DNA from: Candidatus Adlerbacteria bacterium
GTDB lineage: Bacteria > Patescibacteriota > Minisyncoccia > Phycocordibacterales > SBAW01
Length of the DNA: 64,000 nucleotides
Direction: 5' to 3'
Assembly (NCBI GenBank): GCA_963749085.1
Contig: CAVVLG010000003.1
Coordinates: 80,235 to 144,234, forward strand
Shown here: piece by piece, positions 1 to 64,000 of the stretch
How positions within the stretch are numbered: the first letter of the stretch is position 1
How the letters are laid out: each line of letters starts with the position of its first letter
The notes under the pieces: model-generated
Database searches by the model: none
What the model was told of the DNA's origin: nothing
The model's input: only the letters and a program-made list of their open reading frames with translations
Made by a program: the position numbers and the translations under genes

Positions 1-198
1 ATGTCTGCCTTAGAAAAGAGCAACGCGTTTGGCGTTTTCTCTATCTCTATCTCTCACCGCATCTTTACGTTCAAGATGTCTTGCTAGGTATGCATCCTTG
101 GCGGAAGCACTTACGCTCATCGCGTAACTTAATATAAATAGTACCATAGGGCTTCTGGAATGTGCAAGTGAATATAGGCGCGCCAGCACCCATATTGA

Positions 199-966
199 TT
201 GAGAAGCCCCCTAGTGGCATACTCAAGCGGTTCGGATATAGATATGGAGATTGGAAAACAAAGGCAAACCTTTTTAAACCTTCTTGCGGCACTTCCCTCA
301 ACCGAAGAGGGGGAAGTTCGCATAAGCGACAAAGTTTTGGTTGAACATGGACTTGGCGACCGAACCTTTTTTGAAGCTGTGTGCCCTGGATTGCTGAAGC
401 AGGGCGTACTGAAGAAATTTAACGACCCTGATGCTCCCATATCGGATTTTACTGCCTTTTGTACCGAAGATTCTACCTACAGGCACTTGATGTTGGCACG
501 CTACCCCTCCCTGCGGGGGAATAATTCTTGGGCGAATGACTATCCGCCTTATGCGGAAGAGTTTGATGCCAAGATGGAGAAACGGAGACGAAAATTACGC
601 GCGCGTTATAAGCACGTCTTCGTGAAGGACATGACGAAGGTTAAGGTTAAGGTTTGTTTCGATAGAACCAAGGGCATCTACAGGGAGGATGGGGTGGGCA
701 AGCGATATCCGATAACGGGTATGCGGTGGAAGTTTGTGTTCACGCTACTTGGCACTGACGTTCTTTCTCTTAAGGACGCGTTTCCTGCCTATTGGGGCGA
801 TGGGTCTCAAGTGTCCCACAACATTGCGGATATAAATAAAATATGCAGGGAGAAGCTGCTCCTCCAGCACGACCTCATCATCAATGAGCCGACGGCGGGC
901 GGCTATCTTCTCAACCGTGAAATGTTTGACATAGAGGAAGTAAAGGCATTCGAAGTTGCAAAATAA
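199..966 (+). CDS. hypothetical protein (cargo of integrase-linked element)
   Basis: 255-aa ORF with balanced composition and no recognisable motifs; lies upstream of xis-like and int genes on the same strand. Confidence 0.4.
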   Translation: MRSPLVAYSSGSDIDMEIGKQRQTFLNLLAALPSTEEGEVRISDKVLVEHGLGDRTFFEAVCPGLLKQGVLKKFNDPDAPISDFTAFCTEDSTYRHLMLARYPSLRGNNSWANDYPPYAEEFDAKMEKRRRKLRARYKHVFVKDMTKVKVKVCFDRTKGIYREDGVGKRYPITGMRWKFVFTLLGTDVLSLKDAFPAYWGDGSQVSHNIADINKICREKLLLQHDLIINEPTAGGYLLNREMFDIEEVKAFEVAK

Positions 967-1332
967 GGCTTTTTGAGTAGCAACCAAACAGCAATTGAGT
1001 GTATTTACCTATCGGGTACGGTGGGAGAATGGGAGATAGAGATGGATATAGAACGACCTCATTGCCTCTGGCCGTTTTTTTATACCTCAAAGGCCAGCAC
1101 CTCACGGGCATTGTCCCCCTAAATTTTTCAAAAAAGGAATTTGAATTCACGCACTCGCCCGACATAGAGGCACTCGTCAACACCTATCGCTTCGGCGCCG
1201 CAGACGACGCGGCGCTCCAGGTGTCTGCGCGCGAATACGAGCGAGCCCGAAACACCCTCCTTGATCTGCTCAACGAATGATATGGGGAAGCATGCAAACA
1301 GGCCCCCATAAGAACCCAAAAGGGCCATTATT

Positions 1333-1527
1333 GTGCAACCAAAAAACAAAATGAAAACCAAAAAACAAATTCTAAAGAAATTGGCGGCAGCAGAAAGTTG
1401 GTTGGAGATACTTGTTGAAGAAATGGATGGTAGTACAGATGAGGTTGCAAAAGCAAAGAGTGAAATAGAAATAAAAGTATTGAAATGGGTTTTAACAGAC
1501 CATGACCTGGATACCGATTATATATAG
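1333..1527 (+). CDS. small hypothetical protein
   Basis: 64-aa K/E-rich ORF between island genes; no motifs. Confidence 0.2.
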   Translation: MQPKNKMKTKKQILKKLAAAESWLEILVEEMDGSTDEVAKAKSEIEIKVLKWVLTDHDLDTDYI

Positions 1528-1584
1528 ACATAAGTACCAACAGGGTAAGGAACTTCCCAAAGTGATGGGGGTCCAAAAGGACTG

Positions 1585-1989
1585 GTGGAACTCACTATGA
1601 CCCCTACCCCTCCCAGAGGTGGTGGCGAGACGCCTGATAATATCCCCCCTAATTATCCGAAAAGAGGCGCCGAGCGCCGTGCCCCTATATTCAGCAAAGA
1701 AACGCTTGAGTCTTTGCGGGGACTTGGTAATGTAGTACAGCCCCCAAACCACTCCAAGACGAAGGGTGGTGTACCGCTCTTTGACAAATCGTCGACCAGT
1801 TCCAACTCGGCAATCGAGTTGCTGACCATACCTGAAGTTGCGGGGATATTGAAAATTTCTGTATCCGGAGTGCGGCACCTCTACCAGGCGCGGCACCTTC
1901 CGTTCCACAAAGTCGGTGGCAGCATCCGTTTCTCCAAAAGCGACATCGAATCCTACCTGGGGAAACGACGGGTGGAAGCAATCGACTAA
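1585..1989 (+). CDS. excisionase-like / MerR-type HTH DNA-binding protein
   Basis: C-terminal 'LLTIPEVAGILKISVSGVRHLYQARHLPFHKVGGSIRFSKSDIESYL' matches the HTH_17/Xis excisionase fold; immediately upstream of the integrase. Confidence 0.55.
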   Translation: MELTMTPTPPRGGGETPDNIPPNYPKRGAERRAPIFSKETLESLRGLGNVVQPPNHSKTKGGVPLFDKSSTSSNSAIELLTIPEVAGILKISVSGVRHLYQARHLPFHKVGGSIRFSKSDIESYLGKRRVEAID

Positions 1990-2000
1990 TAGATTGAGAT

Positions 2001-3146
2001 ATGGCAGTACGAAAAATAAAAGAATCATGGTGGGTGGACATCAGGGCGGCCCACCTGCGATATAGAAAACGAAGCCCTGAAAACTCCAAGGCCGGAGCGG
2101 AGGCCTACGAAGCGAACTTACGGCAAAAGTTAGCGCGTGGCGAGTCAATCGACAAAGCGACGCACACGATGCCGCAAGAACAGTCCTTCGGGAGATTCTC
2201 GCAGAAATGGTTTACGGAGTATGTCCTGCCGAACAATAAGTTTTCGGTGCAGAGGACGAATAAATACATTCTGGACGCCGCCCTGGTGCCATTCTTCGGA
2301 AAGATACCGGTAAGCCAGATTACCGCCCACCATATTGAGCAATATAAGGCGCAAAAAGTTAAAGACGGTAAAATCACAGGCAAGACACTCAAGAATCACT
2401 TGACGGTATTGCACAAATGCCTGGCCACCGCGTATGAGTGGCTTGAGCTTGGAACGCAACCGCCAAAGATAAAGTGGCCCAAATGCGCTCCGACCCGAAC
2501 GGACTATCTCACCCCAGAAGAGTCAGAATTGCTGTTGTCCCATGCGGACGGCATGGTATACGAGGTAATACTCACCGCGCTCCGCACCGGCATGCGGCTG
2601 GGAGAGCTCAAAGGGCTCCAGTGGTCTTCCATCGACTGGCAAACCGGCAGCCTTATAGTCAGACATGCACGATGCGACTTCAGAAAAGTATTGGATACGC
2701 CAAAAAGTAACCGCGAACGGTACATCCCTCTCGATAGCGAGATCTATGAAATGCTTCTCAAGAGAAAGAAAAGCGAGGGGTACGTCTTCACAGACATAGA
2801 CAAACAGCCCTTCAATACCAAGCGCCTGAACCGCCGATTGGCTGCAATACGCAAGAAGGCCGGAATGCGAAAGGTCGGTTGGCATATGCTACGCCACACC
2901 TTCGCGTCACATCTGGCAATGAAGGGGGTGCCTCTCCCCACGGTGCAGGCACTTCTGGGGCATGCCAACATCACGACGACGATGAGATACGCGCACGTTG
3001 CCCCCTCTACCTTGCGCACGGCAATAGACATGCTGAACCCAAAAAGAAGGAAATATGAAAATTTTGGGCAACCCGTGGGCAACCAGTGGATTGCGGAGCA
3101 AGAGGAAGAAACCGCTCAAAAAAGTGCGGTCCCAGAAAACCTATGA
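2001..3146 (+). CDS. int: tyrosine site-specific integrase (phage integrase family)
   Basis: C-terminal catalytic box 'HMLRHTFASHLAMKGVPLPTVQALLGHANITTTMRYAHV' (R..HxxR..Y); N-terminal SAM-like domain; stop lies about 50 nt from a tRNA 3' end. Confidence 0.85.
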   Translation: MAVRKIKESWWVDIRAAHLRYRKRSPENSKAGAEAYEANLRQKLARGESIDKATHTMPQEQSFGRFSQKWFTEYVLPNNKFSVQRTNKYILDAALVPFFGKIPVSQITAHHIEQYKAQKVKDGKITGKTLKNHLTVLHKCLATAYEWLELGTQPPKIKWPKCAPTRTDYLTPEESELLLSHADGMVYEVILTALRTGMRLGELKGLQWSSIDWQTGSLIVRHARCDFRKVLDTPKSNRERYIPLDSEIYEMLLKRKKSEGYVFTDIDKQPFNTKRLNRRLAAIRKKAGMRKVGWHMLRHTFASHLAMKGVPLPTVQALLGHANITTTMRYAHVAPSTLRTAIDMLNPKRRKYENFGQPVGNQWIAEQEEETAQKSAVPENL

Positions 3147-3198
3147 TTCTCAAACTAAAAACAGCAAGAGCAAATACTGTGTGCGTTAAAATTGCGTG

Positions 3199-3269
3199 TT
3201 GCGGGGCCGGGATTTGCACCCGGGTCCCAAGGTTATGAGCCTTGTGAGGTACTACTCCTCCACCCCGCG
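3199..3269 (-). tRNA. tRNA-Met (anticodon CAT), possibly initiator type
   Basis: Hand fold of the reverse complement: acceptor CGCGGGG/CCCCGC with a C1·A72 mismatch, D-stem GAGG/CCTC, anticodon stem CAAGG/CCTTG, loop CTCATAA, T-stem CCGGG/CCCGG; no encoded CCA. Confidence 0.7.
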
Positions 3270-3306
3270 ATATGCGGGAAGACTCTCCCGCGATGGAGGA
3301 ACTCTA

Positions 3307-3885
3307 TCACAGATAATCAAATTCTTCAAACACTCGGCGGTATTTATCGATAGTGGCCTTGGTGTCACGCTCGGTGAGATGAAATTGCTCCCCGCCGTGC
3401 GCGATGTCGTTTCTCACCTTATGCGCGGTCCAGGCCAGATCAAGCGTCGTAAATTGGATGGGACTTGCGCCCTTTAACTTATCCCCGATAGTGGCCCCTG
3501 CGTAGCCGCGCGACTCCAATAAATTACCGAGCATGATATCGGCTTCGATAATGGCACGGCGCCAATCGCCCTCAACGGCACTTCCCGCAAGCAGGAGTAC
3601 GTGCTCCCATTGTGGGTTTTTGGGAGCGTGCACATCCTTGTGTGCTAGCGCTTCCTCCTCCCGACGCTTGTGCCATCCCGCATGCTCGACCGTATGGAGT
3701 TGCATCTTCGCATAGATAAAGCCAATCAAAAACAGGAACGACAATCCAAGCCCCACCCACGCGATGTCCGTTATCAACTGCAACGTCTGAGTCGGAATCT
3801 GGGAGATATTGATATTGGTTCCGGTGAATATCCGGTAGACCAGCAGCACAAAATATTCGAGATTCAAAAAGTGCACCGCGTCCAT
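3307..3885 (-). CDS. membrane-anchored hypothetical protein with HEPN-like Rx4H motif
   Basis: Predicted TM 'IAWVGLGLSFLFLIGFIYA'; C-terminal 'AHKVRNDIAHGG' fits the HEPN R-x4-H signature; 34 bp upstream of gatA. Confidence 0.35.
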   Translation of the reverse strand: MDAVHFLNLEYFVLLVYRIFTGTNINISQIPTQTLQLITDIAWVGLGLSFLFLIGFIYAKMQLHTVEHAGWHKRREEEALAHKDVHAPKNPQWEHVLLLAGSAVEGDWRRAIIEADIMLGNLLESRGYAGATIGDKLKGASPIQFTTLDLAWTAHKVRNDIAHGGEQFHLTERDTKATIDKYRRVFEEFDYL

Positions 3886-3918
3886 CGCCTAATTATAAGC
3901 TACGTTTCACCTATGCCT

Positions 3919-5331
3919 TCAGCGAGTTTCAATCTCTTTCCCTATGCGAAAGAGCGCGGCCTCATCGCCGTGCGCGGCGGTGCATTGCAAGCCGACAGGG
4001 AGCTTCTTTCCCTCTCGCGCAACAGTGCCCATGGGAATTGAAATGGCCGGATTGCCCGTCAAATTCGCGGTGACGGTAAACACATCCAACAAATACATCG
4101 AAAGCGGGTCGGATTTCTCCCCAAGTTTTGTCGCAGGAGTAGGCGCGGTCGGCGTTGCAATGGCGTCAACTCTCTGAAGCGCCACATTGACTTCGGCCGC
4201 AAGCGCCGAGCGAGCGGCGGTTGCTTTGCCATAGTACGCATCGTAATAGCCGGCCGAGAGCACGTAGGTGCCGAGCATAATACGGCGACGCACTTCCGGT
4301 CCAAATCCTTCGCCGCGGGTTTTGGCATAATCTTCCAATAATGAATCCCCTTTCAGCGAGAGCCCGTAACGCACGCCATCAAAGCGGGCGAGGTTGGTTG
4401 AACTTTCGGCCGGCATGATGATGTAGTAGATTGCGAGCGCAAGCATTGAGGATGGCAGCATGATATCAACAATGTCGTAGCCTTTTTGTTTGAGCAGTGC
4501 AAGCGATTCTTCAAACTTTTGCAGTACATCGCTGTCCACTCCTTGCTGAAGCAAATGTCTCGGGACGCCTATCTTTTTCTTTACGCTGCCCTTCGGGTAC
4601 AGTCCTTCATCGATCGAGGTGCTGTCGAGCATGTCGTGACTTCGCATCGCAGAAAAAAGTAGTTCTGCGTCCGCGACGGTTTTAGTGAGCGGCCCCGCCT
4701 GATCAAGGCTTGAGCCCATGGCGATAAGGCCTGAACGCGACACCATGCCATAAGTAGGCTTCAGTCCAACGATGCCGCAGAAGCTTGCGGGTTCTCGGAT
4801 GGAGCCTCCGGTATCGGTGCCTAACGCTCCCAGCGATAGGTTCGCGGCGACCGCGGCCGCTGACCCGCCGGAGGAGCCTCCCGGCACGCGAGATTCATCA
4901 AGCGGATGCTTAGTCGGGCCGAATGCGGAGTGTTCCGTAGAGCCGCCCATGGCAAACTCATCCATGTTGGTGCGGCCGAGAAACACGGCTCCCGCTTTTT
5001 TTAAGTTCCCTATCACCGCCGCGTCATAGGTCGCGGTGTAACCCTTCAATATTTTCGAGGCCGCGGAGGCTTTTTTGCCTTCAATTAAAATATTGTCCTT
5101 GATAGCCAGAGGAATACCAAGCAATGGATGTTTCTCACCCTTAGAGCGCCTCTCATCGGCTTTTTTTGCCTGTACTTCTGCGTCATCAAACACTTCCACA
5201 TACGCATTGAGTGACGAATTTCGTCTTTTGATTTCGTCGGTGCACGCGCGCACCAGGTCGACTGAGGAAATGTCTTTCGCCTGCAATTTTTTCACCGCTT
5301 GAGCTATTGAGAGCCGGTTTAATTCACTCAT
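3919..5331 (-). CDS. gatA: Glu-tRNA(Gln)/Asp-tRNA(Asn) amidotransferase subunit A
   Basis: 470 aa with amidase signature 'GGSSGGSAAAVA' and Ser-cisSer-Lys context; overlaps gatC by 8 nt. Confidence 0.9.
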   Translation of the reverse strand: MSELNRLSIAQAVKKLQAKDISSVDLVRACTDEIKRRNSSLNAYVEVFDDAEVQAKKADERRSKGEKHPLLGIPLAIKDNILIEGKKASAASKILKGYTATYDAAVIGNLKKAGAVFLGRTNMDEFAMGGSTEHSAFGPTKHPLDESRVPGGSSGGSAAAVAANLSLGALGTDTGGSIREPASFCGIVGLKPTYGMVSRSGLIAMGSSLDQAGPLTKTVADAELLFSAMRSHDMLDSTSIDEGLYPKGSVKKKIGVPRHLLQQGVDSDVLQKFEESLALLKQKGYDIVDIMLPSSMLALAIYYIIMPAESSTNLARFDGVRYGLSLKGDSLLEDYAKTRGEGFGPEVRRRIMLGTYVLSAGYYDAYYGKATAARSALAAEVNVALQRVDAIATPTAPTPATKLGEKSDPLSMYLLDVFTVTANLTGNPAISIPMGTVAREGKKLPVGLQCTAAHGDEAALFRIGKEIETR

Positions 5332-5626
5332 CTTTTTGTATTATTTTCCGTACCACGTTGAAACCATGCTCCCGTGTGGGGAATGCGCTGCGCAGGGCTT
5401 CTTCCTTGTCCCACAAGGGGTCCCCTGCCGCACGCGGTACATCTTCGCGCATGATATTGCGCAACACGGGCTTCATATTCGTCCTTTCCTTAACCTCAAA
5501 GGCACTTACGTGGCCGACGTAGTTAAGAATGTCCGACATGTCTTTCTGTAAACGCGTCACTTCCCCCTCGTTCAATTGAAGCCGCGCTAACTCAGCCAAT
5601 GCGAGAACCTCTTCTTTCGAAATCAT
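5324..5626 (-). CDS. gatC: amidotransferase subunit C
   Basis: About 100 aa starting 'MISKEEVLALAELARLQL', typical of GatC; translationally coupled to gatA. Confidence 0.8.
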   Translation of the reverse strand: MISKEEVLALAELARLQLNEGEVTRLQKDMSDILNYVGHVSAFEVKERTNMKPVLRNIMREDVPRAAGDPLWDKEEALRSAFPTREHGFNVVRKIIQKDE

Positions 5627-5640
5627 GCAACCATAGTACC

Positions 5641-8203
<2,563 letters not shown>

Positions 8204-8216
<13 letters not shown>

Positions 8217-8860
8217 TTAAGTAATTCCTCTCGCAACGTTACCGTACGTGGTGTCCCGCCACACACACTCGCCTGGTCACACCACGAGACGGTAACGGTA
8301 ACGCTGGCCTCGCATCCGTGCCCAGTCGTACAGTTATTAGAGCCGACTGGGGTCTCAATGCTTATAGTGCGGGTAAAGACACTCGGCGTAATAGTCGTTC
8401 CGTTTGCTGCTGCATAGGTAAAATGGCTGAAATAATTGACGCCGCTGAGAGTGGCCCAGCTGTAGTTTATAACCGGACAGCTCGCGCCAGTGGTACATGA
8501 GCTAACGGTGTTTGCGTAGGAATCTATCGTACAAGATTGTGTCCCAGTGGTGTTCGCGCAATTACCGACGGCCGTAAGAAAATTAGTGGGGGTGGGAGTA
8601 GTGCCGTCCAGTCCTGCGAGCCAGTCAGTATTGTCCTTATTGTCCTCAAGCGTATTGGTGTCGCGCACCCACCGCACGTATTCCATCCCGTCTTGCGCCA
8701 GATAAAATGCGGTGTCTTGGTCTTTGGCCGTGAGTGTGGCTTCCAAGCTCTTTGAAGCAATGGTGAGCGGCCCCGCAATGGCAAGCGAGAGCAGCAAGAC
8801 CGCCATCAAGGTTTCGATGAGCGTGAACCCGCCTTGTATTTTTTCAATTGCGTTATTCAT
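8204..8860 (-). CDS. type IV minor pilin / pseudopilin
   Basis: 'GGFTLIETLMAVLLLSLAIAG' prepilin N-methylation motif; start chosen at the internal Met (MNNAIEKIQGG). Confidence 0.7.
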
Positions 8861-9437
8861 AAAATCGCTGGGTGACGCTGGTCTGCATATAAAACGATGA
8901 TTGTTGCGTTGCACTGACCGTCGCATAGCCGGAAATGGTAATGACCACCCTTGACTGCACGCTGCCCGGAGTACCTATGACATAAAAAACGTATGAGCCA
9001 CTTCCTGAGAGATTATTGATGATGACATCGGGAGAGGTAAGCGGCGACCAAGTTAGAATGTTGTTCTGCACAGTGCCAACCTCGATACACCCGATGTTGG
9101 GGGCAGTTTGGCCGCACGCGCTCGAGGAACTATCAAGTTGGTAGTAGGTGGTCATACCGGCGGAAGACGTAAACACTATTTCGTTTGCGCCAGTAGGGCA
9201 CGTAGAACCAGGTGTAGTACCACACCCCCATCCGGTGCCAGTTCGAAGTGCGCGTGACATGTCGTCGATGGCAAAGTTAAGATTATCAGTGACCGATTTC
9301 AACGTTTCGACTTTGGCATCGGAAGCTGATATGGCCAATAGTGCGCCGAGCGCTATCGTCATGACTACCGTGAATATCGCGACCGAAACGAGAATTTCGA
9401 TGAGCGTGAAACCGCGTGTCTTAGAAGACAGAATCAT
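8853..9437 (-). CDS. type IV minor pilin / pseudopilin
   Basis: 'RGFTLIEILVSVAIFTVVMTIALGAL' prepilin motif. Confidence 0.7.
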   Translation of the reverse strand: MILSSKTRGFTLIEILVSVAIFTVVMTIALGALLAISASDAKVETLKSVTDNLNFAIDDMSRALRTGTGWGCGTTPGSTCPTGANEIVFTSSAGMTTYYQLDSSSSACGQTAPNIGCIEVGTVQNNILTWSPLTSPDVIINNLSGSGSYVFYVIGTPGSVQSRVVITISGYATVSATQQSSFYMQTSVTQRFYE

Positions 9438-9438
9438 G

Positions 9439-10122
9439 TTAGCATCCGGCTATCGCACAGACCGATATTTCGCCCGTTAATGAAACGCTGACGCTGCGGG
9501 TGTTGGCTGGATCACCAGCGGCTTGGAGTTGAATATAAGCACTCGAGTATGTTTCACCACTGGGAGGAGTGGCGCAGGCGGAAGGGCTAACCGGGGTAGT
9601 TGAAAAACACGCGTTCGGGTTGGGACGCTTGAATACTATCGAAAGACTAGAGAGGGTGCTGCCGCCAGAATTGTTCGCGTACCAACAGCGTTGTCTCGGT
9701 GAGGATCCAGCAGTAGTCGCGCAGAATTCACTGATGATGTAGCCGCTGCTCAGCGTGAACACTTGCGTTGCTTCTCCTGGAACGTATTGGCCGCTGTTTT
9801 GGAGGTCGGCAAAAAGGATGTACTGAGTATCGGTCGAATTAAAAAAAACGCCATAAGCTGGTGCGTAATTAACCACGCCGTTTTGGGTGCTGGTGCCCAA
9901 GACGCTGACTCCGTATACCTGTGCTTGACGGATAGAGAGTGCCACACTGTACGCGAGGCTGCGCAATACAGTGGAGCTGTCAAATTTCTGCTGTTGGATA
10001 AGAATCACGCTTGAGACGACGACCATAATAACTACAACCACCAAGAGTTCGATGAGTGTGAAGCCTCTGTGCCCACTGGTATGCCTAGAAGAGAACCGAG
10101 ATTTGTTGAAAGAAGTCCACAT
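9439..10122 (-). CDS. type IV minor pilin / pseudopilin
   Basis: 'RGFTLIELLVVVVIMVVVSSVIL' prepilin motif; start uncertain (long leader or alternative start); modest overlap with pilD 3' end. Confidence 0.6.
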   Translation of the reverse strand: MWTSFNKSRFSSRHTSGHRGFTLIELLVVVVIMVVVSSVILIQQQKFDSSTVLRSLAYSVALSIRQAQVYGVSVLGTSTQNGVVNYAPAYGVFFNSTDTQYILFADLQNSGQYVPGEATQVFTLSSGYIISEFCATTAGSSPRQRCWYANNSGGSTLSSLSIVFKRPNPNACFSTTPVSPSACATPPSGETYSSAYIQLQAAGDPANTRSVSVSLTGEISVCAIAGC

Positions 10123-10903
10123 GAAAAAAATATGCGAGCGCTGCGCCGAGCACCAAGAACGGCGCGAACGGTATCTCACTCCTCATTGTAAGATGGGAGC
10201 GCCCCGATTGCCATGAAAGCCGCTGGTATAACAGCATGGCAAGACCCACGAAGGCTCCACTCCAAAAAGCCAGCGTGAGCGCGGTAAGACCAGCGTACAG
10301 CCCGAGCAACCACCCTATACTGAGTTCAAGTGCGCCATCGCCCCATCCCATCCACCTGCCCCAGGATATGAGGGAGAGGCAAACAAGCGGGGACGCAAGC
10401 AGGGGACCACTCAACAGTACCGAAACGCTTGGCATCATAAACTGAACTCCTGCGCCAAAAGAGAAAAAAAGAGAAATTAACGCCAATAGGGCCAAAAAAC
10501 CCGAACACGACCAAGGAATAATGTTGTGCTTGATATCATAGACGACAACGAAAAGAAGGACCATCCATACCAACAGCCAGAAGGCGTAGGCGAGTGGTTG
10601 TACGTTTGTGCCGAAGACCGGATAGGAAAAGTAGACGAGCAGCGAGAGCAGAGCAGCGATACATTCGACCAGCGGATACTGCCAGGAAACTTTCGAGCCA
10701 CACTGTCGGCACCTGCCGCGTAAAAAGATAAATGAGAAAATGGGAACCAGATCGCGTGCGCTGAGCGTTTTATCACAACTCATACACCGCGAACGGCCGC
10801 GGACGATTGACTTACCAGTATTAAAGCGAAATGACAGCGCGTTGATGAAACTCCCGAGAATGGCGCCGAACACAGCGGCGGCGACAAAAAAGAAAATCTG
10901 CAT
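10085..10903 (-). CDS. pilD: prepilin peptidase (A24 family)
   Basis: N-terminal Cys box 'CMSCDKTL...CRQCGSKV' plus polytopic membrane domain; ATG overlaps the TGA of the upstream pilin (ATGA). Confidence 0.85.
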   Translation of the reverse strand: MQIFFFVAAAVFGAILGSFINALSFRFNTGKSIVRGRSRCMSCDKTLSARDLVPIFSFIFLRGRCRQCGSKVSWQYPLVECIAALLSLLVYFSYPVFGTNVQPLAYAFWLLVWMVLLFVVVYDIKHNIIPWSCSGFLALLALISLFFSFGAGVQFMMPSVSVLLSGPLLASPLVCLSLISWGRWMGWGDGALELSIGWLLGLYAGLTALTLAFWSGAFVGLAMLLYQRLSWQSGRSHLTMRSEIPFAPFLVLGAALAYFFHVDFFQQISVLF

Positions 10904-11502
10904 CAATTCGTGACATCGTAGCACGGACCCAGATTTGTACACGCATTCGTACCACCATTATTCGGTACTGTTGCTCCTTGCGAGCTGACAGCACATAATC
11001 CATTGGTTGTACATCCACCCGTGAACCCACTTGAATAAACATTTCCCGTACAAATCCTGGCGGTAGTACCGCCAACTATAGGTGTTGCCGCTCCATTGGC
11101 TTCTGCTGTAGATGCAGGGTTATTTGAATTCTCAAGCACCGCTCCTAAGTGAAATCCCACCACTATCGACGGGTTGCTGCCACAAGTAACACCATTGAGA
11201 GACCAGCCATAATAGGCATAATCGATTGGACTATTAGTCGTACTGAGAGGATCAAGAGGCATGGACGGAATATAGGTGGGGACCAAATCCGTAACTAAGT
11301 CAGAATAGGTATCTGGGTAATGACCGTTGTCGTTATAATACTCCTCAAGCGCCAGCTGTATGGTGCGGATGTCGGAGATGCGCTTAGCGTCGCGTCCTTT
11401 AGACTCTGCACTGCTGAGCGAGACCAATACTATGGAGGCCAAAATGCCGATGATGGCGATAACGGTCAGAAGTTCGATGAGGGTGAAACCGCCCTTTTTC
11501 AT
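10903..11502 (-). CDS. type IV pilin (major-pilin-like paralog 2)
   Basis: 'MKKGGFTLIELLTVIAIIGILASIVLVSLSSAESKGRDA', almost identical in its N-terminal helix to the pilin at 13141..13710. Confidence 0.75.
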   Translation of the reverse strand: MKKGGFTLIELLTVIAIIGILASIVLVSLSSAESKGRDAKRISDIRTIQLALEEYYNDNGHYPDTYSDLVTDLVPTYIPSMPLDPLSTTNSPIDYAYYGWSLNGVTCGSNPSIVVGFHLGAVLENSNNPASTAEANGAATPIVGGTTARICTGNVYSSGFTGGCTTNGLCAVSSQGATVPNNGGTNACTNLGPCYDVTN

Positions 11503-11581
11503 ATTTGTATTATATATCAATTTTCAGTACGTCATGAATAATCCCTCTTCAGAACTTCCTGAGTCACTGTTGGGGGAGTAG

Positions 11582-21447: not shown

Positions 21448-24400
21448 TCAGCGGGCGCCTAGCAAACTCAATAGACCACTTAACCCATTCATGAATAGCT
21501 GAAATGGTGCCTCGATAACGGCGGCCATGAAGTTAGCCCCTCCGCCAGAGGCCTGGGACGTACTGGGATTCACAGTGATGGTTATCTGCGCGGTCGCCGA
21601 TCCTGCGCTGTTGATGGCGGTCATCGTGTAGGTCGTCGTCGTCGTGGGGCTGAAGTACGTGACGTTATAGCCGTAGGAAGCTGAATAATTGCCGACGCTG
21701 CCGATGCCATGATCGATAGAAATTGAGGTCGCATTGAGCACGTCCCAGGTGACCAGCACGGATTGTCCTGCCGCAATCGTGGCGTTGCCAGCGAAGTACA
21801 CAATGTAGGGCGTGGGGGGCATCACAACCGTAATTTGTGGACTAGTCGCCAAAACAGTACCGCTACAGTAAATGTTGCCATTTGCCAAAGTATATCCGCC
21901 TCGGCAGAGTTGCAATTGGTAGGTCCCGCCCATTGGCGGCATTGTTATAGTCATAACTGCCTGCCCAGAAGCATTCACACTCGCGGAAGAGACCGCCGGG
22001 GTAATAAACGCAGAACCAGCAGGCTCGGGGTATGGGGCTTCAACTCCGTTCGAGTTAACGACTAATATAACATCTCCCGATTGCTCATTCGGATCAACGA
22101 CAGTCGCGGTCACATAACCCTGAGGACCGACGCTTTGTGGAGACACGGAGACCGAGGGACTGGCCGGATTCACCGTCACGGTCGCAGTGGCAGTCACCGA
22201 GCCCGCGGAGTTAGTGGCGGTCAAGGTGTAGGTGGTGGTCACGGTGGGAGTGACTTGGAGGGAGGTGGCCGTGCCTTCATTGGTGCCGTTGATGAGGAAC
22301 GAGGTTGCGCCGGTGGCACTCCAGGAAAGCGTGGTGGAGTTGCCTGCCGTTATCGTGCTTGGGGAGGCGGAGAAGGAAGAGATGGTGGGGGCGCTTGGAG
22401 CGGGTGTCACCGTCACGGTCGCAGTGGCAGTCACCGAGCCCGCGGAGTTAGTGGCGGTCAAGGTGTAGGTGGTGGTCACGGTGGGAGTGACTTGGAGGGA
22501 GGTGGCCGTGCCTTCATTGGTGCCGTTGATGAGGAACGAGGTTGCGCCGGTGGCACTCCAGGAAAGCGTGGTGGAGTTGCCTGCCGTTATCGTGCTTGGG
22601 GAGGCGGAGAAGGAAGAGATGGTGGGGGCGCTTGGAGCGGGTGTCACCGTCACGGTCGCAGTGGCAGTCACCGAGCCCGCGGAGTTAGTGGCGGTCAAGG
22701 TGTAGGTGGTGGTCACGGTGGGAGTGACTTGGAGGGAGGTGGCCGTGCCTTCATTGGTGCCGTTGATGAGGAACGAGGTTGCGCCGGTGGCACTCCAGGA
22801 AAGCGTGGTGGAGTTGCCTGCCGTTATCGTGCTTGGGGAGGCGGAGAAGGAAGAGATGGTGGGGGCGCTTGGAGCGGGTGTCACCGTCACGGTCGCAGTG
22901 GCAGTCACCGAGCCCGCGGAGTTAGTGGCGGTCAAGGTGTAGGTGGTGGTCACGGTGGGAGTGACTTGGAGGGAGGTGGCCGTGCCTTCATTGGTGCCGT
23001 TGATGAGGAACGAGGTTGCGCCGGTGGCACTCCAGGAAAGCGTGGTGGAGTTGCCTGCCGTTATCGTGCTTGGGGAGGCGGAGAAGGAAGAGATGGTGGG
23101 GGCGGAGGTGGTGACACAGGTACCCCCCGAAAGTACGTAGCCAGCAGGACAGGCCACCGTCACGGTCGCAGTGGCAGTCACCGAGCCCGCGGAGTTAGTG
23201 GCGGTCAAGGTGTAGGTGGTGGTCACGGTGGGAGTGACTTGGAGGGAGGTGGCCGTGCCTTCATTGGTGCCGTTGATGAGGAACGAGGTTGCGCCGGTGG
23301 CACTCCAGGAAAGCGTGGTGGAGTTGCCTGCCGTTATCGTGCTTGGGGAGGCGGAGAAGGAAGAGATGGTGGGGGCGGAGATATTTGTAACGCTTACATT
23401 AGCCGTTGCCATGGGACTGGTTCCCTCTGGGCCGATACACTGCATGCCGGCGCTGTACGTTCCGGCGGAAGAAGGAGTTATGGAGAGCGAACCGCTCGTG
23501 GCATATGTACCGCCGTGGGAGCCGGTACAAGAGGTTGCGTTAGTCGAAGACCAAGTGAATGTAAATGAACTCCCCAGGGTGATGGAGGTCGGATTTGCCG
23601 AAACGCTCACGGTGGGTGCATTCGGGATAACAGGATTCACCGTCACGGTCGCAGTGGCAGTCACCGAGCCCGCGGAGTTAGTGGCGGTCAAGGTGTAGGT
23701 GGTGGTCACGGTGGGAGTGACTTGGAGGGAGGTGGCCGTGCCTTCATTGGTGCCGTTGATGAGGAACGAGGTTGCGCCGGTGGCACTCCAGGAAAGCGTG
23801 GTGGAGTTGCCTGCCGTTATCGTGCTTGGGGAGGCGGAGAAGGAAGAGATGGTGGGGGCGGAGGTGGTCGCGGAGGTGGTCTGCGAGGCGACACAGGTAC
23901 CGTTCAAAGGTACGGAGCTGGGAGAACAGGTCGTCGTCACAGGATTCACCGTCACGGTCGCAGTGGCAGTCACCGAGCCCGCGGAGTTAGTGGCGGTCAA
24001 GGTGTAGGTGGTGGTCACGGTGGGAGTGACTTGGAGGGAGGTGGCCGTGCCTTCATTGGTGCCGTTGATGAGGAACGAGGTTGCGCCGGTGGCACTCCAG
24101 GAAAGCGTGGTGGAGTTGCCTGCCGTTATCGTGCTTGGGGAGGCGGAGAAGGAAGAGATGGTGGGGGCGCTTGGAGCGGGTGTCACCGTCACGGTCGCAG
24201 TGGCAGTCACCGAGCCCGCGGAGTTAGTGGCGGTCAAGGTGTAGGTGGTGGTCACGGTGGGAGTGACTTGGAGGGAGGTGGCCGTGCCTTCATTGGTGCC
24301 GTTGATGAGGAACGAGGTTGCGCCGGTGGCACTCCAGGAAAGCGTGGTGGAGTTGCCTGCCGTTATCGTGCTTGGGGAGGCGGAGAAGGAAGAGATGGTG

Positions 24401-24716
24401 GGGGCGGAGGTGGTTTGTGTAAGTGTTTGCTTACTACCCGAACATGACATTGTCGCACGAGTAGCAGGACCGACGAAGCCATACCCAGTAGTATCAGGAG
24501 AACCTGAGGAGACAATGCCGTGAGATGCCTGGTAGTTTTGTATTGCCTGTTCGGTCAGAGGACCGAAGTAGCCGGTGGTGGGACTTATGCTTAAAAATGA
24601 TTGCAGTTGGGTGACTTCCCCATTAGTTGTCGCATCAGTGACTCCGGCATACAGGTTATACGACAGGTCGATGCAGGAAGGGGCAGATGCGGTGGAGACA
24701 CTAGAACCAGTCTCAA
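21448..24716 (-). pseudogene. C-terminal portion of an IS-disrupted giant cell-surface protein (PG-binding-like segment + 10 Ig-like repeats + C-terminal domain)
   Basis: The reading frame is open from the stop just inside the IS left IR; the first ATG (MSCSGSK) lies at 24450 with no signal peptide; a 'LQSFLSISPTTGYFGPLTEQAIQNYQASHG' PG_binding_1-like segment is encoded upstream of that ATG; 9 identical plus 1 variant 79-aa repeats 'APTISSFSASPSTITAGNSTTLSWSATGATSFLINGT...TYTLTATNSAGSVTATATVTV'. Confidence 0.7.
22170..24410 (-). repeat. tandem 237-bp coding repeats (at least 9 nucleotide-identical copies)
   Basis: Three alternative-frame ORFs (22232, 22469, 22706) translate to identical 78-aa strings, and five more (22943, 23216, 23699, 24008, 24245) share the same 53-residue N-terminus and sit on the same 237-nt register, so the unit is repeated with perfect or near-perfect nucleotide identity. 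Confidence 0.9.
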
Positions 24717-25153
24717 AAATAATGTTTGAGTAATAGCATGATGCACGCGAGCTTCACGAAGGCGGCAAAGTTCTGCAGTTTGTATTCGTAGCGAGTCACG
24801 AGCTTTCTCCAGTTGTGCATCCACGCGAACAGCCGCTCAATCTTCCACCGGCGCTTGTAGGAGCGCAGCGCCCTGCCGTCCTGTGTTGCTCTGCGCACCC
24901 GGCCTCTGCGATGCGGTGAAATGAGTTTGATGCGGTATTTGTTCAGGAGCGTTCCATCCAGCGGATCGGAATCATATGCTCGGTCAGCCGTGAGGCGAAG
25001 CGGATTCTGTCGGGTAAATCGCCGGGCAAGCGTGTCTTCAACCAACCGGACTTCGCTCGGAGAAGCAGAGGCCACATAGACGGCGACTGGAAGAGAGCCT
25101 TCGTCCGCAATCGCCATGATCTTGGTGCCTTTCCCACGCTTCGTGGGTCCCAC
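24713..25153 (-). CDS. IS5-family transposase OrfB (DDE catalytic part, -1 frame)
   Basis: '...LTADRAYDSD...YKRRWKIERLFAWMHNWRKLVTRYEYK' DDE_Tnp_1 C-terminal signature; begins just downstream of the slippery site. Confidence 0.75.
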   Translation of the reverse strand: MGPTKRGKGTKIMAIADEGSLPVAVYVASASPSEVRLVEDTLARRFTRQNPLRLTADRAYDSDPLDGTLLNKYRIKLISPHRRGRVRRATQDGRALRSYKRRWKIERLFAWMHNWRKLVTRYEYKLQNFAAFVKLACIMLLLKHYF

Positions 25154-25485
25154 GCCAAGACCCCCTTTTTTGCCCCCGCGAAGGTGGCATCGAGAAAGCA
25201 GCTCCTGAGCTTGATGCGCCCCCGGTATTCCATGTCCATGGCCAGGGCTTCGACGATGCGGTCAAAGGCGCCGCTCTCCACCCACTGCTGGAACCTGCGA
25301 TGGCAGGTCTGGTAGGGCGGGTAGTCTTTCGGCAGGTGCTTCCACTGGGCGCCGGTCTTCAGTGCCCAGAGGATACCTTCCAGTATCTTGCGGTCGTCCT
25401 GCCGGGGACGGCCGCGGGTTTCCAAACGCTTGAGGGGTGTGACAAACGGAGCGATGACGCTCCACTGCTCGTTGGTGAGAGGCAT
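24943..25485 (-). CDS. IS5-family transposase OrfA (N-terminal DUF4096-type region)
   Basis: 'MPLTNEQWSVIAPFVTPLKR...RKILEGILWALKTGAQWKHLPKDYPPYQTCHRRFQQWVESGAF', the typical IS427/IS1031-group N-terminus; contains 'GAKKG' = GGG GCA AAA AAG GGG slippery heptamer. Confidence 0.75.
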   Translation of the reverse strand: MPLTNEQWSVIAPFVTPLKRLETRGRPRQDDRKILEGILWALKTGAQWKHLPKDYPPYQTCHRRFQQWVESGAFDRIVEALAMDMEYRGRIKLRSCFLDATFAGAKKGVLAWDPRSVGKAPRSWRLRTKALFQSPSMWPLLLRAKSGWLKTRLPGDLPDRIRFASRLTEHMIPIRWMERS

Positions 25486-25518
25486 GGGCAGGCAAATTAC
25501 GGGTAACGCCCTGTGCCT

Positions 25519-26124
25519 TTAGTCTACAACGGTATTTTTGAGATTGGTTCTAGTAGTGGTGGGTGCGGTGGTGGGAGTTTGGGTTGTGGTTTGGGTGGGC
25601 GCGGTGGATGTAGTAGGGACAGTAGGCGCAGTGGTGGACGTGGTAAGAGGAGCTTCAGTTCCCGCGCACACCCTGGCAATAACAGGACGAGTCAGTCCCC
25701 CCACAATACCGTACGCGGGTAATCCATACGTTTGCTGGAACTGGATTACATAGCTCTGCGTCAAGTGACCAAAGTAACCGCTTACGAGGTCATTGGGGTT
25801 GACATTATAGTAATCTGCAAGGAATTTCTGAAGCTCACTCACCTGACCTTGGGGATTAGTGTTGGAATCGGTAGCCCCTCTTGAGAGGGTCTGCGAAAGT
25901 TGCGGGCAATAGTAACCGTTATTAATGGTACCGTTTCCAAAGTCATCTGGTGTGGCTTGGGCGAGCACTACCGCAGCCGGCTGAGGTGAACTCGTTTGCG
26001 TGAGAAAAGTGCTTGTCGTAACTCCGGCAACTGCTATGCCGGTCATCATAAAAAAAGCGGCCACAAATAGGCCGAGATAGGCCGAGGATGCAGCAAACAA
26101 ATTAGCGAATTCGTGATCTTTCAT
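25519..26124 (-). pseudogene. N-terminal fragment of the IS-disrupted surface protein (signal/TM anchor + PG_binding_1 domain + Thr/Pro linker)
   Basis: 'MKDHEFANLFAASSAYLGLFVAAFFMMTGIAVAG' TM/signal; 'QVSELQKFLADYYNVNPNDLVSGYFGHLTQSYVIQFQQTYGLPAYGIVGGLTRPV' peptidoglycan-binding fold; ORF runs through the CTAG duplication into the IS IR and stops 9 codons later. Confidence 0.7.
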
Positions 26125-26164
26125 GCGAACGGATGAGTAAAATAAATAAAAAGAAAGGGCGTCC

Positions 26165-26198
26165 AGCTTGCGCTGGATGCCCTGCTACTTGAAACAGT
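26165..26198 (-). terminator. Rho-independent terminator-like hairpin
   Basis: Perfect 11-bp stem gggcgtccagc/gctggacgccc with 4-nt loop, followed on the minus strand by a UUUCUUUUUAUUUAUU tract. Confidence 0.4.
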
Positions 26199-26342
26199 AG
26201 CATCACTTGCCTACATTTCAAGAAGGTGGTGTGGATAACTTTTTTGATCTATTTTTCGCCCTGGAAAAACCTTTTAGTGAAAAGCCAAACAATGGAGGAG
26301 GCAAAAGTCTTTATTTATTAAGCGTTTTAGAGACTGTTTCTA

Positions 26343-26441
26343 GAGATAAAGGGCACCTGAGTCTGCCGATACTGAATAATCCTGGCGGGAGATGTTGCCG
26401 CGCGAGATACCGAGGTGCGCGGCGGCTTCTTTGGTAGTCAT
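26343..26441 (-). CDS. very small HTH ORF (33 aa)
   Basis: 'MTTKEAAAHLGISRGNISRQ' HTH-like; below the 60-aa ORF-track threshold; found by hand translation. Confidence 0.2.
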
Positions 26442-26458
26442 GACGCAGAGTCTGGCGA

Positions 26459-26647
26459 CTACTTCTTTTTTTGGGTGTCAGAGAGCTTCAGCGTCATCAC
26501 TCCCACAAGTTCCAAGAGCGCTTTGTTCTCCTTCTTGAGCTTCACGATCTGCCCAAGGGTAGGATTGCCCTCCACTCCCTTGGAGAGCCAGTAGTAGATA
26601 GTCTTCGGCGAGACGCCATGTTCTTCTCCCGCCTGGTAGACGGGCAT
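26459..26647 (-). CDS. small HTH + leucine-zipper protein (IS3 OrfA-like or recombination directionality-factor-like)
   Basis: 'GVSPKTIYYWLSK' HTH followed by 'LKKENKALLELVGVMTLKL' heptad, an architecture seen in IS3-family OrfA proteins. Confidence 0.35.
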   Translation of the reverse strand: MPVYQAGEEHGVSPKTIYYWLSKGVEGNPTLGQIVKLKKENKALLELVGVMTLKLSDTQKKK

Positions 26648-26815
26648 ACCTTAGTAGTGCGTCTTCGGGCCGCTCCAGCGATGGGGCGGCCTTTTGCATT
26701 TCAAGCAAGCCCTGTAAACCTTTTCTTACCTACTCCGAGGATCGCGGGGCGCTCTGGACTCCTGGGGCGATTGGCGTCATCCCTGTCCTTGTATTAGCTA
26801 ATCGATACAAGGGAT

Positions 26816-28147
26816 ATGGACACATCAACAATAACGCTGCGTAAGCCCCAAGCGGGCAATCGGCAAGAAGTTAAGCAGGTGCAAGTGCGGTACTGCCTGT
26901 ATGCAAGAAAGAGTACCGAGTCAGAGGAACGCCAAGTATTAAGCATTGACTCCCAAATCAAGGAGATGATGCAGATGGCGGAGCGGGAGAATCTAGAAAT
27001 CGTCGAGATAAAGCGCGAGAGCCACTCGGCCAAGGAGACCGGCCAGCGGCCCATCTTCAACGAGATAGTAGATAACCTGCGTGCCAATAAATACAACGGT
27101 ATATTAACGTGGGCACCGGATCGCATCAGTAGAAACGCCGGTGACTTAGGTTGCATTGTCGACCTCATGGACGCGGGCAAGCTGCATGAGATACGCACGT
27201 TCAGCCAGCGATTTAGCAATAACCCGAATGAAAAGTTCCTCCTAACAATTCTGGGTGGTCAGGCAAAACTTGAAAACGATAACCGAGGCATCAATGTAAA
27301 GCGCGGACTACGCGCTCGCTGCGAGATGGGCCTGTGGCCCGGGTACCCGCCGCTAGGTTACCTTAACCAAAAGCGCATGGATAAGAAATGCCAGCTCATC
27401 GTGGACCCCTTGCGTGCGCCCGTGGTAAAGCAGATATTCGAAAAGGTGGCACATGAGAAGTGGAGTGGCAGACAGGTATACAACTGGCTCAAGTTCAAGC
27501 TCAACTTCTACACGCGCGGAAACAAGCCGCTCACACTCTCGGGTGTGTATCGTATCCTCGATAATCGGTTCTACTACGGGCTCTTCGAGTACCCAAGAAA
27601 AAGCGACAACTGGTACCAGGGGCAACATACGCCGCTAATCAATCAGGAATTATGGGAGAAGGCGCAGGCGCAGCTGACGCGGGACAACATTGTCAGAGAG
27701 AACAAGGAATTCTCCTTCACCAAGCTATTCACGTGCGGGTATTGCGGAAGTGGTATCAGCGCCGAAGAGAAGTGGAAGCCACTCAAGGACGGTACCTCGG
27801 CGCACTACATCTACTATGGCTGCACGCGTGCCAAGGATCGGAACTGCAAAAACAAGTACATACGAGAGGAGGAGTTGATTGAGGAGCTGCTGAAAATCCT
27901 CGATCAAATCAACCTCAATGAGTTGGGTGTTCGCCACAAGATGGAGGACGAGATACGCCGGTTCAACAAGCTGCAGAAAATCGTGAGCGGGACGTCAGCC
28001 ACCACGTTAGTCGAGGACGACGACATCAACATACGCCGCTACGCCAAATACCTGCTCAAGGAAGGGAGCGTTTCTGACAAGCGGGAGCTCTTGGCGAACA
28101 TGCGAAGTAGATTGCTATATAAGGATAAAACGATTACGTTCGCCTAA
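26816..28147 (+). CDS. large serine recombinase (copy 1)
   Basis: Resolvase catalytic N-domain ('YARKSTESEERQVLSIDSQ', catalytic Ser context), recombinase domain and a C-terminal Zn ribbon 'CGYCGS...YYGCTRAKDRNCKNKY'; 443 aa. Confidence 0.85.
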   Translation: MDTSTITLRKPQAGNRQEVKQVQVRYCLYARKSTESEERQVLSIDSQIKEMMQMAERENLEIVEIKRESHSAKETGQRPIFNEIVDNLRANKYNGILTWAPDRISRNAGDLGCIVDLMDAGKLHEIRTFSQRFSNNPNEKFLLTILGGQAKLENDNRGINVKRGLRARCEMGLWPGYPPLGYLNQKRMDKKCQLIVDPLRAPVVKQIFEKVAHEKWSGRQVYNWLKFKLNFYTRGNKPLTLSGVYRILDNRFYYGLFEYPRKSDNWYQGQHTPLINQELWEKAQAQLTRDNIVRENKEFSFTKLFTCGYCGSGISAEEKWKPLKDGTSAHYIYYGCTRAKDRNCKNKYIREEELIEELLKILDQINLNELGVRHKMEDEIRRFNKLQKIVSGTSATTLVEDDDINIRRYAKYLLKEGSVSDKRELLANMRSRLLYKDKTITFA

Positions 28148-28259
28148 CGAAAATGCGGCCACCATGCCGCTCTTTTCGTTCAACTTTTTGTGCTGAGCAT
28201 TGCGGGTCGCACTGACACATCGACATTGCGGGAACACGCCGATACAAAGTTGTCAATGC

Positions 28260-28345
28260 GGAGAGGGTGAGATTCGAACTCACGGTAGGGTTTCCCCCAC
28301 GCCGCATTTCGAGTGCGGTGCCTTCGACCACTCAGCCACCTCTCC
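28260..28345 (-). tRNA. tRNA-Ser (anticodon CGA)
   Basis: Class II tRNA fold by hand: acceptor GGAGAGG/CCTCTCC, anticodon loop CUCGAAA, long variable arm, T-arm GAGTTCGAATCTC; 3' end faces the recombinase gene. Confidence 0.75.
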
Positions 28346-28428
28346 GTTAACCTCAGCAAAATAACATTATTGTACGATTTCAGCAAAACCGCTGACAAAA
28401 AGAGCTTTTTTTGGTATCGTTTTTTGAC

Positions 28429-28501
28429 GCGCGGTTAGCTCAGTTGGTAGAGCATCCCCTTGACGTGGGGAGGGTCGCAGGTTCGAGTCCTGCACCGCGC
28501 A
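28429..28501 (+). tRNA. tRNA-Val (anticodon GAC)
   Basis: Acceptor GCGCGGT/ACCGCGC, D-arm TAGCTCAGTTGGTAGAGCA, anticodon loop TTGACGT, T-arm GCAGGTTCGAGTCCTGC. Confidence 0.8.
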
Positions 28502-28504
28502 CTA

Positions 28505-29557
28505 ATGAAAATCTTGGCAATAGAAACATCGTGCGACGAGACTGGTATCGCGATAGTCGAAGGAGAAAAAACTTCTAAAGGTTTTGTCTTCAAAACACTC
28601 GACGCGACATTACTCTCGCAAGCACAGCTCCACGCTGCCTTCGGCGGCGTCTATCCCAATCTCGCCAAACGCGAACACGAAAAGAATCTGCCGGTACTTT
28701 TTGAAAAATTCGAGAATGAAAAAGTAGATGCGTTGGCGGTAACTGTTGGCCCGGGACTTGAGCCAGCGCTCTGGACCGGTATTACTTATGCACAAAAACT
28801 AGCAGAAGAAAGTCGATTTCCTCTGTTGTCGGTAAATCACATGGAAGGGCATCTTATTTCCTCACTAGTGCAAAACGGGAGACTGGAAAATGTCGAAATG
28901 TCAGTGCTTGCTCTCCTCATCTCCGGAGGTCATACCGAGTTCGTGCTCATGCGGGAATGGTTTCAATATCAAATAATCGGCGAAACGCTCGATGACGCCG
29001 TGGGCGAAGCGTTTGATAAAGTTGCGCGCATGCTCGACCTTCCCTACCCCGGGGGACCTGAAATAAGTAAACTTGCGAGTGCTGCGCGGGAGGAAAACCT
29101 TTCATCGGAAATAACCTTGCCCCGACCTATGCTCGCACATAAAAATTGTGACGTGTCTTTTTCAGGACTGAAAACCGCCGCATTGTATGCCCTGCGCGAG
29201 AAAAGTCTAAACGAGGATGGCAAGAAAGCGTTTGCACGCGAGTTTGAAGACGCGGTTGTCGACGTGTTCGTCGCAAAAACGCGCCGCGCACTTCAGGAGA
29301 CCGCCGCTAAAACGTTCGTAATCGGCGGCGGTGTCGCGGCCAATCGCTATATCCGCGAGCGGCTGGAGCAATTAGTGCTTGAGGAATTCCCTGACACTGA
29401 ACTGCGCCTCCCGGAACTTTCCATAACCGGCGACAATGCGGTAATGATAGCTGAAGTTGCGCTCGCACATCTTCTCTCAGGCGACTGGAAGCTGGAGCAC
29501 AAAGATTTTCAGGAAATCCGAGCGGTCGGCAATCTCTCGATTTCGACCTTAAAATAA
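28505..29557 (+). CDS. tsaD: tRNA N6-threonylcarbamoyladenosine synthase
   Basis: 'MKILAIETSCDETGIAIV' Kae1/TsaD N-terminus and 'IGGGVAANRYIRERL' motif; start placed at the Met directly after tRNA-Val. Confidence 0.88.
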   Translation: MKILAIETSCDETGIAIVEGEKTSKGFVFKTLDATLLSQAQLHAAFGGVYPNLAKREHEKNLPVLFEKFENEKVDALAVTVGPGLEPALWTGITYAQKLAEESRFPLLSVNHMEGHLISSLVQNGRLENVEMSVLALLISGGHTEFVLMREWFQYQIIGETLDDAVGEAFDKVARMLDLPYPGGPEISKLASAAREENLSSEITLPRPMLAHKNCDVSFSGLKTAALYALREKSLNEDGKKAFAREFEDAVVDVFVAKTRRALQETAAKTFVIGGGVAANRYIRERLEQLVLEEFPDTELRLPELSITGDNAVMIAEVALAHLLSGDWKLEHKDFQEIRAVGNLSISTLK

Positions 29558-29571
29558 GGTACGATTCGAAA

Positions 29572-31689
29572 ATGCCCGAGAAATTTCTCAAACCCTACAA
29601 TCCCTCGGAAGTCGAGAGCACAATATACAAAAAGTGGGAGGAGAGTGGCTATTTTAATCCTGATAATTTGCCGGGTGAGCGTACTGAGCCGTTTTCTATT
29701 ATCATGCCGCCGCCCAACGCCAACGGCTCTCTGCACGCGGGTCATGCACTGTTCGTAACGCTTCAAGATATTATGATCCGCTTCGCGCGTATGCGCGGCT
29801 ATAAGGCGCTGTGGCTTCCCGGGGCGGATCACGCAGGTTTTGAAACACAGGTAGTGTATGAACGGCAGCTGGAAAAAGAAGGGCGTTCGCGCTTTCGGAT
29901 GCCACCGGAGGAGCTCTACAAAGAGATTCTCGCGTTTACTATGCACAATAAATCGTTCATGGAGGGACAGCTTCGCCAGCTGGGCGCCTCGTGTGACTGG
30001 TCGCGAGAGCTTTTCACGCTTGATGAGCGTGTCGTCACCACTGTCTATGACACGTTTAAAAAGTTACACGAGGACGGGCTCTTATATCGTGGCTCGCGCA
30101 CCGTCAATTGGTGTCCAAAACATCAGACTTCGCTTTCAAATTTAGAGACTGAACGTATTACACGCACGGATTCTTTCTACTATTTTACATACGGACCCTT
30201 TATCATCGGCACCGCGCGTCCTGAGACCAAGTTTGGCGACAAATACGTGGTGATGCACCCGCAAGACAAGCGCTACAAGAAGTACAAGGACGGGGAGCAG
30301 ATTAAACTTGAATGGATTAACGGACCTATAACCGCCACCATCGTCAAAGACGAGGCCATAGATATGTCCTTCGGCAGCGGCGTCATGACCATTACACCCT
30401 GGCACGACGCGACCGACTTTGAGATAGCGCAGCGTCACCATTTACCCTTCGAGCAGATCATAGATTGGCGCGGCAAGCTCCTTCCTATTGCGGGCGAGTT
30501 TGCCGGTATGTCAATAAAAGACGCTCGGCAAAAGATTGTCGAGAAACTGCAGAGCAAGGGGCTTGTGGACCACATAGACCACAGCTACGTGCACGAAGTG
30601 CCGGTGTGTTATAAATGCGGCCGTGAAATAGAACCGCAGGTCAAAGAACAATGGTTCGTCAGCATGCAGCCGCTCGCCGCGCGAGCCATTGTGGCCATTA
30701 AGCGCGGCGACGTAAAAATTCTGACCGAACAACATGAAAAAATAATCCTGTACTGGCTAGAGAACATTCAAGACTGGAATATCTCGCGCCAAATTGTCTG
30801 GGGCATACCCATACCAGCGTGGTTTAAGGACGGTGAGATCCATATCGGCGAAAATTTTCCCGGCGAAGGATGGGTGAAAGACCCCGACACGTTCGACACG
30901 TGGTTTTCTTCCGGACAGTGGCCGTTTATCACACTCGGCTTTCCTGACGGTAAAGACTTTAAAACATTTTATCCGACCACCGTGATGGAAAGCGGCGCAG
31001 ATCTCATCTTTTTTTGGATAGCGCGCATGCTCATGCTCGGGATATACCGAACGGGAACGGTACCGTTCAAAAACATCTACCTTCATGGACTCGTGCGGGA
31101 CGCCAAGGGAGAAAAAATGAGCAAAAGCAAGGGCAACGTCATCTCCCCGCTCGATGTCTCAAACGAATTCGGCACCGACGCATTGCGCATGGGCCTCGTC
31201 GTCGGCAATACGCCGGGCACCGATCTTAATCTCGATCCGCGGAAAATAGGCGCGTATAAAAAATTCGCGAATAAACTTTGGAACATCACTCGCTTCGTGT
31301 TGGAGAACACCCAAGGAATCACCGTTGAAGATGCGCCGACATTTACCGATGCCGACGCGACTTTATGGAGAGAATTTAAAGAGGTGTGCACAGAGGTTAC
31401 CCAGGATATCGAGGGATTTCGTATCTATCTGGCCTCTGAGAAACTGTATCACTATGTATGGGGTCGATTCGCGAGTACGCTACTTGAAGAGAGCAAATCT
31501 ATTCTCAAAGGCAGCGACCCGGCGGTAAAACTATCACGTCAGCAATTCTTGCTCGCGGTGCTGCGCGATTGCCTCAAGCTCCTTCATCCGTTCATGCCCT
31601 TCATTACAGAGGAGATATGGCCCTCTTTGACTAAGGCTCCCAAAGACAAACATTCCCTGCTCTTGGTAGAGCGTTGGCCTGAAAAGTAG
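29572..31689 (+). CDS. valS: valyl-tRNA synthetase (compact, no C-terminal coiled coil)
   Basis: HIGH region 'PPPNANGSLHAGHA', KMSKS 'KMSKSKGNVI', editing-domain segment 'GTARPETKFGDKYVVMHPQDKRY'; 705 aa. Confidence 0.75.
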   Translation: MPEKFLKPYNPSEVESTIYKKWEESGYFNPDNLPGERTEPFSIIMPPPNANGSLHAGHALFVTLQDIMIRFARMRGYKALWLPGADHAGFETQVVYERQLEKEGRSRFRMPPEELYKEILAFTMHNKSFMEGQLRQLGASCDWSRELFTLDERVVTTVYDTFKKLHEDGLLYRGSRTVNWCPKHQTSLSNLETERITRTDSFYYFTYGPFIIGTARPETKFGDKYVVMHPQDKRYKKYKDGEQIKLEWINGPITATIVKDEAIDMSFGSGVMTITPWHDATDFEIAQRHHLPFEQIIDWRGKLLPIAGEFAGMSIKDARQKIVEKLQSKGLVDHIDHSYVHEVPVCYKCGREIEPQVKEQWFVSMQPLAARAIVAIKRGDVKILTEQHEKIILYWLENIQDWNISRQIVWGIPIPAWFKDGEIHIGENFPGEGWVKDPDTFDTWFSSGQWPFITLGFPDGKDFKTFYPTTVMESGADLIFFWIARMLMLGIYRTGTVPFKNIYLHGLVRDAKGEKMSKSKGNVISPLDVSNEFGTDALRMGLVVGNTPGTDLNLDPRKIGAYKKFANKLWNITRFVLENTQGITVEDAPTFTDADATLWREFKEVCTEVTQDIEGFRIYLASEKLYHYVWGRFASTLLEESKSILKGSDPAVKLSRQQFLLAVLRDCLKLLHPFMPFITEEIWPSLTKAPKDKHSLLLVERWPEK

Positions 31690-31704
31690 CGTTATACTGA
31701 ACAT

Positions 31705-32421
31705 ATGTTCCTTTCGCCGACGACGTTCATCGCGTTTTTAAGCGGGATCCTGCCGGCTCTTCTGTGGCTGAGCTTCTGGCTTCTTGAGGACCGCTGCCAG
31801 CCGGAACCGAAACGTTACATATTTTACGCGTTCGTGGCGGGTATGTTTTCCGTGCTGCCCGTCCTTTTTATCGAGCAATGGACCATTCCGCTCGTTGACC
31901 CGGCTTTTCTTATAAGCGGGATTGCCACTCCCGCTCTCCTCATAGCATGGGCTTCCACGGAGGAGCTCTTTAAATTCGGCGCTGCCTACATCACGGGACT
32001 GCGCTCCTGGGTGTTCGATGAGCCGCTGGACGCTGTTATTTATATGGTGACGGCTGCGCTTGGGTTCTCCTCCATAGAAAACGCGCTTTTTTTGTGGGGA
32101 GCCCTCATGCACGGGGACGTGCTCCATACCATCCTCACCGGTGACCTTCGTTTTATCGGCGCAACCCTCCTCCATACGCTTTCCTCCTCGACCATAGGCG
32201 TGGCGCTTGCAATGTCGTTTTATAAAAGCGCCGCGATGCGGCGACTATACGCCGTATGCGGAGTTGTCCTCGCAATTGCCTTGCACACCTTGTTCAATTT
32301 TTTTATACTGGGTCAAGGCGGCAATGCCACGTTTGTAGTGTTTATGTTCATTTGGATCGGCATCGTCATAATACTGCTCTTCGTGGAGCACGTGAAAATA
32401 CCTGAGAAGGATTATTGCTAG
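31705..32421 (+). CDS. PrsW-family intramembrane protease-like protein
   Basis: Polytopic membrane protein with 'EELFKFGAAY' (EExxK) and 'HTLFNFF' (FxxxN/H) motifs. Confidence 0.55.
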   Translation: MFLSPTTFIAFLSGILPALLWLSFWLLEDRCQPEPKRYIFYAFVAGMFSVLPVLFIEQWTIPLVDPAFLISGIATPALLIAWASTEELFKFGAAYITGLRSWVFDEPLDAVIYMVTAALGFSSIENALFLWGALMHGDVLHTILTGDLRFIGATLLHTLSSSTIGVALAMSFYKSAAMRRLYAVCGVVLAIALHTLFNFFILGQGGNATFVVFMFIWIGIVIILLFVEHVKIPEKDYC

Positions 32422-32444
32422 CTTGTTAGTCAGATTTCATTTAC

Positions 32445-32951
32445 ATGGCAAAAGAAAAACGATCTCTCTTTGAATGGCTTACCGGGGGCTCCGGTGCCTC
32501 TGACGACTATGCTTTTGATGATCTGGAAAGCGGGTCCGGCAGCTATCCCGTGCCTTCGCGCAAATTGAATCCGCGAAAAGATAGAAATGAGGAACTCGAG
32601 GAAATTCCGGAGGAGCAAGCGGACGGCGAGCTTGCCATTGACGTCTACCAAACTCCCACCCACATCGTTATCAAGGCGATGATAGCCGGGGTGAAACCTG
32701 AAGATTTGGATGTTTCCATAACCCGCGACATGGTCACCGTGCGCGGGAAGCGCGAGCGACATACGGAAGGGACCGCCGGCGATTTTTTCTTTCAAGAATT
32801 ATACTGGGGCTCATTTTCCCGCACGATAGTATTGCCGCAGGAAGTTGAAATTGAAGAAGCTGAAGCAACCGAGAAGCACGGACTTCTTATCATACGCTTG
32901 CCAAAACTCGACAAAGGACGGCAAGCAAAACTCAAAGTACGATCAAACTAA
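32445..32951 (+). CDS. Hsp20/alpha-crystallin small heat-shock protein
   Basis: Alpha-crystallin domain 'ELAIDVYQTPTHIVIKAMIAGVKPEDLDVSITRDMVTVRGKRE...GLLIIRLPK'. Confidence 0.85.
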   Translation: MAKEKRSLFEWLTGGSGASDDYAFDDLESGSGSYPVPSRKLNPRKDRNEELEEIPEEQADGELAIDVYQTPTHIVIKAMIAGVKPEDLDVSITRDMVTVRGKRERHTEGTAGDFFFQELYWGSFSRTIVLPQEVEIEEAEATEKHGLLIIRLPKLDKGRQAKLKVRSN

Positions 32952-33012
32952 AAAAACTCCGCGGCCTGCGGGGTTTTAAATTCCTTCTATTTTTGTTAAA
33001 GTTCTGTGTACT

Positions 33013-33085
33013 GCTTGGGTAGCTCAGTTGGTAGAGCATCTCCCTGAAGAGGAGGGGGTCGCCGGTTCGAGCCCGGCCCCAAGCA
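33013..33085 (+). tRNA. tRNA-Phe (anticodon GAA)
   Basis: Acceptor GCTTGGG/CCCAAGC, D-arm TAGCTCAGTTGGTAGAGCA, anticodon loop CTGAAGA, T-arm GCCGGTTCGAGCCCGGC. Confidence 0.85.
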
Positions 33086-33095
33086 CACCGTCTAG

Positions 33096-33332
33096 CTAGT
33101 GCGATGTGGTCGTGCTTTGTTGATTTAGGAGATCACCAAAAAAGTTTGATATTTGGCTTTCATACGTCTGAGCCTGCTTCTGATCGGTCTGCAAATTACT
33201 GTACGCTTGTTCGATTTTCAGCAGATATGGCTGGTAATAATAGTAGGCGACACCTGAGGCCGCGATAATAAGAAGCCACCACAGAACCATAAAGAAGCGC
33301 CCCCACGCCGCTCCGCGGCGCACCTTATGCAC
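33096..33332 (-). CDS. small membrane protein (start trimmed to an internal Met)
   Basis: 'MVHKVRRGAAWGRFFMVLWWLLIIAASGVAYYYYQ' one TM; the longer ORF-track N-terminus is translated from the 68-bp repeat and is probably artefactual. Confidence 0.25.
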   Translation of the reverse strand: MHKVRRGAAWGRFFMVLWWLLIIAASGVAYYYYQPYLLKIEQAYSNLQTDQKQAQTYESQISNFFGDLLNQQSTTTSH

Positions 33333-33440
33333 CATGCGATTGGTATCTTCTGATAAAGCAATGTTCCGACGAACAAGTTCTTTTAATTCATCTATTTGCG
33401 GATCCACAAAAAAAGTATAGCACGCTCTCTTTGTGCCCCC

Positions 33441-33508
33441 GGGCGATACCGTACTGACTTCGATGGGGGCCGGTATCGGTTCCCTGCGCCACAGCGCTGT
33501 GCCCCCGG
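33441..33508 (+). repeat. 68-bp direct repeat, copy A (followed by a 22-bp partial second unit)
   Basis: gggcgataccgtactgacttcgatgggggccggtatcggttccctgcgccacagcgctgtgcccccgg is identical to 46984..47051; it contains an 8-bp IR (cgataccg/cggtatcg) and the 12-bp palindrome cacagcgctgtg. Confidence 0.85.
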
Positions 33509-33788
33509 GCGATACCGTACCCCATTCGGTAAGCACCCCAAGGGTTCTTTGATGTACATATAGTATGCGATGGCGAAGGGGGCCGGAATGCCTCAGTTGC
33601 GGGAGATTTTGAAGATTTTTGGGGCGATTCGATGAGCCGAGAGGAGGGGCGGTACCGTACCAGATGAAATGCCTAAAAATGCCTAAAAATTGGATGGTTT
33701 GTGCTTGGGGAGCAGAAATTTTAGGCTTTTGCCGTTCGAGCGATTTTACCCGGAATGGGACACGGAACGGCGTATCAAATGTGTAATT

Positions 33789-34301
33789 TCAGCCACTTGT
33801 ATCCCTACCCTTGGTATCAAGCAGCTGTTTGAATGTGGCATCCTTCACACGCCACAGATAGAAGGTCTTGCGGGTGATGTGAGAGTACTGGCAGGCCTCG
33901 GTTACTTGCATACCCGCCTTCTCGAATGAGAGCAGAAAGGAGAGCTTTTTGATGAGGGTGCGGAGTTGTGGACCTCTCAGTTTTGCCATGCGCTCAAGCC
34001 GTGCCTTGTTGGCCTGCTCCTGCCATTCCGCACGGTACTTATACTTGCCATACATAGGAGGAATAGAGAAATAGTTGGCAATCCAGTGCGTGGCTGACGG
34101 CATGGACCAGTTAAGACCTATAGCTTCTGCAGGTGATACAGGACCGTTGGAATCCCCATAATACAGATTACCCGATTGCTGTTGTTGGCGTAGAGTGGTA
34201 TTGGAGCCGGCGGGAGAGAGAGGAGCGTTGGAGTCGGCGTAGTAGAGATTGCCGGATTGTTGCTGGCGTATATGGGTGTTGGAGCCGGAGGCGGTTCTCA
34301 T
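33789..34301 (-). CDS. HTH-domain protein (transposase/terminase-small-subunit N-terminal-like), possibly a fragment
   Basis: C-terminal 'LRTLIKKLSFLLSFEKAGMQVTEACQYSHITRKTFYLWRVKDATFKQLLD' HTH; N-terminal half is Gln-rich with a 21-aa internal duplication; the true start may be the internal 'MAKLRG'. Confidence 0.3.
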   Translation of the reverse strand: MRTASGSNTHIRQQQSGNLYYADSNAPLSPAGSNTTLRQQQQSGNLYYGDSNGPVSPAEAIGLNWSMPSATHWIANYFSIPPMYGKYKYRAEWQEQANKARLERMAKLRGPQLRTLIKKLSFLLSFEKAGMQVTEACQYSHITRKTFYLWRVKDATFKQLLDTKGRDTSG

Positions 34302-34374
34302 CTAAACTTAAATATCTTACTTTTTTATTAAGCTCATCTTTAATAGAGATACAGCGCTCCAGAAACGGCTCTTA

Positions 34375-34635
34375 CTAACCCTGATGACCAAATAGAAGCG
34401 CGACAATAAATAAGATTGTGAGCGCGACACAAAATAACGAAGCGATATATAATAGTATGCGGTATAACAGCGTGAGATACTGTTCTCGTTTTGGTTGCGC
34501 TGACGAACCAAATCCGGTAGCTTGAAGAAGCTTTCTTGCAAGAAAGATTCCTAGCGACCGATTGAAAACGGTACATGCAATAGCGATCGCAATAAACGCT
34601 ATTAATAAAATTGAATTACCTACTAAAGTGGCCAT
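34375..34635 (-). CDS. putative immunity protein for the orphan Rhs-CT (2-TM, paralog of 36289..36522)
   Basis: 86 aa with two hydrophobic helices; shares 'VGN..I..I.IAI..TVFN' and downstream 'Y..L.Y' pattern with the gene after the main rhs; AT-rich. Confidence 0.45.
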   Translation of the reverse strand: MATLVGNSILLIAFIAIAIACTVFNRSLGIFLARKLLQATGFGSSAQPKREQYLTLLYRILLYIASLFCVALTILFIVALLFGHQG

Positions 34636-34684
34636 ATGAGATTATTTTATACGAATAATATTTATAAGTTTGTACCGTCATATA

Positions 34685-35458
34685 CTACTTAATCACGCTC
34701 GGTGTCGACAGACTCGGCTGGGTATACAAATTTGCATTGTATGTATTGATCGCCTTTACAGCCGCGGCGAACCCAGTATCGCTAAGATTAGCACCTGAAG
34801 TATTAGCATAACTGATAACCGCATTCGAGATCTGACTTATATTAGTACCTCCCGAAGAAGATTGAACACCAAATGACTCGTTCGCTAGCATAGTTGGACC
34901 AAAGTATGCGGGCGTTTTATAAACAACTGATTCAGAAGCACCCATATCGAAACCGAATGTGGTAGTTTCTGTCCATGGAGTTGGCGGTCCAGCTTTAGGA
35001 TGTTTCCAGTCAGAGAAATCAAGTTGTGCCTCTGATGAAATTGACTCTCCTATGCCTGGAGTAAGGTCAGCTGAAGGTGAAGTGTATAAACCTGATGCGT
35101 CGAGGGAACCGCTCTTACTATACGTGCCCTGATAATTAACACCTAAAGCGAACCCAGCCCATGGGCCACCTTCAAATTGAATGCCCCAAGGATCGGTATC
35201 GACATTTGCACCTGCTACCACACCAAACCCTGCTCCGAGACTAACCGTCCCTCCGTATATATCTTTTCCTAAGGGGTCACTATTGGTAATGGGGTTATCT
35301 CGTCCATAGCTATAAGAGTTGAGTTGTTGTGGGTCCATTAATAGCTGGCCTTGCTGCTGTTGCGTCAATTGTCGAAGCTGAGTCGGATTTCCTACCGACA
35401 AACCTGCATGGATACGTCGGAAAAAGGATATTGTGCACCTTGATTCTGATCCGCGCAC
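34685..35458 (-). CDS. orphan Rhs C-terminal toxin cassette (core tail + DPxGL + variable CT domain)
   Basis: 'LLMDPQQLNSYSYGRDNPITNSDPLGKD' matches the Rhs core-end / aspartyl autoproteolysis motif and the main rhs tip 'LLADPQQLNAYSYSRDNPTTTSDPQGLG'; followed by a distinct but related Gly/Ala-rich CT. Confidence 0.7.
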   Translation of the reverse strand: MRGSESRCTISFFRRIHAGLSVGNPTQLRQLTQQQQGQLLMDPQQLNSYSYGRDNPITNSDPLGKDIYGGTVSLGAGFGVVAGANVDTDPWGIQFEGGPWAGFALGVNYQGTYSKSGSLDASGLYTSPSADLTPGIGESISSEAQLDFSDWKHPKAGPPTPWTETTTFGFDMGASESVVYKTPAYFGPTMLANESFGVQSSSGGTNISQISNAVISYANTSGANLSDTGFAAAVKAINTYNANLYTQPSLSTPSVIK

Positions 35459-35491
35459 TGCTTCCCAATCCTATTTCGACACAAGCTGAAG

Positions 35492-35523
35492 AAGAGGAGA
35501 GCCCGAACGCGTTGCACCGCGTT
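35492..35523 (-). terminator. strong hairpin (13-bp perfect stem) immediately upstream of the orphan cassette
   Basis: gagcccgaacgcg-ttgcac-cgcgttcgggctc; C/U-rich tract follows on the minus strand. Confidence 0.35.
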
Positions 35524-35788
35524 CGGGCTCAAGAGTCTGATTACCCATCCACCACTCTGAGAAGGAGAGGAACGTGATAACGCAGACCCCAACTGTACGG
35601 ATTGGTCAAAACGATTGGCGTCAGAAGCGCGCGAATCGCTCTTCTGACGTTCAGTATCGCACGGCAACCGCCATGCGCGAAGTGAGTAATCCCCAACCGA
35701 CCACAACATTGTGCCTGCCGATCGAGGCGCCGGCAGGTGGCTGGGATGCCTACAACAGAGCAGTTCTTGCCGTAATCCTGAGATCAAG

Positions 35789-36358
35789 GCGGCGATGCTT
35801 GAAACGTGCGTATTCGGAATAATTGAAAGTACCATGCTCGATCCGATTAAGCTGCGGACGTGTATGGACTTTTTCAATGAAAAAAAACTCGCGTATGACA
35901 ACGAGACCAACAAGTTTAAGGGAGAGCGCGAAGAGTTAGTGTTGCGCATACCGCTCTTGCATAAAGGCGAAGTGATCGACACGAGCGTTAAGCAATTCTG
36001 CGAAGCCGCTCGGGTGCGTTTTGAGAAGTGCGTTGACTTCGATACCAAGCGGCAATTCTTACTCGACTACGTAGAGAAGATAATATTTACTGATGATCAT
36101 GTCGCTGTATACGGATCGGTACCCGTGCACATGAAAGCGTATACGGATGCTGACGCTCCCATTGAGACGAGCAAAATTGAATTCAAGCTTGAGGGCGACA
36201 TTTCCTCGGTGGAGCGATTTGCGACTTACAAAAAGAAAAGCGGTGGGAGCCCGATCACTATGGCGGAATTTAATAACCGCATTGCAAATCATTTATTAAA
36301 TAACAGAGAACCGATAAAAAGGAGCACTGCGACGGTACAGAAAAACGAGAAGAAATAA
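35789..36358 (+). CDS. hypothetical protein (convergent to the rhs locus)
   Basis: K/E-rich, balanced composition; the minus-strand ORF on the same DNA is Ser/Arg/Leu-rich and looks antisense; start taken at internal Met 'MLETCVF'; 3' end overlaps the putative immunity gene by about 70 nt. Confidence 0.4.
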   Translation, partial: AAMLETCVFGIIESTMLDPIKLRTCMDFFNEKKLAYDNETNKFKGEREELVLRIPLLHKGEVIDTSVKQFCEAARVRFEKCVDFDTKRQFLLDYVEKIIFTDDHVAVYGSVPVHMKAYTDADAPIETSKIEFKLEGDISSVERFATYKKKSGGSPITMAEFNNRIANHLLNNREPIKRSTATVQKNEKK

Positions 36359-36522
36359 AATAAAACTCTGTAACAAATTACAAAGAATCGTTCCTGTCGC
36401 AATGACGACGGCAATATCATCATAAACTTCTCTGCAAAACGATTTGCCAGTTGTTTATTAAATACGGTAAAAACAATGGCTATGATTACGAATACAAGAG
36501 AAGCGATTATGTTACCAACCAT
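36289..36522 (-). CDS. putative cognate immunity protein of the main Rhs toxin (2-TM)
   Basis: 77 aa, 'MVGNIIASLVFVIIAIVFTVFNKQL...VICYRVLFYFFSFFCTVAVLLFIGSLLF'; begins 44 bp after the rhs stop; AT-rich. Confidence 0.5.
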   Translation of the reverse strand: MVGNIIASLVFVIIAIVFTVFNKQLANRFAEKFMMILPSSLRQERFFVICYRVLFYFFSFFCTVAVLLFIGSLLFNK

Positions 36523-36565
36523 AGAATTAAATTTTTAATGCTAATAAATATTGGGGTTCCATGGG

Positions 36566-39500
36566 CTATTTGGTGCCAGGTGTCGATGCACTCATTTGAG
36601 AGGAAAATAGGTTTGAATTGTAGGTGTTGATGGCTTTTACAGCCGCAGCAAAACTAGGATCAGCCAAGTTAGCACCAGTGGTATTCGCATAATTGATAAC
36701 TGCGCCAGAAAGTTGGCTAATATTACTACCTCCAGAACCAGAGGAAGGATTGGGGGAAGAACCTACGAAGCTTTGGAATTGGGAAATGACGTTACCAATA
36801 AAGCCAAGACTAAACGGTGACGCTTTGTATAGAACGGCATCGGTAGCCCCGGCATAGGCACCAAATGCGGGCACAACGTTGCCGACCGGTAATGCCGATT
36901 TAAGTTTAAATTTGCCGTCTTGCCAAGTCAGAGGCGCTTCGGACGAATAGCTTGCACCCACACCTGCGGCAGCTCCTGCTGAGACTTGGAAGTAAAGGCC
37001 CGCAGGATCCAATGACCCATTGGGGTCATACGTGCCTGAAACACGAGCACCTATGCCAGGCCCTATTGTGGGACCGTAACTGAATTGTCCTAGCCAAGAA
37101 TTTGTATCAATATCAAAGTTCGCTACCCCTCCGCCAAATATATACCCGGCATTTATGCTTCCCTCAAGAACACCGAGCCCTTGCGGATCACTAGTCGTTG
37201 TAGGATTATCCCTACTATAACTATACGCATTCAGCTGTTGTGGATCTGCTAGTAACTGATATTGGCTCTGGTCTAGAAGCTGCCCAACTTGATTTGGATT
37301 GCCGAGAGACAAAAATACAGGATCTTCCGAAAGGAACTGCCCCCTACTCCCGTCATAGTACCTCGCGTTCAGATAATCGAGACCAGTGTCATTGTCATAC
37401 ACCTGACCCACATACTTGCGCAGTGATGAGTAGCCCGCTAATTGGTCGTGGTTGCTAATGGATCCGTAGGGGGTGTAGTCGGTGACCTCCTGCACGTGGT
37501 TGTTAGAATCTGCGGTGACAGAGGCGGAGTTGAGTGTGTCGACGTAGTTGTAGTTGATAATCCCGCTTCCCGTAGCGCCGGTTATGTCAGCAACATCTTG
37601 ATTATTAAGGAAGATGTGCTTGGTGGGGAGCATTGAGACACTGTCGGTATTATAGTAGTCGTTGGGATAATAATAGGTGGTGCTTGCGGTGCCCACTCTT
37701 ACCCGATTGTCATTCTCATCGTAAGTGTAGGTGTCAGTGCCTGCCGTCGTGGTTGAGATGCTGAGGCGGTTGCGCCAATCCCAAGCACCTTGGAAGCCCG
37801 AGAGTCCTTGAGTGACGTTACCATTATTATCATACGTAATGGTGGTCTGGCCTACCTGCGTAGGGGCGTCTGGGTTGGCATAGCTAGAGCCTGTATTGCC
37901 TTGGTAGAGGTAGGTAGTAGTGGCGAATGTCCCGCCGAGTGTGGAGGAGGCGTCGGTGAGTACGTTACCTAAGGCGTCATAGGTCCACTGCTCGATTGTG
38001 TTGCGGCCAGCATTGGGCGCACCAGAGGAGATGTCAGGAGTAGTAGATGCCTGTATGAGTCTATTAAGACCATCGTAGGTGTAATCGACCACTTTGGCAG
38101 TTTTAGTGAAGGACGCATCGACAAGGTATGTGATATTTCCATTGGCATCATAAGTATAGGAGAGATCCTGTACACGGTTTCCCGGAGTCATGAAATAGTC
38201 GTTACCGTTGGACCAGGGAGACGGATTGTTATTTTGATCCCAGACTCTAATGCGCCAGAAATATTTGTTGGCATCGGTTCCGTTCGAAGGCAGCGTAGGT
38301 CCTGCATACGTTGATGTCGCCGTTCTTTGACCATTTTGCGTTTGCGGCGACAGAGTTACTTCGCCCGAATCCCATAAAGGAGTTGCCCAACTTCCTCCTC
38401 TTTGGATTACCTGAATTTCATAGGCTGAAGCTGTTGATGTGCCGGACGAATCATAGATGCCATTGAAGTACGGAGGAGGTGCCGTAACTTTGGTGTTTTG
38501 CTCCGCAAAGAAGTGGAAATTGTCGAACCACACATGACCGGTCGTTGTCCCTAGATCGAAATCGAAACGTCCATCTACATCTCCCGCATTTGGCGTAAGC
38601 GTAATTACGTAGTGATTCCAATTGGGATATAGATTGAAAGGGGTGAAGGGTGTAAATTGATTGTTAGGAGAGTGATTTTGATCGAGAACAACATCCGCAC
38701 TCCTTTGAGAGGTTGATTTGGCATCAAAGGCTAGTATGTACGTGGTACCAGTCGCCAGTGCCTGCTGTTGCCAAAACTGCACGTACCAATTTGTACTGGT
38801 AGCCTGGAGAACATTTATATTCGCCGAACAGCTCCCGTTGGTCGATGTAGTGCAATCCGTGCTTTCAGTCGCCTCCGAAGAGCCGTTATCTGTCCAGAAA
38901 CCATAGCCATAGTTGTTTCCTGTGGGATCGGAGATATTTTCAAACGATGGATTACGCACTGTAGAAAGACTATCAGGAATAAGTTCGACATCATCCAGCC
39001 AATACGTTGCACTATTAACCGCCCCGAGCGAAAATATCAGTCGTGAGTTTAGGTCAGTCGTCGTCGCGGTCGAGCTAAAGTAGTACGAGTACTGTTTCCA
39101 GTTTGGCGTGACGGTAGGGTTCACGTCGAGCCCGTAGCTTAGATATTGCCCGCTATTTTGCTGTAACGTTGCTTCGATAGTCGTCGTGGCCGATGCTTTT
39201 GCGCTGAATTCCAAAGTGTAATTGACGTTGGGATCGACGCGAAGCAGCTGTAGGAGTTGTGGTAAATAGTTGACACTTGTCGAAGCAACAACAATTTTAT
39301 CTGAGCAGGCACCAGTGAAGGCAGTTGTGCAGTCGATAGAACTGCTTGAAATACTTGAACCTTCATTAAACACCCAACTTGTGGAAGAGGCGTACTCAAA
39401 TGAGTCGTCGTAGGTTACCGAATTTGAGAACCAATAACCATCGGTATTGAGATTTGTTGAAGCAAATGGAGGAGTGGGGCCTGTTGAGGATGCGGCGTTG

Positions 39501-42500
39501 GCAAAAGTTTGCGTGATAAAGCCCATGGCATTGCCTACCGCAGTGCCCCAAGCTCCCGAATCTGGGAGGAGTGTCACTTTGTGCGTTAATCGATACAGGT
39601 GGTTCGCATCATAGGTATCGGTAGTAGTAGCACCACTGCCCCACAAAATGGTAGCCTCCTGGCCGAGCGGAGAGTAAAAAACATTTGAGACAACCGTACG
39701 CCATGGCGATGACGTTGCCTCGCGCTGCTGTATTTCTTGAACCAACCCTTGAGGACCTAGCGTGTATAACACCTCGGACTGGTCGGGATATACGATGTCG
39801 GTCTGATCGCCCTGTCGGTCGTAGGAATATGACGTGGTGTATGTTTGTCCCGCAATCTGTTTTACTTCTTGTGCAGGCTTCCCCAGAGGATTGTAGCTGT
39901 CGGTCGTTACAATAGTTGCATTCGCAGTTGTGGTTGCGATACAAATCAAGCCTATACCGTTTGAACAAGAATCATACTTATACGTTACCGAGTTTGCGCT
40001 GGCGGGCATGTAAGTAATTACGATGATACCCTGACCTCCCGTGCCCGCAGCACCGCCTACGTGCGTTGCCCCGCCTCCGCCTCCTCCACCTCCGCCTCCG
40101 CCGTACGTGCCGCCGTTTCCACCCGCTGAGCCGACTGCATCTCCTGTCGCGGACGCACCGCCGCCTCCGCCTCCGCTCGAACCATGAGACGCATCAAATT
40201 CTGTTCCGATGCCGCCAGCACACCCGACTGTTGCTGGAGTATTGTTTTGCCCCCCACCTCCACCACCGCCATTGGTACCGGCGGTGCATCCGGAACCACT
40301 GTCACCATTGCCGTGTCCTGTTCCGCTTGAATTGTTTCCGCCATTTGCTCCGTTACCTGTGCCTCCAGTACCATTCCCCGCCGTACCGCCGCCATTACCT
40401 CCTCCACCCGGCCCGGCCCCGCCAGTAGTATTTGCGCCTCCTTGCGCTCCCGCTCCGTTGGACCCTCCAGCACCGCCTCCCGCAGTTGGAGCCGCATGAG
40501 CGGCATACGTACCACCGGCTCCCCCCGCATATGTTGTCGAGCCTATAGACTGCGAAGTTAGACCTCCTACGCCAGAGGAGGTAGTACCGTTCCCCGCACG
40601 CCCCCATGAGCATGACAAAGAAGCGGTCGAGGAGGCGGTGCCGTTGAAATACGTTTCTCGAGCTTGCCCGACGGCAGTTGTCACTGACGTGGTTGTAGCA
40701 TCAGCTCCAATTGCGTAGGTTATGTTCCCTCCTGGCGTGAGAGATAGATTAGTGATCTTTGCATAGGCACCTCCACCTCCTGCGGCTCCACCCGCGCCTC
40801 CGTCGGCGACGCCTGCCGCGCCTTCGCCTCCTGATCCAACGCACTGGATAGTGTTGTTCGACGAGTTCCAGTTTGAGGGTACGTTCCAGGTCTGATTGCC
40901 TTTACCCGGATTAACGGTGAGGAAGATGACGGTGGCACCGCTTCCTCCGGTTCCTTCGGTCAACTCGCGATTGAGCGCATCATAAGTGTAGGTAGTTGTT
41001 TTGCCGTTGGGGTCAACTTTTTGCGTCACGTTGCCCGCAAGGTCATAGGTATAGGTCGTCGTGCCAAAAGTAGTGTCCGTCGCGACGTGAAGGTCCTGTG
41101 CCGTGAGTTGGCGATTGAGACCGTCATACGTGAAATTGCGGATATTGCCGCTGGCATCCGTCACTTCCGTGAGGTTATTTTTCAGATCGTATGCATATGT
41201 GGTCGTAGCGGACGTGGTGGTGGTGCTATGTTCAACCACATTGACCAGATTGCCGAACGCGTCATTCCAAAAATCCTTAAGATTGCCGTTAGGGTCCGTG
41301 ACCATGGTATGCCACGGATTATACACATAGGTTGTCGAACCGACCGCGTTATCGACGGAAGCGATTCTCTCCAATGGATCGTAGGTATAGCTGGTAAAGA
41401 GCGCGGTCGTTGTCGTAGGTGCCGCCCAAGACGTGCTTGAGGCAAAATATTGGAGGGATTCATCCACCAGCAAGCCGGAAGCACCGTACACATCATCTTT
41501 CACGGCATAGGTATTGGTTGGAGCCGCCTCCGTGCGCGTTTGTATGGTGCGGCCGAGACCATCAAAGTATTGGTATGAGACCGTGCTGGTTGCGGAGTTG
41601 AGATAGGAGGTCGTCGTGGTGTAAGTCGGGAAACCCGTGTCGGTATATGCGATAGTTGTATTCAAGTCAAGTGTGCTGGGCGTATTGAGGTCAGGCTGCA
41701 ACTTCTCACTAACGCGCCCGACCGGATCGTACACGGTGACATGCGTGAGCCCGTTGGGATCGGTCGTGGTCGCCACATTGCCAGTCCCATAATCGTACAT
41801 ATAACTAGTGGATTGGTTGAGCGCATTGGTCGAAGTGGCAGGGTAATAATTGAAACTGTCGAATGAATAGCTGGTTTGATTACCGTTAGGGTCAGTGCTG
41901 CTCGCCACAAGGCCGTAGGAGTTATATGACTTCGTCTTGCTCGCATAGGTACTTCCTGTAATCCAATCCTCCTCCTTAGTCTGATTTCCGAGTGATACAG
42001 ACCCCAGCGGTAGGCCGTCGTAGTAATACTGGGTTTCTGAAAGCTGAGTGCTACTCGCATTGGTAAGTATAATGTCGTCTTGCAGATCCAGCGTCGAGCT
42101 TGCATTGGTCGCATAGGTAATATTTTTGATGCTCTCATCATTGCTGCTGATAGTGGTGTACGTGCCATTGGAGCTGCCGTTTACTTGACCCAGATCCTCA
42201 ACCTGCGCGAGATCCCCTGTAGTGGTGGAGTACGTGTATTGAATGGCATGATCCATGTGATTGCTACCGCTGGGATCAAAATCCTGCGTCATTTGGTTAG
42301 CGAGAAAGACGAAATACCCGGTAGACGCGGTGGTTGAGGGAGTGGTGGTGGACGTAGTCCAGTCGTAGAAGGTGCGCTTCAGCAGCGTCCCGCTGGGAGT
42401 TTCGGTGTCTTCACGGAACACACGCCCAATTTGGGCATAGCTATCGCTCTGCTCGCCGTCGCCGGTCGTTACGCCGTTGCCTTGGTTGTAATAGGTGACC

Positions 42501-45172
42501 GTGGTGAAGTCGGGATGTGTCTCCTTTATAGTGTAGAAGCTTGCGAACTTCCTGTCCTGCGGAGCGTTCGCGTTGAAGTACAGAACGCCGCCATTGTAGG
42601 AATAATCGACTTCGGTGGTATTGTCGTCGTTATCACTGGTGAGGGTTTTTGACACCAATAGAAGCGAGAGTGGCAAATTGGGATTATTGCTCGTCTGGGG
42701 CGACGGAACATATGAGATCTGCTCGTTACCACCTTTGGGATAATTAATTTGCGTCAGTACGTCCTGGCGCGAAGCGTTGTTTATTTCATCGACATTGTCC
42801 GGCAACCCATCGCCGTTCCAATCGACATATTCGTTATCTATCTCAGTATCATACTGATTGTATTGAACGATGTAGGAAGGAAGCTGTATTGAACTCGTGG
42901 CCCACCCCGAGCCGGTATTAAGCCACACAATATCGATCCCATTCGAGACCGGCGCATTGCCGTGCACTCCACCGACAATCGGACTGTAATATGATTCGAC
43001 GAGATCCGGCAATCCATCGCCAGTGAGGTCTATAAACCGAAGACCGCGATCAAAGTATTGATGGCTGCCGCTGTTGTAATAATAGGTGGACGTGGCGATG
43101 TTCCAAGGCGAATTGCACGATCCCGCCGGGATCCATCCGGTCCCAGTATTCATACAGACATACGTATTGTTAGCATCCGAATACACCCAATCATCAAGGC
43201 CGTCGCCGTTGATATCAACGAGCTGGGAGTCCGTAACCGTACCACCAGCCGCGTCTGGAAACGGTTCCACTGCCGTAAAATCACCACTGGGGGTCCATGC
43301 GCTGCCGTTGCCCATATAGCTTGTACTCGCCGTAATACCTGAACCTGAAGGCAATGCTTCGACATAACCAGGGTATCCGTTCCCATCGAGATTTCCAAAC
43401 ATACCCGATGTGTAGGTTATGCCCGAGCCGGAATTGTAAAGGCCGAAGGGAGGGATGACCCCGTTTAACGTCGAAGAGGCGAGCACCGTAAAGGTGTAAT
43501 CGCCGTTAGTTCCTGACGTATTTTCGTATAGTGCCGCGCCATCCAGACCCTGATCATTATGCACGACATCCGCATAGCCGTCGCCGCTGACATCAACGAA
43601 TCTCGTGCCGCTTTCAACCGGAGTCTGCGTGCTACCAAGACAGGCCCACGTGTACGAAGGAGGCTCGCTGACGGCCGTGTTGTCTATATATAACTGCCCA
43701 GGACCTCCGCAGGAAGCATAGCCGGATATTGCCGTATCGTTTACGCCATCGCCATGCGATTGGGCTGCGATGTTAGATTGGTTTGCAGCATATCCAAAAT
43801 TATTTTGAAACGTCCATGTCACTGATGTGCTGGCATACTGGAACGTCGTCGCCGGAAGAGTCAGTTGGTTACCGTTGGCATCCTCGCCAGTTTCTTGGAC
43901 GCCAGAGAGAAGCGACCGATACCCATTATTTCCCGTCGTATATGAAAGAACATATTTGCGCACTAAATTGCCATTCACCTTTGCGTCAATCTCTGTGATG
44001 CGATAATTGGTTGTCACTTCAAAGGTCGGCCGGTAATCGATGAACGAGTCGGGACGGGTTGAAGTAGCAAACGTTATACTCATCACGCCCGTGGTTGTTC
44101 CGTTTCCGGTATACGTTATCTGGAAAGGATAAATCTGATCGTCGTTCTTGGCGTAGGTGTATGAGATGTCATTGCCGTTCGTATCCACAACCTGTTCAAG
44201 CATCCAGGTATATATCTGCGTTGAGCTGGCGGCATCAAACTGCTGTGCTTGGGTCGTGGTGCCGTATTCGTAGCGGGTGCCATCCTTGTCATAGGCGGTC
44301 CACGTGTCGTTTGAGAATACGTATTTGACGAAGCTGCCGTCATTGACACGCGCGATATACGTGCTCGAGTTGGAGGATGTGGCTAAAAGGGTTAATTCTC
44401 CGTCTTTAGAGGAGGTAAAATAGTTGTCCGTATAGAGCCTATCAGTACCCGTTTTATTAAGCCTCTGTATGTAGGGGATGGAGAGCGACCAGCCGTATCC
44501 AACCAGACTGTTGTCTTGCAGGTTTTGGCTGTTGTAATTGAGGGAGAAATCGGGCTGTAAGCCGTTGCGGCCGGGCGGAATATCGAGCGGTATGTTTTCC
44601 GTCAACGCGCCGCTCGTCTTGTCCACTTGAGGAGCAATAGTTTGATATGTGAATAGATATGGATTCGTAACTGTCGGTGGAGAACTACCACCGCTAGGAG
44701 GTGGAGGACCCGGAGGTTGGCTTGCTGGAGTGCTGGGAGTCGTTGGGCTGCTAGGGGCGGGCGTCGTTGGGTTACTCGGATTACTACCATTATTCGTATC
44801 ACTGTTATCAGTAGAGCTATTGTCGGTAGGACTTGTATCCACACTGGGCGTCGTGGCGTTATCCGCGCTGGGCGTCGCCTGATCGGATGAATCGCTCGGT
44901 TGTTGCGTCGATGCTCCTAATATATCGCCCAGTGGGGTGACTTTCGGCGTATCGGGCGTAGTATTTGCATCTGTCGATTGATCCGAGGACTGTGAAGAAT
45001 CAAAAGTTGCGGAAGCGTCAGTACCTGAGGAGGTGGAGCTCGGGTCCGTTATTGATGTCTGTGCATCCGCTGAAGGAGTGTCAGTCGCGCTCTGGGCAAA
45101 TATAGTGCTCACCGGAGAGAGCAATAAAGTTGCAAGCGTAAAGCCTGCGATAAGTTTTCTCACCGCCCACAT
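36566..45172 (-). CDS. giant Rhs/YD-repeat polymorphic toxin, TcB-TcC-fusion-like (SpvB + FG-GAP propeller + YD shell with Gly-rich insert, 2 CBM4_9-like and an FN3-like module + C-terminal toxin)
   Basis: Signal peptide 'MWAVRKLIAGFTLATLLLSPVSTIFA|QSA'; SpvB-type 'DFSLNYNSQNLQDNSLVGYGWSLSIP'; FG-GAP 'DVSGDGYADVV/DINGDGLDDWV/DLTGDGLPDLV'; many YD repeats (e.g. 'TYTYDLAGNVTQKVDPNGKTTTYTYDALNRE'); Rhs core end 'ARYYDGSRGQFLSEDP...NAYSYSRDNPTTTSDPQGL'. Confidence 0.85.
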   Translation of the reverse strand: MWAVRKLIAGFTLATLLLSPVSTIFAQSATDTPSADAQTSITDPSSTSSGTDASATFDSSQSSDQSTDANTTPDTPKVTPLGDILGASTQQPSDSSDQATPSADNATTPSVDTSPTDNSSTDNSDTNNGSNPSNPTTPAPSSPTTPSTPASQPPGPPPPSGGSSPPTVTNPYLFTYQTIAPQVDKTSGALTENIPLDIPPGRNGLQPDFSLNYNSQNLQDNSLVGYGWSLSIPYIQRLNKTGTDRLYTDNYFTSSKDGELTLLATSSNSSTYIARVNDGSFVKYVFSNDTWTAYDKDGTRYEYGTTTQAQQFDAASSTQIYTWMLEQVVDTNGNDISYTYAKNDDQIYPFQITYTGNGTTTGVMSITFATSTRPDSFIDYRPTFEVTTNYRITEIDAKVNGNLVRKYVLSYTTGNNGYRSLLSGVQETGEDANGNQLTLPATTFQYASTSVTWTFQNNFGYAANQSNIAAQSHGDGVNDTAISGYASCGGPGQLYIDNTAVSEPPSYTWACLGSTQTPVESGTRFVDVSGDGYADVVHNDQGLDGAALYENTSGTNGDYTFTVLASSTLNGVIPPFGLYNSGSGITYTSGMFGNLDGNGYPGYVEALPSGSGITASTSYMGNGSAWTPSGDFTAVEPFPDAAGGTVTDSQLVDINGDGLDDWVYSDANNTYVCMNTGTGWIPAGSCNSPWNIATSTYYYNSGSHQYFDRGLRFIDLTGDGLPDLVESYYSPIVGGVHGNAPVSNGIDIVWLNTGSGWATSSIQLPSYIVQYNQYDTEIDNEYVDWNGDGLPDNVDEINNASRQDVLTQINYPKGGNEQISYVPSPQTSNNPNLPLSLLLVSKTLTSDNDDNTTEVDYSYNGGVLYFNANAPQDRKFASFYTIKETHPDFTTVTYYNQGNGVTTGDGEQSDSYAQIGRVFREDTETPSGTLLKRTFYDWTTSTTTPSTTASTGYFVFLANQMTQDFDPSGSNHMDHAIQYTYSTTTGDLAQVEDLGQVNGSSNGTYTTISSNDESIKNITYATNASSTLDLQDDIILTNASSTQLSETQYYYDGLPLGSVSLGNQTKEEDWITGSTYASKTKSYNSYGLVASSTDPNGNQTSYSFDSFNYYPATSTNALNQSTSYMYDYGTGNVATTTDPNGLTHVTVYDPVGRVSEKLQPDLNTPSTLDLNTTIAYTDTGFPTYTTTTSYLNSATSTVSYQYFDGLGRTIQTRTEAAPTNTYAVKDDVYGASGLLVDESLQYFASSTSWAAPTTTTALFTSYTYDPLERIASVDNAVGSTTYVYNPWHTMVTDPNGNLKDFWNDAFGNLVNVVEHSTTTTSATTTYAYDLKNNLTEVTDASGNIRNFTYDGLNRQLTAQDLHVATDTTFGTTTYTYDLAGNVTQKVDPNGKTTTYTYDALNRELTEGTGGSGATVIFLTVNPGKGNQTWNVPSNWNSSNNTIQCVGSGGEGAAGVADGGAGGAAGGGGAYAKITNLSLTPGGNITYAIGADATTTSVTTAVGQARETYFNGTASSTASLSCSWGRAGNGTTSSGVGGLTSQSIGSTTYAGGAGGTYAAHAAPTAGGGAGGSNGAGAQGGANTTGGAGPGGGGNGGGTAGNGTGGTGNGANGGNNSSGTGHGNGDSGSGCTAGTNGGGGGGGQNNTPATVGCAGGIGTEFDASHGSSGGGGGGASATGDAVGSAGGNGGTYGGGGGGGGGGGATHVGGAAGTGGQGIIVITYMPASANSVTYKYDSCSNGIGLICIATTTANATIVTTDSYNPLGKPAQEVKQIAGQTYTTSYSYDRQGDQTDIVYPDQSEVLYTLGPQGLVQEIQQREATSSPWRTVVSNVFYSPLGQEATILWGSGATTTDTYDANHLYRLTHKVTLLPDSGAWGTAVGNAMGFITQTFANAASSTGPTPPFASTNLNTDGYWFSNSVTYDDSFEYASSTSWVFNEGSSISSSSIDCTTAFTGACSDKIVVASTSVNYLPQLLQLLRVDPNVNYTLEFSAKASATTTIEATLQQNSGQYLSYGLDVNPTVTPNWKQYSYYFSSTATTTDLNSRLIFSLGAVNSATYWLDDVELIPDSLSTVRNPSFENISDPTGNNYGYGFWTDNGSSEATESTDCTTSTNGSCSANINVLQATSTNWYVQFWQQQALATGTTYILAFDAKSTSQRSADVVLDQNHSPNNQFTPFTPFNLYPNWNHYVITLTPNAGDVDGRFDFDLGTTTGHVWFDNFHFFAEQNTKVTAPPPYFNGIYDSSGTSTASAYEIQVIQRGGSWATPLWDSGEVTLSPQTQNGQRTATSTYAGPTLPSNGTDANKYFWRIRVWDQNNNPSPWSNGNDYFMTPGNRVQDLSYTYDANGNITYLVDASFTKTAKVVDYTYDGLNRLIQASTTPDISSGAPNAGRNTIEQWTYDALGNVLTDASSTLGGTFATTTYLYQGNTGSSYANPDAPTQVGQTTITYDNNGNVTQGLSGFQGAWDWRNRLSISTTTAGTDTYTYDENDNRVRVGTASTTYYYPNDYYNTDSVSMLPTKHIFLNNQDVADITGATGSGIINYNYVDTLNSASVTADSNNHVQEVTDYTPYGSISNHDQLAGYSSLRKYVGQVYDNDTGLDYLNARYYDGSRGQFLSEDPVFLSLGNPNQVGQLLDQSQYQLLADPQQLNAYSYSRDNPTTTSDPQGLGVLEGSINAGYIFGGGVANFDIDTNSWLGQFSYGPTIGPGIGARVSGTYDPNGSLDPAGLYFQVSAGAAAGVGASYSSEAPLTWQDGKFKLKSALPVGNVVPAFGAYAGATDAVLYKASPFSLGFIGNVISQFQSFVGSSPNPSSGSGGSNISQLSGAVINYANTTGANLADPSFAAAVKAINTYNSNLFSSQMSASTPGTK

Positions 45173-45585
45173 TTTTCTTTCCCACAAAAAATGAGGTGCC
45201 CTGCTCATAAAATTTTGCCCTGCCAAAAAACATATACCGGAGACCCAATGGTAACAGGGAAAACGAAACAGCAAGGAAATCTCTCCGGATTTTTATTTCA
45301 CCACTGAACTATTTTCCTGTTATTAAGCCACACATGAGACTAGGTGCGCAAATCTCGGCAAAGCGACATATGAAGTTTTTATGCAAACAAGTTTTCATAT
45401 CTCGGATTTCCGAACAGAGCAAAATAATAGTGCTTGATAATTTTCAAATCTGACGCGTTTATTAAAAAATTATCCACAGATCGCTATTACAAGTTACCAA
45501 CTAGGGGACCGGAATGGGGTCTGGACTCACAGCGGGTGTTGCGTCATTCATTGACCTTGCAGATTAGCAAGTAACCACAAGGTAT

Positions 45586-46923
45586 ATGAATATGACGTTT
45601 GAGGGTACCGCAGGGGTATTAGGGACAAAGCCGGAAATTAAGGAGACAGTGCGGGTGTGCTACTGCCTGTATGCTCGGAAGTCGACCGAACAAGACGAGG
45701 TGCAAGCGCTCTCTATCGAGTCGCAGGTCAAGGAGATGACTGCGCTCGCCACGCGGGACGGCTTGGAGATCGTTGAAATAAAACGGGAGTCGCACTCGGC
45801 GAAGGAGACCAATCAGCGGCCAGTCTTCAACGAGATGCTCGAGGAGATACGAGTGGGTACATATAATGGAATACTGACATGGGCAGCGGATCGCATCAGC
45901 AGAAACGCCGGGGACTTGGGCAAGGTCGTAGACCTCATGGATGCAGGGCTGCTCCATGGCATACAAACGTACAGTCAGAAATTCTCGAATAATCCGAACG
46001 AGAAATTCTTGTTGATGATCCTGTGCAGCCAGGCGAAGCTCGAAAACGACAACAAGCGGATTAACGTAAAGAGGGGCCTGCGCGCTCGGGCGGAGATGGG
46101 TATGCTGCCGGGATGGGCACCCATTGGATATCTCAACGACACGCGCAAGGACCACAGGTGCGAATATCTGTTGGACCCGCTTCGAGCGCCGGTGGTGAGG
46201 ATGATATTCGAGAAGGTTGCCAAAGAACGCTGGAGCGGGCTTAAGATATACCACTGGCTCAAGGAGGATCTAAAATTCACGACCCGCAGCGGTAAGAACC
46301 TCAATATCAGCACCCTCTATGAGATGTTGAAAAATCCCTTCTACTGCGGAGTGTTCGAGTACCCCCGCAAGAGCGGCAATTGGTACGTGGGCAAGCATGA
46401 GCCCCTCATCACAAGAGAGCTGTTTGAGCAGGTGCGGCAGAAAATCGTCGAGGAGACGGAGCCGCGTAAGCGCTCCAACGAATTCGCCTTTGTCCGCATG
46501 ATGACGTGTGGGGACTGCGGCTCCAGCATCACGGCATTCGAGAAGGATAAATTCATCAAGGGAACTGGGGAGACGCGCACGTACCGCTATTATGCGTGCT
46601 GTCGGTCGAAGGACCGCCATTGCAAGAGCCTCTATGTACGCGAGGACGCTATGATGGAGCAGCTCATCGGCATCATCGACGAGGTGGAAATAGACCAGCT
46701 GGGTGCCCGGCATCTTATCGACAGAGAGATTGTTCGCTTCAACAAACTACAGTCGAAGGTACTTGGCAGCAAGGAAAAAGAGAAGGTGCGCGACATAGAC
46801 GTGCGGCGCTACGCGAAGTACCTGCTTGAGGAAGGGACGACTGAAGAGAAGCGCGAGCTGCTCGGACAGCTGCGCGGCAGGATTGTGCTGAAGGATAAAC
46901 AGATATCAATCGCGAAGGCCTAG
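45586..46923 (+). CDS. large serine recombinase (copy 2, paralog of 26816..28147)
   Basis: 445 aa with the same three-domain layout; Zn ribbon 'CGDCGS...YYACCRSKDRHCKSLY'; colinear with copy 1 and judged by eye about 60% identical. Confidence 0.85.
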   Translation: MNMTFEGTAGVLGTKPEIKETVRVCYCLYARKSTEQDEVQALSIESQVKEMTALATRDGLEIVEIKRESHSAKETNQRPVFNEMLEEIRVGTYNGILTWAADRISRNAGDLGKVVDLMDAGLLHGIQTYSQKFSNNPNEKFLLMILCSQAKLENDNKRINVKRGLRARAEMGMLPGWAPIGYLNDTRKDHRCEYLLDPLRAPVVRMIFEKVAKERWSGLKIYHWLKEDLKFTTRSGKNLNISTLYEMLKNPFYCGVFEYPRKSGNWYVGKHEPLITRELFEQVRQKIVEETEPRKRSNEFAFVRMMTCGDCGSSITAFEKDKFIKGTGETRTYRYYACCRSKDRHCKSLYVREDAMMEQLIGIIDEVEIDQLGARHLIDREIVRFNKLQSKVLGSKEKEKVRDIDVRRYAKYLLEEGTTEEKRELLGQLRGRIVLKDKQISIAKA

Positions 46924-46983
46924 ACAAACGCAAAAGCCGCGACCTGATATCGCGGCTTATGCGTTTCTTACGAGCTTAACGAG

Positions 46984-47051
46984 GGGCGATACCGTACTGA
47001 CTTCGATGGGGGCCGGTATCGGTTCCCTGCGCCACAGCGCTGTGCCCCCGG
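46984..47051 (+). repeat. 68-bp direct repeat, copy B
   Basis: Identical to 33441..33508; starts 61 bp after the recombinase stop. Confidence 0.85.
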
Positions 47052-47140
47052 CAGGAATTGCACCCACATTGACCCCTTAGGACGGGGCGGTTCTATCTGT
47101 TGAACTACGGGGGCTATAAACGCCACCACTGTAGCACACG

Positions 47141-47383
47141 TTACGCTTCTACTCCCAATTTATTAGCAAGTTTCTCGCGGTCAAAACCGATCATGATGTC
47201 GCCGCCGACCACAATGACGGGTACGCCGAGCTGACCCGTTAGTTTTATCATCTCTTGTCGTTTTGCTGCGTCGCTTGCGACGTCGTAGGCGGTATACTCG
47301 ATATGTTTTTCGGCGAAAAATTCCTTCGCCATTTGGCAGAAGTGGCAGGTCGGCGTCGAATAAATGGTTATGTGCTTGTCCAT
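47141..47383 (-). CDS. glutaredoxin-like protein (NrdH/YruB type)
   Basis: 'IYSTPTCHFCQMAKEFF' CxxC thioredoxin-fold motif and 'GQLGVPVIVVGG' typical of glutaredoxins; 80 aa. Confidence 0.8.
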   Translation of the reverse strand: MDKHITIYSTPTCHFCQMAKEFFAEKHIEYTAYDVASDAAKRQEMIKLTGQLGVPVIVVGGDIMIGFDREKLANKLGVEA

Positions 47384-47446
47384 ACAAATAATAAGTGATT
47401 GGCTGCTAGTAAAAACAGTATATCAAATATATAATCGACTCGCCAC

Positions 47447-47517
47447 GCGGATATGGTTTAGTGGTAGAACAGATGCTTCCCAAGCATCGGGCGGGAGTTC
47501 GATTCTCCCTATCCGCA
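47447..47517 (+). tRNA. tRNA-Gly (anticodon CCC)
   Basis: Acceptor GCGGATA/TATCCGC, D-arm TGGTTTAGTGGTAGAACA, anticodon loop TTCCCAA, T-arm GGGAGTTCGATTCTCCC. Confidence 0.8.
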
Positions 47518-47575
47518 CATGTTAGTGAGACCGACCTACCAGGCTCAAAGTGCTCAAATATGCTATGATAATTTT

Positions 47576-47767
47576 ATGACCACGGCGGTTAAAAAGGAGT
47601 TAAAAAAGCTGGCCCGTGAGACATTTCGCGAGGTACTACAAGAAGAGCTGATGAAACAGCGCGGTTTGAGCGTGCTTGCTGTTTCTGATAAAGAGCAGCG
47701 GGAAATAAACAAACTCTATAAAAAGCCTTCCGGCCGGGCTGTCCGTACCACGCGCGTTCGTATTTGA
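47576..47767 (+). CDS. putative antitoxin (partner of the downstream RelE/ParE-like toxin)
   Basis: Small charged protein 10 bp upstream of the RelE-like gene; start trimmed so it does not overlap tRNA-Gly; no motif recognised. Confidence 0.3.
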   Translation: MTTAVKKELKKLARETFREVLQEELMKQRGLSVLAVSDKEQREINKLYKKPSGRAVRTTRVRI

Positions 47768-47776
47768 TTAAACTCT

Positions 47777-48046
47777 GTGGACTGGACAATTTCTCTCTCG
47801 CGTCAGGCCGACAAATTTCTTCAGCAAAGACATCTGCCCGATGAATTTGCTATCGAGCCAGTGAAAAGAGCTATTCGCAAGCTCTCGGGCGAGACAGTCG
47901 CTATCAATTTAAAGAAACTTACGGGCAAATGGGGAGGTTGTTACCGTGCTCGAGTCGGCAAAGTTCGCGTCATTTTTTCAATAGAGTTTGAAGAGCACAG
48001 CGTGCTTATCGAGGTTGTGGACAACCGTAGCAGTGCATATCACTAA
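47777..48046 (+). CDS. RelE/ParE-family type II toxin
   Basis: 'LTGKWGGCYRARVGKVRVIFSIEFEEHSVLIEVVDNRSSAY' matches the RelE/ParE core (G.YR.R.G.YR.IY.I....V.V..I.HR..Y). Confidence 0.6.
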   Translation: MDWTISLSRQADKFLQQRHLPDEFAIEPVKRAIRKLSGETVAINLKKLTGKWGGCYRARVGKVRVIFSIEFEEHSVLIEVVDNRSSAYH

Positions 48047-48169
48047 AACGTTCAAGTGACCGAGCGGCTTCGCGATTTATGCAGTAGTGAGTGGCAGAAT
48101 GCAGTTAATATGGTACGCACCACTCGGGCGCTATTCATGTCAGAGTACAAACAACGCAAGCTTGTCTAT

Positions 48170-48562
48170 TTATTTGGTCTCCGTCGAGTTATCTTCTTCA
48201 AATTCGAACCAATCTCCTTTGCCTACTAATGTATCATCTGGTTGTTCAGTGAGGAATCGATCTAAATCCGTGTGAATAGTGGTATTCGGTAAATATAGAG
48301 TCACGATGTTTTTCCAATGGTTGTCACCCTCCCCAAATTTAATGCGCATGTCGCCCATTTGTCCTTTGTGAAGACCCTCAATTAATCCGTCACCACCGTC
48401 TCTGATGATAGAAGAAATTCCCAACTTACCTGCCAAGTCAGCCAATGAATTAAGAGTCGAAAAGTCGGACGACCATTCAGTCTGCAAGACTTGATACTTC
48501 CTCATCTTCTCTGTCGAAGAAGCTGGTTCTTTTGATTCGCCCGATTTAAATTTTTCCATCAT
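48170..48562 (-). CDS. hypothetical protein
   Basis: 130-aa acidic soluble protein; no motifs. Confidence 0.35.
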   Translation of the reverse strand: MMEKFKSGESKEPASSTEKMRKYQVLQTEWSSDFSTLNSLADLAGKLGISSIIRDGGDGLIEGLHKGQMGDMRIKFGEGDNHWKNIVTLYLPNTTIHTDLDRFLTEQPDDTLVGKGDWFEFEEDNSTETK

Positions 48563-48733
48563 AAAATAAACTTCAAATGAGTAATGGCTTAAGTATGCGG
48601 GGGGGTAGAAATGTCAAACTCCCTATACACATCCAGACCGAACAGGCTAACTCTGCTATATTGAAAGTCTCAGGAAAACGCTTGCGGGATCTCACCAACA
48701 CAGGGTCGAGACCGAACAGGGGCACTAAGCACT

Positions 48734-49129
48734 CTACAGCCACCCGAACAGTGCTTGATAGAAGTGTATGAGCCAGTTTTGGCCAGGGGCGCTCGTGGGC
48801 GTCGTCGAAGCGGCGCTGGTTACGATTTCAATCTCCCCCTCCCCTGGTTTGGCGACGCCGTAGCGCTCCCGCAGTTGTGTCTCAACCCCAAGAGGGGTAT
48901 TGAGCTCAGCGACCGCACTGCTCACCTGCACCTCCTGTGCTTGAAGCGAGGCAAGTTGTTGTTGAACTTCGGCGTCGCTGGTGGCGGCCTCGGAGAACTT
49001 CTGATACATGCCCCAGGTACCGCGCACGGCGAAAAAAGTCACGAAGAGAAGCGCCAGCAAGGCCCCTGCGCTTATGCACACGCGCAATATTTTTTCTCCT
49101 CGGCCGCGTTGCCTCTTGAAATCGCGCAT
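48734..49129 (-). CDS. ftsB: septum formation initiator FtsB/DivIC-like
   Basis: N-terminal TM 'ISAGALLALLFVTFFAV', coiled coil 'VQQQLASLQAQEVQ', conserved 'LRERYGVAKPGE' tail. Confidence 0.6.
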   Translation of the reverse strand: MRDFKRQRGRGEKILRVCISAGALLALLFVTFFAVRGTWGMYQKFSEAATSDAEVQQQLASLQAQEVQVSSAVAELNTPLGVETQLRERYGVAKPGEGEIEIVTSAASTTPTSAPGQNWLIHFYQALFGWL

Positions 49130-49267
49130 ATAAATAGTATACTACTAGCCACTAGTACTATGTTTGGAAAGGACCGCCAGAAAATATTGAAAATCGCCGC
49201 CATCGTGGTCGGTGTGGTGATCATCATCTCGATGATCCTCTCCTATTTCGCCCTGGTGATATAAGAG

Positions 49268-51040
49268 TCACTCCGACTTCACCATTCTCAAAAACACTTC
49301 TTCAGGAATGTTGACCCGGCCGCGGCTCAGCATCTTTTTTTTTCCTTTCTTCTGTTTTTCCCTCAATTTCATTTTTCGCGTAATATCTCCCCCGTACATA
49401 TGTTGCGTCACGTCTTTGCTCATGGCGGAGAGCGTGCGCGAGGAGAGAATGCGCCCCAGCGCTTGACCTTGTATTTTGGTTGAAAACATTTGCCGCGGTA
49501 AGATAGTATACAATTTCTCGACCGCCGCGACGGCCTCTTCGTATGCCCGATGCTTTGCCACGATGCGGGTAAACGCGGGAACCAGTTCCTCGGCAACCAG
49601 AATATCGAGCCGCACCACATCTGCTTCGCGCAATTCCCGCATTTCATAGGAAATGGAAGCATAGCCCGAGGAAGCGCTTTTTAATTTATCAAAAAAATTG
49701 CGCATGAGTTCCCGCAACGGCATCAGTGTCTTCACTATGAGGCGCCCTTCAGAGAAGGTTTCGGTAGATTCTACTACTACCTCGTGCTCATACAAAAGCG
49801 GCGTGATAGCACCAAGATATTCCGCCGGAAGGATTATTTCCGTTGCGACAAAAGGCTCCCACACTTTGACGACTTCGCTGAAGTCAGGAAAGAGCGGAGG
49901 CGAGTACACCGTTTTACGCTTTCCCCCCACTACCTCGACTTCATAGGTGATGGTCGGCGTCGTTACGATGAGCCTAAGATTGAACTCACGCCGCAAACGC
50001 TCAGTCACTATCTCAAGGTGGAGCATGCCGAGGAATCCGCAGCGAAATCCCCTGCCTAAAATCCCAGACGATTCCTCCTCAAAGGAGAGCGAGGAGTCGG
50101 AGAGCCTCAACTTCGAGAGCCCCTGGCGCAGGAGGGTAAAATCGTCCTGGCTCTCGGGATATACAGAGGCCCAAACGACCGGCCGCGGCTCGGCATAGCC
50201 CTCAAGCGGCGGGGTTTTGGAACCACGAGCGCGCAGGGTATCGCCTACCCGCGCAAATCCCGGCTCTTTGATGCCAGTGACAATGTAGCCTATGGAGCCA
50301 GCCGATAACCTATCGGTGGGCATGGGTTTGGGAGAGAATATGCCACTCTCAAGTGCCACAAACTTCTTGTCGCTGGCCGCAAATTCCAGGGCGTCGCCTT
50401 TTTGTATGTCGCCGCCGAACATACGCAAATAAATAATAACGCCCTGATGATCGGAATATTGGAAATCGAAGATAAGCGCGCGCGGAGTTTGTAATTCAGA
50501 GGTGGTAGGCGGAGGAACTCTCTCGATAACCGCTTGCAGGAGCGCGTCGACTCCCTCCCCTGTTTTGCCGGAGCATAAAAGAATGTCCTCTTGCGGAATA
50601 TCAAGAAGCGTAGCGACTTGGACTTTCACGTCCTCAACTCGCGCCAGGGGAGAGTCGATTTTCGAAATGGCGGGAACGATGACGAGTCCGAGCTCGCGCG
50701 CGCTGCGCAAGGTAGTTAAGGTCTGCGCCTGAACACCTTGGGTCGAATCGACCAGCAAGATAGCTCCTTCGACCGCCGTGAGCGCACGCGACACTTCATA
50801 GGAGAAATCGATGTGACCCGGCGTATCGATGAGATTGAGTTCGTATCCCTTGTAGGTCATTCGCACCGGCTGCATTTTTATAGTGATGCCGCGCTCCCGT
50901 TCAAGCTCCATTGAGTCGAGCACTTGCTCGCGCATTTTGCGTTTTTCGATGGTATTGGTTATTTCCAAAAACCGATCGGCAAGCGTCGATTTTCCGTGGT
51001 CGATATGGGCGATAATGCTGAAGTTTCTTATGTGCCGCAT
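49268..51040 (-). CDS. lepA: elongation factor 4
   Basis: 'NFSIIAHIDHGKSTLADR' G1 motif plus the LepA-specific C-terminal domain; 590 aa. Confidence 0.92.
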   Translation of the reverse strand: MRHIRNFSIIAHIDHGKSTLADRFLEITNTIEKRKMREQVLDSMELERERGITIKMQPVRMTYKGYELNLIDTPGHIDFSYEVSRALTAVEGAILLVDSTQGVQAQTLTTLRSARELGLVIVPAISKIDSPLARVEDVKVQVATLLDIPQEDILLCSGKTGEGVDALLQAVIERVPPPTTSELQTPRALIFDFQYSDHQGVIIYLRMFGGDIQKGDALEFAASDKKFVALESGIFSPKPMPTDRLSAGSIGYIVTGIKEPGFARVGDTLRARGSKTPPLEGYAEPRPVVWASVYPESQDDFTLLRQGLSKLRLSDSSLSFEEESSGILGRGFRCGFLGMLHLEIVTERLRREFNLRLIVTTPTITYEVEVVGGKRKTVYSPPLFPDFSEVVKVWEPFVATEIILPAEYLGAITPLLYEHEVVVESTETFSEGRLIVKTLMPLRELMRNFFDKLKSASSGYASISYEMRELREADVVRLDILVAEELVPAFTRIVAKHRAYEEAVAAVEKLYTILPRQMFSTKIQGQALGRILSSRTLSAMSKDVTQHMYGGDITRKMKLREKQKKGKKKMLSRGRVNIPEEVFLRMVKSE

Positions 51041-51076
51041 CAGAGCACTCTACCTTTTTTATTTCCTACCGCCAAC

Positions 51077-52765
51077 TTACGAGGAAATGTCCGAGGGCTC
51101 CAGCACCACCGGTGGCGCGTCTATAAATCTTCGCATGAGCGCGGCGAGAGCTTCATGCAATTCGGGATTTTTTAAAAGCCACAAAAAGAATACGGTGACC
51201 GCAAGCCCCACCGTGCCCGCGAGCGCGCCTTGGAGTACTAGAATCAGCGTCTTGTCGATGGTTCCCGCCACACCGGTAAGGAATAAAATGCCGTAGGTTA
51301 CCGCGGCGCCGAGGACCGAGGCCGAAAAACTCTGAAACGTAAGCCGTACAATAGAGCCGTGCGAGATGCCGAAGTCACGTCTGAAGAACACAAACGTCAC
51401 CGCGAACTCCGCTATAGAGCCGCAGGCAAAGCCGAGCGCGAGCATCAAAACGGTGGTACCCGGAATATCAGACACGCGAAAGAGGGCTTCGATAAAATTG
51501 CGGATAAACACACTTGAATGAAAGAGAGCTATAAAGGCAATGGAGCTTCCGATGGAGACGACCACGTCAATGAGCCCAAAGTAGAAAGGCTTCCTCGTAT
51601 TGCCTATGGCAAAGTACGCCCGCGCTATGACCAATGACATCGATTGCGCGGCGATGGAGATAATGAAGAGCGCAAGCGCGGCAGCCGTGAGCCTCGTATC
51701 GTCCCAATTAAAGGCACCGGCGCCGAGTATCACGCGAACCAGCTGTGCGCGCATCACGATGACGAACACCATGACCGGTATCGACCAAAAAAGGACGTGC
51801 CGGAGCGCTGCTTCAATATGCTTCTTGAATTCATGTGTATTCCCCTGCGCATGCAGTCTCGCCAGCGTCGGAAATACGGCGATGGAATAGGAAACACCAA
51901 TAACGGTAAGCGGCACCGCCTGCAGGTTATAGGCGAACGTAAAAATAGCGATCGAACCCGCGGAGAGAAGCGACGCCAACGCAACGAGCGCTAGGAGTGA
52001 AATTTGTCCGGCCGCAAGAGAGAGTGTGCGCGGGACGCTGAGAACCAAGACCTGGGAAAATTCCTTGAGCAGTGTGTTGAGCGGCATGTGCTCGGAAGCC
52101 TTCTCGGAGAAAAAGAACGGCAATTGTATGCTCATGTGCATGACGGCGCCAAATACCACTCCCCACCCCAATCCCGCCAAGCCAAAATACGGGTAGAGTA
52201 CCACCGCGCCGAAGATAATGCCGAGATTATACAGCAGAGGCGACACGGAGTAGAGAATGAACCGATGCCGCAGTTGCGTGAACGATGCCAAGGTATTTGA
52301 AGCGCCGAGGAATATCGGCTGCAAGAGCAGAATGCGGATAAGGAGTATGAGCTGTGCGTGCGATGTCGGATCCGTAGTGAGCCCGGGTGCTACTCCAATA
52401 GCCAGGAGCGGCGCAAAAATAAAAAGGATGCCTGCAAGAAGAGACATCCCGACTAAAAACACCACGAGCGTGTCGCGCAAAAACGAAATGACCATTCCTT
52501 CCTCGCGCTCCTGAAGGCGCGAGAGCACCGGCAAAAGCGCATAGAGGGAGAGGAGTGAGGCAACGGTGGCAAAAAGAAAATCCGGGACGCGGAACGCCGC
52601 ATAGTAGAGGTCGAGCGTATGGGACGCGCCGAAGCTGGCCGCCAATATCCTGTCGCGCAGAAGCGCGAGGAGTTGCGAGGCGAGCGCAAAACCCGCCAGC
52701 ACGTAGGCGGCTTCATGCATTCCCCGCACTTCTTTGCCAATTGCGGAGAAAAAACGCGGAATCAT
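51077..52765 (-). CDS. murJ: lipid II flippase MurJ/MviN
   Basis: 562 aa, 14-TM MOP-superfamily profile with 'ASFGASHTLDLYYAAFRVPDFLF' N-terminal signature. Confidence 0.85.
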   Translation of the reverse strand: MIPRFFSAIGKEVRGMHEAAYVLAGFALASQLLALLRDRILAASFGASHTLDLYYAAFRVPDFLFATVASLLSLYALLPVLSRLQEREEGMVISFLRDTLVVFLVGMSLLAGILFIFAPLLAIGVAPGLTTDPTSHAQLILLIRILLLQPIFLGASNTLASFTQLRHRFILYSVSPLLYNLGIIFGAVVLYPYFGLAGLGWGVVFGAVMHMSIQLPFFFSEKASEHMPLNTLLKEFSQVLVLSVPRTLSLAAGQISLLALVALASLLSAGSIAIFTFAYNLQAVPLTVIGVSYSIAVFPTLARLHAQGNTHEFKKHIEAALRHVLFWSIPVMVFVIVMRAQLVRVILGAGAFNWDDTRLTAAALALFIISIAAQSMSLVIARAYFAIGNTRKPFYFGLIDVVVSIGSSIAFIALFHSSVFIRNFIEALFRVSDIPGTTVLMLALGFACGSIAEFAVTFVFFRRDFGISHGSIVRLTFQSFSASVLGAAVTYGILFLTGVAGTIDKTLILVLQGALAGTVGLAVTVFFLWLLKNPELHEALAALMRRFIDAPPVVLEPSDISS

Positions 52766-52785
52766 TGCGGCTATTGTACTCTAGG

Positions 52786-55152
52786 TTACTCCGAAACGGG
52801 AGCGGTCGTACTGTTCTGCGGTGTGGACGTCACCGGGGGTTTCGCCCCGGTAAAGGGCGGCTTGCCCGTCTCTAGATTGCCCAAAATAAGCTCTACCTGG
52901 GAGTTGCCGGGGTTGGATTGGTTCAGAGCCTGGAACAGTTGTATCGCAGTCGCCGTATTACCCAGCGCGTAATCCGCGAGTCCGAGGAAATACTGCGCGT
53001 TGGCGTAGTTGGGCACTATGTCAATCGCCTGCTGAAGCGCTTGCGCTGCCGGGGACATATCACCGGCCGAGTAATAGAGGAGCCCGAGTTCGAACCATAT
53101 CGGACCCACCCCGGGAGCGGTTTGTGCGGCGGCAGTGGCTGCCCTTATCGCGCTTTGGATGTCGTTATTGGCTACATCAAGCTGCACCACGAGAAGAATA
53201 GCGTCGGTGTAATTCGGTTTGAGCGTCAGGGCTTCCGAAAGATCGCTGGTCGTCTTTGCTTGGTCGCCGGCGGCGGCTTCAAGCCGCGCCTCTGCCAAGG
53301 GTATCGCCGGGTTGGTCGGATCCTGCGCTGCGGCAGCTTGATAGGTCGTCAATGCGGTTTGCGAAGCCCCTTGGACATTAAGTGTTGATAAGTAGTCATA
53401 CACCTCAGCAAGTGCAAGCGTCGGACGGTAGTCATGGGGATTAAGCGCCTCTGCTTTTTGTGCGGCCACAATGGCAGCTTCTACCGTTGTCGCGAACTCT
53501 TGCTGGAGCGTTGCCGCGGGCGTTGAAGTCTCGGCGGCTATCTGCTGGAGCTTGGTCGTATCGGCTTGGACCAAGAGCCTGAGCGCATCGCCCGTAGTAT
53601 CGAACTGTTGCGCGCGGGTCGCATCTGCTATAGCCTCATCCGCCGTGCCGTTTGAGAGTACGTCGGTCCCTTTCCCGACGTACGCTTCCGCGACGAGTCT
53701 TCGTCCGCTCGCCACACTCACCCACAGTGAAAGCACCACGAGCACCACTGCTATACCGGCGGTATATACCTGCCAGAGGCGCGATTCCTCCCCTACTTCA
53801 ACGCTGCTTTGACCTTGTCTCCAGAGGAAGCCGAACGTGGCACCCGCAAGCATGAATCCCAAAAGTATGATGTTTTGACTCGGCACGTAGAAGAGAATGG
53901 CACACCACAGATAGAGGCTTGCGATGCCGAGCGTCACTGCCACTATTCTATCCTCGCGATTGAGAACCCCGAGGCGGGTGACCCTGATAAGCGCGGCGAG
54001 TATCAGGAATAGAGGTATAAGCCAGGCTATGACGCCGAGGAGTCCAACTGAGCCGAGCGCCGTTATGATGGTGGAAAAGCCGACATTGAAATCAAGATCC
54101 CAAAATTCCGACTGGTTGACCGCTGACGGACGCAGGAGATCCCATTCCTCGCCGAATGTGTTTGGTCCCGTGCCCACCAGGACACGTGAGAAGGAATTTC
54201 CGCGCGCCGTATCTATCATGGAGAGCGTTGTGGCATAGGAGGGTCGCACCTCAAGGGAGGAAACGGGAAAGAGAGTGGTTAAATTCGTATTGACGGTAGA
54301 GCCGAAGAATAGAAACAGGACTGACACAACGGCCGCCACTATCGAAAACCAGGGGGCCCTTCTAGTCCAGGTCTCCCTAAGAGATGCGGGGGGGTCGGTT
54401 TCTTGAATACTTCGCTCACTCAGTATGCGCACTGTGCCGAGAATAACGGAGAACCCAAGGATAAGCCCCCATACGAGCGGGAAGTTTATGATGCCGAGGA
54501 GTATCGCGAGAATGAGGCATGCGACGCCGGCAACCACGCGCCACAAAATGGACACCGTCATAAGCTCAACCTGCGCCAAAAAGAGCATGACGAGAAGTCC
54601 TACAATAAGGCCGAGATCGTTCCATTTGCCGACCAGGTTTACCGAGCGGTCGGCAAAGCTCGCGAACGGAATAGCCGCCGAACCAAAGACAATAGAGACG
54701 CACTGAAAGAGCGCTGCCGCTATAAGCGCCCAGAAGAGGACCGTAAGCAGGAGTCGGACACCCCGCAGCGTTCGGAAGAGCGCGAAGGCGAGCAGAAACG
54801 CCAAAAATAGGAACACAGCGAATAGCACCGTGTCGGGATCAATGCCAAAACCCGTGAGTGCCACGCTTCTATCTATGGAGAAGAACCACGAGATGAGGTA
54901 CGCGAGTGGAAGGAGCGCAACTAAAAGCGCTCCGTACAACCCGCGCGAGCGGATAAATTCTCGCATGCCGCCTCCCCACGCGAACAAGACCAGCGCGAAA
55001 AGGAGAAACACCGCGAACACCGTGACCTTTAATAATTGGAACGGAAACCATGCGGTCGGGACGACCAGTACCAAGGCAAGCACCATGCCTGCGAGGTAGA
55101 GGTATCGCGACCACGAGAGTAGCCTCGAATACATATTCGATTCGATTAACAA
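52786..55152 (-). CDS. O-antigen ligase (Wzy_C)-like polytopic membrane protein fused to C-terminal TPR repeats
   Basis: About 12 TM helices with a large periplasmic loop in the Wzy_C region; C-terminal third is Ala-rich TPR ('AQYFLGLADYALGNTATAIQLFQALN'). Confidence 0.65.
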   Translation of the reverse strand: MLIESNMYSRLLSWSRYLYLAGMVLALVLVVPTAWFPFQLLKVTVFAVFLLFALVLFAWGGGMREFIRSRGLYGALLVALLPLAYLISWFFSIDRSVALTGFGIDPDTVLFAVFLFLAFLLAFALFRTLRGVRLLLTVLFWALIAAALFQCVSIVFGSAAIPFASFADRSVNLVGKWNDLGLIVGLLVMLFLAQVELMTVSILWRVVAGVACLILAILLGIINFPLVWGLILGFSVILGTVRILSERSIQETDPPASLRETWTRRAPWFSIVAAVVSVLFLFFGSTVNTNLTTLFPVSSLEVRPSYATTLSMIDTARGNSFSRVLVGTGPNTFGEEWDLLRPSAVNQSEFWDLDFNVGFSTIITALGSVGLLGVIAWLIPLFLILAALIRVTRLGVLNREDRIVAVTLGIASLYLWCAILFYVPSQNIILLGFMLAGATFGFLWRQGQSSVEVGEESRLWQVYTAGIAVVLVVLSLWVSVASGRRLVAEAYVGKGTDVLSNGTADEAIADATRAQQFDTTGDALRLLVQADTTKLQQIAAETSTPAATLQQEFATTVEAAIVAAQKAEALNPHDYRPTLALAEVYDYLSTLNVQGASQTALTTYQAAAAQDPTNPAIPLAEARLEAAAGDQAKTTSDLSEALTLKPNYTDAILLVVQLDVANNDIQSAIRAATAAAQTAPGVGPIWFELGLLYYSAGDMSPAAQALQQAIDIVPNYANAQYFLGLADYALGNTATAIQLFQALNQSNPGNSQVELILGNLETGKPPFTGAKPPVTSTPQNSTTAPVSE

Positions 55153-55247
55153 TTAATCGACTGCTATATAAAGGGGCGACTAACCCCCTGTTGTAGACCA
55201 GCCACATATAAGTATAGAACGATAATTTCTACCTGAAGCCACACCTG

Positions 55248-55287
55248 TGGAAAAGCAAATCCCCGCCTTTAGGGCAGGGATTCACAT
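55248..55287 (-). terminator. intrinsic terminator of rnpB
   Basis: CCCUGCC-CUAAAG-GCGGGG hairpin followed by AUUUGCUUUU. Confidence 0.55.
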
Positions 55288-55578
55288 CTAGCGCGCGCGT
55301 CTGTAAGCCGAATTCTGTCGTGAGCAGCAATTTATCTGGGACCTCGGTCGCCCGAAGCCTCAAGCGGCACCCTCCATTTCTGGAGTACGGCCTTGCACCT
55401 GGGTAAGGATTTTGCCGTTTCACCTCCACTCAAGGAGCTCGTCTCTGTTCGCACCTCTCGTGCCCGCCAGGAGCACGCGGCAGGGGTTACCTGCTACCTG
55501 TTATCGGCTTGCGCCGGATAAGTGTTCGGACTTTCCTCCCCTGCTCTTTCAAGCGGGGCTGCCACTCAACGCGCTGGG
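55288..55578 (-). ncRNA. rnpB: RNase P RNA (bacterial type A, compact)
   Basis: Minus-strand RNA carries CR-I 'GGAGGAAAGUCCGAAC', CR-II-like 'GGUGAAACGGC', CR-IV-like 'UGCAAGGCCGUA' and CR-V 'CACGACAGAAUUCGGCUUA'; the P4 strands co-vary (CCGAA/UUCGG versus E. coli CCGGG/CCCGG); P1 'CCAGCGCGU'/'ACGCGCGCG'; upstream TATACT -10 box. Confidence 0.8.
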
Positions 55579-55593
55579 GGACAGTATAGCACA

Positions 55594-56088
55594 CTACTGC
55601 CCAACGTGCAGGATATCTCCTGTGGCGATGTCATGTTGCGCCGCAAATCCCGCAGGGACTTCGAGCACGTAGAGAACCGGCTGCAATGGGTAGAAAACCT
55701 CAGGAGGATTGAGGAGGTACGTCGAAGGTGAGAGATCGCTGTCTATGGTGACGATTGTACCGTCTTGTACGGCAAAGAGCATGTCCAGAGAAAAACTCAT
55801 ATCCTTCATCCAAAAACCCGGTACGGTCGGTGAATCGAATACGAATAACATGCCGTGACCGGGCTGCAGTGAGCTGCGGCCGGAGAGTCCCTGCTCGCGT
55901 TCGGCCTCAGTGCTTGCAACTTCGGCAATCATAGTCGTCGTGCCTATAGTGACCGTGGTCGTTGGCAGGCCGGGGTTGGGCATAGTTTGAGGTGTAGGCC
56001 GGTATAACAGAAAAGAGGCGGCAAGTGCCAGCAAAAATAAAAGCAATACGCCGATACCCAACGTTCGTATATCCACTCTTATTGCCAC
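55594..56088 (-). CDS. DUF192 family protein
   Basis: 'GLSGRSSLQPGHGMLFVFDSPTVPGFWMKDMSFSLDMLF' DUF192/COG1430 core; a GTG start at 56088 avoids a 97-nt overlap that the ATG at 56175 would create. Confidence 0.55.
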   Translation of the reverse strand: MAIRVDIRTLGIGVLLLFLLALAASFLLYRPTPQTMPNPGLPTTTVTIGTTTMIAEVASTEAEREQGLSGRSSLQPGHGMLFVFDSPTVPGFWMKDMSFSLDMLFAVQDGTIVTIDSDLSPSTYLLNPPEVFYPLQPVLYVLEVPAGFAAQHDIATGDILHVGQ

Positions 56089-56486
56089 ATCCCTATTATA
56101 GCCGCCATGACAAGCAGCGATACCAGACGCTGCGAGATATTCAGAAGATAAAGTTTCCAGGAACTTTTTTCCCACAAAACTGGGTCAAGCATGGTCGTCG
56201 CGAAAAATCCGAGCCATATCCAAAAGCCCAATAGGAGCGCACCTATAAGATCTCCTGCGCCAAGCCATGCCGCGAACTCGGCAATAAAGAAGGCGGTTAC
56301 AAGCGACGCGATGAACTGGATGGCAAATTTGTCTGCCGGGAATTTCATACCCTTCATACTCGTCGGGTCCATGCCCCTCAGCATCATCCATTGTTTGCCG
56401 AAAAGCGGCCCGTACCATAGAAAGCCCACTACTATTGCCGCTATTGCTGCTACGATAACGGCGAGATAATTGACTTCGACTAACAT
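56079..56486 (-). CDS. DUF1761-like membrane protein
   Basis: 135 aa, 4 TM helices, 'GFLWYGPLFGKQWMML' N-terminal motif. Confidence 0.5.
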   Translation of the reverse strand: MLVEVNYLAVIVAAIAAIVVGFLWYGPLFGKQWMMLRGMDPTSMKGMKFPADKFAIQFIASLVTAFFIAEFAAWLGAGDLIGALLLGFWIWLGFFATTMLDPVLWEKSSWKLYLLNISQRLVSLLVMAAIIGMWQ

Positions 56487-56656
56487 ATATAGCTTCTGTT
56501 AACGATTAATAAGTCCGCTGTCAGTATAACAAAACTTACTGGGAGTGTGGGACGATATCCGAACGGGACTTAGTTTAGAGACGCGCTAGCAAAAACTATC
56601 TTGAGTGTATTGTTTTGCGTGGTACTATCTCCTATGGATAGAAAAGGAGCCGCATC

Positions 56657-57061
56657 ATGCAGAGGAAAGAGAAGTCGCCTTGGCAATTAGAAACCGACAG
56701 AATGGTTGCTAAGACTTACTACAGTCGCGCATTCTGGACTTCGCTCGCGCCTGCTCTCACATTGTTTTCCTTGATGTGCAGTAGTATCGGGAGAAATGGT
56801 GGAGATCCAATAAGATGGTTCACGCAACTCTGGATCCTACATTCATTGTGTCTCGTGTGCATACTGGGCCTTTTGTGCTTTGCGATCAGCGAGATCATTC
56901 AAGGCTTGCGCAAGGCCAGCAGATTTATGACACCCACGTACACTACGCGAGTAGTAGACGGACCTCGACCTGATGGAACCTGGACTGCAGAGCTCAGCAG
57001 AGACGGCATCTCTTACGGCCGCGTGGACGTGGGTTCCATATCGTCGCTGATTAAAAAATAA
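56657..57061 (+). CDS. hypothetical membrane protein
   Basis: Two predicted TM helices; no motifs; flanked by repeated 19-22-bp motifs. Confidence 0.35.
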   Translation: MQRKEKSPWQLETDRMVAKTYYSRAFWTSLAPALTLFSLMCSSIGRNGGDPIRWFTQLWILHSLCLVCILGLLCFAISEIIQGLRKASRFMTPTYTTRVVDGPRPDGTWTAELSRDGISYGRVDVGSISSLIKK

Positions 57062-57252
57062 AAACAAATTTCCTCTATGAGCTCTGTAATCTGCGGGGCT
57101 CTTTTTCTTTTAAGTTAGTTCGATACGCCCAAGACTTCTATCTGGAAAAGCTTTGTACTGTAACGAGCTGGGTGTCTGGTACGATGTTGGAACCATTTTG
57201 CAATAGGTCGGAAAGATTGTCCATATAACGTCATAGAAAAAGAAAGAGCGAT

Positions 57253-57283
57253 CATCGATTGATGATCGCTACAAAACAGATGA
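57253..57283 (-). terminator. intrinsic terminator
   Basis: 10-bp perfect stem agcgatcatc/gatgatcgct with 4-nt loop, then CUUUCUUUUUCU on the minus strand, just after the HTH gene stop. Confidence 0.5.
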
Positions 57284-57550
57284 TTATTTATTTAAATCTG
57301 AATGTTTCTTTGCTGACATGATAAGTTTGTCGATCGCTTTTGAATCCAGGGCGATCATTCGAAGATACAGATCTGTCGTTGAAGTGGGCTTGGCTCGGCC
57401 TTGTTCCCAGTTTCTTAAACTGGTCAAATCCATCCCATACCATTCAGAAAATTGAATCTGCGTCAGGGATAGCTTATTTCTCAGGGCTTTGAGTTCTTGA
57501 GAGTCCACTGGTTTCCAGTAAGGCCTGCTTATGCGACGGCTCATCGGCAT
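57284..57550 (-). CDS. XRE-family HTH protein (HigA-like / antitoxin-like)
   Basis: 'LSLTQIQFSEWYGMDLTSLRNWEQGRAKP' HTH_3 signature; 88 aa; no partner toxin seen. Confidence 0.6.
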   Translation of the reverse strand: MPMSRRISRPYWKPVDSQELKALRNKLSLTQIQFSEWYGMDLTSLRNWEQGRAKPTSTTDLYLRMIALDSKAIDKLIMSAKKHSDLNK

Positions 57551-57700
57551 CTCCCATCAATAACTGCACTAGAGAAGAAACTACAACAAATTATTTAAAA
57601 ACGCTAGCTGGCTGTCTGGGACGATATCCGAACGGAATTGATACTATAACAAAAGAAATGGCCGGACACCTGTGAGGGGCCGACCATAGAATCTTTGGGC

Positions 57701-64000: not shown

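Follow-up and report, generated by a model that had tools for sequence, protein, structure and literature searches.

Surface proteins made of identical repeats are known mainly from cultured, long-read-sequenced pathogens, and Patescibacteria are mostly uncultured, ultra-small and host-dependent bacteria whose surface biology is largely unknown. The closest described systems are the Periscope Proteins (class definition and recombination mechanism in Whelan et al. 2021, PMC8201768; review in PMC9704523). Like the members SasG, Rib / alpha C protein, Sgo_0707 and CdrA, the gene described here would encode a single-chain envelope protein with a folded, mostly Ig-like tandem stalk; its repeats have very high DNA identity, several of its linkers are short and Pro-rich, and in-frame recombination between the repeats should make their number variable. 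One polypeptide carries highly identical DNA repeats (8 x 222 nt), the repeat is predicted by AF2 and Foldseek to fold independently, and the reconstructed gene would have a putative tether at one end (anchor plus PG_binding_1), which an insertion sequence (IS) separates from the array in this genome. The gene appears to belong to the known length-variable 'periscope-type' kind of repeat protein, and its length would vary likewise. However, Periscope Proteins have a C-terminal LPXTG, whereas an N-terminal hydrophobic segment and two PG_binding_1 domains are found here. The present protein also differs from them in having no recognisable ligand-binding head and in the long heterogeneous inserts at three of its seven junctions; its gene is IS-interrupted, known from one allele and comes from an uncultured Patescibacterium host.

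Fibrillar adhesin-like proteins combine a known stalk domain, a known adhesive domain and an anchor (PMC8286594), a combination that we did not find here. In neither a single module nor the tail did Pfam detect a stalk or adhesive family above threshold, and it recognised only the anchor-type PG_binding_1. Repeat number varies in inverse autotransporters too (PMC9704523). These proteins (intimin/invasin, with BIg repeats) resemble ours in the N-terminal anchor with a peptidoglycan-binding element, the Ig-like stalk and the distal C-terminal region, but our protein has no outer-membrane β-barrel translocator and its unit is not Big_1/Big_2 by Pfam. Patescibacteria are generally regarded as lacking an outer membrane.

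Features of the interrupted gene and its repeat array, in the direction of the gene (positions in the 64-kb window, which is the whole stretch of DNA that was analysed)
Feature	Position	Strand	Description
Native 5' part	25555..26124	-	Hydrophobic anchor (aa ~8-34), first PG_binding_1, Thr/Pro-rich linker
IS5-family insertion sequence, 855 bp	24700..25554	-	27-nt inverted repeats 24700-26 and 25528-54
IS orfA	24943-25485	-	A7G slippery run joins it to orfB
IS orfB	24713-25153	-	A7G slippery run joins it to orfA
Second PG_binding_1 coding sequence, 5' of the annotated ATG	24451..24699	-	Stop-free, continuous with the 1000-aa ORF; 4.8e-08
1000-aa ORF, 3' fragment of the gene	21448..24450	-	Without a signal peptide of its own
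Unit 1	24184..24405	-	222 nt, 74 aa; 0 mismatches against all other units
Unit 2	23947..24168	-	TPAPS linker (15 nt, 24169-24183) connects it to unit 1
29-aa Cys linker NPVTTTCSPSSVPLNGTCVASQTTSATTS	23860..23946	-	C-x10-C motif; homologous to the 17-aa linker
Unit 3	23638..23859	-	Identical unit
87-aa spacer with divergent Ig-like module (about 23389-23619)	23377..23637	-	45% aa identity; tblastn 1.7e-05
Unit 4	23155..23376	-	Identical unit
17-aa Cys linker ACPAGYVLSGGTCVTTS	23104..23154	-	C-x10-C motif
Units 5-8	22171..23103	-	Perfect 237-nt tandem run, three TPAPS linkers
Units 5, 6, 7, 8 in order	22882-23103, 22645-22866, 22408-22629, 22171-22392	-	Identical
β-rich orphan domain, 121 aa, after the array	21808..22170	-	No close homologues
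C-terminal divergent Ig-like module	21556..21807	-	49% aa identity to unit; weak PKD match
Predicted ~28-aa C-terminal helix ANFMAAVIEAPFQLFMNGLSGLLSLLGAR	21454..21537	-	AF2 helix at tail residues 212-239, pLDDT 66-73

A sequence-only reading had described nine nucleotide-identical units at 22170-24410. The segment is indeed highly repeated with nucleotide-identical copies, but direct comparison gives eight of them, each of 222 nt (74 aa), with 0 mismatches across 8 x 222 nt; a ninth and a tenth module belong to the same family but have diverged, with 45% and 49% aa identity to the unit. The 74-aa unit quoted in that reading matches exactly, the linkers it listed (TPAPS, NPVTTTCSPSS..., ACPAGYVLSGGTCVTTS) are correct, and the one divergent inserted module, at 45% aa identity, is present. 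A single 237-nt register for all units does not hold. The start-to-start spacings are 237, 237, 237, 273, 483, 309 and 237 nt, all divisible by 3, and the 237-nt period, which is the unit plus the 15-nt TPAPS linker, applies to four of the seven only. TPAPS (5 aa, Pro-rich) forms four junctions; the remaining three, of 17, 29 and 87 aa, correspond to gaps occupied by a pair of Cys linkers and a divergent Ig module. Because the linkers are heterogeneous, TRF reports only 77% matches for the entire array, with rows of 100% at 22882-23380, where a Cys linker joins two units, and at 23946-24406. When the copies are compared directly, tandem identity is perfect, linker included, over 22171-23103 (four units) and 23947-24405 (two units). 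No further copies of the unit were found elsewhere in the window, so the identity of the array is beyond chance. GC3 is 0.81 in the unit versus 0.48-0.59 in the remainder of the gene. The gene lies on the minus strand, and the plus-strand alternative-frame ORFs that had served as evidence for the repeats are antisense artefacts. So are the long plus-strand ORFs (e.g., 22081-23568, 495 aa), which arise because the repeat is GC-rich and poor in stops.

The 1000-aa ORF has no signal or anchor because an IS5-family element interrupts the gene. That the gene is a fragment split by an IS had been overlooked in the sequence-only reading. The inverted repeats of the element are 89% complementary (two pattern matches versus 0 expected by chance), and its Pfam domains are DUF4096 and DDE_Tnp_1. 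Against NF033580 (transpos_IS5_3) orfB scores 114.6 (cut-off 110) and orfA 101.9, and jointly they cover model positions 5-104 and 119-258. CTAG is present at both ends of the IS, and since this flanking sequence is palindromic, a target duplication is indistinguishable from the ends of the repeats. The insertion site is in the Thr/Pro-rich linker between the anchor part and the array, and the annotated ORF 25519-26124 reads into the IS and terminates there. Once the IS is taken out in silico, the 5' part joins the 3' part in frame, giving a single ORF of 1273-1275 aa. Its N-terminus has a Kyte-Doolittle maximum of 2.22 (residues 6-42), and its first PG_binding_1 is recognised by Pfam at 3.2e-10.

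Judging from this reconstruction, the intact gene (about 1275 aa) would comprise a membrane anchor, two PG_binding_1 domains with the Thr/Pro-rich linker between them, the Ig array and a tail. The array portion would consist of ten Ig-like modules, eight of them identical, with the orphan β-rich domain between unit 8 and the last module, and a C-terminal helix. A surface domain, as had been proposed, is plausible only via this true N-terminus with its hydrophobic anchor and two PG_binding_1 domains, the 1000-aa ORF alone being without an anchor; the stalk may be rod-like and lie at the cell surface. In the genome at hand the cell probably does not currently export the array, and the IS-carrying allele may recently have been inactivated or switched off. 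With the IS in place, the cell may produce none of the protein. Automated annotation would label the 1000-aa fragment cytoplasmic unless the IS were recognised. We consider it likely that the array serves as the stalk in a large, modular protein of the cell envelope in a Paceibacterota / 'Ca. Adlerbacteria'-like Patescibacterium, that recombination homogenises it and that the protein is of periscope type.

At the distal end we recognised no adhesive domain by Pfam, NCBIfam, word-index search, HMMER or AF2. The C-terminal helix stays below 1.4 on the Kyte-Doolittle scale and is insufficiently hydrophobic for a transmembrane segment, and NCBIfam matched zero families on the C-terminal tail, hence no sorting-signal model. 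For the 121-aa domain a word-index protein search returned no homologues. HMMER with the tail against 1.84 billion representatives gave five weak matches to repeats, the proteins concerned consisting mostly of cadherin or prealbumin-like domains, and AF2, run on the 240-aa tail as a single sequence, gave a model (pLDDT 47.8) too poor for a fold search.

The AF2 model of the unit (pLDDT 95.4, pTM 0.81) is an all-β, Ig-like β-sandwich of eight β-strands, and the identical 222-nt block coincides with this predicted folded domain; on this model the unit is an independently folding globular Ig-like domain. Among Foldseek matches the best were titin/obscurin Ig domains (TMq 0.67-0.71), in agreement with the Ig-like fold expected from the letters alone, together with an archaeal S-layer PKD domain; the predicted fold is closest to titin I-set domains. 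A PDB sequence-profile search with the unit yielded 9ncf_S, the Ig-like decoration protein of phage Bas63, as the sole full-length match. The unit has its fold in common with both, but sequence identity is about 20%. Adjacent titin domains are typically 30-40% identical (PMC9704523), whereas the units of this array are 100% identical. An HMM search of one unit, which the sequence-only reading had proposed as a check, gave no Pfam model above threshold. I-set (PF07679, gathering threshold 23.7 bits) reached 21.7 bits over the last 29 residues only, and 85.1 bits with the complete protein, but with 0 stretches significant individually. With PKD (PF00801, gathering threshold 23.5 bits), the unit, the divergent module and the tail scored 11.3-16.9 bits. 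The Ig-like family of the array is so far without a Pfam model.

How could eight modules remain letter-identical? Between the two homologous Cys linkers, identity amounts to only 38 of 51 aligned nt (about 75%), while the units that flank them are 100% identical. This agrees with the proposal of recent expansion or ongoing homogenisation, and, because adjacent Cys linkers have diverged while the units have not, it points to homogenisation restricted to the units, alongside recent duplication. We suggest that intragenic homologous recombination maintains the units by two routes: unequal crossing-over would produce the TPAPS-linked runs, and gene conversion would homogenise units that lie apart across older, diverged linkers. 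Conversion tracts would end at the domain borders because homology stops there, and the two divergent modules would have escaped after drifting under the identity required for recombination. Since all spacings are multiples of 3, any recombination from unit to unit would yield a longer or shorter protein in frame, which is the length-variation mechanism of Periscope Proteins. The GC3 shift could also reflect a recent import of the unit followed by its amplification. GC-biased conversion as a general rule is unsupported, as the identical units of L002 show ordinary GC3.

A burst of duplication too young for divergence, with no gene conversion, would account for units 1-2 and 5-8, the TPAPS-linked runs, which are identical through the linker too, as fresh tandem duplication gives. 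Yet duplication that left 1776 nt unchanged should not leave co-duplicated linkers about 25% diverged, and the Cys linkers between units 2/3 and 4/5 are homologous, diverged (38/51 nt) and of unequal lengths, while units 3/4 are kept apart by an old divergent module. A young array could have acquired the linkers by independent insertions, but this is less parsimonious, and we regard pure amplification as rather unlikely. The identity might also be an artefact of assembly or polishing, the true units being non-identical or their count or order wrong. The window is metagenome-like CPR sequence, consensus polishing is able to homogenise near-identical repeats, and the four-unit TPAPS run is uncountable with short reads; tandem repeats are a documented cause of assembly error (PMC6868369). 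Copy number and perfect identity come from one assembly. On the other hand, the reading frame remains intact over 3 kb, and five different junctions of unit and linker stand in coherent order. The junction of tail and unit is reproduced in an independent short-read assembly: the Logan contig of run ERR12036785 is 100% identical over 2670 nt and ends 25 nt into unit 8, the failure foreseen for short-read assemblies, at the 31-mer graph branch point expected from a multi-copy unit if both AATCCG and AATCCT follow it. Nucleotide-identical units occur in an unrelated CPR assembly as well, and an artefact seems to us very unlikely.

The position of the gene invites yet another explanation, namely that the protein is a dedicated part or accessory of the downstream type IV pilus machine, such as an adhesin that spans the wall or associates with the pilus. 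The gene heads a pil operon (pilM, pilN, pilO, pilB, pilT, pilC, pilins, pilD) on the same strand, with 130 nt separating it from the downstream pilM, and PG-binding domains would fit a wall-associated machine part. But synteny breaks off exactly at the start of pilM, and the gene is missing from piliated relatives. None of 38 relatives (PilM 41-86% identity) encodes such domains in the ORF that precedes pilM; a six-frame HMM search placed units near pilM in one of 44 loci only, and tblastn with the whole protein gave no match in any of these 44 relatives' loci. We rejected a component of the type IV pilus operon in view of this lack of conserved pil linkage in the relatives' loci searched, and any dedicated role in the pilus machine is hardly credible. 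A serine recombinase and tRNA-Ser are adjacent to the array gene. No att-type direct repeats place them together with it in an integrative island, and no convincing invertible-promoter inverted repeats were found between gene and recombinase. A paralogous recombinase 19 kb away does lie within an integrative island. A promoter/terminator scan was uninformative.

Arrays of this family with identical units are not confined to one genome. At least two units are present in 118 of 119 homologous proteins, and the PG_binding_1-anchored architecture recurs in the phylum (P0111, P0080, P0100, P0117). In the CPR protein P0111, PG_binding_1 occurs together with three units whose nucleotides are identical and which follow a 237-nt (79-codon) period. 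It and P0080 (687-kb CPR contig, ERZ25039521 contig_1614) are like our protein in the signal/anchor, PG_binding_1, the array of the same Ig-like family, the three nucleotide-identical units with this period and the C-terminal helix. They are unlike it in a β-helix-like C-terminal part, about 490 aa long, which replaces the orphan tail, in having only three identical units, in the absence of an IS and of a GC3 shift, and in an overall identity of 33%. Database searches found no orthologue or second strain of the array gene: a scan of JGI metagenomes via the unique tail gave no relatives, and neither metagenome_contigs nor viral_contigs contains the exact DNA of the unit. An exact-protein look-up with PilM found a contig, unlike the other four protein queries (1000-aa ORF, 201-aa N-terminal ORF, recombinase, PilB), which had no match. 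Literature searches returned no publication on run ERR12036785, none joining 'Candidate Phyla Radiation' with fibrillar adhesins, and none on repeat or surface proteins that named Patescibacteria.

A more far-reaching possibility, which we hold to be quite unlikely, is that the protein is a length-tunable host-contact stalk of an episymbiotic CPR bacterium, under domain-precise concerted evolution that perhaps involves GC-biased conversion (GC3 of 0.81 in the unit, about 0.55 elsewhere in the gene), with the IS as an on/off switch. If this were true, recombination among the eight identical modules would quickly readjust how far the symbiont stands from its host, insertion and excision of the IS in the anchor linker would switch the protein on and off, and the periscope principle would be extended to Patescibacteria in an inverted, PG_binding_1-based anchor architecture. 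For the periscope-type envelope stalk that we favour, the anchor, a membrane segment plus PG_binding_1, differs from that of the known design. Short-read MAGs systematically break or collapse genes of this kind, as the Logan contig that stops at the array illustrates, and CPR surface proteomes are therefore probably under-counted. That Patescibacteria share this design suggests that ultra-small, host-dependent bacteria, too, make use of envelope proteins that rapidly vary in length.

The only long ORF across the repeat region lies on the minus strand (21448-24450, 1000 aa). Its protein contains a 74-aa unit eight times, not nine times as the sequence-only reading had it. Direct comparison of the eight coding blocks of 222 nt, as assembled, gave zero mismatches, in agreement with the nucleotide identity claimed there, but the block that is identical measures 222 nt, not 237 bp. 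In ascending order of position the start-to-start spacings are 237, 237, 237, 273, 483, 309, and 237 nt, each a multiple of 3, with the 237-nt spacing at four of the seven steps only. Tandem Repeats Finder reported a 237-nt period at 22170-23860 (6.9 copies, 77% matches) plus two rows of 100%. The unit repetition is real and far beyond chance. No further copy was found elsewhere in the 64-kb window, except for a weak divergent one.

Positions of the eight repeat units in the window
Unit	Position	Strand	Feature
1	24184-24405	minus	identical 222-nt block
2	23947-24168	minus	identical 222-nt block
3	23638-23859	minus	identical 222-nt block
4	23155-23376	minus	identical 222-nt block
5	22882-23103	minus	identical 222-nt block
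6	22645-22866	minus	identical 222-nt block
7	22408-22629	minus	identical 222-nt block
8	22171-22392	minus	identical 222-nt block

The 15-nt TPAPS linker joins the units at only 4/7 junctions. At the remaining junctions the units are separated by a 29-aa Cys linker, by 87 aa that include a divergent module, and by a 17-aa Cys linker; the linkers and the single divergent insert described earlier are confirmed. The unit edges are sharp, and beyond them copies with different linkers share no more than 9 nt on the 5′ side or 8 nt on the 3′ side. The plus-strand 78-aa ORFs used as evidence in the sequence-only reading are antisense artefacts, as the gene is on the minus strand. Two longer Gly/Arg-rich plus-strand ORFs, 22081-23568 (495 aa) and 23722-24447 (241 aa), were likewise rejected as antisense by-products of the stop-poor, GC-rich repeat, though a gene caller could mistake them for genes.

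Is this array a real structure or an assembly artefact? The 3-kb reading frame is intact across five different unit-to-linker junctions. A contig of the independent Logan short-read assembly (run ERR12036785) is 100% identical to window 19526-22195 and stops 25 nt into unit 8. The Logan assembly uses k = 31, and the junction of unit 8 with the protein tail (AATCCG) has 5 nt in common with the NPV-linker junctions (AATCCT), which forces a 31-mer de Bruijn graph to branch at exactly 25 nt. The protein P0111, encoded on a separate 687-kb CPR contig (ERZ25039521 contig_1614), has PG_binding_1 followed by an array of this domain family, in which three 74-aa units with the same 79-codon (237-nt) period are nucleotide-identical (locus L002, 10613-11323). 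In its paralogue on the same contig, P0080, the units are at most 85% identical to one another. The intact frame, the break of the Logan contig, and the P0111 precedent argue that the array structure is real, the four-copy TPAPS run being a count as assembled.

The frame remains open upstream of the annotated ATG of the 1000-aa ORF, where it encodes a PG_binding_1 domain (4.8e-08); reading the sequence directly, we saw no Shine-Dalgarno-like sequence before this ATG. Beyond the PG_binding_1 segment the frame is interrupted by an 855-bp element flanked by 27-nt inverted repeats (24700-24726 and 25528-25554, 89% complementary), a pattern with two matches where none is expected by chance. Read across an A7G slippery run, the DUF4096 and DDE_Tnp_1 ORFs of the element jointly span NF033580, the IS5-family model of NCBIfam. 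Past the element, ORF 25519-26124 encodes a hydrophobic N-terminus, a first PG_binding_1 domain (3.2e-10), and a Thr/Pro-rich linker. Excision of the element in silico, with or without one CTAG, leaves one continuous, stop-free frame of 1273-1275 aa; because of this the 1000-aa ORF is, on sequence grounds, a 3′ fragment that lacks an export signal. Its interruption by the IS suggests an allele that is inactive at present.

To what family does the unit belong? With the whole ORF as query, Pfam gave only summed weak I-set matches, with no individually significant stretch. The HMM search of one unit, proposed in the sequence-only reading, reached 21.7 bits for I-set, short of the 23.7 threshold and over the last 29 residues only, and less for PKD. 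The AlphaFold2 model, built from a 50-sequence alignment, has eight β-strands (pLDDT 95.4, pTM 0.81), and its folded part is the identical block. Foldseek matched it in PDB to titin and obscurin I-set Ig domains (TMq 0.67-0.71) and to an archaeal S-layer PKD domain, while the sole full-length PDB match by sequence profile was an Ig-like protein of phage Bas63. The Ig-like assignment is thus supported at the level of fold, but the scores do not support placing the unit in a curated Pfam family. The 822 matches of a protein search were confined to domains, the best having 50% identity and covering 16% of the query, and are spread over many phyla, Patescibacteria included. The domain is present at least twice in 118 of the 119 top domain-carrying proteins, and the best-scoring homologous arrays have a median intra-protein unit identity of typically about 50-75%.

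The two Cys linkers, at 23104-23154 and 23860-23946, are homologous, with a Cys-bracketed C-x10-C motif in both (CSPSSVPLNGTC and CPAGYVLSGGTC), possibly a small disulfide hairpin inserted between Ig modules. They are clearly diverged (38/51 aligned nt identical), whereas the adjoining units are 100% identical, in keeping with the recent expansion or gene conversion proposed earlier. The internal and C-terminal divergent modules have 45% and 49% identity to the unit. Identical units beside diverged linkers and modules form the pattern expected under concerted evolution: unequal exchange or conversion would homogenise stretches similar enough to recombine, would stop at non-homologous linkers, and would leave out modules that are by now too dissimilar. 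The two runs in which identity continues through the TPAPS linkers have the look of recent products of unequal crossing-over. Since every spacing is a multiple of 3, exchange between any two units would give an in-frame protein of altered length, in the way proposed for Periscope Proteins (PMC8201768, PMC9704523). The unit has a GC3 of 0.81, whereas the values are 0.48-0.59 elsewhere in the gene and 0.53-0.64 in neighbouring genes; 56 of its 68 codons are GC-ending, with 40.9 expected from amino-acid composition (z = 3.8). GC-biased conversion is one possible cause, and a foreign origin another; the identical units of the other CPR protein (L002) have no GC3 shift.

The array gene lies 130 nt upstream of pilM and heads a complete type IV pilus cluster (pilM, pilN, pilO, pilB, pilT, pilC, pilins, prepilin peptidase). 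PilM homologues in Paceibacterota / 'Ca. Adlerbacteria'-type MAGs (best 86% identity) assign the organism to Patescibacteria. The array-type domain was absent from the ORF upstream of pilM in 38 related loci, a six-frame HMM scan detected units near pilM in only 1/44 loci, tblastn of the whole protein matched none of the 44, and tblastx synteny with relatives ends at the pilM start. The position by pilM is, across these loci, not conserved, and the gene is for this reason placed in a lineage-specific segment, with pilM on one side and a large serine recombinase plus tRNA-Ser on the other; no att-type repeats bounding this segment were found. Between pilM and pilN lies a 193-aa ORF (19628-20209) that has a weak GDPD N-terminal match; relatives have pilN immediately after pilM or else another insert between the two. 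Within the pilin gene cluster, 11582-12982 encodes a 466-aa protein with RTX calcium-binding repeats and an MBG_2 domain, the repeat family of periscope protein CdrA (PMC8201768).

Two paralogous large serine recombinases (26816-28147 and 45586-46923, 58% identity) each divergently adjoin a big secreted-protein gene and are followed by an opposite-strand tRNA gene (tRNA-Ser 28258-28345, tRNA-Arg 47042-47114). The locus of the relative P0107 (L003) likewise includes a 440-aa serine recombinase, about 4 kb upstream. A perfect 68-nt direct repeat (33441-33508 and 46984-47051) flanks a 13.6-kb segment, its right copy overlapping the 3′ end of the minus-strand tRNA-Arg(cct) by 10 nt. With four unannotated ORFs, a 2902-aa SpvB/RHS/FG-GAP giant protein (36566-45274), and the second recombinase, this segment looks like an integrated mobile island with an Rhs-type toxin.

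Right after the last Ig-like module is an amphipathic C-terminal helix of ~25 aa (21454-21537), which recurs in P0111, P0080, P0100, and P0117, PG_binding_1 plus Ig-array proteins of Patescibacteria-like genomes (...AAVIEAPFQLFMNGLSGLLSLL..., ...LLASVGAGIAELIQTLNNLL..., ...IASALSALTSLVQQLQQML...). NCBIfam found no family of any kind, hence no sorting-signal model, in the tail of the window protein. Possibly the helix is a so far unrecognised motif for anchoring or oligomerisation.

The closest described class is that of Periscope Proteins, with which the window protein shares repeat identity at the DNA level, units folded as Ig-like domains, and linkers that are in part short and Pro-rich. In contrast to them, it has an N-terminal anchor (membrane segment and PG_binding_1), no identifiable adhesive head, and long heterogeneous inserts in its array; length variation defines the class, whereas this protein is known from one allele. 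No orthologue was found by exact-protein look-ups, a metagenome scan, or unit-DNA, word-index, and HMMER searches. Our literature searches returned no paper joining Candidate Phyla Radiation and fibrillar adhesins, and none on repeat or surface proteins that mentions Patescibacteria. The gene is useful as a warning for both assembly and annotation.

Follow-up and report, generated by a model that had tools for sequence, protein, structure and literature searches.

A putative IS427-group insertion sequence within the Thr/Pro-rich linker of a predicted surface-protein gene

Organization of the interrupted gene

The stretch of DNA analyzed here, 64 kb in length and referred to as the window, carries on its minus strand a predicted surface-protein gene in two pieces, with an IS5-family (IS427 group) insertion sequence between them. 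All genes discussed below are located on this strand, and the sequences quoted in an earlier first-pass annotation of the locus are the reverse complement. The 5' fragment of the disrupted gene (25551..26124, minus strand) covers native residues 1-191, and comprises a hydrophobic N-terminal stretch at residues ~9-35, recognized in the translation as a putative signal peptide or anchor, a first peptidoglycan-binding module (PG_binding_1 module 1, ~25687-25848), and a Thr/Pro-rich linker. The 3' fragment (21448..24703, minus strand) covers residues 192-1275, and contains a second PG_binding_1 module (module 2, ~24427-24678), ten immunoglobulin (Ig)-like repeats (~21571-24420), and a hydrophobic C-terminus. 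The first-pass annotation had described the upstream ORF as running into the element and stopping nine codons later, which was confirmed: the ORF (26124 to 25519) reads ...ACC ACT ACT AG/A into the element, the slash marking the junction, a stop codon (25519-25521) follows ~9-10 codons past this point, and the present product is 201 aa long and ends in ...TTTRTNLKNTVVD. The downstream frame re-opens inside the other inverted repeat, again as described; it is open from 17 codons within the element, through the boundary, to 21448. There is no ATG, GTG, or TTG in this frame before 24450, and the first possible start, the ATG at 24450, lies past module 2. Between the element and this start lie 85 codons of the gene, which are open and homologous to peptidoglycan-binding modules.

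In silico deletion of 24705-25553 (849 bp, which is 3 x 283) gave a single 1,275-aa ORF reading ...TTAPTTTSVSTASAPSCIDLSY..., and all 1,275 host-gene codons are free of stops and frameshifts. The predicted empty-site sequence is ...GGAGACACTAGTAGTGGT..., and the in silico empty site, given as sequence, reads ...GGTGGAGACACTAGTAGTGGTGGG.... The hand translation from which an in-frame join after removal of the element and one CTAG, and an original protein exceeding 1,200 aa in length, had been proposed was therefore exact. As judged from the reading frames, the insertion in the Thr/Pro-rich linker disrupts a predicted surface-protein gene of 1,275 residues, and the intact gene would encode, in this order, a hydrophobic N-terminal segment, PG_binding_1 module 1, the linker, module 2, and ten Ig-like repeats. 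In annotation, one interrupted gene of 1,275 aa should replace the separate ORFs of 201 aa and ~1,000 aa, which would be its two pieces.

The joined protein scored 63.9 bits against PF01471 (PG_binding_1; cut-off 23), over two separate stretches, and many homologues of both modules are annotated with this family, in line with the second peptidoglycan-binding-like segment noticed before. The number of Ig-like repeats, ten, was also reproduced by jackhmmer. In eight of the ten, a 213-nt core is identical in DNA, and these eight span ~2.2 kb. With the Pfam I-set profile, the repeats reached 103 bits when summed, and no individual stretch passed by itself. AlphaFold2 modeling of two repeats from a single sequence was of insufficient quality (pLDDT 49), and an alignment-based model of one 79-aa repeat was used instead (31 homologous repeats aligned; pLDDT 96, pTM 0.81), which has seven strands. 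The top 10 matches to this model in a Foldseek search of the PDB were all Ig or I-set domains, and a PKD domain appeared at rank 12; the query-normalised TM-scores were mostly 0.5-0.72, and the E-values 3e-3 or weaker. Each repeat is predicted by this modeling to form an immunoglobulin-like beta-sandwich.

From the native start, the interrupted gene would now yield only a stub of 201 aa, in which the hydrophobic N-terminus and PG_binding_1 module 1 are retained. Within the other 1,084 codons, the first start codon comes only after the second peptidoglycan-binding module, and what is translated from there would have no export signal. Because of this, the Ig-repeat array should no longer be able to reach the surface. 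Directly downstream of the disrupted gene, on the same strand and after a gap of 130 bp, lies a type IV pilus cluster (13141..21317, minus strand) with pilM, pilN, pilO, pilB-like and pilT-like ATPases, pilC, and a pilin, which is a possible target of polar effects. A scan for sigma-70 and terminator signals gave nothing interpretable. Pili are implicated in host attachment in Saccharibacteria, according to work cited in PMC10633639. In view of the two peptidoglycan-binding modules, the ten Ig-like repeats, and the position of the gene immediately ahead of the pilus cluster, a protein of this type could mediate attachment to the wall of another cell, with the link to the pilus serving as a lead only. 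Elsewhere in the window, an integrated island is present at 33.4-47.1 kb. The idea that the disrupted gene belongs to an island like this one was set aside for the present, as the window contained no direct repeat of the tRNA-Ser-adjacent region.

The element, its ends, and its transposase

The insertion sequence (24704..25550, minus strand) measures 847 bp when the terminal G...C is included and TA is regarded as the duplication; under the CTAG-duplication convention of the first-pass annotation it measures 845 bp (24705-25549). Its GC content is 57.9%, versus 51.8% for the window. The ends of the 845-bp element are AACCAGTCTCAAAAATA and, as reverse complement, AACCAATCTCAAAAATA, which are identical at 16 of 17 positions. 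Once the adjoining G...C is included, the terminal inverted repeats are 18 bp long and match at 17 of 18 positions, the left repeat, 5' of orfA, being located at 25533..25550 (GAACCAATCTCAAAAATA on the minus strand) and the right repeat at 24704..24721 (GAACCAGTCTCAAAAATA on the plus strand). A 16-nt end motif was found at two sites in the 64-kb window, both of them element ends, whereas shuffled controls gave 0.06 matches on average and none of 100 shuffles contained two. As reported previously, each inverted repeat is flanked by CTAG, at 24701..24704 on the downstream-gene side and at 25550..25553 on the upstream-gene side. CTAG is the rarest palindromic tetramer of the window (67 observed versus 249 expected), thus a CTAG directly abutting each end of the element is not due to chance.

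The palindromic CTAG on both sides of this copy is compatible with either a 4-bp CTAG duplication or a 2-bp TA duplication. Relatives of the element were informative in this respect. Among 52 independent related insertions (799-932 bp, median 854), with AAsCyATCTCAwAAAT as the ends common to relatives, the central TA was present on both sides in 46, and the termini were G...C in 42. Identical flanking 4-mers were never other than CTAG (n=52), and the outer flank bases differed in some relatives, e.g. TTAG...CTAA. This pattern points to CTAG/YTAR as the insertion target of the relatives, with CTAG preferred and the central TA duplicated, and it favours a 2-bp TA inside a CTAG target as the true duplication in this subgroup. 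In the present copy, the two TA copies would be 24702-24703 and 25551-25552. The CTAG flanks of the first-pass annotation hold, and the duplication is probably the 2-bp TA rather than the whole CTAG, since the relatives duplicate only the central TA. The excision product is the same under both conventions.

The two small ORFs between the gene halves appear to be a single frameshifted transposase. orfA (24943..25485, minus strand) encodes 180 aa without a frameshift, and contains the DNA-binding part, DUF4096, together with D99, the first Asp of the DDE triad, whereas the orfB frame (24713..25177, minus strand) supplies the other two triad residues, Asp D168 and Glu E217. A slippery heptamer, A_AAA_AAG (25165..25171, minus strand), is in register with orfA and is a predicted -1 programmed frameshift site. 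The resulting orfAB fusion of 257 aa runs from 25485 to 24716, with its stop codon at 24713-24715. It scored 222 bits against NF033580 (transpos_IS5_3; cut-off 110), residues 3-253 matching profile positions 5-258 of 258, and this full-length match holds only for the frameshift fusion. The Pfam profiles DUF4096 and DDE_Tnp_1 gave 94.6 and 57.7 bits, respectively, and the other NCBIfam IS5 profiles all scored far under their own cut-offs. These results bear out the original assignment to the IS5 family, with an intact A_AAA_AAG and both transposase ORFs. In an alignment of 26 sequences (homologues with 52-59% identity), D99, D168, and E217 did not vary, and from their position and the known features of the IS5 family we take them to be the catalytic triad. 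As the first Asp is located before the shift, and the second Asp and the Glu after it, a complete DDE transposase is possible only as an orfA-orfB fusion produced by a -1 shift at A_AAA_AAG. The orfB frame was -1 relative to orfA in 57 of 75 relatives, and 33 had A6G or A7G. An Rfam search of the sequence returned six tRNAs only and no frameshift element.

The exact orfB product (100% identical, 146 aa) was found on two contigs, the 305,831-bp source contig and one of 518,058 bp, and an identical copy truncated after 114 aa is present on a 12,459-bp contig, possibly at the contig end. Counted by identical orfB product, the element appears to have at least two copies. An element that is repeated in the data set may mislead an assembler, which could have joined flanks of different copies or misplaced the element, and the copy that breaks off after 114 aa on the 12.5-kb contig, if it lies at the contig end, is what would be expected where a repeat breaks the assembly. 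At the locus itself, however, the two flanks complement each other as parts of one protein architecture, with strand and reading frame in agreement and with backing from the uninterrupted homologue P0290 (see below), and the joins are exact to the base at the ends of the inverted repeats and carry the target signature of the family. Moreover, the contig resolves the eight DNA-identical repeats (~2.2 kb), which suggests long reads that presumably spanned the 0.85-kb element as well. We therefore assign an assembly artefact only a very small probability.

It could also be that the insertion is real but old, in which case the element would be a dead relic and the gene already dispensable or a pseudogene. 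The single mismatch between the inverted repeats fits such a scenario, as does the RNA 3' of the heptamer, where a stimulatory structure was not significant, the hairpin folding no better than shuffles (z = -1.24), and both transposition and frameshifting are predicted here from the sequence. However, every residue that is invariant among the 25 homologues is kept in this transposase, including the DDE triad, the heptamer is still in register, 1,275 host codons have accumulated neither stops nor frameshifts, and a 100% identical 146-aa orfB product is encoded at another locus, which makes a relic scarcely credible. Given that neither gene half has been broken by a stop or frameshift, that the element is complete, and that a second contig encodes an identical orfB product, we infer a recent date for the insertion in evolutionary terms, and the element has probably kept its ability to transpose.

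Origin of the split gene

From module 1 through a TQTP linker and the junction into module 2, the uninterrupted homologue P0290 is collinear with the joined protein, at 45% identity across 210 columns (E 3e-45), and the same tandem order of modules is found in P0266 and P0268. Module 2 is 65-77% identical to its counterparts in P0030 and P0069, the latter described as 'peptidoglycan-binding protein, Candidatus Kaiserbacteria', and P0030 reaches up to 77% over the 85-codon open stretch. P0020 contains module 1 at 63% identity, followed by Ig-like repeats. Because P0290 aligns across the junction with the same module order, the two halves were very probably once contiguous, and the restored frame and shared orientation add support to this.

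The matching CTAG flanks do not prove former contiguity, since CTAG is the preferred target, and the flanking repeats are therefore compatible with a simple insertion and with a two-copy rearrangement alike. The same flanks would be expected if the halves had never been one gene, and two copies of the element had inserted into CTAG sites of neighbouring paralogues, one having a peptidoglycan-binding domain of the module-1 type and the other of the module-2 type. Recombination between the copies, or an adjacent deletion caused by one of them, would then have taken out the intervening DNA, so that a single element was left with unrelated halves on its two sides. Most close homologues have a single peptidoglycan-binding module directly behind the signal peptide, the relative L081 has two separate PG-binding/Ig-like genes in tandem, and the element is present in at least two copies, all of which would suit this history. 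It is nevertheless very unlikely, as two or three events would be needed instead of one, and the frame would be restored by chance in only one out of three cases. In addition, the 64-kb window contained neither another copy nor a remnant of the element, the top non-self matches of the exhaustive search were proteins with several peptidoglycan-binding modules, and P0290, P0268, and P0266 have the order module 1, linker, module 2 without interruption. This fusion through a deletion between element copies was rejected as unlikely once P0290 had been found. Thus, in all likelihood, a single copy of an IS5-family (IS427 group) element inserted by transposition at a CTAG in the Thr/Pro-rich linker, thereby interrupting a gene for a surface protein of 1,275 aa, and removal of the element together with one TA copy would bring the gene back in frame.

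The first-pass annotation had proposed to look in sibling genomes or metagenomic reads for the uninterrupted allele and for other copies of the element. An uninterrupted allele was not found in a search of 5.8 billion proteins, which at high identity returned only the truncated product itself (P0001, exact). The exact flank 27-mer and the element 31-mer gave 0 matches in JGI metagenomes, and no sibling genome was found in the public data searched, each housekeeping protein tested being a singleton cluster. As to other copies, the identical orfB product was detected on a second contig. If both alleles prove to be present in the source reads, this locus would offer a natural knockout with which to study the function of the surface protein.

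A more far-reaching reading is that the element is a newly arrived, expanding insertion sequence in the very small genome of a probably episymbiotic member of the Patescibacteria, and that its insertion at the head of the type IV pilus cluster would make the population a mixed one, in which cells with the peptidoglycan-binding, Ig-repeat surface protein live beside cells that lack it, with on/off variation of a candidate host-attachment factor rather than gene decay. The basis for a new arrival is that the closest relatives are ~60% identical and mostly from unrelated phyla, and that the GC content of the element is 6 points over that of the host window. We regard this reading as unlikely. The insertion is an ordinary kind of event, and the gain is modest, i.e. 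a new IS427-group element, well delimited and clearly preferring CTAG/TA targets, and an indication that IS427-group elements move within a very reduced genome, probably of the Patescibacteria (CPR).

Comparison with known insertion sequences and surface proteins

The IS427 group includes IS1248, ISPpa2, ISPaes1, and ISPam4 of Paracoccus, which are 832-865 bp long, with 13-21 bp inverted repeats and a 2-bp duplication (PMC3281130, Table 2). Members of this group have two overlapping ORFs and a conserved frameshift motif, and the whole DDE motif is present only in the fusion protein (PMC3281130). The element described here, matched to these by published features, resembles them in its length of 845-847 bp, the 18-bp inverted repeat, the A_AAA_AAG, and the two ORFs, and probably also in a TA duplication, as suggested by its relatives. 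The strong CTAG preference was derived here from the relatives and does not come from PMC3281130.

Across the public collections searched, the closest full-length transposases were 57-62% identical, and relatives found in the contig scan 41-62%. The best annotated matches, at 55% identity, were elements on plasmids of Leptospira weilii, and also of D. ficus and D. deserti, and most other Deinococcus elements, including the ISDds9 family (D. deserti), showed ~49-51% identity to the fused transposase. In the best rows, the Leptospira weilii and Deinococcus matches covered 97-100% of the fused transposase, mostly as two separate tblastn pieces, the pattern expected of a frameshifted gene. These elements come from other phyla and are distant in sequence, the comparison covering their transposases. 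An identity of at most 57-62% would, by usual ISfinder practice, make this a new element that needs its own name, and it appears to be a previously uncatalogued IS427-group insertion sequence of the IS5 family.

IS5 proper of E. coli belongs to the same family, as judged by the transposase profile, and targets YTAR-type sites including CTAG. It is ~1.2 kb long, with one long transposase ORF without frameshift and a 4-bp duplication, whereas the element described here is ~0.85 kb and has two ORFs and a frameshift site.

Surface proteins with tandem PG_binding_1 modules and Ig-like repeats are known from uncultivated bacteria, and in P0290, as in the disrupted gene, module 1, a Thr/Pro linker, and module 2 follow in the same order, at 45% identity. 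In P0290, P0030, P0069, and P0020, no module exceeds ~77% identity, and none of these proteins is an allele-level orthologue. The eight DNA-identical repeats form an array peculiar to the gene described here.

Reading frames across the insertion

The disrupted gene, the genes of the element and the pilus cluster all lie on the minus strand, and the sequences quoted in the first-pass annotation are the reverse complement of the window. The upstream ORF (26124->25519, 201 aa) starts with ATG and encodes a hydrophobic N-terminus, a PG_binding_1 module (module 1) and a Thr/Pro linker before it runs into the element, where it ends after ten codons, the first of which spans the junction (...TTTRTNLKNTVVD*). 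On the downstream side, the open frame reaches from 17 codons within the element to 21448, with no ATG, GTG or TTG ahead of 24450. The first-pass annotation had predicted that removing the insertion sequence and one CTAG would restore a single in-frame protein of more than 1,200 aa, and in-silico deletion of 24705-25553 (849 bp, 3 x 283) indeed gave one ORF of 1,275 aa, in which the join reads ...TTAPTTTSVSTASAPSCIDLSY... as expected. The restored 3.8-kb gene contains only three CTAG sites, one of which is occupied by the element.

In Pfam, the restored protein matched PG_binding_1 twice (63.9 bits) and gave a summed I-set signal, and jackhmmer delimited ten repeats, in agreement with the proposed second PG-binding-like segment (module 2) and ten Ig-like repeats. 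Eight of the ten (22171-24396, minus strand, 237-nt spacing where adjacent) have a common core of 71 aa, and the corresponding 213 nt are 100% identical, a sign that the array has very recently expanded or undergone gene conversion, or that one consensus was copied during assembly. When one repeat, modelled with AlphaFold2 from an alignment (pLDDT 96), was compared with the PDB using Foldseek, the top ten matches were all Ig or I-set domains, a PKD domain ranking 12th, with query-normalised TM-scores mostly between 0.5 and 0.72 and weak E-values. The reading frames imply that the 201-aa stub can still be made after insertion, that module 2 is untranslatable and that the repeat array lacks an export signal. 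A type IV pilus cluster (pilM, pilN, pilO, two ATPases, pilC and a pilin) begins 130 bp downstream on the same strand, and a polar effect of the insertion on these genes is possible.

Target duplication and contiguity of the two halves

CTAG can be read at 24701-24704 and 25550-25553, enclosing 845 bp with the ends AACCAGTCTCAAAAATA and, as reverse complement, AACCAATCTCAAAAATA. The 16-nt end motif is absent from the rest of the window with up to 2 mismatches permitted, and shuffled sequence yielded a mean of 0.06 matches, with none of 100 shuffles containing two. Since CTAG is also the most depleted palindromic tetramer in the window (67 observed versus 249 expected), two copies flush with these ends are the signature of an element and not chance. 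BLAST with the element DNA and its protein found no second copy or remnant in the window.

The CTAG had been taken for the target duplication. From the element ends, we determined the extent of 52 independent insertions of relatives (799-932 bp, median 854), and a central TA flanked both sides in 46 of them, CTAG in 25. Unequal flank tetramers were mirror images, such as TTAG...CTAA, and no tetramer other than CTAG was the same on both sides. In 42 of the 52, the bases next to the element were G at one end and C at the other. This pattern favours TA as the true duplication and G...C as the termini of the element (24704-25550, 847 bp), and CTAG/YTAR as the preferred target of its subgroup. The excision product is identical under either duplication. 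A clear case of an expanding subgroup member is an 854-bp related element with at least 15 near-identical, nearly all CTAG-flanked copies (L056-L080) in one genome, CAWCMB01 (Acidobacteriaceae MAG MFD05502.bin.1.183).

A TA duplication within a preferred CTAG target means that identical CTAG flanks are no proof of contiguous halves: they would also be left by deletion or recombination between two element copies that joined halves of different genes, or seen if a chimeric assembly had joined the flanks. The former found some support in the first 120 homologues, where those with a PG-binding module had one each, just after the signal peptide, and in a locus of a related genome (L081; GCA_043780835.1, JAYWCB010000005.1, 2331-11720) with two separate PG-binding surface-protein genes in tandem. 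However, when 1.84 billion representatives were searched exhaustively with HMMER, using the segment of module 1, linker and module 2 as query, the hits directly below the self match were proteins in which two or three stretches matched. The homologue P0290 aligned to this segment in one collinear HSP (210 columns, 45% identity, E 3e-45), covering module 1, a TQTP-type linker and the junction position and continuing into module 2, including its SSG(S/T)PDTTGYG insertion, and two further homologues (P0268 and P0266) have the same module order at lower identity. These matches settle the question of contiguity. Together with the restored frame and the shared orientation, they make deletion or recombination between element copies very improbable and leave a chimeric assembly similarly little room, so that simple insertion into one gene, as first proposed, is much the most likely.

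Recombinases and a putative island nearby

A large serine recombinase gene (26816-28147, plus strand) lies across a 690-bp divergent gap from the disrupted gene. This gap holds a 62-aa ORF (26459-26647, minus strand) with weak helix-turn-helix matches (HTH_Tnp_1 and MerR, E about 2e-3), which may encode a protein of the excisionase or regulator type. Whereas the ten housekeeping proteins tested were all singleton clusters or absent, the recombinase is one of 19 members of a cluster at 90% identity, among them an entry labelled 'Patescibacteria group bacterium', and it therefore seems to be shared between genomes. No att-like repeat for it was found in the window. Its 58% identical paralogue (45586-46923, plus strand) is likewise divergent from a giant minus-strand gene, encoding a 2,902-aa SpvB/RHS-repeat protein (45274->36566). 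The paralogue, the RHS gene and three ORFs without Pfam match are bracketed by a perfect 68-bp direct repeat (33441-33508 and 46984-47051, 13.5 kb), and the region of about 33.4-47.1 kb resembles an integrated island bounded by attL and attR. Both recombinases adjoin tRNA genes, tRNA-Ser (28258-28345) and tRNA-Arg (47042-47114, minus strand), respectively, and the right-hand repeat copy shares 10 nt with the 3' end of the latter. The TsaD ORF as mechanically listed (28460-29557, TTG start at 28460) overlaps tRNA-Val (28429-28502), and the protein probably begins instead at the internal Met of ...MKILAIETSCDET... The L081 locus echoes the combination of recombinase and surface genes: its tandem genes (P0020 and a 539-aa paralogue), which have Ig-like or TIG-like repeats, lie about 4.3 kb from the gene for a 440-aa serine recombinase.

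Transposase, probable activity and relation to the IS427 group

The orfA gene (25485->24943, minus strand) overlaps orfB, and the heptamer A_AAA_AAG (25171->25165) lies in the orfA register, as the first-pass annotation had noted. A -1 shift there would produce a predicted 257-aa fusion, which bears out the assignment to the IS5 family: it scored 222 bits on NCBIfam NF033580 (cut-off 110), covering profile positions 5-258 of 258, and matched DUF4096 and DDE_Tnp_1 in Pfam. Alignment with 25 homologues showed D99, which precedes the shift, and D168 and E217, which follow it, to be invariant; the same holds for K106 and G108 at the shift site.

Both gene halves are free of lesions, and the element itself is intact. 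Two contigs are recorded as carrying the exact 146-aa orfB product, and the longer of them has 518,058 bp, while the other window proteins are all on one 305,831-bp contig. The stub product (P0001) occurs on a single contig, so the orfB copy on the 518-kb contig is at a different site. A 114-aa orfB copy, identical as far as it extends, is found on a 12,459-bp contig. The lesion-free halves, the intact element and its identical orfB elsewhere suggest that the insertion was recent and that the element is probably still active. No empty-site allele or sibling genome turned up in the protein searches, which included ten housekeeping proteins, or in two JGI metagenome scans, both with zero matches. 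Homologue labels (Kaiserbacteria, Paceibacterota and 'Patescibacteria group') make Patescibacteria the probable host lineage.

Published members of the IS427 group measure 832-865 bp and have inverted repeats of 13-21 bp and a 2-bp duplication; their two ORFs overlap and contain a frameshift motif, and the full DDE motif is found in the fusion only (PMC3281130). The element fits this description in length, inverted repeats, ORFs, frameshift motif and DDE residues, and the 2-bp duplication favoured by its relatives would agree as well. In searches of 5.8 billion proteins and 185,579 species genomes, the closest full-length transposases were 57-62% identical at best, with hosts among the Acidobacteriota, Chloroflexota, Desulfobacterales, Bacteroidota and others, one labelled Saccharimonadales. 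The best annotated plasmid-borne relatives, IS5-family elements of Leptospira and Deinococcus, are 49-55% identical. By these identities the element is new within a well-known group. Apart from the target duplication, the observation and its original interpretation are supported, with recency and activity as probable features.

Follow-up and report, generated by a model that had tools for sequence, protein, structure and literature searches.

What do two large serine recombinases (LSRs) do in a single 64-kb stretch of a Patescibacteria genome (the window, i.e., the whole piece of DNA analysed here), where each lies close to a divergently transcribed giant gene and a tRNA gene? An earlier note had read them as paralogs, each joined to a giant surface-protein gene in a repeated module, and had proposed that they mobilise or rearrange these genes. 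In our assessment it is quite likely that LSR1 and LSR2 instead serve as the integrases of two distinct integrative elements, both from a single family that inserts at the 3′ ends of tRNA genes in Patescibacteria (Paceibacteria). Mechanistically, both elements would be ordinary integrative islands.

The two recombinases and their tRNA partners

The ORFs of LSR1 (26816..28147; 443 aa) and LSR2 (45586..46923; 445 aa) lie where the earlier note placed them, both on the + strand, and its estimate of about 60% identity over the full length is borne out by a BLASTP pairwise alignment, in which the proteins are colinear end to end and share 252/433 residues (58%). Both display a resolvase-type catalytic domain (PF00239; E=7.5e-19 and 2e-20 in the two proteins), a C-terminal Recombinase domain (PF07508) and then the zinc beta-ribbon that had been recognized in both copies (Zn_ribbon_recom, PF13408), all above the Pfam cut-offs. 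In a 29-sequence alignment that includes both proteins, the catalytic residues Y29 A30 R31 K32 S33 (the Y-x-R-x-S motif) and the zinc-ribbon cysteines C308, C311, C338 and C346 are invariant, and LSR2 matches the PHROG integrase with E=1.9e-63. LSR1 and LSR2 are full-length large serine recombinases with the domain architecture of integrases and, by analogy, would be expected to be catalytically active. Exact look-ups of the two proteins returned no match, probably owing to a start-codon difference; a protein identical to LSR2 in a 443-aa form (P0001; sources NCBI, ENA and Logan) sits on a 305,831-bp contig. A tblastn search of the 64-kb window found no third copy.

The pair did not arise by duplication within the genome: LSR1 and LSR2 belong to different clades and have different tRNA targets, with all 40 of 40 tRNA-Ser-linked LSRs being nearer to LSR1 than to LSR2 (mean identity 69.5% vs 56.5%). 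Downstream of LSR1, the tRNA-Ser 3′ end reported there was recovered by ARAGORN and Rfam as part of tRNA-Ser(CGA) (28258..28345, − strand), the attachment tRNA of element 1, which lies 110 nt from the LSR1 stop codon with its 3′ end toward the recombinase. The neighbor of LSR2 is not the tRNA-Gly that had been named but a tRNA-Arg(CCT) missed by the earlier note (47042..47114, − strand; ARAGORN, Rfam), the attachment tRNA of island 2, which is likewise convergent and 118 nt from the stop codon. Its Rfam tRNA score of 48.8 bits is the lowest among the six tRNAs of the window, and its T-loop is non-canonical (TGCAATT; island-free relatives have TTCGATT or TTCAATT). Both integrase genes are thus found at an element end beside an intact tRNA gene.

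The same arrangement recurs across the family. Over 143 related loci the nearest downstream tRNA opposes the LSR in 69 of 70 cases: it is on the opposite strand in 51/52 GTDB loci, where any upstream tRNA is seen in only 5 loci and the LSR–tRNA gap is 93–122 nt in nine, and it faces the LSR in 18/18 IMG/VR loci. Giant genes adjoin the LSR in only a few of the 143 loci, contrary to the idea that related LSRs always sit beside large surface or toxin genes. The repeated unit is the LSR with its tRNA rather than the LSR with a giant gene.

This constancy also bears on whether the LSRs might act as DNA invertases or phase-variation switches, inverting a promoter or a segment of the neighboring giant gene, as could be suggested by the intergenic region shared by the divergent genes, by a pair of short palindromic AAATC..GATTT motifs ahead of LSR2 and by a weaker, secondary PHROG match of the LSRs to “DNA invertase”. 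However, no inverted-repeat pair was found at 26.1–26.8 kb, at 45.26–45.6 kb or at the 5′ ends of the giant genes, and neither of the giant genes, nor its promoter, is flanked by inverted repeats resembling att sites. Moreover, the AAATC..GATTT motif is missing upstream of LSR1, the C-terminal Recombinase and Zn-ribbon domains typical of integrases are present in full, and it is the tRNA that stays constant as the partner. We rejected this invertase or shufflon reading for want of inverted sites and consider it extremely improbable; nothing supports a recombinase-driven rearrangement of the giant genes. The AATCTC..GGATTT repeats to which the earlier note drew attention upstream of LSR2 do occur as two exact copies (45279 and 45399), but there are only two, 1 of 100 window shuffles gave at least two, and they are absent upstream of LSR1; hence, the motif is at best a weak candidate for a binding site.

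Ends, cargo and origin of the tRNA-Arg island

Island 2, which is borne at the tRNA-Arg(CCT) gene, has a perfect 68-nt direct repeat at its two ends (33441-33508 = 46984-47051), which had previously gone unnoticed. It spans ~33.5–47.05 kb (13.5 kb), with LSR2, its only recombinase, at the tRNA-proximal end. We delineated both junctions by repeat searches and by reading the sequence. The right one (46984..47051) comprises a 57-nt element-end module and the last ~10–11 nt of tRNA-Arg; it contains a 12-nt palindrome, CACAGCGCTGTG (47033-47044), which is flanked at a distance by CGGTATCG/CGATACCG arms. Homologues of this module are found between an LSR 83% identical to LSR2 and a tRNA-Met in L155/L156, and also in L012; the left repeat was not found in L155. 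At the left junction (33432..33520) the chromosomal flank is followed by TGTGCCCCC, the perfect 68-nt copy and then another GGGCGATACCGTAC, which implies that an attP-like junction was kept beside the left end. Degenerate additional copies of the element-end module were read from the sequence at 33509..33665, with partial matches at 33507-33520 and 33644-33660; together with the extra repeat unit, they point to remnants of earlier or tandem integrations. One point against integration by LSR2 is that 68 nt of perfect repeat exceed the requirement of a serine integrase; some of the repeat must have another origin, e.g., a tandem copy followed by deletion.

The proposed mechanism rests on the established chemistry of serine integrases, i.e., strand exchange between attP and attB. 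An LSR dimer on the attP of the element would pair with a dimer on attB, which would be largely the 3′ portion of the tRNA gene, and strand cleavage and exchange would follow within a short core common to both sites. Through this step the circle would be opened into the chromosome, leaving the integrase gene ~110–120 nt from the tRNA; the element would replace the displaced tRNA segment, which would then mark the far end. Island 2 would be a complete example of this process, with the Rhs gene, the orphan toxin module and the small ORFs described below as passive cargo, whereas element 1 would retain an intact integrase, leader and tRNA-side end at tRNA-Ser(CGA), its far end having been lost or rearranged. 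The putative LSR2 sites are attP …CCACAGCGC-TGTGCCCCCGG-GCGATACCGTACCCC… and attB …GCACGCTCTCTT-TGTGCCCCCGG-CAGGAATTGCACCC…, the exact crossover position being placed provisionally. The repeated tRNA segment is only 10–11 nt in island 2 versus ~20 nt, up to the T-loop, in Ser-type islands.

Several observations bear on the origin and age of the island. It is absent from the corresponding site in the relatives L081, L082 and L084 (ValRS 76% identical), which show the order TsaD-ValRS-PrsW-HSP20-tRNAPhe-[about 2–3.3 kb]-tRNAArg(CCT)-Grx-tRNAGly-LepA-MurJ-TPR without an LSR or Rhs gene, and the two genes flanking island 2 are kept in these island-free relatives at 53% and 75% identity. Much of the island has a GC fraction of 0.44–0.51 versus ~0.52 outside. 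The best homologues of LSR2 are 86% identical while those of ValRS are 77% identical, as expected for horizontal transfer. The intact LSR2 and the perfect 68-nt repeats argue for recent activity, and the island may be mobile at present. Against the integrase reading, two exact-pattern scans of JGI metagenomes, where the source species appears to be absent, gave 0 matches to empty-site or single-repeat-unit junctions, neither an empty site nor a circular junction was seen for this genome, and no recombination directionality factor was identified.

The principal cargo is a Rhs-family giant polymorphic toxin gene (36566..45274, − strand; 2902 aa), whose start is 311 nt from LSR2 and which is the divergent giant that the earlier note had seen before this copy. 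By Pfam it matches RHS_repeat (in five stretches), SpvB, FG-GAP_3, DUF6443 and Ig_Rha78A_N, and over ~1200–1350 aa it is 31–37% identical to giants encoded upstream of LSRs in L002, L008, L016 and L072. An orphan Rhs C-terminal (toxin) module (34685..35458, − strand), also detected as a DNA repeat, aligns at 48% identity with the final ~245 aa of the Rhs protein from the core-end motif onward, the alignment beginning at ...YSY.RDNP.T.SDP.G, and it has a further match at the C-terminal end of the L008 giant. The locus thus displays the RHS repeats, the variable C-terminal domain past the core-end motif and the orphan module of Rhs/YD polymorphic toxins, and the diversity of the Rhs tip reflects this usual orphan-module arrangement, not recombinase-driven rearrangement. 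The suggestion that the giants are mobilised by the LSRs is supported for this copy: the Rhs gene is inside a repeat-bounded tRNA-Arg island that has LSR2 as its sole recombinase and is absent in relatives, and Rhs/SpvB giants lie immediately upstream of LSRs of this family in four further genomes. For copy 1, we found no evidence that the Ig-repeat gene is cargo.

The island further encodes a 170-aa HTH protein (33789..34301, − strand) with weak matches to HTH_23 and to the PHROG terminase small subunit (E=1.5e-4), which is possibly a regulator or a terminase-small-subunit-like relic. Its terminase match is one of the points that would favor both loci being decayed prophages, with the LSRs as phage integrase relics on islands that are no longer mobile. 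Other points are the terminase large subunits and ParB-methyltransferases adjoining family members in IMG/VR, the co-directional ~500–520 aa ORF directly upstream in about ten of 65 GTDB loci (its identity as a terminase being a guess from size), and the missing far end of element 1 with an insertion sequence in its surroundings. However, Pfam and PHROG searches recovered no terminase, capsid, portal or tail hallmark among the island ORFs save this weakly matching HTH protein, neither island has a recognisable phage structural or replication gene, LSR2 is intact between perfect 68-nt repeats, and the cargo of many related islands is confined to defence or toxin genes. Hence, we regard decayed prophages as an unlikely explanation.

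The tRNA-Ser element and the conserved leaders

Element 1 has a right-end module (28148..28257) with a terminator hairpin, GGGTCGCAC...CCGATACAAAGTTGTCAA, which abuts the tRNA-Ser 3′ end. Near-identical architectures are seen in L027, L075, L015, L037, L045 and L043, and the module is weakly similar to that of LSR2. Unlike in island 2, there is no distal direct repeat with a tRNA 3′ segment: no left end was detected within 26.8 kb (blastn-short; k-mers of at least 8; searches with at most 3 mismatches), nor any upstream copy of the tRNA-Ser 3′ 20-mer in the window with up to 5 edits allowed. Synteny upstream of tRNA-Ser is not conserved in L081, L082 and L084, and the tRNA-Glu/Ser/Val block is rearranged among relatives.

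Two small HTH ORFs called upstream of LSR1 (26340..26647, − strand; 33 and 62 aa) have no Pfam or PHROG match, though the latter shares 41% identity with an ORF found upstream of the L003 LSR; they are possible regulator or excisionase relics. The giant adhesin gene noted before copy 1 is indeed divergent and 691 nt from LSR1. However, this Ig-repeat/PG-binding surface protein gene (21448..26124, − strand), whose product has a signal/TM segment, two PG_binding_1 domains and Ig-like repeats, is a single gene of ~1275 aa split by an IS5-family insertion sequence (24700..25554; 27-nt terminal inverted repeats), and hence a pseudogene. In L051, a homologue of this PG-binding/Ig gene is found outside the island, beyond tRNA-Ser(CGA). 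The Ig-repeat gene is probably a chromosomal neighbor of element 1 rather than its cargo.

Both LSRs are preceded by a conserved 5′ leader. That of LSR2 (45492..45591, + strand) features AGTTACCAAC, CTGGACTC (45521-45528), TGCGTCAT (45540-45547) and an inverted repeat around the start codon; that of LSR1 (26720..26815, + strand) features CTGGACTC (26754-26761), GGCGTCAT (26773-26780) and a hairpin, CCTTGTAT..ATACAAGG. The spacing from CTGGACTC to TGCGTCAT is 19 nt in 59/63 family members. RNAalifold predicted no consensus structure for 18 leader sequences, so the start-codon hairpins of single sequences are unproven as conserved RNA structure, and neither the leader nor the module regions match an Rfam family.

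Conservation among loci is limited to the part from ~110 nt upstream of the start codon through the tRNA, and the DNA farther upstream differs even between LSRs 83–86% identical, with the cargo being entirely different. This pattern, along with the variability of the DNA from tRNA-Phe to tRNA-Arg in LSR-free relatives too, could be accounted for if the LSR gene, leader and 3′ module (~1.65 kb) were the whole of an IS-like mobile unit and the neighbors unrelated contents of a tRNA hot spot. However, no tRNA fragment lies beside the leader, and the island-end repeats are found not immediately upstream of the LSR but 9–15 kb from the tRNA: displaced tRNA 3′ fragments, whose identity stops at the T-loop, are seen in L033 (20 nt), L026, L039 and L015, at repeat-to-tRNA distances of 12.0, 14.7, 12.1 and 9.3 kb, respectively, against 13.5 kb in the window. 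This makes so small a unit rather improbable, and integrative elements of the larger span the preferred reading.

A tRNA-associated family and its place among known systems

The homologues number in the thousands, and the species-representative genomes that were scanned yielded at least 572 confirmed loci; the identity of the tRNA follows the LSR clade across the family. They constitute a Patescibacteria-wide clade of tRNA-associated LSRs, of which we found no description in the literature. Tandem arrays occur in L006, L012, L046 and L025. Where the tRNA is 0.4–9 kb away, a tRNA fragment ~110 nt past the LSR stop was found only in L006; hence, in most such loci the LSR is merely internal by a few genes, and universal tandem arrays were rejected as the cause of distant tRNAs. 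The cargo, based on simple longest-ORF calls in the related loci, includes restriction-modification, KAP NTPase, reverse transcriptase, Rhs and terminase genes. Restriction-modification genes are the commonest, with a methylase most often being the first upstream gene (65 related loci), while five loci carry Rhs genes and the IMG/VR loci include phage terminases.

The large serine integrases of phages and ICEs (A118/LI Int, SPbeta SprA/YokA, phiC31, Bxb1 and TP901-1) share with the window LSRs the three-domain architecture of catalytic resolvase, recombinase and zinc ribbon, the location of the integrase gene at one end of the integrated element, a short common core and a near-palindromic element site (here CGGTATCG ... 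CACAGC-GCTGTG ... CGATACCG). However, the window LSRs are very distant from SprA (E=1.7e-14) and A118 Int (E=8e-7), are at most 29% identical to any integrase in 50,697 cultured-phage records, and sit at tRNA 3′ ends, whereas the known enzymes insert into protein-coding genes or at intergenic sites. Tyrosine integrases are the textbook case of integration at tRNA genes, and islands of that kind (Islander-type, P4-like) likewise abut the tRNA 3′ end with the integrase beside the tRNA, have a displaced tRNA 3′ fragment as the distal repeat, form tandem arrays and carry accessory cargo; the recombinase here is from the unrelated serine family. The SCCmec cassettes, with their Ccr LSRs, are also non-phage cargo islands at the 3′ end of a conserved housekeeping gene, with short direct repeats at their ends and often tandem or composite arrays; they differ in targeting rlmH (orfX) instead of a tRNA, in the Ccr proteins acting in pairs and in their Staphylococcus host. 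The target of phiRSM, as Askora and co-workers are said to have reported in 2011, is a tRNA-Ser gene; the phiRSM-type enzymes of Ralstonia filamentous phages are small and resolvase-like, without the Recombinase and Zn-ribbon domains.

The use of such a serine-family recombinase as a site-specific integrase is covered by Mageeney et al. 2020, whose survey describes serine integrases as “not known for targeting tRNA genes”, found only 14 of 297 predicted cases and considers their use of tRNA genes to be previously unreported and in need of proof (PMC7192596). Among the tycheposons of Prochlorococcus, 27/937 carry a large serine recombinase; these, too, are cargo-carrying elements at tRNA genes with partial-tRNA flanks, in which repeated integrations push older elements inward (10.1101/2020.12.28.424599). 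They differ in belonging to another phylum, in having mostly tyrosine recombinases and in that many possess replication genes, none of which was seen in the window islands. The Rhs locus resembles Rhs/YD polymorphic toxin loci in its SpvB, FG-GAP and RHS repeats, variable C-terminus past the core-end motif and orphan module; it differs in riding whole on an LSR island at a tRNA, an arrangement seen again alongside related LSRs in four further genomes of Patescibacteria.

The implications for the window are modest: its Rhs gene was acquired horizontally, as cargo, and its Ig-repeat gene is probably a chromosomal gene disrupted by an IS. More broadly, a single clade shows the link between serine integrases and tRNA genes with near-perfect consistency. 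We give about even chances to a wider proposal, namely that one large, rapidly exchanged LSR clade took over the tRNA integration niche in Patescibacteria, occupied in other organisms by tyrosine integrases, with sub-clades for tRNA-Ser, Arg, Met, Gln and others, crossover in or near the T-arm or 3′ end and an element-supplied tRNA 3′ end, and that its prophages and phage-free islands are a main vehicle for restriction-modification systems and Rhs toxins in these reduced, episymbiotic genomes. In the LSR2 sub-clade the replacement 3′ end may include the non-canonical T-loop (TGCAA vs TTCGA/TTCAA). The consistent link of the clade to tRNA genes would offer a simple marker with which to find prophages and mobile islands in Patescibacteria, a group whose mobile elements are poorly charted. 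For genome engineering, it would be of interest as a natural set of related serine integrases whose tRNA targets are short, conserved and different from one another. It would also open a path for the passage of defence systems and Rhs contact toxins between these episymbionts.

Two recombinases facing tRNA genes

The two large serine recombinase genes of the window, LSR1 (26816..28147, + strand, 443 aa) and LSR2 (45586..46923, + strand, 445 aa), are colinear paralogs, as the earlier note had proposed from an estimated identity of about 60%: in a BLASTP alignment running the full length of their products, 252 of 433 positions are identical (58%) and 76% are positives, and a tblastn search of the window recovered no third copy or fragment. 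The Resolvase, Recombinase and Zn_ribbon_recom domains exceed the Pfam cut-offs in both, bearing out the Zn ribbon noted in each, and the Y-A-R-K-S catalytic motif and the four zinc-ribbon cysteines show no variation across a 29-sequence family alignment. They are bona fide large serine recombinases, remote from the studied ones (E=1.7e-14 for SPbeta SprA and 8e-7 for A118 Int); across 50,697 cultured-phage records, identity to any integrase is at most 29%. A giant gene does lie upstream of each: the divergent Rhs ORF (2902 aa) 311 nt from LSR2, and the Ig-repeat gene 691 nt from LSR1. As regards the tRNA genes reported downstream, tRNA-Ser(CGA) indeed faces LSR1, its 3′ end lying 110 nt from the stop codon; beside LSR2, a tRNA-Arg(CCT) gene (47042..47114, − strand) had been overlooked, which faces the recombinase in the same arrangement with its 3′ end 118 nt from the stop.

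Homologs of LSR2 number at least 8000 at E<=1e-20; the best 120 of these are 59-86% identical, and the named homologs among the matches listed belong to Patescibacteria (Kaiser-, Adler-, Paceibacteria and similar). At least 572 loci were confirmed when GTDB was scanned with one genome per species; 80 of them were retrieved for analysis, and IMG/VR supplied 68 additional loci. The nearest downstream tRNA gene lies on the opposite strand with its 3′ end toward the recombinase in 51 of 52 GTDB loci and in 18 of 18 IMG/VR loci; the intervening gap is 93-122 nt in nine GTDB loci, like that in the window, and only five GTDB loci have any tRNA gene within 10 kb upstream. All 40 tRNA-Ser-linked recombinases are nearer to LSR1 than to LSR2 (mean identity 69.5% vs 56.5%), those linked to tRNA-Met, -Gly and -His are nearer to LSR2, and the Arg-linked ones are nearer to LSR1 in 4/8 cases and to LSR2 in 4/8 (means 57.7% and 57.8%). 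By these comparisons tRNA identity follows the recombinase clade; LSR1 and LSR2 are thus members of different target-specific clades and not the outcome of a local duplication. The closest LSR2 homologs are 86% identical, as against 77% for the closest ValRS homologs, which is consistent with horizontal spread.

One might suppose that only a unit of ~1.65 kb containing the recombinase moves; this is contradicted by islands of 9-15 kb that are delimited by distal repeats of the tRNA 3′ end in related loci (L033, 12.0 kb with a 20-nt repeat; L026, 14.7 kb; L039, 12.1 kb; L015, 9.3 kb). Tandem arrays with module-plus-tRNA remnants, the module being the element-end sequence next to the tRNA gene, are seen in four further loci (L006, L012, L046 and L025).

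The 5′ non-coding leader of the recombinase genes (45492-45591 and 26720-26815 in the window; related loci L001-L080) is conserved between proteins that are only 55-60% identical. It has the layout AGTTACCAAC ... (GGGACGCT)CTGGACTC - 11 nt - TGCGTCAT, with a spacing of 19 nt fixed in 59 of 63 loci, and 3′ of these motifs come inverted repeats whose sequence varies and which lie around the start codon or ahead of it. The leader may act as a promoter/operator or form a translational hairpin; it gave no Rfam match and no consensus structure by RNAalifold. The AATCTC..GGATTT repeats earlier put forward as binding sites upstream of LSR2 do exist as two exact copies, but there are none upstream of LSR1, and one of 100 whole-window shuffles gave two or more.

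Contigs with close homologs of the recombinases (L154, L155 and L156; L087, L091, L092, L116 and L123 from IMG/VR) often end 50-170 nt past the recombinase stop or at the downstream tRNA gene, as would be expected if assemblies broke, or proviruses were trimmed, at the attachment repeat; presence/absence heterogeneity in populations may also play a part. Five viral-flagged IMG/VR contigs carry two same-orientation paralogs 16-37 kb apart (L093/L094, L097/L117, L113/L121, L126/L130 and L150/L151; 18.8 kb in the window), and one pair is divergent (L092/L115). Such pairs may be island arrays at neighboring tRNA genes.

The island at tRNA-Arg(CCT)

A perfect 68-nt direct repeat (33441-33508 and 46984-47051) encloses a span of 13.5 kb, island 2, the right copy consisting of the 57 nt between LSR2 and the tRNA gene together with the last 10-11 nt of tRNA-Arg. 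Besides LSR2, the island codes for the divergently oriented Rhs giant with SpvB, FG-GAP and RHS repeats, an orphan toxin tip (a 257-aa ORF that shares 48% identity with the C-terminal 245 aa of Rhs), a 170-aa HTH protein and a few small ORFs without database matches. The closest available relatives (ValRS 76% identical) have the order TsaD-ValRS-PrsW-HSP20-tRNAPhe-(~2-3.3 kb variable DNA)-tRNAArg(CCT)-glutaredoxin-tRNAGly-...-LepA-MurJ-TPR, with no recombinase or Rhs gene in the tRNAPhe-tRNAArg(CCT) interval; the genes flanking the island are retained, with 53% identity for the small membrane protein (33096..33440) and 75% for the glutaredoxin. GC content is 0.44-0.51 over much of the island versus ~0.52 outside. 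Because the island is repeat-bounded, missing in relatives with conserved flanks and shifted in GC, the Rhs gene is acquired cargo of a tRNA-Arg-attached island, and the earlier proposal of mobilization holds for Rhs and LSR2. Its other half, rearrangement, is not supported, nor is an invertase or phase-variation switch: neither the two intergenic regions nor the 5′ ends of the giant genes are flanked by a pair of inverted repeats.

In one relative without island 2 (L082), a 680-aa group II intron-like reverse transcriptase (14545-16587) fills the tRNA-Phe/tRNA-Arg interval, the place taken by the island in the window. Within the Rhs gene, a GC-rich stretch (40000-40900; 0.61 vs ~0.50) has degenerate CCTCCGCCTCC repeats encoding a Gly-rich segment, and is complementary in part to the repeats of the Ig gene.

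The left end of the island reads, on the + strand, flank - TGTGCCCCC(GG) - 57-nt module - TGTGCCCCCGG - GCGATACCGTAC - island. It thus keeps a full attP-like junction (module, core and island-left arm) and a second core adjoining the flank, with further degenerate module copies at 33509-33665. On the simplest reading, integration would have occurred repeatedly or in tandem, and deletion would then have taken place between the 14-nt copies of GGGCGATACCGTAC that each element has near both ends. The empty attB is predicted to be GCACGCTCTCTT-TGTGCCCCCGG-CAGGAATTGCACCC, and the element site as reconstructed, CGGTATCG - 11 nt - CACAGC|GCTGTG - 8 nt - CGATACCG, is close to a palindrome and has its center 3-4 nt beyond the tRNA end. 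Since homologs of the 57-nt module lie between an 83%-identical recombinase and tRNA-Met in two related loci (L155/L156), and the modules of L012 are homologous as well, it is part of the element and not of the chromosome. Only 10-11 nt of the tRNA are repeated in island 2, versus ~20 nt from the 3′ end in Ser-type islands, where the repeated segment stops in or at the T-loop (GATTCG in L033 and L015; in L039 and L026 GGATTC or GGATT, which are shorter).

The tRNA-Arg(CCT) beside LSR2 has the T-loop TGCAATT, with a G in place of the near-universal U55, and no other tRNA of the window scores as low against Rfam. In the tRNA-Met beside the 83%-identical recombinase the T-loop is TGCAAGT; relatives without island 2 have the canonical TTCGATT or TTCAATT. 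The element may supply the 3′ part of the tRNA including the T-loop, or the tRNA may be impaired.

Just past tRNA-Gly (47519-48046) are two small co-directional ORFs of 82 and 89 aa, the latter a RelE/ParE-like toxin (PHROG, E=8e-11) and the former with a faint YbeY-like match; they are likely a toxin-antitoxin pair.

The tRNA-Ser element and the Ig-repeat gene

LSR1 is intact, as are its leader and the module on the tRNA side, and all three conform to the Ser-type architecture seen in five related loci (L027, L075, L015, L037 and L045). However far upstream of LSR1 one looks within the window, there is no copy of the tRNA-Ser 3′ segment, and relatives give no boundary for this element, since they differ among themselves in the arrangement of the tRNA-Glu/Ser/Val block. 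We conclude that this member of the family has been truncated or rearranged.

The Ig-repeat gene is a single gene of ~1275 aa, whose product begins with a membrane/signal segment and also has two PG_binding_1 domains and about ten Ig-like repeats. Eight DNA copies of the latter stand in a 237-nt register (22170-24482), four of them 100% identical over 300 nt, indicating very recent expansion or homogenization; local GC is 0.61 vs ~0.52 elsewhere. An IS5-family insertion sequence of 855 bp (24700..25554), bounded by 27-nt terminal inverted repeats of 89% complementarity and with ORFs for DUF4096 and DDE_Tnp_1 in two frames, splits the gene in its Thr/Pro-rich linker, making it a pseudogene. A PG-binding/Ig homolog in L051 (51% identity over the N-terminal part) lies past tRNA-Ser(CGA) and tRNA-Glu, on the non-island side, which speaks for the Ig gene being a chromosomal neighbor of the tRNA block and against its being cargo. 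PG-binding proteins with weak similarity adjoin recombinases in L072 and L011, but the domain is common. The pairing of LSR1 with the Ig gene is probably incidental. The repeated recombinase-giant gene module of the earlier note is not supported.

Several further features of this neighborhood were observed. The single tRNA genes Ser-CGA, Phe and Gly-CCC (28258-28502, 33013-33086 and 47447-47518) are oriented oppositely to those of three island-2-free relatives (L081, L082 and L084) that otherwise share the gene order of the window, and L081 and L082 have the tRNA-Glu/Ser/Val block in opposite orientations; these differences point to small inversions around tRNA genes in the lineage. In L082, a LAGLIDADG ORF (6383-7117) overlaps the tRNA-Ser(CGA) region. 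Directly left of the Ig-repeat gene is a type IV pilus cluster (13141-21317, − strand) coding for a pilin with an N-methylation motif, PilC/T2SSF, PilT- and PilB-type ATPases, PilO, PilN and PilM, and at 11582-12982 is a gene for a 466-aa MBG/RTX-repeat protein.

Cargo of the family and relation to known elements

For 65 loci we tabulated the ORF of at least 150 aa that comes first upstream of the recombinase. The commonest families are restriction-modification-type DNA methyltransferase domains (N6_Mtase 12/65, Eco57I 12/65, HsdM_N 9/65 and N6_N4_Mtase 3/65, counts that overlap, as one protein may bear several domains), and Type I, ISP and MmeI-type systems were sighted directly in individual loci. 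Other upstream genes code for reverse transcriptases, KAP NTPase, nucleases and transposases. Rhs/SpvB/FG-GAP giants (2032-2908 aa) that are 31-37% identical to the Rhs of the window precede the recombinase in L002, L008, L016 and L072, the last at tRNA-Arg(CCT) with a downstream gene order similar to the window, going by ORF sizes only. ORFs of at least 1500 aa lie upstream of the recombinase in six loci and downstream in none. Recombinases 83-86% identical to LSR2 have wholly different cargo: P-type ATPase and thioredoxin/DsbD genes; MmeI and a reverse transcriptase; or sigma factors and helicases. In the IMG/VR loci, ParB-methyltransferases and terminase large subunits (the latter 18 of 104 ORFs) are frequent, so that the family serves prophages as well; neither island of the window has phage hallmark genes.

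The mechanism is ordinary, that of integrative islands, and in functional behavior the islands of the window resemble the classical tRNA-linked islands of tyrosine integrases. According to Mageeney et al. 2020 (PMC7192596), who predicted only 14 of 297 such cases, serine integrases were not known for targeting tRNA genes, and the tycheposon study found a large serine recombinase in 27 of 937 tRNA-linked elements (10.1101/2020.12.28.424599). The limited collection of literature that we searched contained no description of this clade from Patescibacteria. The point of interest, and one that merits a systematic survey, is the wider pattern: a very large clade of serine recombinases in Patescibacteria that are linked to tRNA 3′ ends, differ in target from clade to clade and carry defense or toxin cargo.

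What the first reader, a model, noticed from the sequence alone, without database searches (positions are those of the whole stretch)
33441..47051. Perfect 68-bp direct repeats bracket a 13.6-kb segment containing the Rhs locus and a large serine recombinase
The 68-nt sequence gggcgataccgtactgacttcgatgggggccggtatcggttccctgcgccacagcgctgtgcccccgg occurs once at 33441 and once at 46984. Copy A sits 350 bp after tRNA-Phe and is followed by a 22-bp partial second unit. Copy B sits 61 bp after the stop of the second serine recombinase. Everything between them is accessory: an HTH/transposase-like fragment, the immunity genes, the orphan CT, the rhs gene and the recombinase. The flanks are core genes (Hsp20 and tRNA-Phe on one side, glutaredoxin and tRNA-Gly on the other). 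This looks like attL/attR of an integrated island with the recombinase at its edge. One caveat is that large serine integrases normally leave only a 2-12-bp shared core, so a 68-bp identity fits better with a duplicated target, with a tyrosine-type or unknown mechanism, or with a dispersed structured repeat. The unit carries an 8-bp inverted repeat and a 12-bp perfect palindrome, which suggests a protein-binding or structured element.
Basis: seen in the sequence. Interest (0 to 1): 0.8.

Follow-up and report, generated by a model that had tools for sequence, protein, structure and literature searches.

The report
Serine-integrase island inserted at tRNA-Arg

Summary
The 68-mer occurs exactly twice (33441-33508 and 46984-47051), against none expected by chance.

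Three related genomes keep the same gene order (Hsp20, tRNA-Phe, small membrane protein, tRNA-Arg, glutaredoxin, tRNA-Gly) without the 13.6 kb. In one of them, tRNA-Arg runs straight into the sequence that lies left of copy A in the window.

Only 11 nt (TGTGCCCCCGG) can therefore be target sequence. The other 57 nt form an element-borne module, 67-76% identical to modules downstream of homologous recombinase genes in other Patescibacteria genomes. Most of those abut tRNA-Met or tRNA-Met fragments. All are co-oriented with the recombinase gene, and several loci carry 2-4 of them.

Copy B is the junction of module and tRNA (attL). Copy A is a second, solo module. It has the 11-nt core on both sides and abuts the island's conserved left arm, giving an attP-like junction followed by an attR-like junction. 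This is a tandem array, probably left by deletion inside an earlier copy.

Verdict: a real integrated island and a new variant of a known kind. Interest is moderate.

The parts
33096..33407 (-). Small membrane-protein gene. This is the chromosomal flank (B') that directly follows tRNA-Arg in the empty site.
   Evidence: Translation. The orthologous gene directly follows tRNA-Arg in L076. A reconstructed empty site aligns colinearly with L076 across the junction.
33432..33442 (-). Outer copy of the 11-nt core TGTGCCCCCGG (CCGGGGGCACA in tRNA sense). It duplicates the last 9 nt of tRNA-Arg plus CA and marks the attR-like outer boundary of the insertion.
   Evidence: D7. The sequence to its left matches the downstream flank of tRNA-Arg in L076.
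33441..33508 (+). 68-mer copy A as reported: the last 2 nt of the outer core, a solo 55-nt module (33443-33497) and a second core copy (33498-33508).
   Evidence: nhmmer module hit at 33440-33502, E = 1e-15.
33509..33552 (+). Conserved left-end (P-arm) module of the island: GCGATACCGTACCCC...CCAAGGGTTCTTTGA.
   Evidence: Homologous P-arm modules occur in L004, L078 and L079, each directly preceded by a module.
33553..45585 (.). Cargo: a weak HTH ORF (33789-34301, minus strand), small ORFs with no family match, and a 2902-aa Rhs/SpvB toxin gene (36566-45274, minus strand).
   Evidence: Pfam scan and ORF list.
45586..46923 (+). Large serine recombinase LSR2 (445 aa).
   Evidence: Resolvase, Recombinase and Zn_ribbon_recom domains. 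PDB sequence hits to the SPbeta and A118 integrases. Full-length fold matches to the SPbeta, Bxb1 and PhiC31 integrases.
46934..46958 (.). GC-rich hairpin between the recombinase stop and the module. It scores as terminator-like on the minus (tRNA-Arg) strand; I infer that it also terminates the recombinase transcript.
   Evidence: An equivalent hairpin precedes the module in L003, L004, L012 and L088.
46984..47051 (+). 68-mer copy B: the right-end module (46984-47040) plus the core (47041-47051). This is attL, fused to tRNA-Arg.
   Evidence: nhmmer hit at 46984-47045. 67-76% identity to the modules of other genomes.
47042..47114 (-). tRNA-Arg(CCT), the integration target. Its 3' end overlaps copy B.
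   Evidence: ARAGORN. Rfam RF00005, 48.8 bits, at 47043-47114.

Best explanation
Window 33432/33443 to 47040/47051 is an integrative element (13,609 bp including one core copy) carrying an Rhs toxin cassette and its own large serine recombinase (LSR2). It is inserted at the 3' end of tRNA-Arg(CCT).

Anatomy. The element has two conserved ends. The right-end module M is about 57 nt and lies just after the recombinase terminator. It contains the motifs CGATACCG, ACTGAC..TCGA and CGGTATCG, then the palindromic stretch CACAGCGCTGTG. The left-end P arm reads GCGATACCGTACCC...AAGGGTTCTTTGA. In the circular form, M and the P arm would meet at an 11-nt core, CCGGGGGCACA, which is identical to the last 9 nt of the tRNA plus CA.

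Junctions. Recombination within this core, or at the conserved end of M next to it, joined M to the tRNA (copy B = attL). The tRNA therefore stays intact, and the element supplies a new downstream terminator.

Site A is not a plain attR. Reading in tRNA sense it is: P arm | core | a second M (55 nt) | core | original chromosomal flank. That is an attP-like junction followed 66 bp later by an attR-like junction. The second M is a solo module.

Origin of the solo module (inferred). It most likely comes from a tandem or earlier copy of the same element whose interior was lost by deletion between the 14-nt repeat GGGCGATACCGTAC. That repeat is present both in the P arm and at the start of M.

Shown: the insertion, the tRNA target, the 11-nt limit on shared sequence, the homology and co-orientation of the module across the recombinase family, and arrays in other genomes.

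Inferred: catalysis by LSR2, the exact crossover point, and the origin of the solo module.
For: 1. Empty site. L075, L076 and L077 keep TsaD, aaRS, PrsW, Hsp20, [tRNA-Phe, small membrane protein, tRNA-Arg(CCT)], glutaredoxin, tRNA-Gly, DivIC, LepA, MurJ. Hsp20 and glutaredoxin are 0.6-1.4 kb apart there, against 14.2 kb in the window. In L076, tRNA-Arg ...GGGCACA is followed by AAGG..TGCTATACT..GTGGATCCGGAAATAGAGG. In the window, CCGGGGGCACA at 33442-33432 is followed by AAGAGAGCGTGCTATACTTTTTTTGTGGATCCGCAAATAGATG. No module hit occurs in these loci.

2. The module is element-borne. Homologous modules (67-76% identity) lie downstream of homologous recombinase genes, next to tRNA-Met or tRNA-Met fragments, in L003-L008, L011-L013, L078-L083 and L088. 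All 35 hits are on the recombinase strand. There are 0 hits in 401 kb of control loci.

3. Arrays. L004 has four modules, and L007 and L078-L080 have three each. An 11.9-kb stretch holding a recombinase element is again bracketed by a 96-nt, 86%-identical direct repeat. All five distinct P arms seen are preceded by a module.

4. Exchange point. L078 and L079 share that 11.9-kb stretch but have different neighbours. Identity starts and stops within the 17-nt module terminus CGTCACAACCGTGTTGC.

5. Recombinase. LSR2 has the three LSR domains and conserved residues including the ARKST serine motif. It has PDB sequence homologues and fold homologues.

6. Paralogue. LSR1 (58% identity) has the same layout next to tRNA-Ser.

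7. Retargeting. An 83%-identical recombinase sits at a tRNA-Met, with the module terminus changed to match that tRNA.

8. The repeat is real in the reads.
Against: - No same-species empty site, circular junction or read-level evidence was available, because the organism was found in a single sample.
- Canonical serine integrases act only on attP x attB. Arrays in which a new element lands next to an old module need relaxed partner choice, homologous recombination or another route, and none of these was tested.
- The dyad centre defined by the inverted CGGTATCG/CGATACCG motifs lies 2-4 nt outside the 11-nt core. The two motifs would sit asymmetrically (about 10 and 19 nt) around a crossover placed in the core, which is unlike known LSR sites.
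- The origin of the solo module is a two-step inference.
- Loci with no tRNA found, or with only the end of one (L001, L002, L009, L073, L088-L090), are cut short after the recombinase gene, so the generality of the pattern is estimated from about 15 loci.
Confidence: 0.8

Rival explanations
1. The 68 bp are a duplicated chromosomal target. The sequence downstream of tRNA-Arg would have been copied at integration, as with the long identity segments of tyrosine-integrase islands.
For: The repeat contains the tRNA 3' end and lies in direct orientation at both island ends.
Against: The empty site in L076 has no trace of the 57 non-tRNA bases, and tRNA-Arg abuts the flank found left of copy A. The 57 nt are homologous to modules attached to a different tRNA in other genomes. 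No tyrosine recombinase is present in the island.
Confidence: 0.03
2. The 68-mer belongs to a dispersed structured repeat family (REP- or MITE-like, or a small RNA), and its position at the island ends is incidental.
For: Homologous modules are multi-copy in several loci. The unit has an inverted repeat and a palindrome.
Against: All copies are co-oriented with a recombinase gene. The window's copy A is preceded and followed by an 11-nt copy of the tRNA-Arg 3' end. Every copy examined but one (L004 12586) abuts a tRNA, a tRNA fragment or a conserved P arm. There are no copies in 401 kb of control DNA or elsewhere in the window. No fold is more stable than shuffled sequence, with z from +1.0 to -1.5 and different folds in different members. 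There is no Rfam match.
Confidence: 0.05
3. The contig shows only one of two configurations, or the wrong one. The real molecules would be a chromosome with only the 66-bp solo module next to tRNA-Arg, plus a free 13.5-kb circle carrying an intact module|P-arm junction, joined through the repeat by the assembler.
For: A 68-bp repeat gives exactly this ambiguity in a k=31 graph, and the Logan contig stops in the repeat. Recombination between the two 68-mers would produce precisely these two molecules.
Against: A 68-bp repeat is normally spanned by 100-150-nt reads and by the larger k-mers of a MAG assembler, but I did not check how the 305-kb contig was assembled. Both states are in any case states of the same element and do not change what the repeat is.
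Confidence: 0.1
4. The island entered and leaves by homologous recombination between the 68-bp modules (RecA-dependent). The recombinase would be inactive or used only for transfer-related steps.
For: The 100% identity over 68 nt would allow homologous recombination. A chromosome already carrying a solo module could capture a circle in this way.
Against: Arrays in other genomes join modules that are only 71-86% identical over less than 100 nt, which is a poor substrate for RecA. Junctions fall at one conserved 17-nt site. The recombinase gene is intact and conserved.
Confidence: 0.1

Closest known systems
Large serine recombinase (serine integrase) elements and prophages: PhiC31, Bxb1, A118/LI, SPbeta SprA
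   Same: The three-domain recombinase matches by sequence and by fold. The recombinase gene lies next to one att junction. The insertion boundaries share only a short core (11 nt).
   Different: Known LSR sites are about 40-50 bp (PMC12286644). I do not recall a well-studied serine integrase that targets a tRNA gene (own knowledge). Here the target is a tRNA 3' end, and the conserved element ends are about 57 nt plus about 44 nt. There is an extra P-arm-like motif about 50 nt from the core, the motifs sit asymmetrically around the core, and tandem arrays occur.
SCCmec and SCC composite islands (CcrAB/CcrC serine recombinases at the 3' end of rlmH)
   Same: An LSR-driven island sits at the 3' end of a conserved gene without inactivating it. 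Direct repeats of the integration-site sequence occur at each junction. There are tandem arrays that include recombinase-less units. This comparison rests on my own knowledge of the SCC literature, not on a test here.
   Different: The phylum, the target (a tRNA rather than rlmH) and the recombinase clade all differ. SCC repeats are about 15-18 bp, not a module of about 60 nt.
tRNA-targeting genomic islands of tyrosine integrases (Islander/TIGER definition)
   Same: An intact tRNA lies at one end and a displaced copy of its 3' end at the other. The integrase gene is next to the tRNA. Tandem arrays arise because the core is restored at both ends (PMC4383910, PMC7192596).
   Different: The recombinase is of the serine type. 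The displaced tRNA fragment is only 9 nt. The long repeat is element sequence, not tRNA sequence.
Tycheposons of Prochlorococcus
   Same: Cargo-carrying elements are anchored at tRNA genes and form arrays. A minority (27 of 937) encode a large serine recombinase (10.1101/2020.12.28.424599).
   Different: The lineage differs, and most tycheposons use tyrosine recombinases. No homology was tested, and no counterpart of the conserved module is known to me.
Phage phiRSM small serine recombinase integrating at a tRNA-Ser 3' end
   Same: It is a serine-family recombinase that uses a tRNA 3' end as attB. The paper is cited in the reference list of PMC7192596; the target detail is from my own memory.
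   Different: It is a small resolvase-like enzyme, not an LSR, and belongs to a filamentous phage. No module or arrays are described for it.

Membership tests
Large serine recombinase (serine integrase) | N-terminal resolvase catalytic domain with a nucleophilic serine | tested here: met
   PF00239, E = 2e-20, residues 28-173. The Y-A-R-K-S-T motif is at least 90% conserved in 38 homologues.
Large serine recombinase (serine integrase) | Recombinase domain plus zinc-ribbon domain C-terminal to the catalytic domain | tested here: met
   PF07508, E = 8e-17, and PF13408, E = 1e-5. Four invariant Cys (C308, C311, C338, C346). Full-length Foldseek hits to the SPbeta, Bxb1 and PhiC31 integrases, E down to 2e-19.
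Large serine recombinase (serine integrase) | Coiled-coil motif in the zinc-ribbon domain that controls directionality | tested here: inconclusive
   The model has helices at 353-366 and 375-393 after the ribbon strands. Mean pLDDT is only 70 and pTM 0.35, and the helices were not assigned residue by residue.
Canonical LSR integration (attP x attB giving attL + attR) | attL and attR share only a short central core. attP and attB are about 40-50 bp imperfect dyads centred on the crossover dinucleotide. | tested here: inconclusive
   The outer boundaries share 11 nt, which fits. But site A carries an extra module, conserved sequence extends about 57 nt and about 44 nt from the core, and the inverted motifs are not centred on the core.
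tRNA-integrated genomic island | Absent from the same syntenic site in relatives. The tRNA is intact at one end, a displaced 3' fragment lies at the other, and the integrase gene is inside. | tested here: met
   Synteny in L075-L077. tRNA-Arg is intact. The 9-nt fragment plus CA lies at 33432-33442. LSR2 lies 118 nt from the tRNA 3' end.
Tandem or composite island array (SCC-like) | More than one unit at one target, separated by repeated att sequences, with some units lacking a recombinase | tested here: met
   In the window there are three core copies and two modules. L004, L007 and L078-L080 have 3-4 modules with recombinase-less 1-3-kb segments between them.
Integron | IntI tyrosine recombinase, attI site, attC-bounded promoterless cassettes | tested here: not met
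   The recombinase is of the serine type. The module shows no stable single-strand fold of the attC kind.
Structured RNA or dispersed repeat family | Conserved secondary structure, or genome-wide dispersal independent of recombinases | tested here: not met
   Fold z-scores from +1.0 to -1.5 with inconsistent folds. No Rfam hit. No copies outside recombinase/tRNA contexts in the DNA held.

The most novel reading that the evidence does not exclude
In this reading, each unit, from 13-kb toxin, defence or metal-resistance islands down to one- or two-gene recombinase-less cassettes, is bounded by a ~44-nt left arm and a ~60-nt right module. Target choice would be re-programmed between tRNAs by changing the few module-terminal bases that copy the tRNA end. 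That would be a serine-recombinase counterpart of integron or tycheposon gene capture in ultra-small bacteria.
Probability: 0.35. Interest if true: 0.7.

Novelty: new variant of a known kind. Interest (0 to 1): 0.5.

Why it matters
It turns an odd 68-bp repeat into a precisely mapped island. The target is tRNA-Arg(CCT), the core is 11 nt, and both element ends and their cargo are defined.

It also points to an apparently undescribed family of serine-recombinase elements that target tRNA genes and shape accessory gene content (Rhs toxins, restriction-modification, CBASS, copper resistance) in Patescibacteria. Mobile elements are poorly charted in that group.

For recombinase engineering, naturally retargeted relatives are useful material for studying specificity. 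One example here is a pair 83% identical in protein, one at tRNA-Arg and one at tRNA-Met, whose att modules differ mainly at the terminus. The arrays suggest relaxed partner choice.

Tried and rejected
- An exact look-up of the window's glutaredoxin found nothing on record.
- Look-ups of LSR2 and Hsp20 returned only Logan contigs of one run, so no strain-level empty site or circle was available.
- A viral-contig scan for the module gave 0 hits.
- The metagenome scan used a four-way degenerate att pattern. The pattern was too loose: 54 loci, nearly all chance matches. Only L032 is a foreign tRNA-Arg(CCT), and it has no module. That scan was therefore largely wasted.
- A search for a long direct repeat or a tRNA-Ser 3' fragment marking the far end of the LSR1 element found nothing.
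- Single-strand folding of the module gave no signal, and Rfam gave none either.
- I first treated the window's own tRNA-Met (3198-3269) as an empty site for the Met-type elements. I retract that. It has no module, but a tyrosine integrase gene abuts it.
- I tried to pin the crossover dinucleotide from dyad symmetry. The inverted motifs centre 2-4 nt outside the 11-nt core, so no assignment is made. TG (CA in tRNA sense, just 3' of the discriminator base) remains a guess.
- Literature searches found no description of this family in Patescibacteria.
Full report
**Observation.** The 68-mer GGGCGATACCGTACTGACTTCGATGGGGGCCGGTATCGGTTCCCTGCGCCACAGCGCTGTGCCCCCGG occurs at 33441-33508 and 46984-47051 on the + strand. 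Both copies are perfect, and none of 100 shuffles gave a match (family D3). The stated distances to tRNA-Phe and to the recombinase stop codon are right. The 8-bp inverted repeat and the 12-bp palindrome are present.

Two things were missed.
- Site A is a period-66 tandem that extends on both sides of copy A. The 23-mer TGTGCCCCCGGGCGATACCGTAC occurs at 33432-33454 and again at 33498-33520 (D7).
- A minus-strand tRNA-Arg(CCT) lies at 47042-47114 (ARAGORN; Rfam tRNA model, 48.8 bits, 47043-47114). Its last 9-10 nt form the right end of copy B.

A Logan (k=31) contig from the same run carries the recombinase gene and stops exactly 30 nt into copy B. That is where a k=31 graph must branch if the repeat has two left contexts in the reads, so the repeat is not an artefact of the MAG contig.

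**The segment is an insertion, and the empty site is known.** The Hsp20 gene left of the island has close homologues (79-83% identity). Three of their contigs were fetched (L075, L076, L077). All three keep the window's gene order on both sides: TsaD, aaRS, PrsW and Hsp20 on one side, and glutaredoxin, tRNA-Gly, a DivIC-like gene, LepA, MurJ and a TPR protein on the other. Hsp20 and glutaredoxin are 0.6-1.4 kb apart in these loci, against 14.2 kb in the window. The interval holds tRNA-Phe, a small membrane-protein gene and tRNA-Arg(CCT).

In L076 the orientation matches the window. Read in tRNA sense, tRNA-Arg ends ...GGCCGAGGGCACA and runs straight into AAGGTTTGCTATACTCCCTCGTGTGGATCCGGAAATAGAGG, the start of the membrane-protein gene. 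In the window, the outer core CCGGGGGCACA (33442 down to 33432) is followed by AAGAGAGCGTGCTATACTTTTTTTGTGGATCCGCAAATAGATG. A reconstructed empty site, made by deleting the window's insertion, aligns colinearly with L076 across the junction.

The insertion therefore spans 13,609 bp between the two outer copies of an 11-nt core (33432-33442 and 47041-47051). The integration target is the 3' end of tRNA-Arg. Only 11 nt of the 68-mer can be target sequence: 9 nt of the tRNA plus CA.

**The other 57 nt belong to the element.** LSR2 (45586-46923) has Resolvase, Recombinase and Zn_ribbon_recom domains. It has sequence homologues among solved serine integrases (SPbeta, A118). A model built from 38 homologues matches the full-length SPbeta, Bxb1 and PhiC31 integrases.

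The family is very large in Patescibacteria: all 8000 scored candidates had E <= 1e-20. In loci fetched around homologues, a module 67-76% identical to window 46984-47045 lies downstream of the recombinase gene, usually just after a terminator hairpin. It abuts the 3' end of a minus-strand tRNA-Met, or a tRNA-Met fragment, in L003-L008, L011-L013, L078-L083 and L088/L089.

A profile of the module finds 35 hits in these loci plus the window, all on the recombinase strand. It finds none in 401 kb of control DNA, which included the three empty-site loci, and no further copy in the window.

A sequence that travels with a recombinase family and sits next to different tRNAs in different genomes is element sequence, not chromosomal flank. 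A recombinase 83% identical to LSR2 sits at a tRNA-Met, and its module ends ...GCTGTTGC|GGGGG where the window has ...GCTGTGCC|CCCGG. The module terminus thus copies the end of whichever tRNA is used.

The window's second recombinase, LSR1 (58% identical), shows the same layout. Its stop codon lies 111 nt from the 3' end of a minus-strand tRNA-Ser. The interval has the same architecture: a repeated motif (CATTGCGGG, twice) around an ACTGAC..TCGA spacer.

**What the two copies are.** Copy B is the module joined to the tRNA, that is attL. The tRNA stays intact, and the element's hairpin at 46934-46958 scores as a terminator for the tRNA strand.

Copy A is followed by GCGATACCGTACCCC...CCAAGGGTTCTTTGA (33509-33552). 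This is homologous to the left ends of elements in L004, L078 and L079, so it is the island's P arm. In tRNA sense, site A reads: P arm | core | module (55 nt) | core | chromosomal flank. That is an attP-like junction followed 66 bp later by an attR-like junction.

The long repeat exists because there are two modules, not because the recombination duplicates 68 bp.

**Tandem arrangement is the rule in this family.**
- L004 has four modules, and L007 and L078-L080 have three each.
- All five distinct P arms seen are preceded by a module.
- In L078-L083, an 11.9-kb stretch holding a recombinase element with restriction-modification and CBASS genes is bracketed by a 96-nt repeat of 86% identity.
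- Segments between modules can lack a recombinase and carry one to five small genes (NYN, NUDIX, HIT, Ham1, peptidase S51).
- L078 and L079 share that 11.9-kb stretch but have different neighbours on both sides. Identity begins and ends inside the 17-nt module terminus CGTCACAACCGTGTTGC. The window's counterpart is CGCCACAGCGCTGTGCC (33486-33502 and 47029-47045). This places the exchange point at the tRNA-proximal end of the module.

**Origin of the solo module (inference).** The first 14 nt of the 68-mer, GGGCGATACCGTAC (the core's last two bases plus the start of the module), are identical to the core/P-arm junction at 33507-33520. A deletion between these two repeats inside one integrated copy leaves exactly core, 55-nt module, core. 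The observed site A is that scar with a full element inserted between it and the tRNA. Equivalently, it is a tandem dimer whose outer copy suffered this deletion. The 100% identity of the two 68-mers argues for a recent event involving the same element.

Recombination between the two 68-mers, whether homologous or enzyme-mediated, would release a circle with an intact module|P-arm site and leave the scar. Both states may coexist in the sample. I could not test this.

**Open problems.**
- Canonical serine integrases recombine only attP with attB, and their sites are about 40-50 bp (PMC12286644). Here the conserved ends extend about 57 nt and about 44 nt from the core.
- The module has an extra P-arm-like motif about 50 nt from the core.
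- The inverted CGGTATCG/CGATACCG motifs centre on the palindrome, 2-4 nt outside the 11-nt core that the primary integration must have used.
- Arrays imply insertion next to an existing module. That needs relaxed partner choice, which as far as I recall is described for the Ccr recombinases of SCCmec, or another route.
- Single-strand folding gives no stable or shared structure and Rfam has no match. The module is therefore best read as duplex protein-binding DNA.

**Comparison with known systems.** The enzyme is a member of the large serine recombinase family (membership features met, except the coiled coil, which is inconclusive). The element fits the definition of a tRNA-integrated genomic island with tandem arrays (PMC4383910, PMC7192596). 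However, it uses a serine rather than a tyrosine integrase and displaces only 9 nt of the tRNA. Serine recombinases at tRNA genes are known but rare: 27 of 937 Prochlorococcus elements (10.1101/2020.12.28.424599), and phage phiRSM from memory. Five literature searches found no description of this family or its module in Patescibacteria. I rate it a new variant of a known kind.

**Verdict.** The island and the edge recombinase are right. The target, the nature of the repeat and the 'duplicated target' alternative are wrong.

Confidence is about 0.8 that the 68-mer is the att module of a serine-recombinase island integrated at tRNA-Arg(CCT), and about 0.5 for the deletion-scar origin of the solo copy. 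Interest is 0.5.

Noticed in passing
window 2001-3269: A tyrosine integrase gene (2001-3146, +; Phage_integrase, E = 1e-33) ends 52 nt before the 3' end of minus-strand tRNA-Met (3198-3269). This is the third recombinase in the window that faces a tRNA 3' end. The element would extend left, beyond the window.
   Followed up: partly
window 26816-28345: A second large serine recombinase, LSR1 (58% identical to LSR2), lies 111 nt from the 3' end of minus-strand tRNA-Ser(CGA). The interval (28195-28257) has a module-like layout: CATTGCGGG twice around ACTGACACATCGA, with CAATGCGG spanning the tRNA end. No far-end repeat was found, so the extent of this element is unknown.
   Followed up: partly
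window 21448-26124: A large secreted repeat-protein gene appears to be split by an IS. It comprises Ig-like domains, eight tandem copies of a repeat spaced mostly 237 nt apart (22170-24482), and a peptidoglycan-binding N-terminal part at 25519-26124. The IS carries a DUF4096 (IS4/IS5-type) transposase at 24943-25485 and has roughly 22-nt terminal inverted repeats near 24700 and 25531-25554.
   Followed up: partly
window 26380-26680: Just upstream of LSR1 there is an HTH-like reading frame on the minus strand that seems to be interrupted. It may be a decayed regulator or an excisionase-like gene of the LSR1 element.
   Followed up: no
window 33665-33690: A short tandem duplication, aatgcctaaaa twice, lies inside the island between the P arm and the first ORF.
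   Followed up: no
L078, L079, L080, L088: Related recombinase elements carry restriction-modification, CBASS-type (SMODS/AGS_C) and copper-resistance (HMA P-type ATPase, cupredoxin, DsbD) cargo. The same 11.9-kb stretch occurs with at least three combinations of neighbours in different samples.
   Followed up: partly
L005 13347-13383; L006 14992-15031; L007 20039-20078; L013 13597-13636; L079 14534-14570: Modules are followed by 37-40-nt tRNA-Met 3' fragments. These end in the anticodon stem or loop and are then followed by conserved foreign sequence (CTTACCACTACAA... or CTTTTACAC...). This suggests a different element type, integrating in the anticodon region, has displaced older recombinase arrays from the same tRNA-Met.
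   Followed up: no
L007 16976-17040; L008 13019-13080; L078 13337-13396: After some modules, a fragment of about 20 nt from the tRNA-Met 3' end faces a plus-strand tRNA-like T-arm/acceptor fragment (GTTCGATTCCGRYCCCC) about 30 nt away. This convergent pair of fragments is unexplained.
   Followed up: no
L075, L076, L077 versus window 33013-47518: The orientation of tRNA-Phe and tRNA-Arg relative to glutaredoxin differs among close relatives (small inversions around these tRNA genes), although the gene order is kept.
   Followed up: no

Follow-up and report, generated by a model that had tools for sequence, protein, structure and literature searches.

Few bacterial weapons are as widespread as Rhs toxins, and no enzyme has so far been connected with the capture of their toxin tips. 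The locus described here raises the question of how a second, orphan toxin tip came to lie behind a giant rhs gene, and of what kind of protein the tips belong to. It lies in a stretch of 64,000 nucleotides assigned to Candidatus Adlerbacteria, the whole of which was analysed and is referred to below as the window. The organism, an ultra-small and host-dependent Patescibacterium whose genome is probably under 1 Mb, devotes 8.7 kb on a mobile island to a putative glycan-binding toxin cocoon, and the locus therefore bears on how episymbionts compete with one another or handle their hosts. The features of the locus are collected in the table.

Table. Features of the rhs locus and of the island around it; positions are those of the window, and a dot marks features without a strand
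Feature	Position	Strand	Remarks
Left island boundary	33432..33520	.	68-nt repeat copy (33441-33508) inside 1.35 tandem copies of a 66-nt unit
170-aa ORF, weak HTH (HTH_23)	33789..34301	-	last gene inside the island
Immunity candidate 2, 86 aa	34375..34635	-	two hydrophobic segments; GC 0.40
Orphan toxin domain CT2, 192 aa	34688..35263	-	same family as CT1
Orphan 5'-truncated Rhs core tail	35264..35401	-	LSVGNPTQ...NSDPLGK; TIGR03696/alignment
Spacer, 351 nt	35402..35752	.	perfect palindrome, 13-bp stem, at 35499-35530
Recombinase stump (rec580 clade; P0041)	35753..36358 (ORF 35711..36358)	+	3' end of a large serine recombinase
Immunity candidate 1, 77 aa	36289..36522	-	two hydrophobic segments; GC 0.34
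Whole rhs ORF	36566..45274	-	2,902 codons counted from TTG
Toxin domain CT1, 202 aa	36569..37174	-	variable C-terminus, after DPQGL
Rhs-associated core (TIGR03696)	37175..37477	-	ends in DPQGL
Ig-like module (Pfam Ig_Rha78A_N)	38207..38440	-	residues 2279-2356, E 7.6e-7
Two CBM_4_9 modules	38546..39418	-	Pfam, segments scanned alone; PDB laminarinase CBM 1gui
Glycine-rich insert, 330 aa	39965..40954	-	33% Gly, residues 1441-1770
FG-GAP-like beta-propeller region	42785..43597	-	four DxxGDGxxD motifs
SpvB domain (N-terminal domain of TcB)	44135..44617	-	Pfam and PDB match to YenB
rhs signal peptide	45092-45172	-	read by eye
Intact large serine recombinase, 445 aa	45586..46923	+	divergent from rhs
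Right island boundary	46984..47114	.	second 68-nt repeat copy, 46984-47051
tRNA-Arg(CCT)	47042..47114	-	3' end overlaps the right repeat by 10 nt

The explanation that we consider probable for the locus as a whole combines an exported toxin cocoon, a membrane-acting tip and an orphan displaced by a cassette, all carried on an island. A Sec-exported, single-chain cocoon of the TcB-TcC type would enclose the 202-aa toxin by means of its SpvB domain, propeller and YD shell, and CT1 would be cut free at DPQGL. The CBM4_9 pair, the Ig-like module and the glycine-rich module would be looped out of the shell, where they would probably anchor the particle on the surface glycans of a neighbour or host. 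The freed tip may damage the target membrane as a small Vap-like or OMP-like beta-barrel, a step that we put forward tentatively, and the adjacent 2-TM protein would neutralise the toxin in the producer's own membrane. The orphan, which consists of core tail, CT2 and immunity candidate 2, would be the older tip, displaced when a mobile cassette made up of an rhs 3' end, CT1, immunity candidate 1 and a convergent recombinase joined the resident rhs gene; the cassette recombinase would later have lost its 5' two-thirds. The whole 13.6-kb unit would be a tRNA-Arg island with a different serine recombinase of its own.

The case begins with the two tips. The orphan reading frame (34685..35458) aligns with the last 245 aa of the rhs protein at 48% identity (E 4e-52), with the homology beginning about 40 aa ahead of DPxG[LK]. 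It is a 5'-truncated core fragment followed by a CT and an immunity candidate, on the same strand as the full rhs gene and downstream of it. An earlier reading of the locus from the sequence only had described this second copy of the tip with its own paralogous 2-TM gene, and in this it was correct, but it had treated the tips as different toxins. CT1 and CT2 are instead 48% identical and belong to one rare family, of which an exhaustive profile search found 27 relatives among 1.84 billion representative proteins and a word-indexed search found one in 5.8 billion. When the CT alignment was run against GTDB genomes and JGI metagenomes, no match was obtained. Neither domain matches a family in Pfam, NCBIfam or PHROGs, and for CT1 there is none in Pfam even at an E-value of 10.

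Each tip is accompanied by a small gene for a protein with two hydrophobic segments. The first of these begins 43 nt after the rhs stop codon, just downstream as claimed, and the pair are paralogous (36% identity, E 1e-10). The description of these immunity-like genes as AT-rich also holds, with the GC contents in the table to be compared with 0.52 for the window. Neither has a match in Pfam, NCBIfam or PHROGs. The CT family and the 2-TM family occur together in the window (twice) and in four other loci (L001, L014, L026 and L027), and from this co-occurrence toxin and candidate immunity gene appear to travel together.

Between immunity candidate 1 and the orphan tip lies the 3' end of a large serine recombinase gene, convergent with the immunity candidate and overlapping it by 70 nt at the 3' end. 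The fragment aligns to residues about 386-579 of the 612-aa recombinase found beside the sole close CT relative (L002; tblastn E 1e-13), and its HMM match to the clade of that enzyme, here called rec580, has an E-value of 1.6e-42. Because only residues about 386-579 align, it is a stump and not an enzyme: resolvase catalytic, recombinase and zinc-ribbon domains are all absent, there is no match in Pfam, NCBIfam or PHROGs, and a gap in the interior of the stump, some 33 aa long, sets it off from full-length genes. That the stump derives from the recombinase of the island itself was considered and rejected, as the two match at an E-value of 0.026 with approximately 24% identity and belong to different clades; against the rec580 clade as such the island enzyme is likewise only about 24% identical.

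The rec580 clade was followed with custom HMMs, two collection scans and genomic-context look-ups. Its members are about 580-620 aa long and share the C-terminal motif QFCxxARxRFxKCxDFxSKRQFLLD. In all eight of the contexts examined, which were those with enough flanking DNA, a member adjoins Rhs tips. These contexts include the window, with its stump between tips; L001, which is identical to L002 and L003 and has an intact recombinase; L006, from an alphaproteobacterial MAG, where a 3' stump is in addition duplicated; L014, the same locus as L005; a 30-kb contig merged from L011 and L009, with two units and a further, third fragment; L029, in which the gene for a giant SpvB-propeller-LamG-Rhs protein precedes one for a membrane protein of 233 aa and a stump of 182 aa in convergent orientation; and the contig of P0104. 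Four more distant serine recombinases with flanks of at least 8 kb had no Rhs tail nearby. Across the loci the recombinase gene is either overlapped at its 3' end by the immunity gene, by 70, 63 or 32 nt, or separated from it by a gap of 10 nt.

The most complete of these arrangements is that of L014, in which rhs, CT, immunity gene, a small ORF and a convergent recombinase are followed by four cargo genes, a leader-led orphan tip and its immunity gene. Judged by gene order, L014 shows what would be the intact, undecayed version of the layout in the window. The accessory ORF between immunity gene and recombinase and most of the cargo genes gave no match in Pfam, NCBIfam or PHROGs. On the L011/L009 contig the intact recombinase points in the same direction as rhs and is not convergent, and the displaced fragments all start at one rhs position, directly before YTYAGTGDANPHAPT. 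A search for a dyad-symmetric att site at this shared junction returned only a weak ACCT-N4-AGGT motif, and no att site was identified for the rec580 clade. In a further locus, L028, stump and truncated orphan core tail are no more than 6 nt apart, a junction of the same kind as in the window, where the unmatched 351-nt spacer with its palindrome separates the two.

These associations raise the possibility that rec580 is the enzyme by which self-contained Rhs tip cassettes move between phyla and install tips on resident rhs genes, a reading that we regard as possible rather than probable. Such a cassette would consist of leader, rhs 3' end, toxin, immunity gene and recombinase; it would range over Patescibacteria, Alphaproteobacteria and others, and the window would hold the fossil of one such event. 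Conserved genes are entered at their 3' ends by other elements with a large serine recombinase, such as SCCmec with CcrAB and Tn4451 with TnpX. The likeness lies in a recombinase carried on a small cargo cassette, from which the target would on insertion receive a replaced or restored 3' end, and the difference is that the target of rec580 would be the rhs gene itself. A circular cassette that inserts by plain homologous (Campbell-type) recombination, with the recombinase serving only excision or transfer, would account for the layouts just as well. The recombinase-tip association is at present a lead drawn from eight contexts, short of a proven mechanism.

[quoted passage not shown] Recombinases have been noticed near such loci before: XerC/D recombinases adjoin polyimmunity loci (Zhang et al., PMC3482391), and integrase-like genes lie near Rhs loci of bee-gut bacteria, where their role was left open (Steele 2017, PMC5727410). 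Our literature search returned no paper connecting serine recombinases with Rhs tips, or bringing together Rhs, serine recombinase and orphan; papers naming both polymorphic toxins and serine recombinases deal mostly with prophages, and none of them with Rhs tip cassettes. A recombinase clade that accompanies Rhs tips across phyla makes the question of tip capture testable, and this association, together with the leader-led cassettes, raises the interest of the locus.

The leaders come from the comparison of orphans. In other loci the orphan tips are preceded by a conserved leader of approximately 30 codons with a TACAAT box 5' of its ATG. The point at which leader and rhs sequence are joined varies between loci and is constant within an array, and L026 contains three leader-led cassettes in tandem. 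The orphan of the window is without this leader. Its relative in L004, at 78% nucleotide identity, has the leader and about 60 extra core residues, so the window orphan has evidently lost its 5' part. The spacer that now lies upstream of it has no leader match; its palindrome has a predicted DNA fold of -18.8 kcal/mol (z -4.7), and no second copy of spacer or palindrome was found in the window or the compared loci. A scan of the orphan's strand with the sigma-70 consensus, which is unvalidated for promoters of this phylum, gave no site.

The DNA of the two tips also bears on how the orphan arose. The sequence-only reading had called the pair a displaced-tip arrangement used for toxin swapping. 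The arrangement is present; a use in swapping would be conjecture. Main tip and orphan share nucleotide similarity in two patches only, of 127 nt at 76% in the CT tail and 62 nt at 71% in the core. This is below what homologous re-recruitment of the orphan demands, and with only 71-76% identity in two short patches it is unlikely that homologous recombination now swaps the tips where they stand. A tip-immunity-recombinase cassette that arrived from elsewhere would be the better-fitting origin of the orphan.

Ordinary C-terminal displacement, by homologous recombination or local duplication and with the stump as unrelated debris of a mobile element, is the next explanation to be weighed. The window resembles the enterobacterial rhs arrays (PMC2935791; PMC5727410) in having a full gene followed on the same strand by a truncated core, an alternative CT and an immunity gene, and this main-plus-orphan layout is the classic product of displacement (PMC2935791; PMC5727410). 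The stump moreover is inactive, having no catalytic domain, and mobile-element debris is common in loci of this kind, with IS elements and toxin-antitoxin modules present in L026. What sets the window apart from the enterobacterial arrays is that its tips are separated by a gene from one particular clade of large serine recombinases, and that many orphans of other loci are leader-led. We consider ordinary displacement rather improbable, because debris would hardly adjoin Rhs tips in eight of eight contexts from unrelated lineages or be packed so tightly on the immunity gene (the overlaps and the 10-nt gap given above), and because the nucleotide identity of main tip and orphan is too low for recent homologous exchange.

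The stump could also be a protein in its own right. The C-terminal profile of rec580 matches 177 proteins, mostly short forms with the C-terminal part only, so the stump state is a common one; at least 10 of the short forms lie on contigs of more than 10 kb with their reading frames intact. This would be expected if the 187-aa ORF at 35798..36358 encoded a protein that functions on its own, perhaps as a regulator or by inhibiting incoming recombinases, and that is retained beside immunity genes. A fixed breakpoint for the stumps was looked for and rejected, as the start points vary between loci (HMM positions about 264, 303 and 358). This variation, the gap of the window copy and the sharing of the same tail by full-length genes all count against a stand-alone protein, which we judge unlikely. 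Decay of a cassette recombinase is the reading of the stump that we carry forward.

We turn now to the protein that bears the main tip. The extent of its reading frame is as the sequence-only reading had claimed when counted from TTG, but translation likely starts at the ATG at 45172, which is preceded by a purine-rich GGGAAAG (read by eye) and would give a protein of 2,868 aa. From this ATG the N-terminus is signal-peptide-like, MWAVRKLIAGFTLATLLLSPVSTIFAQ (read by eye), and is followed by a Ser/Thr/Pro-rich linker of approximately 150 aa. The public gene call for rhs (P0002) begins at residue 217 and so omits the export signal. The SpvB domain comprises residues 220-380 (Pfam, E 6.8e-19). 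Four DxxGDGxxD motifs are visible in the region beyond it, in agreement with the FG-GAP motifs claimed for the protein, although FG-GAP_3 reaches 22.8 bits against a Pfam threshold of 26.9. With a signal peptide (by eye), SpvB and propeller motifs, the protein has the N-terminus that characterises the TcdB/TcaC export class. RHS repeats are matched at E 2.3e-20 (Pfam RHS_repeat) and E 2.5e-7 (TIGR01643). The sequence-only reading had staked its case on RHS and SpvB matches and on an orphan that aligns with the tail of the large protein, and all of these were found.

The shell is interrupted by several modules that had also been noticed from the sequence and are borne out by the searches. The glycine-rich insert has no family match in Pfam, NCBIfam or PHROGs and is missing from the homologs in L027 and L029, which are 40-47% identical over the shell and have a Laminin_G_3 domain at the position of the CBM4_9 pair. 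The two CBM_4_9 modules, at residues about 1953-2084 (E 2.3e-8) and about 2105-2243 (E 2.5e-9), are both above threshold and were detected solely when segments of the rhs protein were scanned alone. The module described earlier by its motif YFWRIRVWD is the Ig-like module of the table. A canonical core end and a C-terminus of approximately 200 aa had been proposed, and the core does match TIGR03696 (residues 2600-2700, E 1.9e-12), with NPTTTSDPQGL at 2690-2700; DPQGL is the expected self-cleavage site by comparison with other Rhs cores. A PDB sequence search with the whole protein returned the Rhs cocoons Tse15, Tse5 and RhsA, a laminarinase CBM and YenB. The suggestion that relatives would carry the same core with different tips is met by the L029 homolog, in which a different CT follows DPSGL and a different immunity gene is present.

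The "TcdB/TcaC" class of polymorphic toxins is defined by signal peptide, SpvB, integrin-like propeller and RHS (Zhang et al. 2012, PMC3482391). The window protein has this architecture, a variable C-terminal toxin and an adjacent immunity gene, here a candidate, and its domain matches support assignment as a putative TcdB/TcaC-type (TcB/TcC-like) Rhs polymorphic toxin of a Patescibacterium. Patescibacteria are not among the lineages in the table entry for the class (PMC3482391). The protein differs from the class in adding two CBM4_9 modules, an Ig-like module and the 330-aa glycine-rich module within the shell, and in having a rare CT family without a Pfam or NCBIfam model. It stands out by its phylum, by the inserted modules and by the rare tip family; taken alone, the rhs finding is a further member of a known toxin class in an unusual host.

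The known CTs of WapA are nucleases. WapA of Bacillus subtilis and Streptococcus suis (PMC12704120) is a Sec-exported Rhs/YD protein of monoderms whose CT is polymorphic and is paired with a cognate immunity gene, features that are predicted for the window protein as well, and competition by WapA is contact-dependent (PMC12704120). It is without SpvB and propeller, and binding to wall or glycan in the window protein would be by way of CBM4_9. The TcB-TcC cocoon of Tc toxins (YenB/YenC; PDB 4igl) is alike in its SpvB domain and propeller gate and, by prediction for the window protein, in its toxin-enclosing YD shell and self-cleavage at the core end. The window protein is by comparison a single polypeptide with no TcA nearby, and the candidate immunity gene and orphan tip, unlike anything in TcB-TcC, point to a bacterial target. 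Delivery of the rhs toxin may be contact-dependent and targeted by glycans, as had been proposed.

The same modules would also suit a protein that is mainly a teneurin-like adhesin or host-attachment protein, with a CT that is structural or has a signalling role and 2-TM genes that are unrelated to it. Attachment would be served by the lectin-like CBM modules, by the Ig-like module and by the long stalk rich in Ser/Thr, Patescibacteria live attached to hosts, and type IV pilus genes are nearby. Co-inheritance of the CT and 2-TM families across six loci is not what this predicts, and the replacement of the CT among homologs, as in L029, is a signature of toxin-immunity polymorphism; an adhesin is accordingly a doubtful reading. 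We give least credence to the protein being the BC component of a Tc (ABC) toxin against a eukaryote with its TcA pentamer encoded elsewhere. SpvB, propeller and RHS are indeed the TcB/TcC architecture and YenB is matched at SpvB, but no TcA-like ORF or Pfam match occurs among the large ORFs of the 64-kb window, a small membrane immunity candidate and an orphan tip are marks of inter-bacterial polymorphic toxins, and the N-terminus has a Sec signal (by eye).

For a toxin cocoon, the action of the tip has to be considered. Matches to the CT family are modular, with a Gly/Ala/Ser-rich middle followed by a tail of approximately 45 aa, NISQLSxAVxxYAxTPGANLxDxxFxxAxxAINxYN. The same tail also ends Rhs tips with unrelated middle parts, which suggests an unrecognised delivery or immunity step that these otherwise unrelated tips share. 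Residues 1-122 of CT1 are predicted to form an eight-strand beta meander, and the last 45 or so residues are the conserved tail. The model, built from a 7-sequence alignment, is of moderate confidence, with pLDDT above 45 in one of five models. A Foldseek search of the model against the PDB gave nothing significant, all E-values being greater than 0.01, and a search of the CT for a hydrophobic helix found none. Tentatively, we view the CT family as a small Vap-like or OMP-like beta-barrel plus the conserved tail, and a membrane-active small barrel that is blocked by the 2-TM protein would be the working mechanism.

Membership of the Vap family itself was rejected for CT1, as there is no Pfam match and the likeness is in predicted fold alone. 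Comparison with Rhodococcus equi Vap structures (VapB, 4cv7; VapG, 5aeo) gives 9-10% identity on a model of moderate confidence, and Vap proteins differ in being secreted free and not as Rhs cargo. An analogy for how CT1 might act is Tse5 of Pseudomonas aeruginosa (PMC10684867), an Rhs cocoon with a membrane-active C-terminal toxin; Tse5 is delivered by a T6SS, and no similarity was found between the CT sequences.

The locus as a whole is carried on a larger unit. Perfect direct repeats of 68 nt lie at both ends of it, the right one at a tRNA-Arg gene, and the 11-mer TGTGCCCCCGG that forms the 3' end of this tRNA is present twice at the left boundary. From the perfect repeats, the tRNA and the intact recombinase, the rhs locus is cargo of a 13.6-kb island, and by its layout the unit is a predicted tRNA-associated integrative island. 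Between the end of the recombinase gene and the right repeat there are 60 nt. Its product has Resolvase (E 2e-20), Recombinase (E 7.7e-17) and Zn_ribbon_recom (E 1.4e-5) domains, matches a PHROG integrase at E 1.9e-63, and shares 58% identity with a paralog (26816..28147) beside a tRNA-Ser; from its position and domains it is the probable integrase of the island. At the other end, the HTH of the 170-aa ORF resembles those of small terminase subunits and transposases.

The island is flanked by housekeeping genes as well as by the type IV pilus genes, and the contig to which the window belongs has 305,831 bp. For LepA, also encoded in the window, every one of the closest named homologs (77-80% identity) belongs to Patescibacteria, Paceibacterota or Parcubacteria, in keeping with the reduced lineage that had been proposed. 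The 68-nt direct repeat is unusually long for the site of a serine recombinase.

Some Rhs toxin domains with unrelated middle parts share a conserved C-terminal tail of approximately 45 amino acids, which suggests a common module that serves in delivery, in targeting or in binding the immunity protein. The tail is found in the window and in the public proteins P0012, P0015, P0019, P0021-P0023, P0025 and P0026. It also occurs in P0017 (218 aa), in which a multi-pass membrane N-terminal part is joined to the last ~90 residues, tail included, of a P0021-type Rhs tip. P0017 appears to be a gene fusion made by rearrangement at an orphan tip, the displaced core tail and toxin domain that travel with an immunity gene.

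Orphan tips of unrelated lineages are preceded by a conserved leader of approximately 30 codons with the motif M-x-[VL]-A-x-D-[LI]-x-x-x-x-S-L-x-A-M-W-x-A, and a TACAAT box lies ~10 nt upstream of it. The leader is absent from the window but was identified in the public loci L001/L002, L004, L006, L009, L014, L015 and L026 (at 10001, 13103 and 15717 in the last) and in proteins P0005 and P0011. At some loci the leader and the tip share a reading frame; at others they do not.

In three of the public units the immunity gene is separated from the recombinase by a conserved accessory ORF of 122-150 aa containing the motif …LRxRLAKLMALxCFRNxxLEDFHAG…, which might be a recombination directionality factor. 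Searches of Pfam, NCBIfam and PHROGs assigned it to no family, and the window carries no copy. The last ORF inside the toxin island could itself be an excision or regulatory factor; its duplication (repeat at 34180-34213 and 34258-34291) encodes 'RQQQSGNLYY.DSN.P.SPA' twice, ahead of the HTH.

In L006, from an alphaproteobacterial MAG, a 3′ recombinase fragment is duplicated (9353-9756 and 10268-10673, 90% identity) and the two fragments flank a 173-aa ORF. The whole recombinase and orphan-tip region is bracketed by two 1,060-nt direct repeats (3184-4243 and 17085-18144, 99.6% identity) 13.9 kb apart.

Features of the window and accessory ORF copies in public loci
Feature	Position	Strand	Description
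Conserved C-terminal tail, window copies	36605-36733 and 34724-34852
Last ORF of toxin island	33789..34301	-	Internal 78-nt duplication, weak HTH
Second large serine recombinase	26816..28147	+	443 aa
tRNA-Ser	28258..28345	-	Neighbour of second recombinase
Feature listed with second recombinase and tRNA-Ser	24943..25485	-
Repeat ORF	21448..24450	-	1,000 aa; eight tandem 237-nt units, I-set hits
PilM	20238..21317	-	Type IV pilus
PilB/T2SSE ATPase	16123..18006	-	Type IV pilus
466-aa ORF	11582..12982	-	MBG domain, RTX calcium-binding repeats
Accessory ORF, L014	9749..10201	-
Accessory ORF, L011	6946..7314
Accessory ORF, L009	5927..6295

The second serine recombinase in the window is 58% identical to the island's own and, like it, is close to a tRNA: the 3′ end of tRNA-Ser is ~100 nt away. 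A fragment of an IS4/5-type transposase is adjacent to the recombinase, as is a peptidoglycan-binding protein. This region may be a second tRNA-linked island; a search for flanking direct repeats of at least 20 nt found none.

Elsewhere in the window, the Ig-like repeat ORF probably encodes a repetitive surface protein. Several of its units are 100% identical, and assembly could have collapsed or expanded the copy number. The 466-aa ORF is a further candidate secreted or surface protein, and the type IV pilus genes are ~15-25 kb away from the toxin island.

Follow-up and report, generated by a model that had tools for sequence, protein, structure and literature searches.

The 64-kb window analysed here, from a Candidatus Adlerbacteria bacterium, carries a genuine bacterial RNase P RNA gene (rnpB) on the minus strand at positions 55577-55288. 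We establish the identity, secondary structure, conservation and transcription signals of this RNA. The evidence supports a bacterial type A ancestry, with shortening by loss of peripheral helices in a reduced-genome CPR organism, and a conserved hairpin between P5 and P7 is a gain over type A. Taken as a whole, the locus is very probably an RNase P RNA gene of reduced type A form, with its own promoter and terminator, that works as RNase P usually does.

Results

A full-length RNase P RNA scores just below the Rfam cutoff

A permissive scan of positions 55000-55900 with RF00010, the bacterial class A model, yields a 290-nt match at 55577-55288 on the minus strand (94.7 bits, E = 2e-29) that aligns end to end, over model positions 1-367. 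The whole-window Rfam scan at gathering thresholds returned six tRNAs and no RNase P, because 94.7 bits is less than the RF00010 gathering score of 100 bits, which is an annotation cutoff and no biological criterion. By gathering score the RNA thus falls outside RF00010, and the E-value, the full coverage of the model and the covariation described below identify this as a threshold miss and not a false signal. A sequence-only reading of the window had placed an RNase P RNA here and named an Rfam match above threshold as its check: the full-length match was obtained, the score above threshold was not. That reading had also put the length at about 290 nt, shorter than typical type A RNAs, which is the span of the Rfam match.

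The five conserved regions, CR-I to CR-V, all lie on the minus strand in canonical order. The blocks that the sequence-only reading had cited as CR-I (GGAGGAAAGTCCGAAC) and CR-V (CACGACAGAATTCGGCTTA) are found at 55539-55524 and 55322-55304, and a script search of the 64-kb window found each of them once, on the minus strand only. The CR-II-like and CR-IV-like blocks it had mentioned were both located on the same strand. The elements are as follows, where RNA position 1 is window position 55577 and all elements are on the minus strand.

55583..55591 (-): extended -10 element TGCTATACT, with TATACT at 55588-55583 preceded by TGC
55524..55539 (-): CR-I, GGAGGAAAGUCCGAAC; includes the P4 5' strand (RNA 45-53 = 55533-55525), with bulged U48 at 55530
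55503..55519 (-): extra hairpin at the P5.1 position, between P5 and P7 (RNA 59-75); stem CGGC/GCCG, GCAA loop, extendable by AU/AU with one bulged C; tail AAC-A
55402..55498 (-): specificity domain, P7-P12 with CR-II and CR-III; helices backed by covariation, P11 pairing excepted
55448-55442 (-): CR-II, ACAGAGA (RNA 130-136)
55424-55418 (-): CR-III, GGUGAAA (DNA GGTGAAA; RNA 154-160)
55366..55392 (-): 27-nt arm formed by P15 (GGC/GCC), L15 and a P16-like hairpin
55371-55369 (-): 3' side of L15, GGU (RNA 207-209), in an internal loop
55340..55359 (-): P18 (RNA 219-238), 8 bp with a GCGA (GNRA) tetraloop
55304..55339 (-): CR-IV, CCAGAUAAAU, with the P2 3' strand (RNA 248-256) and CR-V
55322-55304 (-): CR-V, CACGACAGAAUUCGGCUUA; holds the P4 3' strand (RNA 266-273 = 55312-55305)
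55251..55283 (-): intrinsic terminator, GAAUCCCUGCC-CUAAA-GGCGGGGAUUU, then GCUUUU
RNA 4-10 / 277-283 (-): P1
RNA 11-19 / 248-256 (-): P2, pseudoknotted with P4
RNA 20-40 (-): P3, GAAA loop
RNA 45-47, 49-53 / 266-273 (-): P4, U48 bulged
RNA 54-58 / 178-182 (-): P5
RNA 80-82 / 174-176 (-): P7, 3 bp
RNA 84-98 (-): P8
RNA 101-119 (-): P9, 7 bp with a pentaloop
RNA 121-124 / 170-173 (-): P10
RNA 141-154 (-): shortened P12, 4 bp with a UUGAGU loop
RNA 186-188 / 210-212 (-): P15, covarying
RNA 193-206 (-): P16-like hairpin inside P15, 5 bp with a GAAA loop, covarying

Covariation supports a reduced type A fold

Alignment A1 (n = 15) combines the window RNA and 14 homologues of like architecture from Saccharibacteria and Paceibacterota. 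On this alignment RNAalifold recovers P1, P3, P4, P5, P8, P9, P10, P12, P15, the P16-like hairpin and P18, with compensatory changes in 43 of the 64 predicted pairs. The curated structure adds P2 (pseudoknotted with P4), P7 and P11 to this set, and 50 of its 73 pairs are altered on both sides in A1. Standard pairs fill 91.6% of its cells, versus 35-43% once the 3' partners are displaced by 1-3 columns; its covariation score is 0.624, versus 0.09-0.13; and none of 500 shuffles attained the observed values. Pairs changed on both sides occur in each of P1, P2, P3, P5, P7-P10, P12 and P15, which includes the P1 pairing already proposed from the sequence, and all 8 pairs of P18 show such changes. 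P11 drawn as UGC/GCA was not supported (8 of 15 and 13 of 15 paired, zero covariation in A1).

Against the 43 model positions of the P13/P14 block the window RNA has 4 nt in the Rfam alignment, and against the 43 of the P15-P17 block it has 18 nt. The RNA has neither P13, P14, P17 nor the P6 pseudoknot, which is left without its 3' partner when P17 is missing; P12 persists as a 4-bp stub and P18 is kept. The loss of peripheral helices that the earlier reading had compared to reduced genomes is therefore real. Its list of helices to look for, P12, P13/P14 and P18, divides into P13/P14, which are indeed absent, P12, which is shortened and not gone, and P18, which is present with all of its pairs covarying.

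The strands of P4, AAG-U-CCGAA and UUCGGCUU, form 8 pairs around a bulged U. All cells (100%) are paired in the 15 sequences of A1, six of the pairs being invariant and two covarying between AU and GC. The CCGAA/UUCGG state of the window RNA corresponds to a change of the two distal pairs from G-C to A-U. Across the 120 compact RNAs among the matches listed, the two variable positions read GA/UC (59), GG/CC (39), AA/UU (12), AG/CU (5), GA/UU (3) and GG/UC (2), so that they can pair in 120 of 120, with five wobble states and no A.C mismatch. AA/UU is the norm of the class, found in 55 of the 63 members collected. The double compensatory change noticed in the sequence is accordingly true covariation, borne out both in A1 and in the 120 compact RNAs. 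It is also ordinary: CCGAA/UUCGG belongs to routine natural variation and does not set the window RNA apart.

A class-wide hairpin at the P5.1 position

In all 15 sequences of A1, the stretch that separates the 5' strand of P5 from that of P7 forms a hairpin of at least 4 bp, which the sequence-only reading had not mentioned. We collected 63 unique class members, namely the A1-type RNAs among the matches listed together with metagenome hits, and the hairpin is present in 63 of 63, followed by an A-rich tail. Its median z against shuffles is -4.6 and its stem sequences are unrelated among class members. It sits where type B RNAs carry P5.1, a likeness by position.

In type B RNAs, P5.1 helps to replace the brace made by P6, P16 and P17. 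The hairpin between P5 and P7, together with a P16 that is often capped by a GNRA loop, may likewise stand in structurally for the missing P6/P17 brace. Among the 63 members, the two hairpins show little tendency to carry GNRA loops together (both in 10, one only in 14 and 6, neither in 33), and a link between them was discarded as weak.

An independent transcription unit at a conserved locus

The extended -10 element begins right after the TAG stop codon (55596-55594) of the upstream DUF192 gene. It contains the TATACT box that had been read from the sequence as a plain -10 box, and a TGnTAnnnT-type box stands about 6-10 nt before P1 in most of the 14 relatives. No -35 element is recognisable upstream of the RNA, which is why a generic sigma-70 scan for -35/-10 pairs came back empty.

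Downstream, the terminator hairpin (55283-55257) comprises 11 pairs, of which two are G.U; UUUGCUUUU comes after it. A generic terminator scan did not pick it up, because greedy stem extension leaves only four U in the tail. The earlier description of a clean intrinsic terminator holds nonetheless, and a strong hairpin with a U-tract lies 10-25 nt after P1 in 14 of 14 relatives. Since the extended -10 and the terminator are both conserved in relatives, the gene is an independent promoter-to-terminator unit of about 327 nt. In E. coli the terminator of M1 RNA is trimmed off to give the mature RNA, and by analogy the window transcript may be trimmed in the same manner. Another terminator-like hairpin was observed at 55176-55205 (-), after the RNase P terminator but before the gene for a TPR protein starts.

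At a minimum length of 60 aa, three mechanical ORFs overlap the RNA, as had been reported: 55229-55429 (-), 55412-55672 (+) and 55522-55731 (+), with lengths of 66-86 aa. Five do so when the limit is lowered to at least 40 aa. A search for Pfam matches to the overlapping ORFs returned none. The gene would, as predicted, be missed by ORF-only annotation, and the curated Rfam cutoff misses it as well.

The RNA occupies the gap between the DUF192 gene and a gene for a TPR membrane protein. The gene order DUF192, RNA, TPR membrane protein, MurJ, LepA is common to the window and to two Saccharibacteria MAGs (L026 and L042), in which LepA is 79% and MurJ 58-63% identical to the window proteins, so the RNA stands at an orthologous locus. 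Species-representative genomes were scanned for CR-I and CR-V at compact spacing, which gave at least 120 loci; the best matches to the window RNA among the matches listed come from Candidatus Saccharibacteria MAGs (L026, L042 and L003). Compact type A RNAs are not rare, and comparable spacing occurs among the matches listed in Nitrosomonadaceae, Flavobacteriaceae, Bacteriovoracaceae and others. The 15 class RNAs score 86.6-140.5 bits on RF00010, with four below 100 (window, 94.7; L015, 89.7; L107, 89.1; L077, 86.6 bits) and the other eleven at 109-140.

Several other loci deserve mention on their own account. A Patescibacteria MAG RNA (L002:7664-7963, -) has the specificity-domain signature of the class and AA/UU in P4, lacks the hairpin of the P5-P7 joint and has two additional hairpins at the P13/P14 site. 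It scores 162 bits on RF00010 and is an apparent intermediate form. In a Candidatus Shapirobacteria MAG, the RNA at L052:1081-1356 (-) is best matched by the archaeal model RF00373 (118.9 bits, cutoff 84) and by none of the bacterial models; the L110 RNA resembles it by eye. A Saccharibacteria locus (L022:6393-6643, +) matches the group I intron model RF00028 with 58 bits.

Predicted function and substrate binding

The locus is very probably a single-copy gene that supplies the RNase P of a CPR bacterium with its catalytic RNA subunit, probably transcribed from its own extended -10 promoter and stopping at its own intrinsic terminator. The catalytic core is whole, with P1-P5, the P4 pseudoknot and its bulged U, J5/15 (GCAAG), P15/L15, P18, CR-I, CR-IV and CR-V, and the T-loop-recognition module of P7-P11 with CR-II and CR-III seems to have been kept. 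Judging from the retention of these parts, the RNA should cut the 5' leader off pre-tRNAs, as expected of any bacterial RNase P. Its partner, the RnpA protein, is presumably encoded elsewhere in the genome; a tblastn search within the window gave no match, with approximate E. coli and B. subtilis queries that make a weak probe.

The window holds six tRNA genes (3198-3269, 28258-28345, 28429-28502, 33013-33086, 47042-47114 and 47447-47518), and none of the six encodes the 3'-CCA; in each the discriminator is followed by a C and then by other bases. GGU, the canonical CCA-binding motif, is present in L15 of the window RNA only, 1 of the 63 class members collected. In 30 of these members the three nucleotides 5' of the P15 3' strand read AGA, and in 24 they read AGU.

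Other features of the window

Elsewhere in the window, 21448-24450 (-) encodes a 1000-aa Thr/Ser-rich protein with near-identical tandem repeats of about 90 aa. These repeats account for the local GC content of 0.62 and GC skew of 0.32, and the long ORFs on the opposite strand are mirror artefacts of them. A 2902-aa RHS/YD-repeat-like protein with a glycine-rich insert is encoded at 36566-45274 (-); it is adjoined by a recombinase-like ORF at 45586-46923 (+), both labels coming from a reading of the translations, and by a tRNA-Arg/tRNA-Gly pair at 47042-47518. The region 36566-47518 could be a mobile or toxin-delivery region. At 60898-63985 (-), inspection of the translations points to genes for putative subunits of a haem-copper oxidase (cyo-type) and to one resembling haem O synthase.

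Discussion

Alternative explanations

The locus might be a decaying rnpB remnant, with tRNA 5' processing carried out by a HARP-type protein-only RNase P or by another copy of the RNA. The sub-threshold Rfam score and the loss of several helices would fit such a pseudogene, and the genome was examined within the 64-kb window only. Yet all universally conserved core blocks are intact, the architecture is kept across Saccharibacteria and Paceibacterota with abundant compensatory changes, which implies purifying selection on structure, and the promoter, the terminator and the synteny are conserved; nor was a PIN-type or HARP-like ORF seen next to the RNA. We therefore regard decay as highly unlikely. 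The same substitutions among relatives, paired and compensatory and not codon-like, weigh against the idea that the region codes for protein, with one of the overlapping ORFs being real and the RNase P-like blocks coincidental. Three ORFs of 66-86 aa do overlap the RNA, but none has a Pfam match and the RNA model reaches E = 2e-29, which makes this reading extremely improbable.

Instead of deriving from type A, the RNA could also be a member of some other structural class, be it type B, type C or archaeal-like. The hairpin at the P5.1 position and the absence of P6 and P17 are both type B traits (PMC7191817), and the L052 RNA shows that a CPR RNase P RNA can score best with the archaeal model. 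On the other hand, the best clan match of the window RNA is RF00010, class A; it is without P10.1, P15.1 and P15.2; its P15 internal loop with the P16 hairpin, and its P18, are placed as in type A; and L002, L020 and other such relatives form a gradation towards classical type A. There is thus very little chance that another class is the correct assignment, and a reduced type A RNase P RNA remains the preferred explanation.

Significance

RNase P RNA serves as a marker of genome completeness. The class straddles the Rfam cutoff, with 4 of the 15 RNAs examined below 100 bits, and many Saccharibacteria and Paceibacterota genomes would therefore seem to be missing an essential gene as long as thresholds stay as they are and no model of the class is built. 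The class also provides a natural experiment on the degree of trimming and renewed bracing that the type A scaffold tolerates. In this respect the hairpin at the P5.1 position is a concrete and testable candidate for a structural substitution, a modest structural question. Current understanding is not overturned, since the basic phenomenon has been published.

The hairpin is possibly the sole detail that has so far gone undescribed: the literature searched, in which older RNase P work is thinly covered, gave no description of it or of the subclass. A broader reading is tentative, and we think it rather unlikely to hold in full. It supposes that Saccharibacteria and Paceibacterota share a coherent, undescribed subtype that lost the P6 pseudoknot, P17, P13 and P14 and is braced by the hairpin between P5 and P7 with an often GNRA-capped P16. 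This would be a further independent convergence on the P5.1 solution of type B, and it would go together with a degenerate CCA-binding site in a lineage without tRNA-encoded CCA.

Comparison with known RNase P RNAs

The window RNA is a further example of a published phenomenon, sub-threshold RNase P RNAs having already been reported from the CPR. In ten of 35 circular CPR genomes, an RNase P RNA came to light only at relaxed Rfam thresholds (Lui, Nielsen & Arkin 2021, PLoS Comput Biol, PMC8172020). Many CPR RNase P RNAs were found to lack P13, P14, P16 and P17, and the CCA-binding GGU/UGG motif was lost in 23 of the 35 genomes, about two-thirds (PMC8172020). The window RNA resembles those RNAs in being derived from RF00010, in scoring below Rfam cutoffs and in having lost peripheral helices; unlike them, it keeps a P16-like hairpin, P12, P18 and GGU in L15. 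The hairpin between P5 and P7, the class-wide AA/UU in P4 and the specificity-domain signature used here are not mentioned in that study.

Classical type A RNAs have P6, P16 and P17 and are without P5.1, P10.1, P15.1 and P15.2, with a mean length of 374 nt (PMC7191817). With type A as represented by E. coli M1 RNA, Thermotoga maritima and RF00010, the window RNA shares CR-I to CR-V, the helices P1-P5 and P7-P12, the P4 pseudoknot and its bulged U, an internal loop in P15 that holds GGU, and P18 closed by a GNRA loop. It differs in being about 85 nt shorter, in the absence of P13, P14, P17 and P6, in the P12 stub, in the hairpin in J5/7 and in the distal P4 pairs, which are A-U where type A usually has G-C. 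Of the strict type A combination of P6, P16 and P17 (PMC7191817), only a 5-bp P16-like hairpin is present.

Like type B RNAs (Bacillus; RNaseP_bact_b), the window RNA is without P6/P17 and P13/P14 and has a hairpin at the P5.1 position, whereas its L15 forms an internal loop instead of a hairpin loop, and the best model is class A. From the type B set of P5.1, P10.1, P15.1 and P15.2 it has the P5.1-position hairpin only, and from the type C (Chloroflexi) set of P6, P16 and P17 with P10.1 and P15.2 it is without P6, P17, P10.1 and P15.2. Without P10.1, P15.1 and P15.2 it is neither type B nor type C, and is thus a derivative of type A in which one trait resembles type B. A naturally minimal bacterial example is the RNase P RNA of Mycoplasma fermentans (cited in PMC8172020). 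The two are alike in having reduced their peripheral helices and kept the core, in a small-genome bacterium, but the Mycoplasma RNA is of type B and has no P12, whereas the window RNA derives from type A and keeps a short P12.
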